From the NCBI GenBank assembly GCA_026770705.1, contig JANJGN010000034.1, positions 11,408,001-11,472,000 on the forward strand: a stretch of DNA of 64,000 nt, given 5' to 3'. Below the pieces are notes generated by a model. It had not been told where the DNA came from. It saw only the letters and a program-made list of their open reading frames with translations, and ran no database searches. A program made the translations under genes and the position numbers. This document shows, piece by piece, positions 1-64,000 of the stretch (its first letter is position 1; each line of letters begins with the position of its first letter). Source of the stretch: Isurus oxyrinchus. Lineage: Eukaryota.

Positions 1-93
1 AGCGCCCCACATTACAAATGTATGTGTCTAGCGCCATTACACTTCTATCTCTCAACTCCCAAGAAAAATTGCCTATATGAACAACTTAATTAA

Positions 94-273
94 NNNNNNN
101 NNNNNNNNNNNNNNNNNNNNNNNNNNNNNNNNNNNNNNNNNNNNNNNNNNNNNNNNNNNNNNNNNNNNNNNNNNNNNNNNNNNNNNNNNNNNNNNNNNNN
201 NNNNNNNNNNNNNNNNNNNNNNNNNNNNNNNNNNNNNNNNNNNNNNNNNNNNNNNNNNNNNNNNNNNNNNNNN
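94..273. other. N-run (gap or masked segment), 180 nt
   Basis: Ns flanked by cttaattaa and ttgacaggatatc. Confidence 0.95.
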
Positions 274-899
274 TTGACAGGATATCATCATACTCCCTTA
301 CAATTAAAAACAATCACGTTCATCGTCTTACCTCCCTCAAGGTAAAATATCTGAAACGTTTATTTCAAAAAGACGTTTTCATTTGCTCAACTCACTTCGT
401 ATTACTTCCTATTCATATCTATACAAAAAATACTGTTACACTAGGGTGCTCATGCATCAACCTTGAATAAATAAACAATTGTTTTGTAAGAATAAAGTTC
501 ATTCCAATCCATTCACAATTTACCAACATCTAAGCAATTTTGAATGCTAGCTCTTGGCAGCGCAGCTGCAATTAAATTCTCTCGCCCAACCACGAGCATC
601 ATTTTTAAATTGAACATTTGCAATAACAAATTCCACCAGAACAGTCTGGTGTCTTGGTCTCGAAACTCTTCCAGAAACTACAAAGGATTATAGTTAGCAT
701 ATAAAACTGTTTCTGAAGTGTTGTTTGCACATACACATTGAAATGATAGAAAGCTAAACCCAAACTTAAAGTCTCCTTTTCTAGAGCTGAGTGTTTCTTC
801 TGATGCATATTCAAATGTGAGACATGTCCTGCTGGTTTCTCAAGTCCCAGTTCACTTTCCTGTAACGACATAGTGCCAACATCCACATTTCTACATCGC

Positions 900-3386
900 A
901 CATTTACCTGGATGATACTATGGAATAAATGGTTGAATTATGGAGATAATGTGATCTTCCATTTCATGAGCTTTGGAAGCTGGTGGAAGATCTGAATGAG
1001 AAGTTTAATATTTTAAGCGGACCTAGTTGATACATAGAGAAAAAAAATTGCCTCTGCACGAAGAATCAAGGTTACCAAGACATAGTCTAAATTTTGAAGT
1101 TGCTTCGAGGGGAATGAGCGTTGTTCATATGTTGCTCATCACTAGTGCACCAGAAGCTATTAACGGTCTTCTAATTAAAGCACTGAGTTGAACAACAGAG
1201 CAGAGGTGTGGCTGGAGGCCATAATGTTTCACCGTCATAGGCTGCAGGAGGCTTAGAGGAAAGGGCTCAGTGATCAAAGTAACAAAGTGTGACATCTGAA
1301 AATGATTACGGCATTGGTATTGCTCTGTCAGACAGGAAAACCGGCTTCCAGAAAGAGAGACAGTGATGGATGATGCGAAAATGAATGGTGCTTATCATTA
1401 CTTTCTAGAGTGATCCGAGAGTAATTCGGCAGCTTCGGTGCGGCAATGTGATGCTTGATGTATCCCACTGAGATTTGGTTAAGTATAGCTCAACCAGTTG
1501 TGTGCAGAAACAATAATGGCAATTCCCTGATGAAACAGAGACAGGTGTCATTGCAAGGGGGACAACCCGAATTGGAAACAGCAAAGTTATTCCTGGAAAC
1601 AGTAGATTAAAGCTGTGGATAAGTTATTGGTTGAATACATTGCCAACCGCAGATGTTTCACGATGAATTGAAAGGAAGAGGTAAGCCAGCTGACACATTG
1701 AAAGCGGCTTCGTCAATGAAAAGCAGACAGATTTTTTTCTGTTTCCAGAGGAAATCAATAAGGGAAGTGGGGAGCAATTTGTAAGTGTGTGATGAAGACA
1801 ATCGACGTCGGGAATCCAGTTCATAGGTGGCACTGTATATCAATAGCAGGAATTATGTGAAGGGAGTGGTTTACTGATCTCAGAATGGGACTGACTTCAG
1901 AGGAGGGAAGGCAAACTGAGCTTAGATGCAGACTCAAATCATAAACGCAAGCAATCGCTCATTAGAGATTGGGAAAGATATCTAGTGGTGCATTATGCTG
2001 ATGGCAGTTTAAAAATATATATAAAGGAGACGGAGCGAAATCTACTGTAACAGCATCCTCATGGATTTGTTGTCCTCCTGCTGTAGCGAATCGTGAGCCA
2101 ACAATGCCCTGGAAGTCAGCAAGAAGGTTACCGTCTGTGGAAGCAAAATGGAAATAATTTTGATTCTAAGCATGTACAAACAATATTTGGTGAAATGCCT
2201 TACTTTCGGTAAATAGCATCACTTTATTACTTTTTCGTAGCAGCATTCTAAGCTGCTGCAAGGGTGAAGTGTATTAATGATGCGTAATATTATATAACCC
2301 ACCAGAAACCACTGGTAAACAAGATATGATGTGTGCCCAGAAAATATAATTACTTGAATGCTGGAAATTGGTAACAATTGGATTTGTTTCTTGAGCAATG
2401 CACATTTGGAGTTCATGCCTGATAGAGGATCATTCAATGTTATTTTAAACCATGTGTATGAAAATTGTTCTCCAATGATGTTGCTCAGGTGCGGATTCGT
2501 TGGCATAGCAATAGATTCTAGGGACAGCGCATGACAGGAACCAGTTTGCACAAACACAGGTACAGTTTACACCATGGGTTGCAGGTTAATCAGGAGCATA
2601 AACATTGAATTTCCTACTCTCCCCATCTTCAATGTCAGATACATGGTAGAGCTGCTGTCATGCCAGTAACAACGTGTCATATTTTCAAACTTCCGAATAT
2701 GATATGTACTCAGTGTGGAATCGTTTGGAACTCCACTTTCTTTCCAAGATGGTCAATATGTCCTGCAGAGGTTGGCCGCCAAAGCTCAGCAGGCCTGATA
2801 AGTGGATTCAGAAACTGCCACGCTATCTCGTGATGCCAAAACGATAAAGTCCAGACTAGGAGATTTCACCCACCTACACCCTAAGACTTATCGAAAGGAC
2901 ATTTTGAATTAAATTTGCCTTTATTAAATAAAGTCAACGATGGCATCAACCCTTCTCATGATGAATGTCTTCCAACAAGAAACCAGGTTATGGATAATTA
3001 AACCAACACCATATTTGGAAAGGGGAGCTGTGAGAAGGCAAATGTTGGGTAGACATGTCTGCTCTGGCTTCATCTTTAAGTGTTGTGTGCTGAGCCACAG
3101 GATCAGCAGAAAGGGCAGGACGTTAAGGTCTGCAGACTGTAAAACTATAAGGTCTTCAAGCCTGTTCCTGAAAACTGATGTTCTGGTAAAGAGACTAGAA
3201 GCAACTACCTTCGTGCCCTGAAAACAGTCAATCTCTTCGATAGAATCCTGATAACCACCTCAGCACGTGACTCCGGCTGTTGAACTTAGTTTCAGAGCCT
3301 GAGGAGAATATACTTCATCTGATGTTTTAAAAAGTACATTGTTCATCGTAATGGCCACGGATCATGGAACCGAATTACTTACGACA
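900..3386 (+). mobile_element. Decayed LTR retroelement/ERV-like 3' half: coding-like internal region, polypurine tract and putative 3' LTR (3029-3386)
   Basis: GGAAAGGGGAG (3017-3027) lies just upstream of TGTGAG..., and the segment can end ...acgaCA at 3386. The upstream ~2 kb gives interrupted Cys/Trp-containing peptides (MITALVLLCQTG, CSPMMLLRCGFVG, QEPVCTNTG). The 5' boundary is approximate. Confidence 0.45.
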
Positions 3387-4705
3387 TGTTGAAATTTTCA
3401 GTAACACTTGATTTTTTTTAATGGACCCACAAACATAAATTGGCTGGTACTGTAATGCCACCATTTGCCGGAAAATTCCGATGTGGATTGCACGTGTCCA
3501 AATAGTCCAAAAGACAGAATATTGCACCTAATCAATGTTTTCCAGAATAGGGCAGTCACGTGAATCATGAATTAATCGTTTTCTTTATAGCTTTTAAAAG
3601 AGCACTAGGCACTTCAATTGCACATTCTCTGAGTGCATTTTTGCATGTAAATGTGTGAGTAAAGGCTATAATGTTAGATTGAGCGTGAAAATAAGCAATT
3701 ATCTTTATTTAAACGCACAATCAGGAGGCTACTAGTTATTCAAGTTGTTCACACTTTCAAGGGATAATAAACACGTGTCTTTCCTTCAAAATTTTACTGA
3801 TTACAGACAACTGGGAAGGGAGCAGAGATTTCCCTGCTTCTCTCCGTCACACTGTCCGTAACAGCCTCCGCCCACATCCCACCTGCTCATGTCATGCTTC
3901 CCAAGGCGCGGGACAAATTGAAGCTAACTTCACCCAGATCTTTGGTGTTCATTACGTGGCATGGGCTTATCACTGGAATCAAGAGTGATCACGAATCTGG
4001 AGCATTAATACTGTTACCTTAAATTAGCTTTCTCAGTTTGTGCTTTGTTTGCATTTTGCAAGGGAGTCTTAAGTTTTTGGCCCACAGCAACAACATTTTG
4101 CATAACGAGCCAAAGATAAACACTCAGTTCACAATATAATCAAACTACAAGTGTTATTCTCAACCGCACACCCCGAGTTCAACATCCTCAGTGGCAAGTG
4201 TTTAAACTGGACTCACGAGGTAGGGTCATTTGTGAGCCAGCAGAGAAAACAATTGCCATAAAATTATTATTATTTTGTTGTAAAGCCTGACGAGTTCAGT
4301 AATGCCCTTAGTGGCAAATAGCATTTCACGCCATTCACTCTATATCAAGTTATAAGTTTTGGCAACCACTGAATACTATGAGGACACCTGGAGATCACAA
4401 TTGAACACTGCCTTGTCATGTGATATTCCTGCCTTGTGAAGAAATGAGGAGACATGACGCTGTGGATACTGAAAGGATGGCTCCCCTTTGAGGGAGAAAA
4501 TGGATCAATGAGACAGAGTTTTAAAATAAGGGTCATAATCAGTGCAGCCACGAACTTATTAAATAGTGGAGGAGATTTGAAGGAGCCGAATGGATTTCTC
4601 AGGCTCCTGATTCGTCTGCACGTTTGTTCTTAAATGGAAAATCCTACATTCCGTTTGCTTTTTTAAAAGATGGCAGATGACGTGTGAAATGTTCTTTCAA
4701 CATAC

Positions 4706-4749
4706 CTCATCAAGTCACTGTAAACCGACCGATCGTGCACTTGTAATCC
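4706..4749 (-). CDS. Cytoplasmic exon, second half of ITAM: GLQVHDRSVYSDLM(R)
   Basis: ttttaacag acceptor and gtatgt donor; 44 nt, phase 0 to 2, open. Confidence 0.85.
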
Positions 4750-4879
4750 CTGTTAAAATTAATAATATATTTGTTTTTTTAGTGAACAACAATAGAGTGC
4801 GTTAAAAGAGAACTGAGGTGAAATATAGGATAAATAGTCAGTAAATGAAATAAAAGAATGCACAAAATAATATCCTGAC

Positions 4880-4921
4880 CATATAAGTAGAGTCTTCCTC
4901 AAGTGGATTTGTAGCTTGCTC
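4880..4921 (-). CDS. Cytoplasmic exon, first half of ITAM: EQATNPLEEDSTYM
   Basis: tttttacag acceptor and gtcagg donor; 42 nt, phase 0 to 0, open. Confidence 0.85.
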
Positions 4922-5397
4922 CTGTAAAAATGCAATTTGAAAAACGAAATATGAGCAGGTACACAAGATTTCCATGTAATTACTTCATAATTTAGAACGA
5001 TTAGAATGTCATATATCCCACAATAAAAGTTATACCAATTTCCCTAAAATAACTAGCCCCAAATTAAATTTCAGGGATGAATGTTCATTACTAACACGTG
5101 GTGAAAGAGGAGCAACAGCGTACAGAATATTCATTTCACTCAGCACTCGGTTATCATGACTGTAGTAAAATTGAAAATTGACGCCAATATTCCATGCTGC
5201 AACAGGAGCATTGTTTGATAATCTTATAAAAACAGGAACCAGTCCACTAACTGAGTAAGGCAAAGAACACCGAAACCCCTACCCTAGTCTGACTTATTGC
5301 CGAATCGAGTTTACTCCGATTGCATGAACAATGACATTGTTATCCTCACTGGAATGAACTCGCCAATGTGACCATGTTTTAATACAATTGTACCAAC

Positions 5398-5462
5398 CTT
5401 TTGCTTTCTTGGAATATTTTCGTAGGCCGATGCTGAATTCTCCCCTATTGTAGCAGGGCTGC
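5398..5462 (-). CDS. Cytoplasmic exon: SPATIGENSASAYENIPRKQK
   Basis: ttctcacag acceptor and gttggt donor; 65 nt, phase 1 to 0, in frame with the downstream ITAM exons. Confidence 0.8.
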
Positions 5463-7477
5463 CTGTGAGAATGAAAAACAGTTAATCACATCTCCACATA
5501 TAATCGCAGAAGCATACAATGACAGAGCACAATCGGAGGTCTTTTAGCCCACCATGCCAGTATCAGCTCTTTGAAGGTGAAATACAATTAATCCCATTCC
5601 TCAAACATTTTCGCACACCCTTGTAAGTAAGCTTCCTTACCGTGCATATCCAACGTCCTTGTCAAACTGATATTCAATATGATTCCAACAGATGTTCATG
5701 TTATGCAACCCGATCATAGAAATTCGCTGCCTAAATATAAATTTACGCCTCACGCAGCTGTCTTTTTGGGAACTAGATTTCATTTTTACCTCATATGGCT
5801 GCTTACAGTTTCTCCTAATTTCCTTTATCACGATATTTCGCGATTTTGAACACCTCTGTAAAATCTCCCATCAGCCTCCCTGCTTTAAGGAGAATAAGCC
5901 CAGCTACTCCCATTCCTCCACGGAGCTACTTCTGTAAATCTGCAGTACACACTCCTCAAGACAGTAACATTAGTCCTGAATCATTGAACCATGTACATGC
6001 CAATAGAGTGAGAACGGTTGCTTCATGTTCTGAGGAATTGCAGCTTTTGTTTCTTAGTTTTCTCTTTCTGTTTACTGGGGTGGACTCCGTTCGTGCTAAT
6101 TTAATGATTACTTGAGTTGTAGGGTCAATTTTACGAACTAAGGGTACACGTGGAACAGTCGTAAGCAAGGAATGAAAATTGGTGGGAATCTAGTTCTACT
6201 TTTTTCAATATAACGCAGAAGAGATATCAAATCGGCTGCTGGTTCGCCATCATCTATTCTACATTAGAGAGATGCGCGGAATTGTCCTAGGTATTTCATC
6301 ATGTGGGTGTTCCTGAAGTTGACAGATTCACACTTTGAGCACCCAAGTAGCAGAAAAGACAATGGTTAGTTCCAGGCAAAACCTTTGTCTCACCGTCAGC
6401 TCTGTATGTGTACACAAAGCTATTCGGTTTTGAACTTTCACGAGGAATGTACAACTCACTGTGAAACGAAGCATTCGCATGAAAATAGATACAGAAGCAT
6501 ATATTGGATGTTATTGGTGTCAACGTATTTTCAGTCAGATATAATTTGCACGAACGATTGCTTCTTTTCACCATTCACAAGTTAGTGAAACCTATATGAA
6601 ACAGAATGTTGAGCGATAGCCATGTTGATCTGAACTTTTTTTCAAATAGTGTTTAGTGCTGGGCAATTGTGCGTAAAAGTGCTCAACAAGAACAAGTTTA
6701 TCTAAATTGATGTGCAAACTTAAAGATTCATAAATCTGCCCGATGTATGCTTATTTGAATGAACTTCAACTCATAAAGCACTATTGACCCCTGCAACCTG
6801 ACATTCAACATGGAAATGCTAAAGTATTTCACTTACTATTTTCTGTTGGATTAATGTTTGTAGCATTTTGCCCTTGCGTTGGTTGTTGCATCCTAAAGAA
6901 ATGTAGTGCAACATAATAAAATAAACATTTTCAGGACGATATAATATTGCAATCATGATCTGCAACAGAAATCCTATTTGTTAATGTCTTATTATTAGTG
7001 AAAAATATCTTCCTAACTGGAAGGAACAAATTTCATTCATGCTGGGCAACATCGATATTCCTTTATTCTTTTGCCGGACGTGGGCGTCGCTAGCTGAGCC
7101 AGCATTTTTTATTGCCTATCCCTAATTGCCCTTGAGAAGACGGTGGTGAGCCGTCTTCCTGTGCCGCTGCTGTCCATATGGCGTAGGAGCACCTAAAACA
7201 GTTTGAGTATTTGGAAGATGCAAAACTGAGTAACTGCATCAGCAACAGTAGTGGGGTGTTATCATACCAGAGTGGGGAACTAACAGTAGGTGATTTTTGT
7301 CAATCAGAAGTATAAACGATTATTATTGACTGTGTAAACCTGACTTATAAGTATATAGACTTGGACAGACACATAAACATATTTTGAAACAACCTTTCAC
7401 GCATTTCCTTTGATTCAATTCATCAGGCTACAGACAAACTACTAAAGGTGCAGATGACATTTACATAGACTATTTAC

Positions 7478-7601
7478 CAGCATGCTTTCTTTTTGATCAG
7501 CCACGCGCATATCCCGCCGATCGTTCCCAGAATAAGTAGAACAGCAATCACGATGCCTGCTTTGTGACCACTGCCTAATTCAGTGGTGGAGGAATGTTGT
7601 C
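7478..7601 (-). CDS. Transmembrane exon: GQHSSTTELGSGHKAGIVIAVLLILGTIGGICAWLIKKKAC
   Basis: ttttcag acceptor and gtaaat donor; 124 nt, phase 1 to 2; hydrophobic span followed by a KKK stop-transfer signal. Confidence 0.9.
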
Positions 7602-9734
7602 CTGAAAATGCATTAAGAACAGATATTGAAATTAATATCAAATGCCGGAATCAATTAAACTCCTGTAGCAATGGGCCGGTATTTAAACACATTTTGCCAT
7701 AGCGCTTGATTGCTGCTAAATTTCAACAATCCAAGGAATAAAAATGGCCATCACAGAGTTCTTTCGAGCCAATGTGACACGTCATTTAAATACAAGCCTC
7801 TGCACCTGCAAGGGCAACCAGGTAATTGAGTCTTTACGTTCTTGATCCCAAAATATTTTAAAAATTTTTCTCTACAGCTCTTAATGGGCCAAACAAGTGC
7901 TGAGCTCAATGAATTCAATCCCGACTGTTGGCCGTGTTGTCTTCCAATTTTTCAGGAAGCGTTTCGTTTGATTCCCAAAAATATTAATTCCTTTCCTCAA
8001 CTGAAGCCTACATTTCACATCTTGTCAACTTTCTTTTTCTTGTGTCTTGAAACCAGTTGGATTTCCCTTGGCAGTCCCCTTCTGTTTCTCATCTACCTGA
8101 TGCATCAGTGGCAACATGCCAAAATATATAGCTAGATTTTATGGGGCGCTGTGGTCCCCATACCCAGGAGCGAATAAATTGGGAACCAGCCAATCCGCAC
8201 TGCTGGCCCCTGCATGGAATTTCCTATGCCGAGCAGACAGATTGAGGGATAAGTGCGATGTTGGGGTGGGAGAGGGGCTGAAGTGGACAAGCCAGTGTTG
8301 GTAGAGGAACAGGGAGACGGAAGACCTGCCGGTCCCTCCAATGCGCTATAAAATTGGCCATATCTAATGTCTTGAAAACAGGGTGCTAGCCATTTGCCCA
8401 TCGTCAAAATGGATGCAGAAACAGGCCGCATTAAATCTATTCCTCAGGGAAATGTTCACTGTGTAATGGACAAAGTCTCAATGTGCCAAACGCCACCACT
8501 TTTGGACGAGGAAAGTGCACTTTCTAACTCAAGTTACCCGGGATAGGCAACATTTCTCAAAACTTTGACCACCCGTAAAAGCAAGCCGTTTCTCGCTGCT
8601 ACCATGCAGTGTCTCCGTGAATGGTATTTTCCACTAACAAGATGCTGCCTCAGCCCAAAAAGATTGCTCTGCCTATCACACAACTGAGCACCGCCATGCA
8701 TCAATTGCAGTGCCGTTGTGATGCCATGTGTGTAGGCCGTATGTCCCAGTGATTGGCTGATCGAATCAAGCAGCGTGTTATATTGGTTGTTCATAAGAGT
8801 GTTAAACGTTAAAAACAAAGGTAAAAGTACAGCCTAGTCAACAGATACTGGTATCTTGAAGTAGCATAACCTAATATGGCCAAACTGAAACCTAAATATA
8901 ATTTTGATATGCACAGTACGTCTTTAATCTGGAAATCTGTAATAGCAATGCTTGTTATTCCGACGATGCATTTGGCAACAACTCACTTTGCACATCCTCT
9001 TGTGTGTTGAGTTTCTCTGGGCCACTGACTAAATCCAAGTGACCCTGTCCTCCTAAAGGAGAGCAGCACTAACACAGAACAACTGAACCCACAAATGATA
9101 ACGTGTATGGCGGTAAAGTGGGATTAGTGTCGCAGAATTGAGTTCCCACAGCTATATACATTCTTACAGCAATGAGTGGTTCTCCCTCTTTAGTGTACTG
9201 GAGATGGACAGTGTATAGGCAAGCGAGGGAATTCATGCCTTTGATTTTTAAGACTACAGCCCTGTATCTGCGAAATGCTGAGTCAAGCACAGTGGTTTGC
9301 CTATTGAAGCCACGCTCTAATTGCACCAAGCAAAGCAAGGGGGAAAACAGCCCAGTAATAATTATTTTTATTTATATATTTGGTCACTCAAAGATCAAAC
9401 GTAAGATTTTTCCCACAAGAAAATCAGCGCTTCTAATTTGAGGAGAAATATTTGTTGAAGCAAGTCAGAAATAGTTATTTTTAAAATAGCATTGGTGTAT
9501 GTAATTGGGAAATCATTGCATGAGCAAAATTTATTTCTATTTATGCTTCGCAGTCTTCAAACTGAGCCTGTTACTGCATAAATAAGAGATGTTTATGCAT
9601 TTTGGTAGTAAAATGTCAGAGCCTCTCCATGCACATGGAACCCGATTACCGAGTCTCTGCTCATTCTTACAAACTTCACCAGTTCACCTCTTCGCAATGT
9701 TCATATTCAAGTAAATATTAATGATGTCACATGC

Positions 9735-9912
9735 TTTCGGAAAAAAAAAACATCTAAGTTTAGCGAAGTTCTGGATTTTCGGCAGCCATAGCACAATTTA
9801 GATAAATTCACAAGTAAACACCAGAATTGTGAAATTGAACCTGGGAGGGACGTAAACCAGGTAATATTATATACATTTCCAATTACAAGCCTCGCACTAA
9901 CTTCAGGTCCAT
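9735..9912 (-). pseudogene. Heavily degenerate Ig-like exon (GPEVSARL...NITWF...TSLNLDV)
   Basis: Begins (x)GPE like CEACAM IgC exons; the acceptor reads ttaa instead of ttag; shorter than a full domain. Confidence 0.35.
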
Positions 9913-10449
9913 TTAAGTATATGAAATTCATTATTGAACGTGGTGAATAACAAGAGAGAAATGCAACACCGCCCAGCATGCATCCTTGTCCGGTCTAATA
10001 TCCCTCGCTAATAATTGGCGCACTAACATTTTAGGATAAGTCAATGTCTACATGATAAATATCCGAAATATGAGTGCATGTTAACAATTGTGTTTTAGCT
10101 TGTTACAGTCTATATCTATTCTGGTTGTGGTTGACTTGCAGTAACACAGCACAAGTTTGAACCATCCCTGCTTAATTCAGTTTTTATTTGTAATAAAAAA
10201 CTTGCAAATACCAGTCAGCATGAATAGAGAAAAGATATAATCCTGCATGATCAATCTGGATGAAGCTACTTGTGAAAAACCTTGGAAAGGGCAATGCAGA
10301 GCGTTTCCTCGAACTGTAAGCAAGATTTCAGAAAAGTGTCAGTCAGAAGCAGAAGAGTTAATTACAAGCATCGGGGCTACGGGCCCTGGGTTACCAAAAG
10401 AATTAAACAGGCTGCAACGTTCAACAATGTACGCTGACATTTTTTGAAA

Positions 10450-11830
10450 CATGCAAGGAAGAAGACTATTCGGCCCAAGGTGCCTTGCAGACTCATTCAA
10501 CTGTCCATCCAAATTGCCTCACTCCCTTGATCCTGCTCAAGGTGACCTTAAAATGTATATTCAATTCATTTACGGAAAAATAATATTGCATTTGTTTTCA
10601 TCACACTAAGACATAACACTCCAGACTTCTGCAATTTTCTGCAAAGAAAATGATTCTCATCTCCCCTACCTGTTTCGCCAATTATCTTAAATCTGCATTG
10701 TCTAGTTGCCTATTCTCCAACCAGTTTCCCTTCATTCACTCTATCAAGCCCGGCATTATTTTGTAACCTCTACTTTACCTCATTCACAGGAAATCCGAAA
10801 TTCTTTTGAGTGTGCACACCCCTGAAATTACTCATCCCATATATCATTCTGTTAGGTGCCCCCTCCTACCTCCACAAAAGATCAGCGTACTTCGCAACGT
10901 ATGGTGCAGTGAAAGGACATATAAATGTCAAGTGTAAAGTACTGAATGTAGGAAGACAAAGATAAGTGGATGAACATGCCCTGCAAAGTATGTTGGTGCA
11001 AAACCATTAGCATCGAATTAGCGTAGTGAATGCAATAAAATTGAATTTTCGCAGGAAGAACACGACAGTAGGTAAAAAAAATCAAAGGTAAAATTCAAAA
11101 GGAGTTTCGGGAGCAGAAAGGCCTGAGGTATATGTATGCATAAGTCATTGAATATGACAGGATCAGTTGAGTGAGTGGTTAGTAAATATACCATATCCTA
11201 GGCTTTATTAATGACGGCATTGAGTTATGTTAACCTTGTATAGTAACTGGACCTGCCTCAGCTGCAGTATTGCGTCCAATTTGAACGCACAACACTTAAG
11301 GAAAGACCTGAAGGCATTAGAGTGTGTGCAGGTAAGTTTCAAGAAATGGTTGCAGTGTCGAGAAATTTCAATTATCTTGAAAGTTTCAACAGGTTAGGAC
11401 TTACAGGGAGAATAGAAGTTGAGAGCTGGTTTGATTAGACGGAGAAAAATCATGGGGCATTGAAAAGCGTAGACAGTGAAAAATCCTCCCATTAGTGGAA
11501 GGATTGAGGACATGAGGAAAAACTTTGTCAAGCAGCTAGTGGTTGAGATCTGGAATGCATGACCAGACATTGGGCGGAGGGAGGTTCAATCGAGCCACGT
11601 GGTAACGACATTGGAATTGTATTTCAGAAGCCCAGGAGAACTGTATGACGTAGTGAGTTCAAATTCCACCGTGGCAGCCAGAGAAATTTTAATTCAACAA
11701 ATAAATTTGTAATTGAAATCTAGGGTCAGTCATGGTGACTATGAAAGCATCATCAATTTTCTGAAAAACCCATTTGCTTCACTCATTTTTATTAGGGAAG
11801 GAAATCTGCAACCCTGCCCTAGCTAACAGG
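10450..11830. mobile_element. Cluster of old CR1 LINE 3' fragments (both strands) and a SINE fragment
   Basis: CR1-like PQLQYCVQF segment near 11255-11285 and GGRFNR-type 3' end; SINE B-box gagttcaaattcc at 11656. Confidence 0.6.
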
Positions 11831-11899
11831 CCCACATTTACTCGGTGTATCCCTTCTACCATGAAAGCCAGTCCAGCAAGCATCCAGTTCACTCAAAGA

Positions 11900-14110
11900 T
11901 CTGTGGCGTCTGCGGGTGCGATAAGATGTACAAGTCATGAAAGCTTCCTGGGTATCTAGCATAAATATGTAGGGTCTGCCTTCTGTGATCACAAATAAGC
12001 TGGGCGTTCAGAAACTGAAATCCTTTCCAATTGATGAATCTCACAGGCGGCTGACAGGGAACTCAGAGGGCTACATGTGTGCAGCAGATGGCGCCCTGCA
12101 CTTGTGGGAAACCACATATTGTTGAGAATACAACAACTCTGGCAGCCTGGCTTTTGCAACCATCGTGGAGCTTACAGGTGAGCTCTATTGAAAACGGTAT
12201 CTGCCAAATATAATATTTCCCACATGACCCATTGGAGCCCTGGAATTTTCTGCTGGCAAAAAAAGTGAAGCGAAGCTGTTACCTTCAAAGCCAGCTGCAT
12301 GGGATGCCCTCCAACTCCTTGCAGCATCAGTTGTTCACGGAGAAGGTGGCAAAAGTGAACTACCAAGTTGCTGGACAACCGAAGGCGACTGCAGCATTGT
12401 GATCTGTACATCCCCGTATATCTGCGGAGATTTCTGTATACCAGTGTTGGGCCACTGGTGTTCAATGAATTATCCTCTCTTTGGGAGCACCTTGGATTCT
12501 TGGGACGCCGCTGCTTCTTGTAGCTCATGTCGCTGCACTCTCTGGGCCTGCACCAAACGCCAATGGGCCCTTCTTCTCCTCATTGTATTAGAGCTATAAT
12601 CAAGGCCGGTTGCCTGCACCTGGCATTCTGCACTTTCAATTGTCTCTGTCAATGAATGTATTTCAGAATTTACTGAAACTTTTCCTTCACAGGTTTCCTT
12701 CCACCTCTGGGCCAGGAGGCCAATGCAAAGACTTTGGCCTGAACTCCCTCTGGGTGTGCACCCTCAGGCCTCCCCTTGAAAGTGTCGAACATCCTGGAGG
12801 ACCACAAGTGGCCGATCCTGCCCTTCAGACATGACTGTGCATGACTACGACCATGTGCGAGAACCCTGTCATGAAGAGGTATTAATGTCTATAGTGTCAC
12901 TGGAAAATATTTTAAAATTACAATTAGTGGGATCTGCATCTACATGAGTGCCTAAGCGTGTGTCTGCGTGTGTCCTAACTTGGTTAATGCCAGCTAGTCT
13001 GAGTGTTTTGATGCATGGTAGCTCAAGATGTTAATTGTTTCAATAGGTGAAAGGCAATTTTCGATTAGCATTTGTTGAATAAACCATTCAAAAGAATGGA
13101 TAAAATCTTACACCTAGATGGGAGATGCCAAGCAATGCGTTTATATTACTAATAAAATCGATGCAATGAAAGGATTATCGTTTAGAGAGGTAAAACTAAA
13201 AACCTAGCAACACAATAAAAACTCTGCATTCAAAGCGGATGCTAGGTATATACAGAAAGAAGTTTGTATCTATAAGTCAGAGGCATTTAAGATCTAACCA
13301 GCCTGTAAGCCAACAACTGTTTCTGCAAAGGAGGCAGATTGAAAGGATCCTATCTTTGAATTCGTAAGATCAAATGTGCTTTGCCTGATGTCTGTTTGAA
13401 GTCTCTGCATTATTAGTGCCATGTTGAAGATTTACCTGGAAGCGAATAATGTTGGATTTGTTTAAAAGATATTGTGCGAGTAATTTGTGGAAACTTATAT
13501 GCAATTAATTTGTTGTTAACTTAATAAACGTTTAATTTAGTTTTATACATAAAAACCTCTTTAGGCCTGGTGGTTTTATTCCTGATTTCAGAGCTGCATT
13601 TCAAACACACGAATTAGGAACATAGGTCATGACCGTTGTTCAAGTATCCTTATGGGATTTAAACAGCTCAGCCTTTAGCAACTGCCGTGTCATAACAAAT
13701 TCCCATCAGTGAATTGTCAGCAGGCCTCCCTGAGACTGAACACTCTATGCAGAGAACATATCCTTGTCATAATGGCAACAGGATAAGCATTGTGCTTTGT
13801 AATCCAGGACCACTTAACTGGGATTAGTGAGGCTTGGAGTGTGCACGTAAACTGCGCGGATGCCGTGGTCCTTGAATGATTCAAACGCCATCCACTTCCA
13901 TATGCCTTTTGGAGGAACAGATGGCTAAACAAACCAACTCAAAAGTAGCTCCAAAACTCAATGGATTCTCGAATGAATGCGCACCCATTAGTCAAGGAGC
14001 AATAATCAATGGATATTTAACCCTAAAAGCCAGGTCTCAGCTCGGTCTTGTTCTCCTTGTATTGAACAAACAATTAATAGGGTTTCCCATCCGTCCACCC
14101 AAAGGATTAT
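11900..14110 (-). mobile_element. PIF/Harbinger transposon remnant (HARBI1-like transposase N-terminus), interrupted by a solo LTR
   Basis: The peptide RLRLSSNLVVHFCHLLREQL..GVGGHPMQLALKVTASLHFF resembles Harbinger transposases; frameshifted. Boundaries approximate. Confidence 0.8.
12867..13697 (+). mobile_element. Solo LTR-like insertion (~830 bp)
   Basis: TGTCATGA...TCATAACA terminal inverted ends, internal AATAAA and an abrupt switch to AT-rich sequence; no TSD recognised. Confidence 0.6.
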
Positions 14111-15304
14111 CCCTGACCTCCTCCCAGACACCTCTCATATCGAGATTTTCACGTTTGTTTTTCAACTGAGTCCTTACTGACTAAAGATATAGATGATTTT
14201 TCTAACGCTTGTGAATACGAACGACATCTACCAACCTCCACCTGCCAACCACCAGGTCCCTCTGTCCTCCTGCATAGCCACTGCCTCCTAATTCCACACC
14301 GTCGTGTGACCAGCGTATCTTCCGTTATTACCCTTCACCCCATTATAGTTCATATGGACATCCATTTTCTACTTCACCCCACAATTTCCTACAATGTTCA
14401 TATCCCGACGTTCATTGTTAGTGTGACCCCTTCCCTTCTCGAGGCAACAGACAACGTTACTTTCCGAAATCCCCACCCTCCACCATGAGACCATCCAATT
14501 ACCTGCTGGAAATGCCTTCCTTGAACATGGCTCTGCCCTCTGTATCCCAGTAGAATGCCCTGAAAGCCCAGGACCAAATAGCTGAGATGAATAGTCACAT
14601 CCTGCCCACGATTCCCAGAATGACAGCCATTGCCCATCGAAGCCTTTCCTGATGCAAGACCGGGACCAATACTTATGTCACACGTAGGGACCTTTACCAA
14701 GGCCTGGGCACAGTGGCCACATCCCCTGGACAGTCTCTTAAACTTGTCCCCTGAACAATGTTACACCCTTCCCCAGGCAATCTCTTAAACTTGCTCCTCA
14801 TGGACGCTCATTCACCCTTTCCCTCTGGTCCACCTGCAACCCCTCTTCCCCAAGCCCTGCCACCATCGTACACTTCACCCTTTGTCGGGCCCCCTATGCC
14901 CAGCCTTGGTGCAGTTTGTGCGATAGGCACCTGAAATATCTCAATAACACTGTACAAGTTAGATGAAAGCATCGCCTACTAGCCTTTCAATTGTGAACGC
15001 AGTGAGAGATCGCCATTTCCATGCTAGATATTTCCAGTCGTAAAACAGAACGACCAATTAGCCGCTTTTAGGGAACTTCGTTTGGACGGGGAACGTGATT
15101 TCAGCATGTTGACTTTTTAGTAAGCATTCATGACATTCTAATGAAAGCAGATGGGCATCCCCCACATTGCTAATCCGGAAACCCGACCTGCCTTTAAGCT
15201 GCCTGCAATGTTGGGAGAAGAAAATCCCAAATTTTTTGCCTGCTGTCGGGAAACTGTTCTTGGCCTGTGACTGAGAAGCTGTGGGATCAGTAAGGCAAGG
15301 AAAT

Positions 15305-15945
15305 GGCCCCAGGATCTAGTGATGTTGCCCAGGATCTAGTGATGTTGTCCTGCACTCACAATGCCGAGGTGTTGAACATGGCCAGAAGGCCATGTTTGGA
15401 CAATGTGTAAGAAGTCTCCAAAAAGTGACCCTGAGGAGGGAGTGAGAGCTTGTGGCAAGGATGGTGAATGCCCAAAGCATCTCACCTCAGACCTGGCAGT
15501 AGTGCCGATAATGATTTAATGACCTCGCTTTGGGCAAGGTGGGCAAATGGATTAGCACACAGGGTCTGGTAACCACATCAATGGACACCACACATCGCTT
15601 CAGGCACCACTTCCTGACATTCAGGGGTCATTCCTAACATCCTTACATCGACATCTCAACCAAACGCACCTCAAAGCCATACCAGCTACCCACATGGTAG
15701 ACACGGCCACAATATACTTCCAGCGATTCAGCTACTGCACACATCACACACACATTTAATGATGCCCTGGCCTCTCTCCTGCAGGAGAATACATTCACAA
15801 CAGCTGCGAACGCCAGTGGACCAGAAGAGGACCAGTCCAAATGCAGTCCATCAGTGCTAAGGGGGGATTTACTTTCGGAACGTTGGCAGAATTGCTACTG
15901 AACCAGTGGCATTTGGCGCAGTGTATGCCATCCTAGATGATGGTT
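15305..15945 (+). mobile_element. Harbinger-associated Myb/SANT-like gene remnant (two exons)
   Basis: E*ELVARMVNAQSISPQTWQ*CR**FNDL matches the W..VA..VNA....RTWQQCRKKFNDL pattern; a second exon follows ctcctgcag at 15785. Confidence 0.75.
15308..15347 (+). repeat. 20-bp tandem repeat x2 (cccaggatctagtgatgttg)
   Basis: Read directly from the sequence. Confidence 0.95.
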
Positions 15946-18539
15946 AGTTGTTGCCTTGTGCACTTTGCCCACTAACTTCCTACTCCCACCCTTAAAGGTG
16001 ACATGAAATCAAAACTTGCAAATTTAGTTACCATGGACAATACAGCCTCCTTTCTCTTATCCTTACTAACCGCCCCCAATAGTTTTCATAATCCACAAGC
16101 TGTCAGTTGCTCAGCCCCTTCACAGAGAATAAGCTTTGAAGAGGAAACACAGTCACTGAACCAAACGGTCGCAGCCACCAGCCCGGATATTTGCACACTT
16201 GCATAACTTCGAGGCTAGTTTCAGAATCAGAATCTGCATGTGCTAAGTCATTAGGCATGCTTGGGCTGCAGCCAGGACAGGGTATAGGTGAGCTCCTTTG
16301 CCCTCTCATGATGCCCATGACACCTCCGTTGCCCATTCATAACCCCATGACCCCTCATATCTACCAGGCTCCGCATACACTGTGCATAACCATTCATCCA
16401 GTATCCACTATGTGCAGAGCACATGAGACAAGTGATGCCAAACGAAAAGACTTTCAAATGCACTACAAAAAAATTACATCTCTTACAAGCACAGAAAATG
16501 TCAACCAAACGTGCATCCATTCATAATCCAGAGATAAAACTTCAGTCCTAATGGCATAAAGAAATCTCTTAAGTGGTCATTAAGTTGTGAAATTAAACAA
16601 CCACCCATTCAAAAAAAAAAACGCATTAAAGAAACTGAAACCAATGGCATGAGCATAAAACAGTCAGTTCGCTTCACAGCTGTGTCAAGAGATCCCCTGA
16701 TGAGCTCAGTGGTTTCTGAAACTCAGCCAAGTATTCCTAATGGGCTCAGCTGCAAAAACAGACTATTACAGCGGAAAACAATTATCACTTTTGAAGTAAA
16801 AGGATTGGATGGAGTGGTTTTCTTCTCAAAATTTCAGTTTAGACCAGGAACAAATGGCCAGATTTTTTTCAATCTTCAGATCACAAAAAACAGGCTCCCC
16901 CTCTCACATTTTTACATGTTTTTGAACGCATAAGTACAATTCCCGCAATGAAAATATACCCTAATGCATCTCAATACGTAACAAGTTCTGGTCAATGTAA
17001 TTCTCAACTTATCTTTAAAGGGCAGATATTCCTGATCAATCATTGTATTAAAAACATAATTAAAGCGATAGAAAAACCATGAACACACACTTACACGGGT
17101 ACACCGTCTTTAAAAGCACATATTATCTTACACCATCTAAACATGTTTGAACATATGTGTCAAAACGCTCAGTACTCCAGAGTAGTATTTCCCCCATGAT
17201 TGCGAAATCCTCTGCGGAGCCATGAACGGCATCTCCTCGGAAAGGTTGGCCTAAATGCATCAACACTGTACGGGGCTTTCAAAGGTCCACCCCTCCAGCA
17301 ACACCAACAACACCCCCCACCCCCCCCCCCCCCTCGCCCCCCTCGCCCCGCAATGGAACCAGAATAATTGCGAGTACAAGGTGCAGGGTTGCTATCCTGT
17401 GCCGGCAAAAGCTGCTGACAATGGGAATGGGGCGGGTATCTTAGAATCCGGCCCCGCCCGCCAATTTTATAGACCTTCTGACTCGGTACGACGGCACAAA
17501 TAACCAGCCCCATGTGTATGAATTTGTGTTTAAAACCTTGCGATGAGACTAGTGGACAAAATAATCCGCGTTGTGAAATGTTGCTCAGGGAAGCCTCAAG
17601 TTACAAGATATATTCAATAACCTGTATAAAAGGTTTGGTAAGTAATCATGGGGCCTGGTACACTATGTAACACCAGAATTGGTTGATGCTGTCTATGGAT
17701 TTGGGTAATGTTGTTTGTAGCATCGAACCCAGCCTATGTGAAACTACCACCCTACTGCGGTCTGACACTACTCTTCTGATTTACACAGTACTTTCCAAAT
17801 ACGGACCCACAACAACTTTGAGGTCAGTCACTCCACCTCGACTGCAATTATAGTATTAGTCGTCCATTCAGATAAAAAACGTGCCTCCACTATATACAGG
17901 GGACCAATTTGTGAGCAGCAAATGCAGTAGACTAAATTTAAAGATGTGTAAGTGAATCGCTGTCTCCCTTGGAATGCATAATTAGGTCCTTGGAAGGTAA
18001 AGAGGGGGGAGATAAAGGGGCAACCGATAGGCCTTCTCTAATTCCATGCAAAGGAGTGAGTTGTTGGGCGCGTTGGAAGACTGGACCAAGACGTAATGGA
18101 GGGAAATGTTCCTATGGAATGCTGACAGGAGACGTGATGGACTATTAAAGTGAAGCTTGCGATTTAGGAAGGTAATTAGCATAAAAGTTTCCTGCTAGTA
18201 TGAAATGCTTTAAAATGCAACATGAAATAAAATGACAAATATATTTCACCATTCACAGATATCAAAGTGGAAGTCTTCATTTGGAAATATGCATGGAAGA
18301 AGGCCATGGAAAACAGTTCAAGGGTTAAAACAATTTGATGGTTCGATACTTCATAGCATCAAATTAACAGTTGTTTGTGAGTGCAACAAGTGCGATGTTA
18401 CCCCCAATTCTATCAACAAAACTAACAGGACCAAAGAGCTGCACTTTCTTTCTATTCATACAGTTAACTACTAAATAACTTGACCTTTGAATGGGTGAAA
18501 TATAAGTTAATGAAATAAGATTCAGAAATGTGTACTTAC

Positions 18540-18799
18540 CTATTACAACTTTTTGTTTAGTTGAGGCGCTGTTCCTTTTTGTTAATCCGTTAAAAGGCTG
18601 AGAGGTATATGTTGCAGCGCCATTCAAAGTAATGCTGGAAATGATGAGTTGTTGCCCTTTTTGCTGCAGAGAGGCATTGTTGATAAACTATTCCAATTCT
18701 GCAGGTTGGTTTGAATCCATAGAACATGAGAAAGTAATGGTTTTTCCAAAAAGGTAAGCGGACAAATCAGGGTCTATGGATATGTTAGGGAGATCGGGT
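18540..18799 (-). pseudogene. IgC2 (B-type) pseudo-exon: PDLPNISIDPD...KTITFSCSMDSNQPAELE*FINNASL...TYTSQPFNGLTKRNSASTKQKVVI
   Basis: CEACAM IgC pattern. The core Trp is a TAG stop, the second Cys is Ser and the 5' end is damaged; the gtaagt donor is intact. Confidence 0.85.
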
Positions 18800-18999
18800 C
18801 TATGTAAAATAAGTGCACAAATATATTTTAATAACATTATGCTAAAATGAAAAGCAGCAGTGGACTATACATTTGCGGCAATCACCAACATCAGAGAAAC
18901 TACGCACCCTTGTGTTTTATGCAGTCCATCATGCAAACTTAAGTCAATAAGTTGTGCCATTTTCCCCGGTGCTCACTGGTGGGATCCAATGTCAGTTTT

Positions 19000-20900
19000 T
19001 TATTATTTCGTTCATGGGAGGTTTCAATCACTGCCAGGCCAACATTTATTGCCCATCCCAAGTTACCCTTGATAAGGTGTTGGTGAGCTGCCTTCCTGAG
19101 ACACTGCAATCCACGTAGAGCACGTGTACCCACAGTGTATTTGAGAGGGTTGCGTGTGGTGGTGGGCTGGTGTTTCCAAGATTTTCTCCCAGCAATAGTT
19201 GAATTTCCAAGTCAAGGGGATGTGTGGCTTTAGGTTGGGGGGTGGAGGGGTGGTGGCGATGGTGGACGTCCTGGTGGTTGTCTTCCCACTTGTCTGCTGC
19301 CCTTCTCCTCCGAGATAGTCGGGGTCCTGGGTTTGGGATCGGCTGTCTAAGAAGCATTGGTCAGCTCCTGCAGTGCAAGTTGTAGATGGATACACATTGC
19401 TGCTACTATGCGTCGGTGGTGGAAGGAGTAAATGTTTCTGGATGATGTGCCAATCAAGTAAGTTGCTTCGTCCTGGATGGCATTGAGTTTCATGAGTGTT
19501 GTGGGAGCTGCATTCGTCCAGGCAAGTGGGGAGTATTCCATCACACTCCTGACTTGTGCCTTGTAGATGGTGTACAGCCTTTGGGGAGTCAGCAGCTGAG
19601 TTACTCGTCACAGAATTCCCAGCCTCTTAACTGCTCTTGTCACCATGCTATTTATATGGCTAATCCAGTTCAGGTTATGGTCAATGCTAATTCCGAGGTT
19701 ATTGGCAGTGTGGGATTTTTGATGGTAATGACTTTCATTGTCATGAGGCAGTGAATAGATTTTCCCTTTTTGGAGAGGTTCCTAATAATTGTGTGGCACG
19801 AATGTTACTTGCTACTTGCCAGCCCAAACCTGGATATTGTCATGGTCTTACTGCATTTGGACATGCACTGCTTCAGCGTCCGAAGGGTCACGAATGGTGC
19901 TGAATTTTGACAATCATCAGTGAACATCCCTCCTTCTGACCTTATAATGGGAGGAAGATCATTTATGAAGAAATTGACGAAGGACTGGGGGAGGGGATTA
20001 TCCCGATGAACCCATGCAGCGATGTCCCAGAGCTGATATGATTGACCTCCAGCAAGTAGAGCCAACTTCCTTTGTGCTAGGTATGACCCCCACCAGCGGA
20101 GAGCTATCCTCCTCTTATGCATTGATTTTACTATTGCAAAGGCTCCTTGAAGCCACATTCGGTCGAATGCAGCCTGGATGTCAAGGGCAGTCACTCACAC
20201 CTCACCTCTGGAGTTCAGATCTTCTGCCGATCTTTGAACCATTCTGCAATGGTTCAAATCATTACAGGAACTGAGCGATTTTTGTGGATCCCAAAGTTGG
20301 CATTGGTGAGCTGGTTATTTCGAAGCAAGTGTTGCTTGATAGCACTGCTGGTGATCCCCTACATCACTTTTCTGACTGTAGGGAGAAAACAGTTAGCGCA
20401 GTAATTGGCTGGGTTGGATTTCTAATGCTTTTTGTGCAGCGAACGTACCTGGGCAATTTACCACAATGGCGGGTAATGCCAGTGCTGTAGAAGCCAATGC
20501 TGCAGCTGTACTGGAACAGCATGGCTAGGGTCGCAGCAATTTGAGAAACATAAGTCTTCAGTTCTGTTGCCGGAATATTGTCAGGGCCCAAAGCATTTGC
20601 AGTATTCAGTGCCTTGAGCTGTTTGTTGATATCTCATGTAGTGAAAGGAATTGGCTGAAGACTGGCACCTGTAATGCTGGGGAACTCCGGCGAGGCCGAG
20701 ATGGATCACCTTGGCACTTATGGCTGGAGATTGTTCCAAAATCCTCAGCCTTATCTTTTGCATTCACGTGTTGGTCTTCCCCATCATTGCGGATGGGGAT
20801 TTTTGTGGAGCCTCCTCCTCCAATGAGTGGTTTAGTTGTCCACTACCATTCACAATTGGATGTGGCAGGACTGCAGAGCTTAGATCTGATCCGTTGATTA
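19000..20900 (-). mobile_element. 5'-truncated, degenerate CR1-clade LINE (reverse transcriptase fragments and 3' tail)
   Basis: Peptides KALGPDNIPA, ALDIQAAFDRMW, FINDLP...MFTDD and MEYSPLAW. Confidence 0.9.
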
Positions 20901-20929
20901 TGGAATTCTTTAGCTCTGCCAGGTTAGCA

Positions 20930-21335
20930 ATGGTGGCACCAGAATTGAACCTGGGGAAATTCAGGTGCAGTACCATTAACACTGTATTCGTAATTCAAAG
21001 GCCCAGGATAAGGCCCTGGGGACATGGGTTCAATTGCTACCACAATATCTAATGGACTTTAAATTAAATTAATAAATCTGGAATATAATGCTAGTCTCAG
21101 TAATGTTGACTAACCAGGGCAACTATCATTCATAGACAGATAATCAATCTGGTTCACTAATGTCCTTTGGGGTAGGAAATCTGCGGTCCCTAACACTTAT
21201 GGCTTCCAAACACACAGAAATGTGGTTGACTCTCAACTGCCTTCTGAAGTGGCCTAGTAAGCCATTCAGTTCAAGGGCAATAAGGGATGGGCGGCAAATG
21301 CTGGCCTTGCCAGTGACACCCACATTCCATGATTT
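20930..21335 (+). mobile_element. tRNA-derived SINE sharing its 3' tail with the adjacent LINE family
   Basis: B-box-like ggttcaatt; the 3' end gcaataagggatgggcggcaaatgctggccttgccagtg matches the reverse complement of the LINE tail at 19030-19070. Confidence 0.7.
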
Positions 21336-22155
21336 TTTAAAACATAAAAGCCAAGGTCTCCTGATTCTGATGATTTCTAATCACTTTTGTTGAATACATA
21401 TGTACATTTGGAGATCAGGGATGGAGAGGATATGATTCTTGCTGTGAGCTGAAATTTTAAAATGTGAGATCTGTACAAACCTGCTGGGCACATATAGCAG
21501 TATGGTTGCATCAAAATGTATTGTTCTGAGAAAAAATATCTATTAAAATTTGAGTTGGACAATTATGATTCTTTCCCTCAAACCAGTCTGAATTTCATCT
21601 TTTATCGGATTTAAAAATAAACTAATTAACTTCATTGAAAATACTTTAACTTTATTTATTTAACTTTATTGAAAATGAAACCCGAATTTTCACTGAAGAA
21701 TCACACAACTGTTCAAATACCACGTACAATAAACTCGTATGTGTTACATCATCTGGTGTTCCCGCTCATAGAATTAAGATTGAGCCGTTATGTCTAATGG
21801 CTTCTGGGATCATACCACAATAGGTTATCACCCCCAAAAGTTAATTCATTTAAGATTAGTCTGTAAACAAAGAAGTGTATAGCCAACAAAAACTGTTCCA
21901 ATACTATCAATTATCAGTGAACATAAATTTTATGATGAGTTCTGTCTCAAAAAAATCTAAGTATTTCGAGTATACTTATTTACATAAATAATCTGAGGCA
22001 ATTTTCCTTGGCAATGTAAATGTGATGAGCTATTTGTTTACATGTTTCAGTAAATAATCCTTATATGCAAACAATCATTTATTTCCCTTTTCCAATCTGA
22101 AATGTAGCAGGTATGGTGATAAGTTACAAAAGTAATGATCTGTTGGAGCACCTGC

Positions 22156-22449
22156 AGCTACCATTTAGATTGTATAGGTCACTTGTTACTCTGCTAAAGG
22201 AGTTGAATGCATAGAACTTGAATCGTCCATCAGACCTAATCACTAGTGATATATAGTGAGAGATATAGTGAGAGTTCTATTACCACCACTTAGATCAAAG
22301 CTGCTATCCGTAATAATAGCACGATTATCCTCAAGCCACTGATATGAAACTGCAATGCCTGATACGATGCATGTCAGATGTCAATACGGTGTCATTGTAT
22401 TTGACTGTGTTGGTGACACTGGTGATAATATTAGGTTTGTAAACAGGTT
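22156..22449 (-). pseudogene. IgC2 (A-type) pseudo-exon: EPVYKPNIITSVTNTVKYNDTV/LTCIVSGIAVSYQWLEDN...GNRTLTI/..RSDGRFKFYAFNSFS
   Basis: ttttgacag acceptor and CEACAM A-domain pattern; two frameshifting insertions; second Cys lost; donor reads gcaggt. Confidence 0.85.
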
Positions 22450-23729
22450 CTGTCAAAATACAGGAAAGTAGTTATCAGAACTTAAAAGTAAGTTTGGAGG
22501 ATGGTGGATTTAGCTCCAAGTTCTAAAGGCAGCATTTCATTTTGAATTTTCATCTGTTGTTTCCTTTCGGTAATAATTCCTGTGATGCTGGTGTTAATAA
22601 TTCTACGATCTTTATCCCCACCCCACTACCCCCACGCAATCCCCACCTCCCCCTCACCACACGTGCCCCGCACACCCACACCCTCCACCCCCAACGAGGT
22701 AAACCTGTCTCCTTGAATATATTGCTCACTTAGAATATCAACTTAAATAAATTTCCAATCATGAAAGGAACATAGCCTACTAAAACAATTACAGACTCGG
22801 TCCTAAAATAAAATGTCCTCTCCCCGAAGACCTCGAACCTAATGTATTTTTTGAAGATAGAACATGCGTAGAGGTATCTTATAGCAGACTGAACTATTGT
22901 GGAGTTTCCCAAAATCAGCTCTTCGGATTCTAGCTTCGACTCCTAGGATATTTTGATCATGTATGTGGGCTCGCGGGGGAATATAGATTGGAGACTGCAA
23001 CTCTTGTACACTTACTTAATACATGTTTTAAATCAAAGCCAATTATATATTACAGCTAATACATAAGACATATAGATGATAACTAAATCAAATCATATCA
23101 TCTCAATAATATTTAAGGGAAATACATTTTAACCCACCATAATCAGCAGTTCTTTTGCATAAAAAACAAATATCAATTAGAGATAATCATACGCACAAAC
23201 CATTGTAATTACTCAAGATTCTGCAGTGTCTTTGCCTCAAATATAGGGAATCCAAGCTTAGACTGATACTCATTCTATGGCTGCAAAGAAGGCCAAAAGA
23301 TTGTTGACCTATGGGCACCATTACCATCTGTCTGTTTAAAAACATCGCAGCTGAACACAAAAAGGCTTTCATTATGCATTGGTGTTTGTGATTCCAAAAG
23401 AAAAAGCAGTGAATGAAAATAAACTATTTATCGGAACAATGTCATTGGTGAATGTAGATAAGAGACCTTTACAGACTAAAAGGAAACATTTTGGTTGGCA
23501 GCCATTCAAATAGTAGAGAGACAATCCAAAGGCTTTTTTGGTTATCTTTGGACTTGACATCCTCGCAACGATTCATGAACTGTATCCATGCTATAATATC
23601 AAGCTCTATGCCTAATTGTTTTCCTCTATTAATGTTAATTAGTGCGTCTTAAATTTGCAATAATTGTTTTAGTTTTGTCACACTGTCAACTTAAACCGTG
23701 CAAGATCTATCTGTTGATCCCTGAGATTC

Positions 23730-23960
23730 AGACTGCGCAGCAGAGACTTGCACTCCAGTAATATAACATTCTGCCCTTCTCATCATTCTCAAAATAAGAG
23801 CCAAACTACTCACTGCAATAAAAAAAAGTTTCTCCTCATAATACTTCTGTTTATTTTATTAATTACTTTAAATTGGTGTCCTCACGTTCTCGATCCATTT
23901 CTACTGGGAATAGGTTCTCCCTAACTACTCTATCCAAACCCCTCACTATTCTGATACCTC
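23730..23960 (-). mobile_element. CR1 LINE 3' fragment
   Basis: Peptides IRIVRGLDRVVRENLFPV...GHQFK...MRRNFF across frames. Confidence 0.65.
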
Positions 23961-24474
23961 CATGGAGCAGTTCCACTGGTGAGAAACCAGCTGGAATTGC
24001 AGCTCGATGGCGCAGCTGGGCTGAGTGCCAGTCAGAAATCGGGCTCCAGAGGCTCCTGATGTTTCTCACTGCTCGCTCAGCCTCTCCGTAGCTTGGAAAC
24101 GGACAGGCAACTGCTGACAAGAGCGATCCCATTGAGCTTGGCAAATTTTCTAAAGTGCTCATGGAAGGATTGTGGTCTGCAGTGAGACGGTTTTATCTGG
24201 AAACCCATGTGTGTAAAGTATGGCCAGCAGCATCTTGAACGGTTTCGTCCATCACCACATAAACACAGGGCGGGACTGGTGATGGACGAAACCGTTCAAG
24301 ATGCTGCTGGCCAATAGTCTCTTGATGTTTCTCACTGCTCGCTCAGCCTCTCCGTAGCTTGGAAACGGACAGGCAACTGCTGACAAGAGCGATCCCATTG
24401 AGCTTGGCAAATTTTCTAAAGTGCTCATGGAAGGATTGTGGTCTGCAGTGAGACGGTTTTACCTGGAAACCCAT
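23961..24474 (-). mobile_element. Ty3/Gypsy integrase core fragment, locally duplicated and inverted
   Basis: GEAERAVRNIRSL...HRAAIPAGFSPVELL matches the integrase NG.AERAV...YR.TP..G.SP.ELL pattern. Direct repeat at 24057-24208/24323-24474; inverted repeat at 24221-24257/24277-24313. Confidence 0.75.
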
Positions 24475-24807
24475 CAATAGACTGCAACAAGGCGGCAGCA
24501 GCCCGCCGTTCGCGTGTAGGGTGTTGAAAGGATGGCACAGAGGTCCGCCCCTATGTCGTCAGTGGCCAGGCTGCCCCCTGCCTCTCACTCCAGCGCGTTT
24601 ATGGGCCGGCAGCTGCTGCAACGCCAACTGGGAATTTGCAAAATAACTTTTTCAACACTTCTTTCGCGCGACCGCCGTGCACCAGGGCTGTGCTGGGGAG
24701 CGCTACCCCGAAACAGGAAGTGCTAAATGTTACCCGCGCTGCGGCAAGGCCATAGAGACCGAGTATTTAACGTCTGAGCTGCGCACTCCCTGCCCCTCCC
24801 CAGCCAC

Positions 24808-25104
24808 CAGTGAGCACAAAGGAAGTCACTATTGTCACAAGCATAGCAAGGTTATATTCCGTGTCCGGGTCCACCCCACACTCCGTCATATCACCTCTGA
24901 ACCAGCATTTTGAAAAGGCCACAGGCACTGCTTCAACATGGGCCACTGGACATATTCAGGTTTCTGGGCAGTTCAACTTCAACAAAGTCACAGATTCTTG
25001 AAATTCTCCAACCCCTTTGGTGTCTGAATAAATCAACACCGAGACCGTAAGTACCGATCCACCCGATAATAGGAAGCCCGTGCAGTGTCCATTCTCCAGG
25101 TGTT
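24808..25104 (-). pseudogene. Possible degenerate IgV (N-domain) exon of copy 1
   Basis: 297 nt between a pyrimidine-rich AG and a GT, phase 1-1, in the expected position between leader and IgC. Motif remnants GGSVL, FQNAGS (another frame) and DTEYNL; internal TGA. Confidence 0.4.
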
Positions 25105-25339
25105 CTTCAAAAGCAGGAAAGCAGAAAATTGTGATATTTGAACAACTTGTTTGGAAAAGGTCAGGACACCGGAACATTTCACACAAAAATGCCGAAGACA
25201 CGAGATATTACTCCCAGATCAAGAACTGGCACGTTGCATGGTGCTGCGCCAACCCAGTTAAGTGAGACCGCTGATTGTCTCCCGCTCCAGCAATGTCTCA
25301 AGTTTGAAAAGGTTAAATGGCACAAAGCCCGAGTCACGT

Positions 25340-25660
25340 CTTAATCTCCGTGAGCCCATTCTGTCCCCTGAAATCACTGCGATCCTCCAATTCTGGTCTC
25401 TGAATTACAACGAACATTAATCACTCTTTCACGGGCGGACATGCTGTTCACCTGCCTCAGTCCTAAATTCAAGAAATCCGATCCTGAACATTTCCACTTC
25501 TCTACCTCTCCCTGTTCAATAAGCAGCTCAAAACCGTTCCCTTTCACCGAGGTTACAGTCACTTGTCCTCTTTTTTTGCCCGGTGTCAAATTGAATTTAG
25601 TAACAGCGCTAAGAATCAGCTCGTGACGCTGTGTTAGGTTAAAGGGACTTTATAATTGTT
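25340..25660 (+). mobile_element. L2-type LINE 3' end fragment
   Basis: Similar to 40340-40610 (ctcagtcctaaa...ccacttctctacctct), a typical L2 3' tail. Confidence 0.55.
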
Positions 25661-26427
25661 AGGTGGTCTCATTTTGTTTACTGGCCCTGTGTTATTGAAA
25701 GGATGACCTTAAATCGCCAGTGGGTGGAATTTCTCCCTGAGCCGGCAGCACAAATCGGGTGCGGTCACTTTGGCCGTCCATTAAAGCCCGTCGCCGTACC
25801 CCACGGCTCTTCCCCACACTCTGAATATCGGACCCCTCTCCGGCTTAGATCTGGTTTCCCGTTCCTATTTAGATCATTTGACCTCCTGGCGAGGAGGAGG
25901 CTAACGGAAGATGGCCGGCGACAGGGAAGTAATGCGATAAAGGCCGCAGATTCCTTCTACGTTCAACTGCGGCAGCAACACTGGGTACTCAGCTTTGAAT
26001 GGACGGAGGTCAAGTCCGATGTTTATCGTCCCTCCCTATTCCAACGACAGACTGACCGATACCTTTCTCCCTGAATACTCAGTTCCTATACCCCGCCTCA
26101 GTCTACGGCTCCACTGGGTTTGCGGGGGGGTGGGGGAGTTGGTGGGGGCGGGGGGGCTGGGGGGGTGGGGCGATGGGGGCGGGTGGGTGGAAATGCTTTG
26201 CCTCCGACTGTCACATTTATCTGAATGTTTTCTTTCAAGGTACTTAAACCCTGGGGATCAGCTAAGGAAAGGTAATCACATCAGTGAAGCGAAGCGGCCA
26301 AACTCGACACGGCATTTTCATTTCTAAACTGATAATTCCTGTTATATTTTAACCTGATTCTCTGACAAGCTCTTTTTGTCTTCCTTCTCTATCTTTAAAA
26401 GAAATCATCGGAGAAATTGATACTCAC

Positions 26428-26479
26428 CTTCATCCATTAATAAGCAAAGAGCGACCACAGTTAAAAGGGGTCTGATCAA
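26428..26479 (-). pseudogene. Signal-peptide exon (L/M)IRPLLTVVALCLLMDE, starting at TTG
   Basis: Hydrophobic 17-codon stretch ending at a phase-1 gtgagt donor; no in-frame ATG upstream before a TGA. Confidence 0.65.
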
Positions 26480-26534
26480 CCCAAGAAAACCTCGCCCACT
26501 GTCACACTCTCGGTACAACTCGGTGACTGACCCG

Positions 26535-26600
26535 CACTTCCTGGTGTGCAGAACAGATCAGGTCAATCATTGGCTAAAGCTGCAAAGCTGATTGGACCGA
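26535..26600 (-). promoter_or_regulatory. Candidate proximal promoter: Ets site and two CCAAT boxes
   Basis: CCAGGAAGTG at 26535-26544 and CCAAT at 26569-26573 and 26591-26595 (minus strand), just upstream of the leader exon. Confidence 0.45.
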
Positions 26601-26664
26601 GTGCTTTTAACCCGACTGGAAACCTCACTTCACAGAAAAGCAGCTGCATATACATTCGAAATTA

Positions 26665-26806
26665 GGCTTGGCCTAAATAGCCAAGTGGTTATGGTACTGG
26701 GTTTGTAACCTCAAGAGTTCAAATCTCACAATGGCAAACTATGAAACAATGTAACTTCATCTGAATAGGAACAGATGGAAACGTGTTTGTACTCGAAAGA
26801 GTTACT
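26665..26806 (+). mobile_element. Short tRNA-derived SINE-like insertion
   Basis: A box TAGCCAAGTGG and B box GAGTTCAAATC; candidate TSD ttcgaaatta (26655-26664) / ttagaaatta (26807-26816). Confidence 0.65.
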
Positions 26807-27679
26807 TTAGAAATTATTGAAAATATGCAACGAAGTCGGTTTATTGTTAGTTGAGCAATTAAAACATTTCTCCAGGAATTAAAACATTAAAACATTTTAA
26901 AAAAATCTCCGGGAATGTATTGCTAAAAGGTGAGTTTCAACTGGAAATGATTATTCCCTGGCCTACAATTTTAATCTAATTGGATAGTCCATTCAAAGGT
27001 TCCCGCTGATTGGCCTCCTTCTATAGTGGTGGGGGACGGCGGGGGAGGAGGAAGGTGCATGGTGTCATTTATTCATTATGTTTTGCGGCTTAGTTGTCAA
27101 CATTCTCGCTGTGAGCCGGTACGTTGTGGGTGCCATTTCCCACTCCCGCTGTCCGCCACTGTTATGTGGCCTGCAGTCCTTCCAGTTCTCCACACGGGTC
27201 ACGACTGTGAAAATAAACAAAAAGAGACATACATTCGTGTTCAGATGCTGTGCTTTTGGCATTGCTGTTCCCCGCCACCACCCCCCACCCACCCCCGACC
27301 CCCACAGCCCCACACACCCCACCCATACCCCGCCGGCCGAGTTATCATACCAACAATGAATGCTCCTTCGGGAGGCAATTAAAATCGACCGCAGTTTAGA
27401 AGAAGCATGAATTCTTGGCAGTTTGGCAACATGTCAATCAGAGGATATCTGGGAGCTTCAATCGAACATTTGGTCGAATATTTCACAAGCAAGCATGTCG
27501 GCAGCAGATCATCCATGACGTGGCACATCCGGAGTTCAATGTTCAGGTGCAGGAAGTGTAGGGGATGAGGGAGGATTGACCAAGGGTAGGCCCACAGATT
27601 ACTGACTTTCTGTTTCCGTGTTAAACCTATACTTGGTCCTACATATTATATAAAAATTTTACGAAGCTGTCTTATTACA

Positions 27680-28790
27680 GAGAGCATATTTGTCCTTGCA
27701 CTCGCTCTCTGAAAAACCACACTCAGTTTAGTCACTCTTCTTGTCATGCGTTTGTGCCCTTCGTATTGCATTGCGCATTGTATCCAAATAATCGTTCAGT
27801 AGTATCGAAGTTGAGTATTGCTGAAAAATTGACATGCAATCAAATCTTTTCCTCTTCCACTCATCTGAATAGCTCGCAAAAATTGTAATGCGGGAACAAC
27901 AATTTATACTGCATGAGAAGAGAGTGTTGAATGGTTGGCAATAGGATTCTGATTAATGGAGTTGTTGCCATGGAGAATGCAGCATGGGACAGTTAGCTGC
28001 TCAGCTTTGTTAAAATTAAAGCCAGGCAGGACGACTCTGATTAGTGTAGTTGTTGCCCTGGGTAATGAAGCAGCGAATGAATTTTCCATGAACATATCTT
28101 CAGATGCAAGAAGGTGCAACTTGTGAAAATGTTCATTTTGGTTGCAAAGGACAGGAGCCTGTGAGTGAATATATGTGAGCTCTAGGAGACACAAGTGAGC
28201 CACACTGCCAGCCTGATCGATAATGGTAAATTGCATTTCAGCGTAATTCTTCGCACAATCAGGATTATTTGGCAGCTGTTGTCCTAACGTGGACATTCGC
28301 CCTAAGTTGGACACTATATTTTGAGAGTTTTGCAAGCAAAGCCTGATTGGGGATAGTCAGTACCTTCCTTCCCTGTTGTGAACAGCTGAAAGGACCTGCT
28401 GTTTGATACGACCTTCCAAATGATGGGACGTATCGCCGTTGTACCTGACAATACACTGGCACTGAAATTCAAAGACCACATGGCCAATTGGTGAGTTAGG
28501 CCAAAAGCCTTTTTGGCTTGATGGCAACGTCCTTTTAGTAGAGATTGCCACCCAGATACCTAATGCATAGGAGCAGCGTGCTATGCCTAGCTTCGTTTAT
28601 TTTATTGTGACAACGTACCCTTCCAGGGCAATCTGAAGTAGACTGGGCACTTTTCAGGACTGAATGTGGCAGCATAACGCCCACTACTGAGTTTGTACAA
28701 TATGCAGCAAAGGATAATTCGTTCAGGGAACATATTGTTCCACAGGATGACTTTGCTGTGCATGGCACATTGAGTCATTAAAACTGAACT
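27680..28790 (-). mobile_element. Penelope-like element 3' part (GIY-YIG endonuclease and pLTR), degenerate
   Basis: Peptides HVVFEFQCQCIVRYNGDTSHHLEGRIKQQV and STLGQQLPNNPDCAKNY...LLELTYIH...PVLCNQ. Confidence 0.85.
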
Positions 28791-28799
28791 GAGTTCAGT

Positions 28800-29160
28800 T
28801 ATGCACCCGTGAAGCCACAAATATTCATACACAGGGCCCTGCCCTTTGTTGAACAAAAGAACCTGCACTGGAATTGCTCCTTTGGAAATAAACAAAGCTT
28901 ATGGAACAGTCATTGGGCAACACATTGACCAATCAGTGTCATCCTGCCTGGATTGATTTTGAACAAAGCTGGGCGGTTATTTTCACGCTGCATTCAGCAT
29001 GGCAAGGCTATGGCAATCAGAGTCCACTTGCCAACAAAACTGAATTCTCTTCTCTTACAGTATAAATTGTTGTTTCCCCATTTCAATAGGAACGGTCTTG
29101 GGAGCAATCCTCATGCAAGGCTAACGGAAAGCATTGAGAGCATGTGTCTACTTCCAGAAG
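28800..29160 (+). mobile_element. Inverted copy of the Penelope 3' end/pLTR
   Basis: Matches the reverse complement of ~27830-28180 (e.g. ctcttctc...cagtataaattgttgt..ccc). Confidence 0.75.
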
Positions 29161-30319
29161 TACATTGTATTATAACTTTCTGCTCGGAAATTAAGGATGC
29201 AAATTGTCTGTAAATTAGGCACCCCCATTACTGAGCAATTCGATCACTGGTCTATACTGACAATTTGCTCAGGTTTCCATTTACTTGAAAAGTTCGTAAA
29301 ATGCTAATCTGCCTCTCAATCCCAGTAAGTGAAATTTCAGATGTCGAAGTAACTGATGAAACATTTTAAAATGCGTATATTTTGAGGTGTCATGATTGAA
29401 TTGCTTAATTGAGCCTTTTTCTGTTGTGCTTCTTTGTTCAATCTTTAATTCAACTTTTCTCAACATCTCCCAAGTGCACGACTTGAGTTTCCATTTTCCT
29501 CCAATGTTTAGATCTTGGGAGATCACTTTGGATTCTGCAGTCTCTGATACCTAATTTCCCAATTCGCATCGACTATGCTCAATCAGCTAAAGTGATGATA
29601 TTTGCAGGGAAACTGTGGTCTAACACACAGTACAGTACATTGAACAGTAAAGGCCACCAAGACAGATTCAGTAAATTTCCCTTCAGCCCACCCAGTCTTC
29701 AGTGACCACTGTGAGTCACAGTTACTCAGTGGAACTCTCTCCCTCACGAGGCACTTTAACTCATCACTTTCGAAATCCAACGCCTCTTCTCCTGAGTAGC
29801 TTTAGTTCACAGGGTTGAAAATTCTGCAATCCGAACACAAATTACTGGCATACTTCCAGCTCATTTGCAGATGGCTAGTTTCACTAAATTGGCACTGCTG
29901 TGCATTACTACAAACTTAGTCTACCAGTTGCACTGAGCTATAAATGGTTTCCAAGGTTTCTCTGCGCCCTAGCTGCCTCACACAGAACCAGCAACATTCC
30001 ACGACCATCTGAGCTCCCAGTTCTTCTCTGAACCTGAACTGCCTGGAGTCTGCTCAGTGTTCTGAAGCATCATTTGACTACATCAACTGTTTGAAAGGGG
30101 CACTGCAGTTCAGTTCTGATCATGTAAGATGATATGAGATTACATGCTGCATGATTTCTGGATAATGAGTGACCAGGCCTCACCATCACCTGAACCGAAT
30201 GAAGTGAAAAATGATGAGGACTTCAGTTACATGTTTAGATTGCAGATGCTCTGCTTGCCCTCCTGGGAGACAAAAGATCTGATATCGGTAACATGATAGA
30301 TAAGCATAAATATCATGAA

Positions 30320-30630
30320 GTGTATGGACAGAGTTTTTTAGCGAGAGGCTGTTTCCTTTGATGGAAGCATCGAGAAACACAGGACACTGATTTATAGGGA
30401 ATGGGGAATGAGGAGACGCTTCTTTCATTAGTGGGTCGTTAGGATGCAGAATACACTGCCAGAGACTATGATGGAGGCACATTCAATCATGGCTTTAAGA
30501 AGGCTTTTGTGCCAAAAAGGAAAACATATGGGGAAAGGGTAGCGTAGTGGCATCACATGCAATTCTGTCACAGAGAGGTGGCACAGATATGGCAGGCTGA
30601 ATGGTCTCGCTCTATGCTACAAATATTCAA
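30320..30630 (+). mobile_element. CR1 LINE 3' end fragment
   Basis: RLFPLMEASRNTGH...RRFFH-type peptide followed by a CR1 3' UTR-like tail. Confidence 0.6.
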
Positions 30631-33600
30631 TGATTCACGGAGGAATTTCAACATGAATCGAAGGAAGAGCAAGTACGGTATTAAGCAACATACCCCCTTA
30701 CGTGAGTGAGGAAATTGCCTCCATATAACAATGTTCCACCTCCCCTCCCCGCAGCACCCCATGCAAAACCAAACAACATGTGTTGCAATACAGAGAATCG
30801 ATCTTGGTTGGTCCGTTTTTTTTTTCAATTCCACCAATAACTTATGCCTTTGTTCACAAATCCCAAGCCGTGCAAACTCTGTTTCTAACTGCCTCTGTTG
30901 AATAGAAAGCTCTCATTTTACTTGTGCATCTAATGCTTGAATGCGGTTAGTCAGAAGGAAGTCCAAATGTTGCAGCCACTTGTACGGCAAAAGTGGCTCT
31001 GCAAACAGATATTTTTCACTTCTTATCTCACGATCTCACCTTTCCGCGGATGGAGTAATAATTTGTCAGAACCTTTCAGAATACTGACATGGTTCTCAGA
31101 AATTGGACCTTTCAAAATTACACTCACTGGTCTTATAGTTATTGAGCGGGGAAGTATTGTTTCATGAGTAGCTGACAGCGGTGCACAATCCAAACGGAAG
31201 ACTCATTAGACCATCCTGTTTGACATTTATCCTGCAGCCATGAGATTATCGCGATTTCATGACCATGTTATTTTACTGCGGTGAAATGAATTGCTCCTAA
31301 ATCAGGCAACGTGAGCTGCAACATTGTTCGTTTCCTGGGACTTTTCATGTGGATAGAAGCAACACAAAATCATTCGAAGCCAATTTTCAGTCCCTCGTAT
31401 TTTGTGCAACATTGTCAGGAGTGGCCAATTATCTGACGGGCAGGAAATGGTGACTTGGGTATATACACATTGAGGAGTTTTCTGCTCGTCAGTACTTAAA
31501 AGAATAGAACTTGCCTAAGGCGGATGGAAACAGCAAAGCAGTCACTATGCCATGAAGTGCAATAACACTAGTGGAGGAAAAGGTGGGAGGTATGGCTCAC
31601 CATTGTTTGGAAGCTGCTTTCAGAAGCGATGCAATATAATACGTAGAATTTAAGCTCTTAGCAGCTAAGTTGACCGATCAGGGCCGTGCCAGCTTCCATG
31701 GTCCGAATGAAAGACCTCCCACACTTTTTCACCTAAACCTTATCAACAATCTCCACCATATACTTGGCCAGCTTCTCCCTAAATTAATCGATACTGCTTG
31801 ACTCAACACTCCCTGTTGCCAAGTCCCATATTCTACGCACTCTCTAGTTGTACAGCTTTGACCTGAATTCCTTCTCTCTTCAGTCACCGTGCTGCAAGAA
31901 ACGGGTTGGCGACCATGGATTTGAACGAATCACATTGTTTCTCAAAGTGCTGCAGTGGTTTGCCATTGCCTTCTGCAACATGGCTCAACAAGACAGTCTC
32001 CCGCTCCGACGGACTGCTGTGTGGCGTGTTGGAAAGGGTTAACAGGATACTAATCAACCTGCCTGCCCACCATATGAACACACCATCTATTGCCATCACG
32101 ACTTGGAGTGAGATTTGAACCAGGGCCTTCTGGCTCAGAAGCAGGGGCACTTACAAGCATGCAACAAGCCTTCCGCTCAAATGCAAAACTGGGCTTATTT
32201 GTTTTGAGATTATACTTAGGGCTCCAAAATTTGATTCGTCCTAAAGTGGAAGCATATTCTCCAGGCTTACTCTTTCAAATGCCTTCAACATTTTAAGGAC
32301 ATCAGGAAAATTCCGCGGCCTATTTAGCCTTTCTAGATATTTAACACCTCTCAGTTTCGGTATCATGCTAGTAAATTCTGCACATTACAGTCTTAGGATT
32401 TAAATTTGTAATTCGATTATTAGGAAAAGTAGTGACAGCTATGCAAGTCCAACAATTATCCAAGTTTCGAATTCTGGCAATTATTTAAGTTGCTCATATC
32501 ATCATTCAGAGAAAGGCTGAAATGGTCACCTCTTTAAAGTGCAGATGGCGTATTGCATCATAGATTACAAAACAGTGACACTGAATGTTCAGACTCAAAT
32601 CGTTCATTGTTTCAGCCGAACTTGGCAGGTTTAGGGGAAGTGCTCCAACTGCTGACTTATCAATGTGAAACTGCAGGGCCAAAGGAAAGACCGAAGACAT
32701 GGAGGGAAAGAGCAACCTCTTGTATCTGAGAGCAACATGTTCCTGAGGCAGGGGGCCAGAACAAATGGAAACACTTAAACCAAACTTTAGGCACGAGGCA
32801 CCAGTTGATTTATGCTCTGCTTCCCAATAATTATTCATTTTAGCACTTTCAGTATAACACCTTGTAGAGACAAAATGTGCACTGAAGCAGAGACAGGTTT
32901 AGAGTTTGTGAGAGAGAGGCAACGAGACAAAGCGAAAGAAAAAGAAAGAGTCTCACTGTGGTTGAGATATGGACAGAGTGAGAGATAGGGAGGGAGTGGC
33001 AGAGGGACGCACTAAGTGAAAATTGAGGAAAGGTTGCAGGACGGGGGCATGGGGTGGTGGTGGCAGCAGAGAAGGGGACAGGGAAGGGTGTCAAACTATT
33101 AGGAGAAATTAAATATATTTCTTTATTATACGTAAATCTCCAGACAGCCATTACTGCTAAACATATTAACAGTTGAACCTTGCCAGGTGAACATTGCACA
33201 GCCTTGACAGCCAGGCTCGAGGCAAAGGTTGGCATAAATGAGATTAAGTGCTCCTCTCTCAGATAGGGAAGGGGCAAAATGGTGTTGACTAAGATATGGG
33301 AAGATGAACAATGGACAAAGAGGGGGCTTTGATGAAACACAAACAGTCTTGAGTTGCAAGAATCAAGGTTCATGTATATGTGCCTTAATTCTGATTGGAT
33401 AGCAAATATATATATACATGCTTTAGAATAATTGGAAAGGAAAATCGCATGTTTATGCACTCAATAGGATAGAGATAGTATGGAATCAATGTTGGTGGTT
33501 ATGAATTGGATGTCTTCAAATGAACTCAAATATATTATGATAAGAAAAAGTACAAAAGCAATGAAATGTAATTGATCTGGGAACTAGGTCTCATTTCTTA

Positions 33601-34039
33601 GGCATGATTGCGCCCCCTTGCACATCTTTGAATAATGCTGGTTCAATGAAGCCTGAGTCTCGTGTGGTCATTGCGGCATCAGAGAGTGCAACATCCCCTC
33701 TTCACAAAAAAAGAAACGAGAGAGGCAAATGGACAATTGGATTCATTGAAGTGAAGGATGGGGGGAACAGTCCTTTTCACACTAATTATGTGTTAAGGTA
33801 GAATGGCTCCTGCAGCAACATCAGTCTCCTCCCTTATGTTGTTTCCGTTCTCCTTTGATTATCCTGTACTTGGAAGTGAGAGGCACTATTTAAAAGAGGC
33901 TCATTGTCATTCATAAGGCCGGAGAAAACGTAGCCAGATCTAATAAGATTACTGCTGCTGATGCTTTGAGTTTTCTTTAAGGTTTCTTTCAGAGCTTCTA
34001 ACAGCTATAAATAATCGGGAAACATTTACTCCTTTCTTT

Positions 34040-34775
34040 TCAATTCATCCACGGGGTGTGAAGTTCGCTGACTGGGCTATCACTTAATGCCCATCCCTAA
34101 TTGCAATTCAGATGGTGGTGGTGAGATGATATTTTGAACCGCTGCACTCCCTGTGGTGTAGGCACAACCACAGTGCTGTTAGGAAGGGAGTTCCAGGATT
34201 TTGACTCAGCGACAGTGAAGGAACGGCCGATATATTTCCAAGTCAGGTTGTTGAGTGGCTTGGAGGGGAACTTCCAGGTGGTGGTGCTCCCATGTGTCTG
34301 CTGCCCTTGTCCTGCTAGATGGTAGTGGTTGTGGGTTTGGAAGTTGATGTCCAAGGAGTTTTCTGAATTCTTAATGTGCATCTTGTGCATGGTAAACACT
34401 TCTGTCACTGTGCGTCGGTGGTGGAGGGAATGAATGTTTGTGGATGGGATGCCAATCAAGCTGGCTGCTTTTTCCTGGATGGTGTCAAACTTCTTGATTC
34501 TTGTGGGAGCTGCACTCATCCAGGCCAGTGGGGAGTATTCCACCAGCAGGGCATTGAGTTTGGGGGAATCAGTGATGCTAATGTCATTGAACATCAAGGG
34601 CGATGGTTCGATTCTCTATTTTTGGAAATGTCATTGGCTGGTGTTTGTGTGGTGGGAATGTTATCGGCTACTCATCATCCCAAGCCAGGATATTGTCCAG
34701 GTCTGGCTGCATTTGGACATGGAGTGCGTCAGCATCTGTGGAATCGTGAATGGTGCTGGGCATTGTGCAATCATA
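34040..34775 (-). mobile_element. CR1-clade LINE 3' fragment, same family as 19000-20900
   Basis: Peptide EYSPLAWMSAAPT..KFDTIQEKAASLIG...SWNSLPNSTV. Confidence 0.85.
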
Positions 34776-36131
34776 TGCAAATCATTCATATTTTACTATC
34801 ATGCATGGATTCTATGTCCTGTTTAATAATTCATTACTTCTCTCTGTTTCCTATGCTCAGAATACCAGTCGTCAAACCCCATAGCATAAATTCATGAAAC
34901 ATGCACCTTTATATCACATAAATACATAGTTCTATACATATTTTAACAAAAGCATGAAAAATTATGAATGGATCTATTCGGCACCTGGAGATAATAATCC
35001 TTATCCAACATAGGCATGCTGCGTCAATAATGATGCATGGTGTAGGGTGCGGCAGATGCTGATGTTTGTCTGTGAGTTGAAGTTTCACAGGATGGAGGAT
35101 ATGAGACTGTGATGGAGAGAAAATGAGCTTACACATCAAAATTTGGGGTGGAGTTTGGCACCGGTTACAGCCTTGCAACAATAGCTGGGAAAATGGGGAT
35201 CTAAAGGCTACAGAGGTTTCCACCTGAAGGTGATCCATTTATCCTGATTCTCCGCTTCCTGGCCAGTGGCCTTAATCTACCTACTGATTCACTAAAGGCA
35301 GCTGCATCTCATTCATGGTTTAATGTTCAACAAACAATGTGACATCACAGAAATAGAGGAGAGTCGTGGTGGTTGGCACAGAGGGAGAGATGGATGTTTA
35401 GAGCAAGTTGGTGGAAACAGATCCGATATCAAGGAATTTTGCCTCCGGAAGATAACAGGTACATGAGGTAAAGTTGCACAGGAATAGTTCAGTGGTTTAA
35501 CTGAAAGGCAGTAGATGGAGAGAATTGCCATATCTGCAAGTTCGCTGCCTTGATTTGGATCGCTTCTAGTGTTACTAAGGACTAGCAGTCCCACTGAGTT
35601 CAAAACTTAAGAATGATAGTTTTTTTGACTATACTGAAGAATGCAAACTGGCTGCAGAACCATAGACGGTGCTCCATGACCAGGGAAAGACAGCTTGCTC
35701 TGCACCCGCCCAGGGCAGCTTCAGTGTTGCAGTCGGGATGCAAGCTGCAGCAGGGAGACATAAGTTGGGAGTCGGCTTAAATACAGAAATGTATGTGATG
35801 TGTATCCATGTTCGGCATCTCTAGAGAGGAATGGGAATATCAATATGGGTGCTAGATTGCAGTTGTGGATAGGAATTTTTGGGTTTTCTTGTGGGAAGTT
35901 ATTGCTAACATTAGTGTTGAAAATTAGAACATCCAAACTCAATAATGTTAAACTGGCAGCTGGAGTGAACTAGAGAGGCAGGAAAGGAATATGTTGAATA
36001 TGTGGTGAGACTCACTGATGTGATGACTTGCGACAAGGAATGATCGGAGATCTAACAGGAACTTCAAGGCAAGGAGAAATGCAAAGCATCGGTAATAAAG
36101 ACAAAATATGACGCATGCGCAGAACGTAAAG

Positions 36132-36232
36132 CAAAAACAAAAAAATGCTGGAAAAACGCAGCAGGTCTGAAAGCATCTGTGGAGAGCGAGACCGAGTTAA
36201 CGTTTCGAGTCCATGTGACTCTACTTCAGATC
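36132..36232 (-). mobile_element. Penelope-type pLTR fragment containing a minimal hammerhead-like motif
   Basis: The minus strand reads CTGAAGTA-GAGTC-acatg-GACTC-GAAAC-GTTAAC-TC. Confidence 0.55.
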
Positions 36233-37479
36233 TACTAGCATGGGGAGTGTTTGGTTCCGTGGAAAAGTGGTTGGAAAAAGCGATCAGTGAAACCAATGGT
36301 CGAAACATTTGTGACCAACATGAACTCCTCGAACTTATAATTTGCATAAAAATTTCGAAGGCTGTTGTTTCCAGCACAATTTGATTCCTAAAATGTCATG
36401 AATCAGTCAAATTGTCTCTTAACCATTGGTTTCATGAAGGAATAATTGCGGTTTGCTCTTCCATGTCAATATTTGTGAAACTCTGAATGCTACTCGATTG
36501 CACAATGAATTCACCTGTCTGAACTCTTACATTCCAGAATATTTCCGCCCATCCAACGCCCCGCTGGGTTCTGTCACATTTCCTCTATTGGAACAAAGGA
36601 TTCATTTATCAATCACACAATGCTGAGTGCAGTGAGACCCAGCAGACTGAAGCAGCAGGGTTAATATTTGATTAAGTTTGCATTTTGGACGACGAACGAT
36701 TGCATATTTAAAACAGTAGTGAAAATCTATTTAAATAAAAGAACGTCCATGAATATTCCGGCTTTCCTTTCATACCCAACAATTAATTCATTTTGCTTCC
36801 ATTTTTTTCTTTAGTTTCCAGTTCCTTCTTTCACTCAGTCGGAAGTTGCAACTTCTCTAACATTATTCCTGCATTTTTTTGAAGGGGCTAAGAAGTTACT
36901 TCATGTTTTACTTCCTCGGTACTTTCACACAAGCTAATAATCCCTTAAGGAGAGCTGACAGTTTCATCTCAAGCTGCATTAAACATAACAACAATGGTTA
37001 AAAAAAAAGCTATATCAATGCACCATTACCATGCGCCAAAATTTGTCTTGCTCCATTTGCCAATAAATGTGCAGTTCAACAAAGATCCATTTTGTTCTTA
37101 ATTACTTCCAAGAGTGAATTTGCACAAACGGCAGCTAAAATCCACATGCAAATGAGTTTACAGTTTATTCTGAACTCATCTGTTTCATGATTTCCCTGTG
37201 GTGGAAACACTAAATTCTGAAACAAATTAGACAGGCTCCTCAAAGCCTATTTAGGGAACTATGTTCCGGTCCCTCAACTTAAATGTCACAATTAGTGTGG
37301 GGTGAGGAGGGGATGTGGGGGTGTGGGCGGAGGGCTAGAGAGGGAGTCGGGGAGGCGTGGGGTGCAAATGTTTGTTTGAAAGCGTTCAGTTCAGCCACAA
37401 AGGCATTAGTTGTCATGGGAACAAGAACTTCAAAATCAATGAATTGATGTAAATATACAGATTAAGACAGTGGCCACAA

Positions 37480-37985
37480 ACTATGGCGATGGTCTACAAT
37501 GTGGAAAGATGTGAGGCTGTTTCGAGGGCTCAGGGAAAGAAAAAAATGGCTTACTTTACGAAATTCGAGGGACATGTGGACAGAAGAAAAGCCATTCCGT
37601 CCCGCAGACCTGTTTCACCATTCAATGGGAGCATAGTGCATTTAGTCATAGAGTTTTACAGACAGAAAAGAGGCCCTTGGGCCCATCTTGTCCACGTCAG
37701 CCATCAAGCTCCTCTATAATCTAATCCCATTTTCCAGCACTTGGCCCGTAGCCTTGTGTGCTGTGACGTTTGAAGTATTCATCTAAATACTTCTGAAATG
37801 TTCATAGAGTTCCTCCCTCTACCAGCCCCTCAGGAAGTGAGTTCCAGGTATCCTCCAAACTCTGGTGATTTTTTTCCCTCAAATTCCCTCTAAATCTCCT
37901 GCTCCTTACCTTAAACCTTTGGCCAATGGTTATTGACCCTGCCACTAAGGGCAAAGATTTATTCCTGTCTCGCCTATCAGCGTCG
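37480..37985. mobile_element. CR1 LINE fragments
   Basis: W.M.YNVERCE peptide on the plus strand; minus-strand CR1 3' UTR (catagagttttacagacagaaaagaggccc...). Confidence 0.6.
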
Positions 37986-39054
37986 AGATAACATGTAACC
38001 TTAGGGCCCTAGAAGCTTCTGCACGAATGTTGGAAATGATGAAAGTCAAAAAAGAAATGTACTCTCCTGAAACCAATTCCATGAATACTGGCCAAGGAAA
38101 TGAAAGGGGTTTGCTTTGGAATGAAGAGCATATAAAGGGGGTTTATATTAGAGTTTCAGTTATGTCATGATTTTGTGCCTTATTCTATGGTCGCCGCCCG
38201 TTTGGATGCGTATTCACGGTCCAATCGCCTTTCTGATAACATGTCCTGTTATGCACTGCCTTCCCCTGTCCTCTCCCACTCACCAATACCCAAATGGAAC
38301 GCTGTCCCCTCCCCTACTCCCATTACCAGTGAACTCCATAGCTCCCATCACCAGACCCTTCTGCACTGATCTCACCAGTCCCTCTGACACGCACATCACA
38401 TAGCCTGCACCACACTCCAGCCTTAGTTCCAATTCCTCGCTCCTCTCAGAATTCCATCCACAAAACTCATCCTCCTTGACTAGTTTGCCCAGTCCTGTCA
38501 CCCACTCCGATCACTTTTTCACATCCCCAGTCTAATCAACTTACACCTCTCCCACTCTGATCCCTTTAGGATCTCACAAGCAGGAAGCTAATGGGAGATA
38601 GCTGCCAACAAGAAAGAAGCGTGAATTAGAGAGTGGACTTGTAGGCTTGCTTGGTGTCTCAGCAAGAGGTGTGGAGGTTTGTGTGGTTGAGGTTATAGCA
38701 TTTATTGTTAACACACAACTATATACATATCTCCAAGGTATAGCCCAAGGTATAGCTGTTTTCGTGCAGACGGCTCTCAGACTCTCTACACACTGTATAC
38801 TATCATGTGATACTCTACATCACAATCTGGGCAGTATTGCTCTCTAGTCCCATATTAACTCCTGCATGCCCAACTACACTTATACTAAACTGAATTCGTC
38901 AATGTTCATGAGTGACATTGGGTGCACAGCTCTGGGTGGGCAGTTATCAAACTCGGCAGCCTCCTTGCACTCCTCCTATCCTCCCCATGCGTAAACCGCA
39001 TTGCTGATTGTGGTGTCTTCGCGCAAGCGCAGAGCGAAGCGCCATATCACTTGC

Positions 39055-39322
39055 CAGGGAAATTCTTTCGATTGTTTGCGCTCTTGTGGGCGCAGTGTAA
39101 TCTCCACCGTCCCACACTGTCAAGGGCTTCAGTAGGAGTGATCCGTTAGGCATGAACAAGGCTGTATTGAATTGTATTTTTTTAATTGTGAAGCTGGACA
39201 GACCGTTCCACACCAAGAATTTTGTCTTCCCGAAGTACCACAACCAAACCTTCACACCATCTGAGGGTTTAACTGAAAGAAAAATGCGTTTCCTCCGACG
39301 GACCCATTAATCCGATTGTTTC
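39055..39322 (-). pseudogene. Cys-less IgV (CEACAM N-like) pseudo-exon: NNRINGSVGGNAF/SVKPSDGVKVWLWYFGK...LFMPNGSLLLKPLTVWDGGDYT
   Basis: NGSLLL and DxGxYT motifs; ctctgacag acceptor; frameshift near the 5' end; GC-type donor gcaagt. Confidence 0.8.
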
Positions 39323-39386
39323 CTGTCAGAGACAGTAAAACCCTGGGGCACAGATGAGGAAAATAAACCCGTAATGAGAAAGGCGG

Positions 39387-39659
39387 TCACACTCGGCACA
39401 TCGTTGGCTTTTCTGTAACGATGTTGATAGTGTAATCCCCACTGTCCGAACCTGTCACTGAATTCAGCAGGAGGGACCCGTAAGGGAGGAATAACTCAGC
39501 ACGTTCATAGCGTTCAATAGTTCTACCAGAGCCTGCATGGAGCCACTTCGCGATACTTTTGTCCCCGAATTGCCATCTCCCATTCCGCACCACAGCTGAC
39601 GGCTCCACCCGAAAAATCTACAGCGTTTCCTCCCACGGTCGCTTTAATCCGACTGTGTA
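39387..39659 (-). pseudogene. Cys-less IgV (CEACAM N-like) pseudo-exon: HSRIKATVGGNAV/VEPSAVVRNGRWQFGDK...RAELFLPYGSLLLNSVTGSDSGDYTINI
   Basis: Clear N-domain motifs (R..LF..GSLLL..V...DSGDYT); ttctcctcag acceptor; frameshift after GGNAV. Confidence 0.85.
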
Positions 39660-39824
39660 CTGAGGAGAGAAATCCAAAATAATAAAAGCGGTCAAACTCC
39701 ACACAACATACACTTTTCGAAAGTGATAATAATAACATCCACTGATTTGCCCTGAGAATCTCGTGCTGTCGTTCTTCTCCAAACCTTAGCAAGAGAGATA
39801 CGAGAAAGTGCTCCTCACCCACAG

Positions 39825-40110
39825 GTATCAATAAATAAACATGTCCCGCGCAAAGTGTCAGTCTCCACATCCCGAGAGAAACGCGCAAGTCCCTATTACA
39901 CTCGGTGACCGATCCGCTCTCCCGCTGTACAGGGCAGATCAATTTAATCGTTTACTGAAGTAGCAATACTGATTGGACCGTGGCTTGTTCATCTGTGCAG
40001 AAACTCATTCACAGATGCTGAACATTTATGTGCTGGGCATGGTTGACATCCGAAGAAAATCTACAGCGTTTCCTCCCACCGAGTGCTGGTCACTTGCCTG
40101 GCACCTCATT
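39825..40110 (-). pseudogene. Third, more decayed IgV pseudo-exon (SVGGNAVDF...)
   Basis: Shares gtgggaggaaacgctgtagatttt with the 39387-39659 exon; ctctccgtag acceptor. Confidence 0.5.
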
Positions 40111-40339
40111 CTACGGAGAGGGAGCTGCTATAATCCAGTAATATATTCGAAATATTGATGCGCGTGGCGTTTCTTTTAGTGCTCAGTCGCTATTTTTTGT
40201 TTTGGCAGAGTAACATTGGAGAGTGGGTGCAGACACGATGGAGCGAGTGTCCTCCTTGTGTACCGTTAAAACTCCGTGATTCTGTGACTGAGATATTCAT
40301 TCAAGAACAGAAAGTTACGACCTTCCCGACTGAAGCACT

Positions 40340-40615
40340 AAGGAACCTCCGTGAGCTGCTTATATCCCCTGAGAATACTGCGTTCCTCCAATTCCCATCT
40401 CTGGTACATCCCAGATTTTAAGCACTCTACAATGGTGAACCTGCTGCTCAGTTCCCTCAGTCCTAAACTCTGGGAATCTGCTCCCGAACTTTTCCACCTC
40501 TCTACCTCTATGTACTCAAGACCCTCCCTAAAAACTTCCCCTTTGACCAATGTTTTAGACAACTGTCCTAATGTCTTCTGCTTTTGCCCGGGTTCAAAAT
40601 TAATTACGTAACAGG
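40340..40615 (+). mobile_element. L2-type LINE 3' end fragment
   Basis: LSSLSPKLWESAPE...SLKTSPL resembles the L2 ORF2 C-terminus. Confidence 0.6.
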
Positions 40616-40624
40616 ACTACGAAC

Positions 40625-41893
40625 TGTTACGACCGGAGCCGATGTAATTTACTGAGCAAACCAATCCCCAGTGAGAAATTTGTATGACTGATGATAAACT
40701 TTTTAACGAGGGAATAGACGGCCGATCCCAGAAACACAGAATACCAGTAACACTTCTATTACTTAAAGATTTAAAATACTGTTAACAACAAGAAAAAAAA
40801 CCTTAAGCACCCAAGATTAAAGTTGCAGAGTTAAAACAATTTTACAAAACATCCTTCCTCCCACCACCCCCCCAAAGCACACGCTTCGTCAGAACACTCA
40901 AGTGAACTCCTTGGCAACAGCTCCTATATAGATTTAAACTATTAAAATCCTTTGCTATTACCCAATCCATGAACTGCAGTCACGTTAGTAAAGAGACAGG
41001 ACAAGACTTCTCATTCTCTTCCATTGCTGGGAAATCCAATAAAGTTCAGGAAACAAACTGTTGTCTGAGATAAAGACTTTTCTGGTCCCACTGACTGATT
41101 GTTTCAGGTTTCACAGCTTTTCTCAGCAGAGTTGGTCTCAGGGCTTACACGCAACAAACCCTTCCCCATACACATAGCCACGACTACTCATCTAAACATG
41201 TTTCCTTAAATATCTTTTTTTTTACCTTTCATCTTAGCTCTCATTGCTCTCAAACGCCTCTTTGAACTCATTTTTTTCCAAACTATGAAAATTTTTCATG
41301 TTTACCTATTGCCTCTACTTTCGTGTCAAATATAATTGAGTAGTTTACCCTTGTTTGCTTATGAACTCTTTGTAAACTGTTAAAGTCCCTTTTCACTTCT
41401 TTGAAATCCAACAGCTGATAAGTCAAGACGCGATGTATCTCATAATGCAAATTGTAAATCCACTTCATTGGCGCCCCACATTACAAATGCATGTGTCTAG
41501 CGAAATTACACTTCTTTCTCTCAACTCCCAAGAAAAATTGCCTATATGATCAACTTAATTAANNNNNNNNNNNNNNNNNNNNNNNNNNNNNNNNNNNNNN
41601 NNNNNNNNNNNNNNNNNNNNNNNNNNNNNNNNNNNNNNNNNNNNNNNNNNNNNNNNNNNNNNNNNNNNNNNNNNNNNNNNNNNNNNNNNNNNNNNNNNNN
41701 NNNNNNNNNNNNNNNNNNNNNNNNNNTTGACAGGATATCATCATACTCCCTTACAATTAAAGACAATCACGTTCATCGTCTTAGCTCCCTCAAGGTAAAA
41801 AATCTGAAACGTTTATTTCAAAAAGACGTTTTCATTTGATCAACTCACTTCGTATTACTTCCTATTCATATCTAAATAAAAAATACTGTTACA
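40625..41893 (-). mobile_element. Solo LTR-like element containing the N-run (paralogous end at 1-440)
   Basis: TGTTACGACC start and ...TGTTACA end, AT-rich interior; no TSD recognised and the right boundary is tentative. Confidence 0.4.
41563..41726. other. N-run (gap or masked segment), 164 nt, at the site paralogous to 94-273
   Basis: Identical flanks to the first N-run. Confidence 0.95.
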
Positions 41894-42349
41894 CTAGGGT
41901 GCTCATGCATCAACCATGAATAAATAAACAATTGTTTTGTAAGAATAAAGTTCATTCCAATCCATTCACAATTTACCAACATCCAAGCAATTTTGAATGT
42001 TAGCTCTTGGCAGCGCATCTGCAATTAAATTCTCTCGCCCAACCACGAGCATCATTTTTAAATTGAACATTTGCAATAACAAATTCCACCAGAACAGTCT
42101 GGTGTCTTGGTCTCGAAACTCTTCCAGAAACTACAAAGGATTATAGTTAGCATATAAACCTGTCTCTGAAGTGTTGTTTGCACATACACATTGAAATGAT
42201 ACAAAGCTAAACCCAAACTTAAAGTCTCCTTTTCTAGAGCTGAGTGTTTCTTCTGATGCATATTCAAATGTGAGACATGTCCTGTTGGTTTCTCAAGTCC
42301 CAGTTCACTTTCCTGTAATGACATAGCGTCAACATCCACATTTCTACAC

Positions 42350-44849
42350 CGCACATTTACCTGGATGATACCATGGAATAAATGGTTGAATTATGGAGAT
42401 TATGTGATCTTCCATTTCATGAGCTTTGGAAGCTGGTGGAAGATCTGAATGAGAAGTTTAATATTATAAGCGGACCTAGTTGATAGAGAAAAAAAATTGC
42501 CTCTGCACGGAGGATCAAGGTTACCAAGACATCGTCTAAATTTTGAAGTTGCTTCGAGGGGAATGAGCGTTTTTCATATGTTGCTCATCGCTAGTGCACC
42601 AGAAGCTATTAACGGTCTTCTAATTAAAGTACTGAGTTGAACAACAGAGCAGAGGTGTGGCTGGAGGCCATAATGTTTCACCGTCATAGGCTGCAGGAGG
42701 CTTAGAGGAAAGGGCTCAGTGATCAAAGTAACAAAGTGTGACATCTGAAAATGATTACGGCATTGGTATTGCTCTGTCAGACAGGAAAACAGACTTCCAG
42801 AAAGAGAGACAGTGATGGATGATGCGAAAATGAATGGTGCTTATCATTACTTTCTAGAGTGATCCGAGAGTAATTCGGCAGCTTCGGTGCGGGAATGTGA
42901 TGCTTGATGTATCCCACTGAGATTTGGTTAAGTATAGCTCAACCAGTTGTGTGCAGAAACAATAATGGCAATTCCCTGATGAAATAGAGACAGGTGTCAT
43001 TGCAAGGGGGACAACCCGAATTAGAAACAGCAAAGTTATTCCTGGAAACATTAGATTAAACGTGTGGATAAGTTATTGGTTGAATACATTGCCAACTGCA
43101 GATGTTTCACGATGAATTGAAAGGAAGAGGTAAGCCAGCTGACACATTGAAAGCGGCTTCGTCAATGAAAAGCAGACATTTTTTTCTGCTTCCAGAGGAA
43201 ATCAATAAGGGAAGTGGGGAGCAATTTGTAAGTGTGTGATGAAGACAATCGACGTCGGGAATCCAGTTCATAGGTGGCACTGTATATCAATAGCAGGAAT
43301 TATGTGAAGGGAGTGGTTTACTGATCTCAGAATGGGACTGACTTCAGAGGAGGGAAGGCAAACTGAGCTTAGATGCAGACTAAAATCATAAACGCAAGCA
43401 ATCGCTCATTAGAGATTGGGAAACGATATTTAATGGTGCATTATGCTGGTGGCAGTTTAAAAATATATATAAAGGAGACGGAGAGAAGTCTACTGTAACA
43501 GCATCCTCATGGATTTGTTGTCCTCCTGCTGTAGCGAATCGCGAGCCAACAATGCCCTGGAAGTCAGCAAGAAGTTACGGTCTGTGGAAGCAAAATGGAA
43601 ATAATTTTGATTCTAAGCATGTACAAACAATATTTGGTGAAATGCATTACTTTCGGGAAATAGCATCACTTTATTATTTTTCGTAGCAGCATTCTAAGCT
43701 GCTGCAAGGGTGAAGTCTATTGATGATGCGTCATATTATATAACCCACCAGAATCCACTTGGAAACAAGATATGATGTGTGTCCAGAAAATATAATTACT
43801 TGAATGCTGGAAATTAGTAACAATTGGATTTGTTTCTTCAGCAATGCACAGTTGGAGTTCATGCCTGATAGAGGATCATTCAATGTTATTTTAAACAATG
43901 TGTTTGAAAATTGATCTCCAATGATGTTGCTCAGGTGCGGATTCGTTGGCATAACAATAGAGTCTAGGGACAGCGCATGACAGGAACTGGTTTGCACAAA
44001 CACAGGTACGGTTTACACCGTGGGTTGCAGGTTAATCAAGAGCATAAACATTGAATTTCCTACTCTCCCCATCTTCAATGTCAGATACATGGTAGAGCTG
44101 CTGTCATGCCAGTAACAACATATCATATTTTCAAACATCCGAATATGATATTTACTCAGTGTGGAATCATTTGGAACTGCACTTTCTTTCCAAGCCAAGA
44201 TGGTCAATATGTCCTGCAGAGGTTGGCCGCCAAAGCTCAGCAAGCCTGATAAGTGGATTCAGAAACTGCCACGCTATCTCGTGATGCCAAAACGATAAAG
44301 TCCAGACTAGGAGATTTCACCCACCTACACCCTAAGACCATCGAAAGGACATTTTGAATTAAAATTGCCTTTATTAAATAAAGTCAGCGATGGCATCAAC
44401 CCTACTCATGATGAACGTCTTCCAACAAGAAACCAGGTTATGGATAATTTAACCAACACCATATTTGGAAAGGGGAGCTGTGAGAAGTCAAATGTTGGGT
44501 AGACATGTCTGTTCTGGCTTCATCTTTAAGTATTGTGTGCTGAGCCACAGGATCAGCAGAAAGGGCAGGACGTTAATGTCTGCAGACTGTAAAACTATAA
44601 GGTCTTCAAGCCTGTTCCTTTTCAGGAACACCAACACTGAAAACTGATGTTCTGGTAAAGAGACTAGAAGCATTCGTGCCCTGAAAAAAGTCAATCTCTT
44701 CGATAGAATCCTGATAACCACCTCAGCACGTGACTCCGGCTGTTGAACTTAGTTTCAGAGCCTGAGGAGAATATACTTCATCTGATTTTTTAAAAAGTAC
44801 ATTATTCATATTCATGACCACTGATCATGGAACCAAATTACCTACGACA
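42350..44849 (+). mobile_element. Paralogous decayed LTR/ERV-like element (putative LTR 44479-44849)
   Basis: Same polypurine tract-TG junction at 44467-44480. Confidence 0.45.
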
Positions 44850-46168
44850 TGTTGAAATTTTCAGTAACAATTGTTTTTTTTTAATTGCCCCACAAACATA
44901 AATTGGCTAGTACTGTAATGCCACCATTTGCCGGAAAATTCCGATGTGGATTGCACTTGTCCAAATAGTCCAAAAGACAGAATATTGCACCTAATCAATG
45001 TTTTCCAGAATAGGGCAGTCACGTCAATCATGAATTAATCATTTTCTTTATAACTTTTAGAAGAGCACTAGGCACTTCAATTGCACATTCTCTGAGTGCA
45101 TATTTGCATGTAAATGTGTGAGTAAAGGCTATAATGTTAGATTGAGCGTGAAAATAAGCAATTATCTTTATTTAAACGCACAATCAGGAGGCTACCGGTT
45201 ATTCAACTTGTCCACACTTTCAAGGGATAATAAACACGTGTCTTTCCTTCAAAATTTTACTGATTACAGACAACTGGGAAGGGAGCAGAGATTTCCCTGC
45301 TTCTCTCGGTCACACTGTCCGTAACAGCCTCCGCCCACATCCCACCAGCTCATGTGATGCTTCCCAAGGCGCGGGACAAATTGAAGCTAACTTCACCCAG
45401 ATCTTTGGTGCTCATTACGTGGCATGGGCTTATCACTGGAATCAAGAGTGATCACGAATCTGGAGCATTAATACTGTTACCTTAAATTAGCTTTCTCAGT
45501 TTGTGCTTTGTTTGCATTTTGCAAGGGAGTCTTAAGTTTTTGGCCCAGAGCAACAACATTTTACATAACGAGCCAAAGATAAACACTCAGTTCACAATAT
45601 AATCAAACTACAAGTGTTATTCTCAACCGCACACCCCGAGTTCAACCTCCTCAGTGGCAAGTGTTTAAACTGGACTCACGAGATAGGGTCATTTGTGAGC
45701 CCACAGAGAAAAAAATTGCCATAAAATTATTACTATTTTGTTGTAAAGCCTGACGAGTTCAGTAATGCCCTTTGTGGCAAATAGCATTTCACACCATTCG
45801 CTCTATATCAAGCTATAAGTTTTGGCTACCACTGAATACTATGAGGACACCTGGAGATCACAATTGAACACTGCCTTGTCATGTGATATTCCTGCCTTGT
45901 GAAGAAATGAGGAGACAAGACGCTGTGGATACCGAAAGGATGGCTCCCCTTTGAGGGAGAAAGTGGATCAATGAGACAGAGTTTTAAAATAAGGGTCATA
46001 ATCAGTGCAGCCACGAACTTATTAAATAGTGGAGGAGATTTGAATGAGCCGAATGGATTTCTCAGGCTCCTGATTCGTCTGCACGTTTGTTCTTAAATGG
46101 AAAATCCTACATTCCGTTTGCTTTTTTAAAAGATGGCAGATGACGTGTGAAATGTTCTTTCAACATAC

Positions 46169-46212
46169 CTCATCAAGTCACTGTAAACCGACCGATCGTG
46201 CACTTGTAATCC
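46169..46212 (-). CDS. ITAM exon 2, copy 2: GLQVHDRSVYSDLM(R)
   Basis: Identical to 4706-4749, splice sites intact. Confidence 0.85.
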
Positions 46213-46342
46213 CTGTTAAAATTAATAATATATTTGTTTTTTTAGTGAACAACAATAGAGTGCGTTAAAAGAGAACTGAGGTGAAATATAGGATAAATAG
46301 TCAGTGAATGAAATAAAAGAATGCACAAAAAAATATCCTGAC

Positions 46343-46384
46343 CATATAAGTAGAGTCTTCCTCAAGTGGTTTTGTAGCTTTCTC
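46343..46384 (-). CDS. ITAM exon 1, copy 2: EKATKPLEEDSTYM
   Basis: 42 nt, splice sites intact. Confidence 0.85.
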
Positions 46385-46860
46385 CTGTAAAAATGCAATT
46401 TGAAAAACGATGTATAATCAGGTACACAAGAAATCCATGTGATTACTTCATAATTTAGAACGATTAGAATGTCATATATCCCACAATAAAAGTTATACCA
46501 ATTTCCCTAAAATAACTAGCCCCAAATTACATTTCAGGGGTGAATGTTCATTACTAGCACGTGGTGAAAGAGGAGCAACAGCGCACAGAATATTCATTTC
46601 ACTCAGCACTCGGTTATCATGACTGAGGTAAAATTGAAAATTGACGCCAATATTCCATGCTGCAACAGGAGCATTGTTTGATAATCTTATAAAAACAGGA
46701 ACCAGTCCACTAACCGAGTAAGGCAAAGAACACCGAAACCCCTACCCTAGTCTAACTTATTGCCAAATCGAGTTTACTCCGACTGCATGAACATTGATAT
46801 TGTTATCCTCACTGGAATGAACTCGCCAATGTGACCATGTTTTAATACAATTGTACCAAC

Positions 46861-46925
46861 CTTTTGCTTTCTTGGAATATTTTCGTAGGCTGATGCTGAA
46901 TTCTCCCCTATTGCAGCAGGGCTGC
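46861..46925 (-). CDS. Cytoplasmic exon, copy 2: SPAAIGENSASAYENIPRKQK
   Basis: 65 nt, splice sites intact. Confidence 0.8.
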
Positions 46926-48961
46926 CTGTGAGAATGAAAAACAGTTAATCACATCTCCACATATAATCACAGAATCATACAATGACAGAGCACAATCGGA
47001 GGTCATTTAGCCCACCATGCCAGTATCAGCTCTTTGAAGGTGAAATACAATTAATCCCATTCCTCAGCCATTTTCTCACACCCTTGTAAGTAAGTTTCCT
47101 TAACGTGCATATCCAATGTCCTTGTCAAACTGATATTCAATATGATTCCAACAAATGTTTATGTTATGCAACCCGATCATAGCAATTCGCTGCCTAAATA
47201 AAAATTTACACCTCACGCAGCTGTCTTTTTTGGGAACTAGATTTCATTTTTACCACCTATGGCTGCTTACAGTTTCTCCTAATTTCCTCTATCACGATAT
47301 TTCCCGATTTTGAACACCTCTGTAAAATCTCCCATCAGCCTCCCTGCTTTAAGGAGAATAAGCCGAGCTACTCCCATTTTTCCACGGAGCTAAAGTCCTA
47401 CATCTCTGGTGCTATTTCTGTAAATGTTCAGTACACACTCCTCAAGACAGTAACATTAGTCCTGAATCATTGAACCATGTACATGCCAATAGAGTGAGAA
47501 CGGTTGCTTCATGTTCTGAGGCATTGCAGCTTTTGTTTCTTAGTTTTCTCTTTCTGTTTTCTGGGGTGGACTCCGTTCGTGCTAATTTAATGATTTCTTG
47601 AGTTGTCGGGTCAATTTTATCAACTAAGGGTACACTTGGAACAGCCGTAATCAAGGAATGAAAATTGGTGGGAATCTAGTTCTACGTTTTTCAATATAAC
47701 GCAGAAGAGATATCAAATCGGCTGCTGGTTCGCCATCATCTATTCTACATTAGAGAGATGGGCGCAATTGTCCTAGGTATTTCATCATGTGGGTGTTCCT
47801 GAAGCTGACAGATTCACACTTTGAGCACCCAAGTAGCAGAAAACACAATGGTTAGTTCCAGGCAAAACCTTTGTCTCAACGTCAGCTCTGTATGTGTACA
47901 CAAATCTATTCGGTTTTGAACTTTCACGAGGAATGTGCAACTCACTGTAAAATGAAGCTTTCGCATGAAAATAGATACAGAAGCATATATTGGATGTTAT
48001 TGGTGTCAACGTATTTTCAGTCAGATATAATTTGCATGAACGATTGATCTTTTCATCATTCACAAGTTAGCGAAACCTATATTAAACAGAATGTTGAGCG
48101 ATAGCCATGTTGATCCAAACTTCTTTTAAAATAGCGTTTAGCTGTTAGGCAATTGTGCGTAAAAGTGCTCAACAAGAACTAGTTTATCTACATTGATGTG
48201 CAAACTTAAAGATTCATAAATCTGCCCGATGTATGCTTGTTTGAATGAACTTCAACTCATAAAGCACTATTGACCCCTGCAACCATACATTCAACATGGA
48301 AATGCTAAAGTATTTCACTTACTATTTTCTGTTGGACTAATGTTCGTTGCAATTTGCCCTTGCGTTGGTTGTTGCTTCCTAAAGAAATGTAGTGCAACAT
48401 AATAAAATAAACATTTTCAGGACGATATAATATTGCAATCATGATCTGCAACAGAAATCCTATTTGATAATGTCTTATTATTAGTGAAAAATATCTTCCT
48501 AACTGGAAGGAACAAATTTCATCATGCTGGGCAACATCGACATTATTTTATTCTTTTATGGGACGTGTCGTCGTTAGCTGAGCCAGCATTTTTTATTGCC
48601 TATCCCTAATTGCCCTTGAGAAGACGGTTGTGAGCTGTCTTCCTGTGCCGCTGCTGTCCATATGGCGCAGGAGCACCTAAAACAGTTTGAGTATTTGGAA
48701 GATGCAAAACTAAGTAACTGCATCAGCAACAGTAGTGGAGCGTTATCATACAAGAGTGGGGAACTAACAGTAGGTGATTTTTGTCAATCAGAAATATAAA
48801 CGATTATTATTGACTGTGTAAACCTGACTTATAAGTATATAGACTTGGACAGAGACATAAACATATTTTGAAACAACCTTTCGCGCATTTCCTTTGATTC
48901 AATTCATCAGGCTATAGACAAACTACTAAAGGTGCAGATAACATTTACATAGACTATTTAC

Positions 48962-49085
48962 CAGCATACTTTCTTTTTGATCAGCCACGCGCTTATCCCG
49001 CCGATCATTCCCAGAATAAGTAGAACAGCAATCACGATGCCTGCTTTGTGACCACTGCCTAATTCAGTGGTGGAGGAATGTTGTC
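48962..49085 (-). CDS. Transmembrane exon, copy 2: GQHSSTTELGSGHKAGIVIAVLLILGMIGGISAWLIKKKVC
   Basis: 124 nt, open, canonical AG/GT. Confidence 0.9.
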
Positions 49086-51217
49086 CTGAAAATGCAACAA
49101 GAACAGATATTGAAATTAATATCAAATGCCGGAATCAATTAAACTCCTGTAGCAATGGGCCGGTATTTAAACACATTTTGCCATAGCGCTTGATTGCTGC
49201 TAAATTTCAACATTCCAAGGAATAAAAATGGCCATCACAGTGTTCTTTCGAGCCAATGTGACACGTCATTTAAATACAAGCCTCTGCAGCTGCAAGGACA
49301 ACCAGGTAATTGAGTTTTTACGCTCTTGATCTCAAAATATTTTAAAAATTTCTCTCTACAGCTCTTAATGGGCCAATCAAGTGCTGAGCATCAAGGAATG
49401 CAATCCCGACTGTTGGCCGTGTTGTCTTCCAATTTGTCAGGAAGCATTTCGTTTGATTCCCAAAAATATTAATTCCTTTCCTCAACTGAAGCCTACATTT
49501 CACATCTTGTCAACTTCCATTTTCTTGTGCCTTGAAACCAGGTGGATTTCCCTTGGCAATCCCCTTCTGTTTCTCATCTACCTCATGCATCAGTGGCAAC
49601 ATGCCAAAACATATAGCTAAATTTTATGGGGCGCTGTGGTCCCCATACCCAGGAGTGAATAAATCGGGAACCAGCCAATCCGCACTTCTGGCCCCTGCAT
49701 GGAAATTCCTATGCCGAGCAGACAATTGAGGGATAAGAGCGGTGTTGGGGTGGGAGAGGGGCTGAAGTGGACAAGCCAGTGTCGGGAGAGGAACAGGGAG
49801 ACGGAAGACCTGCCGGTCCCGCCAACGCACTATAAAATTAGCCACATCTACATTCTTGAAAACAGGGTGCTAGTCATTTGCCCATCGTCAAAATGGATGC
49901 AGAAACTGGCTGCATTAAATCTATTCCTCAGGGAAATGTTCACTGTGTAATGGACAAAGTCTCAATGGGCCAAACTCCGCCACTTTAGGACGAGGAAAGT
50001 GTGCTTTCTAACTCAAGTTACCCGGGAAAGGCAACATTTCTCAAAACTTTGACAATCCGGAAAAGCAAGCCGTTCCCGCTGCTACCATGCAGTGCCTCCG
50101 TGATTGGTACTTTCCACTAACAAGATGCTGCCTCAGCCCAAAAAGAATACTCTGCCTATCACACAACTGAGCACCGCCATGCATCAATTGCAGTGCCGTT
50201 GTGATGCCATCTGAATAAACCGTATGTCCCAGTGATTGGCTGATCGAATCAAGCAGCGTGTTATATTGGTTGTGCATAAGAGTGTTAAACGTTAAAAACA
50301 ATGGTAAAAGTAGAGCCTAGGGAACAGATACTGGCATCTTGAAGCAGCATAACCTAATATGGCCAAACTGAAACCTAAATATAATTTTGATATGCACAGT
50401 ACGTCTTTAATCTGGAAATCTGTAATAGCAATGCTTTTTATTCCGACGATGCATTTGGCAACAACTCACTTTGCACATCCTCTTGTGTGTTGAGTTTCTC
50501 TGGGCCACTGACTAAATCCAAGTGACCCTGTCCTCCAAAAGGAGAGCAGCGCTAACACAGAACAACTGAACCCACAAATGATAACGTGTATGGCGGTAAA
50601 GTGGCATTAGTGTAGCAGAATTGAGTTCCCACAGCTATATACATTCTTACAGCAATGAATGGCTCTCCCTCTTTAGTGTACTGGAGACCGACAATCTATA
50701 GGCAAGCGAGGGAATTCATGCCTTTGATGATTAAGACTACAGCCCTATATCTGCGAAATGCTGAGTCAAGCACAGTGGTTTGCTTATTGAAGCCACGCTC
50801 TAATTGCACCAAGCAAAGCAAGGGGGAAAACAGCCCAGTAATAATTATTTTTATATATATATTTGGTCACTCAAAGATCAAACGTAAGATTTTTCCCACA
50901 AGAAAATCAGCGCTTCTAATTTGAGGAGAAATATTTGTCGAAGCATGTCAGAAATAGTTATTTTTAAAATAGCATTGGTGTATGTAATCGGGAAATCATT
51001 GCATGAGCAACATTTATTTGTATTTTTGCTTCGCAGTCTTCAAACTGAGCATGTTACTGCATAAATAACAGATGTTTATGTATTTCGGTAATAAAATGTC
51101 AGAGACTCTCCATGCACATGGAACCCGATTACCGAGTCTCTGCTCATTCTTACAAACTTCAACATTTCACCTCTTCGCAAAGTTCATATTCAAGTAAATA
51201 TTAATGATGTCACATGC

Positions 51218-51394
51218 TTTCGGGAAAAAAAACATCTAAGTTTAGCGAAGTCGCGGATTTTCGGCAGCCAAAGCACAATTTAAATAAATTCACAAGTAAA
51301 CACCAGAATTGTGAAATTGAACCTGGGAGGGACGTAAACCAGGTAATATTATATATATTTCCAGTTACAAGCCTCGCACTAAATTCAGGTCCAT
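51218..51394 (-). pseudogene. Degenerate Ig-like exon, copy 2
   Basis: Paralog of 9735-9912. Confidence 0.35.
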
Positions 51395-53389
51395 TTAAGT
51401 ATATGAAATTCATTATTGAACGTGGTGAATAACAAGAGAGAAATGCAACACCGCCCAGCATGCATCCTTGTCCGGTCTAATATCCCTCGCTAATTATTGG
51501 CGCACAAACATTTTAGGATAAGTCGATGTCTACATGATAAATATCCGAAATATGAGTGCATGTTAACAATTGTGTTTTAGCTTGTTACAGTCTATATCTA
51601 TTCTGGTTGTGGTTGACTTGCAGCAACACAGCACAAGTTTGAACCATCCCTGCTTAATTCAGTTTTTATTTGTAATAAAAAACTTGCAAATACCAGTCAG
51701 CATGAATAGAGAAAAGATATAATCCTGCATGATCAATCTGGATGAAGCTACTTGTGAAAAACCTTGGAAAGGGCAATGCAGAGCGTTTCCTCGAACTGTA
51801 AGCAAGATTTCAGAAAAGTGTCAGTCAGAAGCAGAAGAGTTAATTACAAGCATCGGGGCTACGGGCCCTGGGTTACCAAAAGAATTAAACAGGCTGCAAC
51901 GTTCAACAATGTACGCTGACATTTTTTGAAACATGCAAGGAAGAAAACAATTCGGCCCAAGGTGCCTTGCAGACTCATTCAACTGTCCATCCAAATTGCC
52001 TCACTCCCTTGATCCTGCTCAAGGTGACCTTAAAATGTATATTCAATTCATTTACGGAAAAATAATATTGCATTTGTTTTCATCACACTAAGACGGAACA
52101 TTCCAGACTTCTGCAATTTTCTGCAAAGAAAATGATTCTCATCTCCCCTAGCTGTTTCGCCAATTATCGTAAATCTGCATTGTCAAGTTGCCTATTCTCC
52201 AACCAGTTTCCCCTCATTCACTCTATCAAGCCCGGCATAATTTTGTAACCTCTACTTTACCTCATTCACAGGAAATCCGAAATTCTTTTGAGTGTGCACA
52301 CCCCTGAAGTTACTCATCCCATATATCATTCTGTTAAGTGCCCCCTCCTACCTCCACAAAAGATCAGCGTACTTCGCAACGTATGGTGCAGTGAAAGGAC
52401 ATATAAATGTCGAGTGTAAAGTACTGAATGTAGGAAGACAAAGATAAATGGATGAACATGCCCTGCAAAGTATGTTGGTGCAAAACCATTAGCATCGAAT
52501 TAGCGTAGTGAATGCAATTAAGTTGAATTTTCGCAGGAAGAACACGACAGTAGGTAAAAAAATCAAAGGTAAAATTCAAAAGGAGTTTCGGGAGCAGAAA
52601 GGCCTGAGGTATATGTATGCATAAGTCATTGAATATGACAGGATCAGTTGAGTGAGTGGTTAGTAAATATACCTAGGCTTTATTAATGACGGCATTGAGT
52701 TATGTTAAACTTGTATAGTACACTGGACCTGCCTCAGCTGCAGTATTGCGTCCAATTTGAACGCACTACACTTAAGGAAAGACCTGAAGGCGTTTGAGTG
52801 TGTGCAGGTAAGTTTCAAGAAATGGTTGCAGTGTTGAGAAATTTCAATTATCTTGAAAGTTTCAACAGGTTAGGACTTACAGGGAGAATAGAAGTTGAGA
52901 ACTGGTTTGATTAGAGGGAGAAAATCATGGGGCACTGAAAAGCGTAGACCGTGAAAAATGCTCATATTAGTGGAAGGATTGAGGACAAAAGAAGCATCGA
53001 AGACATGAGGAAAAACTTTGTCAAGCAGCTAGCGGTTGAGATCTGGAATGCTTGACCAGAGATTGGGCGGAGGGAGGTTCAGTCGAGCCACGTGGTAACG
53101 ACATTGGAATTGTATTTCAGAAGCCCAGGCGAACTGTATGACGTAGTGAGTTCAAATTCCACCGTGGCAGCCAGAGAAATTTTAATTCAACAAATAAATT
53201 TGTAATTGAAATCTAGGGTCAGTCATGGTGACTATGAAAGCATCATCAATTTTCTTAAAAACCCATTTGCTTCACTCATTTTTATTCGGGAAGGAAATCT
53301 GCAACCCTGCCCTCGCTAACAGGCCCACGTTTAATCGGGGTATCTGTTCTACAATGAAAGCCAGTCCAGCAAGCATCCAGTTCACTCAA

Positions 53390-55605
53390 AGATCTGTGGC
53401 GTCTGCGGGTGCGTTAAGATATACGAGTCATGAAAGCTTCCTGGGTATCTAGCACAAACATGTCGGGTCTGCCTTCTGTGATCACAAATAAGCTGGGCGT
53501 TCAGAAACTGAAATTCTTTCCAGTTGATGAATTTCACAGGCGGCTGACAGGGAACTCAGAGGGCTACATGTGTGCAGCAGATGGCGCCCTGCACTTGTGG
53601 GTAACCACATATTGATGTGAATACAACAGCTCTGGCAGCCTGGCTTTTGCAACCATCGTGGAGCTTACAGGTGAGCTCTATTGAAAAAGGTATCTGCCAA
53701 ATGTAATATTTCCCACATGACCCATTGGAGCCCTGGAATTATCTGCTGGCAAAAAAAGTGAAGCGAAGCTGTTACCTTCAAAGCCAGCTGCATGGGATGC
53801 CCTCCAACTCCTTGCAGCATCAGTTGTTCACGGAGAAGGTGGCAAAAGTGAACTACCAAGTTGCTGGACAACCGAAGGCGACTGCAGCATTGTCATCTCT
53901 ACATTCCCGTATATCTGCGGAGATTTCTGTATACCAGTGTTGGGCCACTGGTGTTCAATGAATTGTCCTCTCTTTGGGAGCACCTTGGATTCTTGGGACG
54001 CCGCTGCTTCTTGTAGCTCATGTCGCTGCACTCTCTGGGCCTGTATGAAACGCCAATGGGCCCTTCTTCTCCTCATTGCATTAGAACGATAATCAAGGCC
54101 GGTTGCCTGCATCCGGCATTCTGCACTTTCAATTGTCTCTGTCAATGAATGCATTTCAGAATTTACTGAAACTTTTCCTTCACAGGTTTCCTTCCACCTC
54201 TGGGCCAGGAGGCCAATGCAAAGACTTTGGCCTGAACTCCCTCTGGATGTGCATCCTCAGGCCCCCCCTTGAAAGTGTCGAACATACTGGGGGACCACAA
54301 GTGGCCGATCCTGCCCTTCAGACATGACTGTGCATGACTACGACCATGTGCGAGAACCCTGTCATGAAGAGGTATTAATGTCTATAGTGTCACTGGAAAA
54401 TATGTTAAAATTACAATTAGTGCAATCTGCATCTACATGTGTGCCCAAGCGTATGTCTGCGTGTGTCCTAACTTGGTTAATGCCAGCTAGTCTGAGTGAT
54501 TTGATGCATGGTAGCTCAAGATGTTAATTGGATAAATAGGTGAAAGGCAATTTTCGATTAGCATTTGTTGAATAAACCATTCAAAAGAATGGTTAAAATC
54601 TTACAACCAGATGGGAGATGCCAAGCAATGCGTTTATATTACGAATAAAATCGATGCAATGAAAGGATTATCGTTTAGAGAGGTAAAAATTAAAAACCTA
54701 GCAACACAATAAAAACTCTGCATTCAAAGCAGATGCTAGGTATATACAGAAAGAAGTTTGTATCTATAAGTCAGAGGCATTTAAGATCTAACCAGCCTGT
54801 AAACCAACAACTGTGTCTGCAAAGGAAGCAGATTGAAAGGATCCTCACATTGAATTCTTAAGATCAAATGTGCTTTGTCTGATGTCTGTTTGAAGTCTCT
54901 GCATTATTAGTGCCATGGTGAAGTTTTACCTGGAAGTGAATAATGTTGGATTTGTTTAAAAGATATTGTGCGAGTCATTTGTGGAAACGTATATGCACTT
55001 AATTTGTTGTTAACTTAATAAACGTTTAATTTAGTTTTATACAAAAAAAACCTCTTTAGGCCTGGTGGTTTTATTCCTGATTTCAGAGCTGCATTTCAAA
55101 CACACGAATTAGAAACATAGGTCATGACCGTTGTTCAAGTATCCTTATGGGATTTAAACAACTCAGCCTTTAGCAACTGCCGTGTCATAACAAATTCCCA
55201 TCAGTGAATTGTCAGCAGGCCTCCCTGAGACTGAACACTCTATGCAGAGAACATATCCTTGTCATAATGGCAACAGGATAAGCATTGTGCTTTGTAATCC
55301 AGGACCACTTAACTGGGATTAGTGAGGCTTGGAGTGTGCACGTAAACTGTGCAGAAGCCGTGGTCCTTGAATGATTCAACCGCCATCCACTTCCATATGC
55401 CTTTTGGAGGAACAGATGGCTAAACAAACCAACTCAAATGTAGCTCCAAAACTCAATGGATTCTCGAATGAATGCACACCCATTAGTCAAGGAGCAATAA
55501 TCAATGGATATTTAACCCTAAAAGCCAGGTCTCAGCTGGGTCTTGTTATCCATGGCTTGAACAAACAATTAATAGGGTTTCCCATCCCTCCGCCCAAAGG
55601 ATTAT
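53390..55605 (-). mobile_element. PIF/Harbinger remnant, copy 2, with solo LTR at 54360-55192
   Basis: Paralog of 11900-14110. Confidence 0.8.
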
Positions 55606-56799
55606 CGCTGACCTCCTCCCAGACACCTCTCATATCGAGATTTTCACATTTGTTTTTCAACTGAGTCCTTACTGAGTAAAGAAAAAGATGATTATTCTGA
55701 CGCTTGTGATTACGAACGACATCCACCAACCTCCACCTGCCAAACACCAGGTCCCTCTGTCCTCCTGCATAGCCACTGCCTCCTAATTCCACACCATCGT
55801 GTGACCAGCGTATCTTCCATTATTACCCTTCACCCCAATATAGTTCATACGGATATCCATTTTCTACTTCACCCCACAATTTCCTACAATGTTCATATCC
55901 CGACGTTCGTTGTTAGTGTGACCCCTTCCCTTCTCGAGGCAACAGACAACGTTACTTTCCGAAATCCCCACCCTCCACCATGAGACCATCCAATTACCTG
56001 CTGGAAATGCCTTACTTGAACATGGCTCTGCCCTCTGTATCCCAGTAGAATGCCCTGAAATCCCAGGACCAAATAGCTGAGATGAATAGTCACATCCTGC
56101 CCACGATTCCCAGAATGACAGCCATTGCCCATCGAAGCCTTTCCTGATGCAAGACCGGGACCAATACTTATGTCACACGTAGGGACCTTTAGCAAGGCCT
56201 GGGCACAGTGGCCACATCCCCTGGACAGTCTCTTAAACTTGTCCCCTGAACAATGTTACACCCTTCCCCAGGCAATCTCTTAAACTTGCCCCTCATGGAC
56301 GCTCATTCACCCTTTCCCTCTGGTCCACCTGCAACCCCTCTTCCCCAAGCCCTGCCACCATCATACACTTCACCCTTTGTCGGGCCCCCTATGCCCAGCC
56401 TTGGTGCAGTTTGTGCGATAGGCACCTGAAATATCTCAATAACACTGTACAAGTTAGATGAAAGAATCGCCTACTAGCCTTTCAATTGTGAACGCAGTGA
56501 GAGATCGCCATTTCCATGCTAGATATTTCCAGTCGTAAAACAGAACGACCAATTAGCCGCTTTTAGGGAACTTCGTTTGGACGGGGAACGTGATTTCAGC
56601 ATGTTGACCTTTTAGTAAGCATTCATGACATTCTAATGAATGCAGATGGGCATCCCCCACATTGCTAATCTGGAAACCCGACCTGCCTTTAAGCTGCCTG
56701 CAATGTTGGGAGAAGAAAATCCCAAATTTTTTGCCTGCTGTCGGGAAACTGTTCTTGGCCTGTGACTGAGAAGCTGTGGGATCAGTAAGGCAAGGAGAT

Positions 56800-57460
56800 G
56801 GCCCCAGGATCTAGTGATGTTGCCCAGGATCTAGTGATGTTGCCCAGGATCTAGTGATGTTGCCCTGCACTCACAATGCCGAGGTGTTGAACATGGCCAG
56901 AAGGCCATGTTTGGACAATGTGTAAGAAGTCTCCAAAAAGTGACCCTGAAGAGGGAGTGAGAGCTTGTGGCAAAGATTGTGAATGCCCAAAGCATCTCAC
57001 CTCAGACCTGGCAGTAGTGCCAATAAAGATTTAATGACCTCGCTTTGGGCAAGGTGGGCAAATGGATTAGCACACAGGGTCTGGTAATCAAAACAATTGA
57101 CACCACACATCGCTTCAGGCACCAGGTCCTGACATTCAGGGGTCATTCCTAACATCCTTACATCGACATCTCAACCAAACACACCTCCCAGCCATACCAG
57201 CTACCCACATGGTAGACACAGCCACCATATACTTCCAGAGATTCAGCTACTGCACACATCACACACACATTTAATGATGCCCTGGCCTCTCTCCTGCAGG
57301 AGAATACATTCACAACAGCTGCGAACGCCAGTGGACCAGAAGAGGACCAGTCCAACTGCAGTCCCTCAGTGCTAAGAGGGGATTTACATTCGGAGCATTG
57401 GCAGAATTGCTACTGAACCAGTGGCATTTGGCGCAGTGTATGCCATCCTAAATGATGGTT
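56800..57460 (+). mobile_element. Myb/SANT-like Harbinger gene remnant, copy 2
   Basis: Paralog of 15305-15945. Confidence 0.75.
56803..56862 (+). repeat. 20-bp tandem repeat x3 (cccaggatctagtgatgttg)
   Basis: Read directly; one more unit than copy 1. Confidence 0.95.
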
Positions 57461-60065
57461 AGTTGTTGCCTTGTGCACTTTGCCCACTAACTTCCTACTC
57501 CCACCCTGAAAGGTGACATGAAATTAAAACTTGCAAATTTAGTTACCATGGACAACACAGCCTCCTTTCTCTTATCCTTACTAAACGCCCCCAATAGTTT
57601 ACATCATCCAAAAACTGTCAGCTGCTCAGCACCTTCACAGAGAATAAGATTTGAAGAGGAAACACAGTCACAGAACCAAACGGTCGCAGCCACCAGCCCA
57701 GATATTTGCACACTTGCATAACTGAGAGGTTAGTTTCAGAATCAGAATCTGCAAGTACTAAGTCATTAGGCATGCTTGGGCTGCAGCCAGGACAGGGTAT
57801 AGGTGAGCTCCTGTGCCCTCTCATGATGCCCATGACACTTCCATTGCTCATTCATAACCCCATGACCCCTCATATCTACCAGGCTCCGCATACACTGTGC
57901 ATAACCACTCATCCAGTATCCACTATGTGCAGAGCACATGAGACAAGTGATGCCAAACGAAAAGACTTTCAAATGCACTACAAAAAAATTGCATCTCTTA
58001 CATGCACAGAAAATGTCAACCAAACGTGCATCCATTCATAATCCATAGATAAAACTTCAGTCCTAATGGCGGAAAGAAATCTCTTAAGTGGTCATTAAGT
58101 TGTGAAATTAAACAACCACCCATTCAAAAAAAATGCATTAAAGAAACTGAAACCAATGGCATGAGCATAAAACAGTCAGTTCGCTTCACAGCTGTGTCAA
58201 GAGATCCCCTGATGAGCTCAGTGGTTTCTGAAACTCAGCCAAGTATTCCTAATGGGCTCAGCTGCAAAAAACAGACTATTACAGCGGAAAAGAATTATCA
58301 CTTTTGAAGGAAAAGGAATGGATGGAGAGGTTTTCTTCTCAAAATTTCAGTTTAGACCAGGAACAAATGGACAGATTTTTATCAATCTTCAGATCACAAA
58401 AAACAGGCTCCCCCTCTCACATTTTTACATGTTTTTGAACGCATAAGTACAATTTCCGCAATGAAAATATACCCTAATGCATCTCAATACGTAACCAGTT
58501 CTGGTCAATGTAATTCTCAACTTAACTTTTAAGGGCAGATAGTTCTGATCAATCATTGTATTAAAAACATAATTAAAGCGATAGAAAAACCATGAACACA
58601 CACTTACACGGGTACACCGTCGTTAAAAGCACATATTATCTTACACCATCTAAACATGTTTGAACATATGTGTCAAAACGCTCAGGACTCCAGAGTAGTA
58701 TTTCCCCCATGATTGCGAAATCCTCTGCGGAGCCATGAACGGCATCGCCTTGGAAAGGTTGCCCTAAATGCATCAACATTGTACGGGGCTTTCAAAGGTA
58801 CACACCTCCAGCAACAACAACAACACCGCCCCCCCCCCCCCCACCCCCGCTCACCCTCGCCCCGCAATGGAATCAGAACAGTTGCGAGTACAAGGTGCAG
58901 GGTAGCTTTCCTGTGCCGGCAAAAGCTGCTGACAATGGGAATGGGGCGGGTATCTTAGAATCCGGCCCCACCCACCAATTTTATAGACCTTCTGACTCGG
59001 TATGAAGGAACAAAAAGCCAGCCCCATGTGTGTGAATCTGTGTTTAAAACCTTGCGATGAGCCCTAGTGGACAAAATAATCTGCATTGTGAAATGTTGTT
59101 CAGGGAAGCCTCAAGTTACAAGATATATTCAATAACCTGTATAAAAGGTTTGGTAAGTAATCATGGGGCCTGGTACACTATGTAACACCAGAATTGGTTG
59201 ATGCTGTCTATGGATTTGGGTAATGTTGTTTGTAGCATCGAACCCAGCCTATGTGAAACTACCGCCCTGCGGTCTGACACTACTCTCCTGTTTTACACAG
59301 TACTTTCCAAATACGGACCCACAACAAATTGGAGGTCAGTCACTCCACCTCTACTGCAATTATAGTATTAGTCGTCCATTCAGATAAAAAACGTGCCTCC
59401 ACTATATACAGGGGACCAATTTGTGAGCAGCAAATGCAGTAGACTAAATTTAAAGATGTATAAGTGAATCGCTGTCTCCCTTGGAATGCATAATTGAGTC
59501 CTTGGAAGGTAAAGAGGGGGAGATAAAGGGGCAACCGATAGGCCTTCTCTAATTCCATGCAAAGGAGTGAGATGTTGGGCGCGTTGGAAGACTGGACCAA
59601 GACGTAATGGAGGGAAATGTTCCTATGGAATGCTGACAGGAGACGTGATGGACTATTAAAGTGAAGCTTGGGATTTAGGAAGATAATTAGCATAAACGTT
59701 TCCTGCTAGTATGAAATGCTTTAAAATGCAACATGAAATAAAATGACAAATAGATTTCACCATTAATGTGTTTCCCATTCACCGATATCAAAGTGGAAGT
59801 CTTCATTTGGAAATATGCATGGAAGAAGGCTACGGAAAACAGTTCAAGGGTTAAAACAATTTGATAGTTCGATACTTCATAGCATCAAATTAACAGTTAT
59901 TTGTGAGTGCAACAAGTGCAATGTTACCCCCAATTCTATCAACAAAACTAACAAGACCAAAGAGCTGCACTTTCTTTCTATTCATACAGTTAACTATTAA
60001 ATAACTTGACCTTTGCATGGGTGAAATATAAGTTAATGAAATAGGATTCAGAAATGTGTACTTAC

Positions 60066-60325
60066 TTATTATAACTTTTTGTTTGGTTGAGGTGTTGTTC
60101 CTTTTTGTTAATCCGTTTTAGGGGCTGAGAGGTATGTGTTCCAGCGCCATTCAAAGTAATGCTAGAAATGATGAGTTGTTGCCCTTTTTGCTGCAGAGAG
60201 GCATTGTTGATACACTATTCTAATTCTGCAGGGAGGTTTGAGGCCATAGAACACGAGAAATTAATGGTTTTTCAAAAAGATAAGCGGACAAATCAGAGTC
60301 TATGGATATGTTTGGGAGATTGGGT
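60066..60325 (-). pseudogene. IgC2 (B-type) pseudo-exon, copy 2
   Basis: Same Trp-to-TAG and Cys-to-Ser changes as copy 1, plus additional indels. Confidence 0.85.
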
Positions 60326-60524
60326 CTAAGTAAAATAAGTGCGAAATATATTTTAATAACATTATGCTAAAATGAAAAGCAGCAGTGGACTATACATTTA
60401 TGGCAATCACCAACATCAGAGAAACTACGCACCCTTGTGTTTTATGCAGTCCATCATGCAAACATAAGTCAATAAGTTGTGCCATTTTCCCCGGTGCTCA
60501 CTGGTGGGATCCAATGTCAGTTTT

Positions 60525-62430
60525 TTATTATTTCGTTCATGGGAGGTTTCAATTACTGCCAGGCCAGCATTTATTGCCCATCCCTAGTTGCCCTTGATAA
60601 GGTGTTGGTGAGCTGCCTTCCTGGGACACTGCAATCCACATAGAGCACGTGTACCCACAGTGTATTTGAGAGGGTTGGGTGTGGTGGTGGGCTGGTGTTT
60701 CCAAGATTTTCTCCCAGCAGTAGTTGAATTTCCAAGTCAGGGTGGTATGTGGCTTTAGGTTGGGGGGTAGAAGGGTGGTGGCGATGGTGGACGTCCTGGT
60801 GGTTGTCTTCCCACTTGTCTGCTGCCCTTCTCCTCCGAGATAGTCGGGGTCCTGGGTTTGGGATGGGCTGTCTAAGAAGCATTGGTCAGCTCCTGCAGTG
60901 CAAGTTGCAGATGCATCGACATTGCTGCTACTATGCGTCGGAGGTGGAAGGAGTAAATGTTTGTGGATGAGCTGCCAATCAAGTAAGTTGCTTCGTCCTG
61001 GATGGTGTTGAGTTTCATGAGTGTTGTGGGAGCTGCATTCATCCAGGCAAGTGGGGAGTATTCCATCACACTCCTGACTTGTGCCTTGTAGGTGGTGTAC
61101 AGCCTTTGGGGAGTCAGCAGCTGAGTTACTCGTCACAGAATTCCCAGCCTCTTACCTGCTCTTGTCACCATGCTATTTATATGGCTAATCCAGTTCAGGT
61201 TATGGACAATGCTAATCCCGAGGTTATTGGCAGTGTGGGATTCAGTGATGGTAATGACTTTCAATGTCATGAGGCAGTGAATAGATTTTCCCTTTTTGGA
61301 GAGGTTCCTAACAATTGTGTGGCACGAATGTTACTTGCTACTTGCCAGCCCAAACCTGGATATTGTCATGGTCTTGCTGCATTTGGACATGGATTGCTTC
61401 AGCGTCCGAAGGGTCACAAATGGTACTGAATTTTGACAATCATCAGTGAACATACCTCCTTCTGACCTTATAATGGGAGGAAGATCATTTATGAAGAAAT
61501 TGACGATGGATTGGGGGAGGGGATTATCCCGATGAACCCACGCAGCGATGTCCCAGAGCTGATATGATTGATCTCCAGCAAGTAGAGCCAACTTCCTTTG
61601 TGCTAGGTATGACCCCCACCAGCTGACAGCTATCCTCCTCTTATCCATTGGTTTTACTATTGCAAAGGCTCCTTGAAGCCACATTCGGTCGAATGCAGCC
61701 TTGATGTCAAGGGCAGTCACTCACACCTCAACTCTGGAGTTCAGATCTTCTGCCGATGTTTGAACCAAGGCTGCAATTGTTCAAACCATTACAGGAACTG
61801 AGCGATTTTTGTGGATCCCAAAGTTGGCATTGGTGAGTTGGTTATTTCGAAGCAAGTGTTGCTTGATAGCACTGCTGGTGATCCCCTACATCACTTTTCT
61901 GACTGTAGGGAGAAAACTGTTAGCGCAGTAATTGGCTGGGTTGGATTTCTAATGCTTTTTGTGCAGCGAACGTACCTGGGCAAATTTCCACAATGGCGGG
62001 TAATGCCAGTGCTGTAGAAGCCAATGCTGCAGCTGTACTGGAACAGCATGGCTAGGGTCGCAGCAATTTGAGAAACATAAGTCTTCAGTTCTGTTGCCGG
62101 AATATTGTCAGGGCCCAAAGCCTTTGCAGTATCCAATGTCTTGAGCTGTTTGTTGATATCTCATGTAGTGAACGGAATTGACTGAAGACTGGCACCTGTA
62201 ATGCTGGGGAACTCCGGCGAGGCCGAGATGGATCATCTTGGCACTTATGGCTGGAGATTGTTCCAAAAGCCTCAGCCTTATCTTTTGCATTCACGTGTTG
62301 GTCTTCCCCATCATTTCGAATAGGGATTTTTGTGGAGCCTCCTCCTCCAATGAGTGGTTTAGTTGTCCACTACCATTCACAATTGGATGTGGCAGGACTG
62401 CAGAGCTTAGATCTGATCCGTTGATTATGG
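60525..62430 (-). mobile_element. CR1-clade LINE, copy 2
   Basis: Paralog of 19000-20900 (ALDIKAAFDRMW). Confidence 0.9.
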
Positions 62431-62454
62431 AATTCTTTAGCTCTGCCAAGTTAG

Positions 62455-62865
62455 CAATGATGGCACCAGAATTGAACCTGGGGAGATTGTGGTGCAGTAC
62501 CATTAACACTGTATTCGTAATTCAAAGGCCCAGCATAAGGCCCTGGGGACATGGGTTCAACTGCTACCACAATATCTAATGGACTTTAAATTAAATTAAT
62601 AAATCTGGAATATAATGCTAGTCTCAGTAATGGTGACTCACCAGGGCAACTATCAGTCATAGACAGATAATCAAGCTGGTTCACTAATGTCCTTTGGGGT
62701 AGGAAATCTGTGGTCCCTAACACTTATGGCTTCCAAACACACAGATATGTGGTTGACTCTCAACTGCCTTCTGAAGTGGCTTAGTAAGCCATTCAGTTCA
62801 AGGGCAATAAGGGATGGGCGGCAAATGCTGGCCTTGCGAGTGACACCCACATTCCATGATTTTTT
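62455..62865 (+). mobile_element. SINE, copy 2
   Basis: Paralog of 20930-21335. Confidence 0.7.
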
Positions 62866-63659
62866 TAAAAATAAATGCCAAGGTCTCCTGAATCTGATGA
62901 TTTCTAATCACGTTTGTTGAATACATATGTACATTTGGAGTTCAGGGATGGAGAGGATATGATTCCTGCTGTGAGCTGCAATTTTAAAATGTGAGATCTG
63001 TACAAACCTGCTGGGCACATACAGCAGTATGGTTGCATCAAAATGTATTGTTCTGAGAAAAAATATCTATTAAAATTTGAGTTGGACAATTATGATTCTT
63101 TCCCTCAAACCAGTCTGAAGTTCATCTTTTATCGGATTTAAAAATAAACTTACTAACTTCATTGAAAATATTCGTAATGAAACCCGAATTTTCACTGAAG
63201 CATCACACAACCGTTCAAATACTACGTACAACAAACTCGTATGCATTACATCATCTGGTGTTCCCGCTCGTAGAATTAAGATTGAGCCGTTATGTCTAAT
63301 GGCTTCTGGGATCATACCACAATAAGTTCATCACCCCCAAAAGTTAATTCATTTAAGATTAGTCTGTAAACAAAGAAGTGTATAGCCAACAAATACTGTT
63401 CAATACTATCAATTATCAATGAACATGTATTGTATGATGAGTTCTGTCTCAAAAACATCTAAGTATTTCGAGTATACTTATTTAAATAAATAATCTCTGA
63501 GGCAATATTCCTTGGCAATGAAAAAGTGTTGAGCTATTAGTTTACATGTTTCAGTAAATAATCCTTATATGCAAACAATCATTTATTTCCCTTTTCCAAT
63601 CTGAAATGTAGCAGGTATGGTGATAAGTTACAAAAATAATGATCTGTTGGAGCACCTGC

Positions 63660-63953
63660 AGCTACCATTTAGATTGTTTCGGTCACTTGTTACTCTGCAA
63701 AAGGAGTTGAATGCTTGGCACTTGAATCGTCCATCAGACCTAATCACTAGTGATATATAGTGAGAAATATAGTGAGAGTTCTATTACCACCACTTAGATC
63801 AAAGCTGCTATCCGTAATAATAGCGCGATTATCCTCAAGCCACTGATATGAAACTGCAATGCCTGATACGATGCATGTCAGATGTCAATACGGTGTCATT
63901 GTATTTGACTGTGTTGGTGACATTGGTGATAATATTAGGTTTATAAACAGGTT
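63660..63953 (-). pseudogene. IgC2 (A-type) pseudo-exon, copy 2 (keeps the second Cys: DGRFKCQAFN)
   Basis: Same frameshifting insertions as 22156-22449. Confidence 0.85.
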
Positions 63954-64000
63954 CTGTCAAAACACAGGAAAGTAGGTATCAGACCTTAAAAGTAAATTTG

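Follow-up and report, generated by a model that had tools for sequence, protein, structure and literature searches.

Tandem CEACAM3/4-like ITAM receptor genes in Isurus oxyrinchus, one a pseudogene, and paired activating and inhibitory CEACAM models in other sharks

Results

Two units of a duplicated block

The DNA analysed here (the window; 64 kb from Isurus oxyrinchus) carries two copies of a minus-strand CEACAM-like receptor gene, with a leader, Ig-type exons, a TM exon and small tail exons (Cyt1 to Cyt5). Only two units of the duplicated block were seen within the 64-kb window:

1 to 22496, strand not assigned: unit 1, partner of 41471-64000
41471 to 64000, strand not assigned: unit 2, cut off by the window end

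The initial annotation had the locus repeating about 41.5 kb away, and this was borne out: the unit size is ~22 kb and the copies are spaced 41.5 kb apart. Alignment of unit to unit (274-22496 against 41727-64000) gave 95.7% identity with gaps and 96.5% ungapped. Substitutions between the units (3.5%) were evenly distributed along the 22 kb, with 58 indel events across 22,250 aligned bases, and a run of N lies at the identical place in each unit.

An open TM-tail frame ending in a split ITAM

The TM and tail exons of the two copies were located as follows:

7478 to 7601, minus: copy 1 TM exon, intact, helix without a charged residue
6837 to 6892, minus: copy 1 Cyt1, intact
5398 to 5462, minus: copy 1 Cyt2, intact, with a YxN (Grb2-type) motif
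4880 to 4921, minus: copy 1 Cyt3, ending at the first ITAM Tyr plus one residue, phase-0 donor
4706 to 4749, minus: copy 1 Cyt4, remainder of the ITAM, phase-2 donor
2128 to 2134, minus: Cyt5, the likely last exon of copy 1, with 7 coding bases including the stop
48962 to 49085, minus: copy 2 TM exon, intact
48378-48323, 46925-46861, 46384-46343 and 46212-46169, minus: copy 2 Cyt1-Cyt4, frame and splice sites intact
43575 to 43581, minus: copy 2 likely last exon, stop retained, final residue altered to Pro

For the TM exon and Cyt1-Cyt4, AG/GT splice ends were present at 10/10 sites in each copy, and in both copies these exons join into a single open frame with junction phases 2/1/0/0. The copy 1 TM exon is 90-93% identical to XP_041032827 and XP_041032829, and the open frame is not due to chance because 93-95 of the 109 residues of the joined TM-tail are identical to white shark models. 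The canonical ITAM described by the initial annotation was found in both copies, where the phase-0 Cyt3/Cyt4 intron interrupts YxxL-x7-YxxL directly behind Y-x; Cyt4 is the same at 44/44 bases in copy 1 and copy 2. The ITAM is defined as D/ExxYxxL/I-x6-8-YxxL/I, with a phase-0 intron falling inside the first YxxL (PMC2110893, PMC5112662), and the Grb2-type class of the YxN motif in Cyt2 follows PMC5112662. The tail in the window has the two features of an ITAM-type CEACAM, small exons and a first YxxL split at phase 0. A phase-0 split of the ITAM also occurs in other ITAM chains and is hence not diagnostic alone.

The gene most likely ends at the 7-base exon 2134-2128, a splice predicted from the sequence. 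This copy 1 Cyt5 has the best pyrimidine tract (15/18) among five candidates and yields two C-terminal Arg and a stop, as in the white shark models. It was preferred over the gene end initially placed at 4014, which has a weak acceptor and is not among the candidates with at least 10 pyrimidines.

Copy 1 is a pseudogene

The leader and Ig-type exons of the two copies are:

26428 to 26479, minus: copy 1 leader exon, GT donor, phase 1, TTG at the Met position of the white shark models
26176 to 26261, minus: copy 1 N (IgV-like) exon remnant, ~26 codons
22163 to 22449, minus: copy 1 A-type IgC2 exon, frameshifted twice, once near 22378 and once near 22244
18540 to 18804, minus: copy 1 B-type IgC2 exon, with a stop at the position of the conserved Trp and loss of the second Cys
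63667 to 63953, minus: copy 2 A exon, two frameshifts identical to copy 1
60066 to 60325, minus: copy 2 B exon, stop as in copy 1 plus two extra frameshifts

Every exon type named in the initial annotation (leader, Ig, TM and tail, spliced on the minus strand) was thus found. Its Ig domains stand as exons on that strand but not as intact coding sequence, since all Ig exons are broken.

The copy 1 leader shares 15/17 residues with that of white shark XP_041032827, and no in-frame ATG was found upstream of it up to the stop at 26560. The N remnant (14/29 identity) reached a frameshift-aware score of 69, compared with 24-35 for eight shuffles, and a shark N-domain HMM matched it at positions 1-26 of 104 and no further. 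It is followed by a C-rich block (~26102-26188) and then by unrelated DNA with stops; no N similarity was found beyond the block when this was skipped over. Searches between leader and TM by tblastn with 65 relatives and by the shark N-domain HMM in six frames found no hidden N exons. In contigs of a related organism the N remnant is joined to the same non-N DNA as in copy 1, and the N truncation therefore probably predates the duplication. Two runs guessed to be RNA, searched over region 21900-26800, gave one 284-base piece, which covers part of the A exon together with adjoining intron; being unspliced, it says nothing on exon use. For region 3700-7700 no RNA run was listed, which does not bear on expression. 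The reading frame from leader through N to tail is incomplete in copy 1, and because of the TTG start and truncated N exon we filed this copy as a pseudogene of the family rather than a working member. It cannot make a receptor.

The copy 1 A exon is identical at 62/89 residues to the A1 domain of XP_041032669, and the B exon at 61/88 to a white shark domain. The top PDB matches of the copy 1 B exon were CEA (E 2e-24), CEACAM1 (2e-9) and CEACAM6 (4e-9), and among nine exon fragments it alone reached a curated Pfam cut-off (Ig_2, 27.7 bits against 27). Its acceptor gives the wrong opening phase. Ig exon junctions are as a rule of phase 1; the leader and TM phases were read in the window. Lesions in A and B are common to copy 1 and copy 2, and these exons are ~70% identical to their white shark counterparts, as against 85-88% for the window leader and TM-tail; between white and basking shark models A1 is 96% and B1 79-89% conserved. 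Because A and B are absent from the closest intact relatives, these two exons probably do not belong to the functional gene. They would have died earlier and then been skipped in splicing.

A second relic and the rest of the window

Another CEACAM relic was found between the two copies:

39819 to 39870, minus: second leader exon, ATG and donor retained
39094 to 39675, minus: two adjoining N-type remnants, 39675-39420 with one frameshift and 39348-39094 with two

Twelve of 17 residues of this leader equal the leader of XP_041032665. The N-type remnants have no Cys in the F strand, and the best eight PDB matches of 39675-39420 were all CEACAM-family chains, all weak (E 0.02-0.04). Rfam gave no match in the 64-kb window and Pfam none on nine long non-exon frames (0/9). 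Marker genes of the CEACAM locus are LIPE, CNFN, PAFAH1B3 and ZNF574 (PMC3628338); no other host genes were recognised within the window.

Closest relatives and family assignment

Among intact relatives, those nearest to the window gene are white shark models made up of a leader, one or 4-6 N domains, a TM and an ITAM tail, and lacking A and B. They are automatic models, neither curated nor tested. XP_041032829, a CEACAM4-like model of 235 aa, has the layout leader-N-TM-ITAM, and XP_041032826-8 have 4-6 N domains each. The window gene shares with these models its leader (15/17), TM exon (90-93%), YxN motif, ITAM and C-terminal end; unlike the intact models, copy 1 has neither a start codon nor a complete N exon, and it carries dead A and B exons. 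The window tails grouped with XP_041032827 in the tree (support 100/99).

CEACAMs were the best PDB matches for the window B exon and for white shark relatives of either kind; for a whole white shark relative CEA gave E 1.5e-112, the next non-CEACAM being titin at 1.8e-33. No CD2/SLAM or HEPACAM chain was among the 11, 39, 60 and 29 PDB matches listed. The CEACAM N domain is IgV-like and has no B-F disulfide. The copy 1 N is too short for a test of this Cys-less character, and the relatives and the 39.1-39.7 kb remnants were used instead: a DxGxYxC cysteine was found in 0/120 N domains of relatives and any Cys in 13/120. The features of CEACAM membership are thus a Cys-less N domain, in the relatives and in the 39.1-39.7 kb remnants, and A/B-type IgC2 exons in the window. 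Taken together with the L-N-A-B-TM layout and phase-0 split ITAM, which agree with the CEACAM papers (PMC2110893, PMC5112662), these results support the initial placing of the locus as a tandemly duplicated, ITAM-type CEACAM of a cartilaginous fish. Intact white shark homologs share its leader, TM and tail, and the activating subfamily sits beside inhibitory CEACAMs in other sharks.

Copy 2 and the alternative readings

The copy 2 leader and N exon fall beyond the window end, and those copy 2 exons that the working layout requires and that lie within the window have no lesion. Between the copies the TM-tail differs by nine replacement and three silent changes (pN 0.035, pS 0.042), with 319/331 bases equal, similar to the 96.5% background. 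An omega of 0.3 was not rejected (p 0.088) in a test that rests on 12 changes, so that the divergence of the tail looks neutral by a weak test. An intact 330-base tail since the duplication is expected by chance in ~42% of cases, which favours neither fate. Judged from the sequence, copy 2 is probably also dead. That it is instead a working leader-N-TM-ITAM receptor with its front exons just past the window, copy 1 alone being dead, is an unlikely but serious alternative: its TM and tail exons and 10/10 splice sites are intact, the ITAM exon is identical in both copies, the decay of A and B is uninformative since the closest intact relatives have neither, and two models of this kind, with accessions that follow on from each other, exist in white shark. 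Against this, with a white shark model as reference, replacement changes fell evenly on the two copies (5 and 4), the last residue of copy 2 has changed as well, and a contig differing from copy 1 by 2.7% extends across the non-N DNA that follows the N remnant, as expected of a second copy with the same truncation. The matching N runs could also mean that two haplotypes were placed in tandem by the assembly, but we consider such an artefact highly unlikely, given the even 3.5% substitutions and 58 indel events, the B exon frameshifts specific to one copy, and N runs that may be masked stretches rather than gaps. Shark heterozygosity is well below 3.5% substitutions and 58 indels per 22 kb.

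Splicing of a leader (that of copy 1 or the ATG leader at 39.9 kb) directly to the TM exon would give an ectodomain-less ITAM adaptor like DAP12 or the FcR gamma chain; the leader donors and the TM acceptor share phase 1, and each copy has an open TM-tail frame. Adaptors of this type use a charged TM residue, and the helix here has none. Purifying selection was not detected between the copies, neither of two matches for the TM exon was ectodomain-less, and the copy 1 leader has no ATG, which leaves this reading very improbable. Still less credible is assignment to another Ig superfamily branch (CD2/SLAM, HEPACAM or JAM) that resembles CEACAMs only superficially. The five N repeats of XP_041032827 together scored 65 bits with Pfam Receptor_2B4, no stretch passing by itself, one sawshark relative carries the automatic name HEPACAM-like, and the CD2 family also has Cys-less V domains; nevertheless CEA, CEACAM1 and CEACAM6 topped every PDB search, and the exon layout with its split ITAM is that of the CEACAM papers.

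N domains of activating and inhibitory relatives are paired in four of five testable species

In trees of relatives, shark and ray tails alike fell into ITAM and ITSM-like clades, and N domains sorted by species. As the mark of paired receptors we took an N domain that resembles the inhibitory CEACAM of its own species more than inhibitory orthologs resemble one another, and this was found in the relatives. ITAM and ITSM N domains of the same species were 93-98% identical in four of five testable species, compared with 58-82% between species; Hemitrygon (61.5%) was the one unpaired case. Two Scyliorhinus ITSM models were left out as they have no full N domain. An ITSM-only N clade was rejected (p-AU 3e-8). 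The white shark ITAM and ITSM models were identical at 93% in N, 98% in A1, 81% in B1, 75% in A2, 72% in B2, 38% in TM and 31% in the tail; the corresponding values for the white and basking shark ITSM orthologs were 82, 96, 89, 92, 91, 88 and 91%. The subfamily of the window itself pairs less tightly (XP_041032829 N identical to the white shark ITSM N at 87/106), and one basking shark ITAM tail fell on the ITSM side of the tree, on a long branch. As read from these models, the pattern is the one by which paired receptors have been recognised in mammals and Xenopus.

Discussion

From the exons, lesions, duplication and family observed in the window and the N-domain pairing observed in relatives, the likely explanation is a tandem pair of CEACAM3/4-like ITAM genes, a pseudogene in the case of copy 1 and probably also dead in that of copy 2, in which A and B are skipped and N is paired with an inhibitory CEACAM. 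The working form, as in the white shark models, would have a leader, one or more N domains, a TM and an ITAM tail. Its N domain, whose likeness to the N domain of the own-species inhibitory ITSM-type CEACAM is presumably maintained by gene conversion, would bind the same microbial adhesin. Phosphorylation of the ITAM by Src-family kinases would then recruit a Syk-type kinase and Grb2 and lead to uptake, as for human CEACAM3.

Human CEACAM3 and CEACAM4 and dog CEACAM23-30 likewise have a leader-N-TM-ITAM layout with small tail exons (PMC2110893, PMC2832619), a phase-0 split of the first YxxL, and pseudogenes among tandem paralogs. The likeness to human CEACAM3 is one of layout and does not imply orthology. 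Tail exons number four in mammals and three in reptiles (PMC13278318), compared with five here, the last of them predicted. As in the paired Ceacams of Xenopus (PMC5112662), ITIM/ITSM receptors have ITAM partners with YxNx in their tails; the N domains of the Xenopus partners are 80-93% identical and diverge between orthologs. In Xenopus, conversion was shown on DNA and is confined to the N exon (PMC5112662), whereas the similarity in shark relatives is at protein level and extends in white shark into A1 and in Mustelus over most of the ectodomain. CEACAMs of cartilaginous fish are known from a little skate EST (PMC3628338, PMC4079198), and PMC3628338 states an ITAM-bearing architecture from cartilaginous fish to humans. 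In the accessible text of these papers the evidence consists of skate ESTs, the ITAM is documented for teleost homologs, and neither a shark cluster nor pairing is described. A search of mostly open-access texts found no report of CEACAM pairing in sharks or other cartilaginous fish. What appears new is the pairing in sharks, CEACAMs in cartilaginous fish having been reported already.

Taken by itself, the window shows the ordinary remains of birth-and-death evolution in a known receptor family. The public models of four sharks show the pattern that marks pathogen-driven paired receptors in mammals and frogs, and by analogy the shark activating/inhibitory CEACAM pairs are likely to act as pathogen decoys. 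We lean, by a modest degree, towards a shark CEACAM arms race in which an ITSM inhibitor faces several ITAM decoys (some with four to six N domains), N domains are converted within species and spare copies, such as the two seen here, die. The multi-N-domain ITAM receptors are flagged here; among mammals, PMC2832619 in its accessible text limits a multi-N layout to the PSGs of rodents and one platypus gene. Concrete genes are now named for testing opsonin-independent bacterial uptake by shark leukocytes, and shark pathogens with CEACAM-binding adhesins would be predicted. If confirmed on DNA, the logic of CEACAM1 and CEACAM3 would reach the oldest living jawed-vertebrate lineage, and the activating/inhibitory CEACAM pair would date to the jawed-vertebrate ancestor, before the published teleost-tetrapod ancestor.

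Structure of the duplicated locus

The locus is genuine and represents a new, mostly dead member of the CEACAM family, lying in 64 kb of vertebrate DNA with a G+C content of about 42%. The minus-strand exons with an ITAM split by a phase-0 intron, described in the initial annotation from sequence alone, were borne out by the splice sites and the reading frame. Every splice site of the transmembrane (TM) and tail exons is of AG/GT type, 10 of 10 in copy 1 and its partner copy 2 alike, and the exons join into a single open frame (junction phases 2, 1, 0 and 0). Besides a YxN motif, the encoded tail has a canonical ITAM, and the phase-0 intron splits its first YxxL. Placing the gene end at 4014 was probably wrong and short by one exon, because the best acceptor belongs to a predicted 7-base exon at 2134-2128, which would yield a C-terminus identical to that of white shark relatives.

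CEACAM-like features of the window
26479-26428, minus strand: leader exon, copy 1
from 26261, minus strand: N (IgV-like) exon, copy 1
from 22449, minus strand: A (IgC2) exon, copy 1
about 18804-18540, minus strand: B (IgC2) exon, copy 1
7601-7478, minus strand: TM exon, copy 1
6892-6837, 5462-5398, 4921-4880 and 4749-4706, minus strand: four small tail exons, copy 1
2134-2128, minus strand: fifth tail exon, 7 bases, copy 1 (predicted splice; best acceptor among five candidates)
39870-39094, minus strand: relic of a further CEACAM gene, made up of an ATG-bearing leader plus two N exons in direct tandem, each frameshifted

The repeat proposed about 41.5 kb away was likewise found: 274-22496 pairs with 41727-64000 at 95.7% identity with gaps (96.5% ungapped), with divergence uniform along its length and 58 indel events between the units. 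The window's first 93 bases are also matched in the other unit, and two units can be counted within the 64 kb. Runs of undetermined bases occupy the equivalent place in both (94-273 and 41563-41726; gap or masking). Between the units, the relic at 39094-39870 is followed by no A, B or TM exon before the next leader. A 159-base direct repeat (98%; 24050-24208 and 24316-24474) lies in a CpG-rich stretch where contigs of the public DNA run X9 omit about 200 bases, and 26660-26800, immediately upstream of the leader, is a short repeat of very high copy (depth in millions in DNA runs). Several stretches resemble, by eye, decayed mobile elements (LINE-like, LTR-retrotransposon-like, transposase-like: 19266-20700, 34100-34800, 60791-61720; 600-900; 12175-12600); Pfam gave no match on the frames tested.

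Family assignment

Membership of the CEACAM family was upheld by structure and database searches. The B exon, with its stop read as X, matched CEA first in the PDB (E 2e-24), then CEACAM1 and CEACAM6, and its five database matches were all CEACAM-like models from white or basking shark (71-73% identity). A full-length white shark relative matched CEA at E 1.5e-112, the top non-CEACAM chain being titin (1.8e-33); a relative with multiple N domains matched CEACAM1 first, and the N remnant at 39.5 kb found CEACAM chains at the top, weakly. Another immunoglobulin superfamily branch, CD2/SLAM or HEPACAM, could be argued from one relative automatically named HEPACAM-like and from a Pfam 2B4 score in a relative, reached only as a sum. 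However, CEACAM chains top all four PDB searches, no CD2/SLAM or HEPACAM chain is among the matches listed in them, and such an origin is very improbable. The F-strand cysteine motif was present in 0 of 120 N domains excised from relatives.

The closest relatives are a white shark subfamily, which matches the window's leader, TM and tail far better than the N-A-B-A-B ITAM model does (TM-tail, 94-95 of 109 residues versus 72). In the tail tree both copies group with XP_041032827 (support 100/99). The source animal is accordingly a shark related closely to the white shark. Members XP_041032826-8 have 4-6 near-identical N domains and XP_041032829 (235 residues) is leader-N-TM-ITAM; all lack A and B domains. 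Single models with 4-6 stacked N domains and a membrane-anchored ITAM tail occur in white shark (P0012, P0125, P0126) and S. torazame (P0029, P0030); the stacked domains are near-identical in the white shark models, and stacked-N models are auto-named PSG22-like.

Decay of the two copies

Copy 1 is dead, as shown by its leader and N exon rather than by A and B. Its start codon position reads TTG, with no upstream in-frame ATG, and similarity in the N exon spans about 26 codons before a C-rich block and unrelated DNA; no further N exon was found between leader and TM. The C/G-rich block covers 87 bases (26102-26188). Both copies share two frameshifts in the A exon and a stop at a conserved Trp in the B exon, to which copy 2 adds two further B frameshifts. 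Because A and B retain about 70% identity to their white shark counterparts versus 85-88% for leader and tail, these exons were likely the earliest to decay and were probably bypassed in a gene that remained functional; their decay is therefore no proof of gene death.

Within the window copy 2 comprises A, B, TM and tail, its leader and N positions falling beyond the end. The TM-tails of the two copies are separated by 9 replacement substitutions and 3 silent ones (pN 0.035, pS 0.042), with replacements polarised by the white shark model as 5 and 4; this divergence looks neutral, an omega of 0.3 being still compatible (p 0.088). An X9 contig, from a related organism, continues from the N remnant into the non-N DNA seen in copy 1, with no C-rich block in between. 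Run X4 contains a piece behind the N remnant differing by 2.7% from copy 1, and an A-type exon about 87% alike without either frameshift, so the X4 organism, which may or may not belong to the window's species, has less damaged paralogs.

Tail classes and paired N domains in chondrichthyan relatives

Searching with the ITAM model of white shark produced 195 matches, and relatives were drawn from 120 listed plus cluster members. The 75 proteins examined (74 labelled, from 21 chondrichthyan species by record name; one without label) included, among the matches listed, full ITAM tails in at least 10 of 21 species (sharks, skates and rays), ITSM/ITIM-like tails (TxYxxL/V) in at least 14, chimaera included, and both in at least 7. 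Tails grouped by class across species, the exception being a single long-branched ITAM tail from basking shark; N domains grouped by species.

ITSM-type N domains came from 12 species, and an own-species ITAM-type N was comparable in 5. At protein level, from automatic gene models, own-species ITAM and ITSM N domains were 93% identical in white shark, 93% in basking shark, 94% in Mustelus and 98% in sawshark, versus 58-82% for the best ITSM N of another species; Hemitrygon was unpaired (61.5%). An ITSM-only N clade was rejected (p-AU 3e-8, 14 rows). Between the white shark ITAM and ITSM models identity was 93% in N and 98% in A1, falling to 72% in B2, 38% in TM and 31% in the tail, and between ITSM orthologs of two species N was least conserved (82% versus 88-96% elsewhere). 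From these patterns we infer that gene conversion may lie behind the pairing.

Other architectures were seen. Basking shark P0021 (XP_078389776), with six diverged N domains and a tail ITSM-type at its start and ITAM at its end, looks like a recombinant of the two classes. The ITSM-type gene is also modelled in short-tail isoforms (P0001, P0003, P0011, P0013, P0022, P0028), which stop not far beyond TM and recall the CEACAM1-S splice forms. In a third CEACAM-like class, conserved among sharks and rays (P0047, P0074, P0037, P0050, P0035, P0064, P0046), the C-terminus has a hydrophobic stretch and the tail spans just 5-8 residues. P0090 (S. canicula), with Thr/Ser-rich stretches, Ly6/uPAR-type Pfam labels, an ITAM end and no TM or N domain detected, may be a fused gene model.

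Implications

As PMC2832619, PMC5112662 and PMC13278318 describe it, microbes exploit inhibitory CEACAM1, whose N domain diverges fast, and ITAM partners such as CEACAM3 stay similar, so that the same adhesin is caught and uptake triggered. Cartilaginous-fish CEACAMs are reported from skate ESTs in PMC4079198 and PMC3628338. The abstract of the latter already credits lineages from cartilaginous fish through to humans with an ITAM-bearing architecture; in its text, ITAMs are shown for teleosts, and ITAM/ITIM signalling is traced to the common ancestor of teleosts and tetrapods. Fish paired receptors were not yet investigated according to the Xenopus paper (PMC5112662), and the literature searched gave no account of shark CEACAM pairs. 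The window's gene would be a former ITAM partner of an inhibitory CEACAM, with a putative adhesin ligand and predicted uptake signalling. Duplication would have been followed by loss, a fate that PMC2110893 reports for paralogs in the dog. The lead of value is the pairing in other sharks rather than this window.
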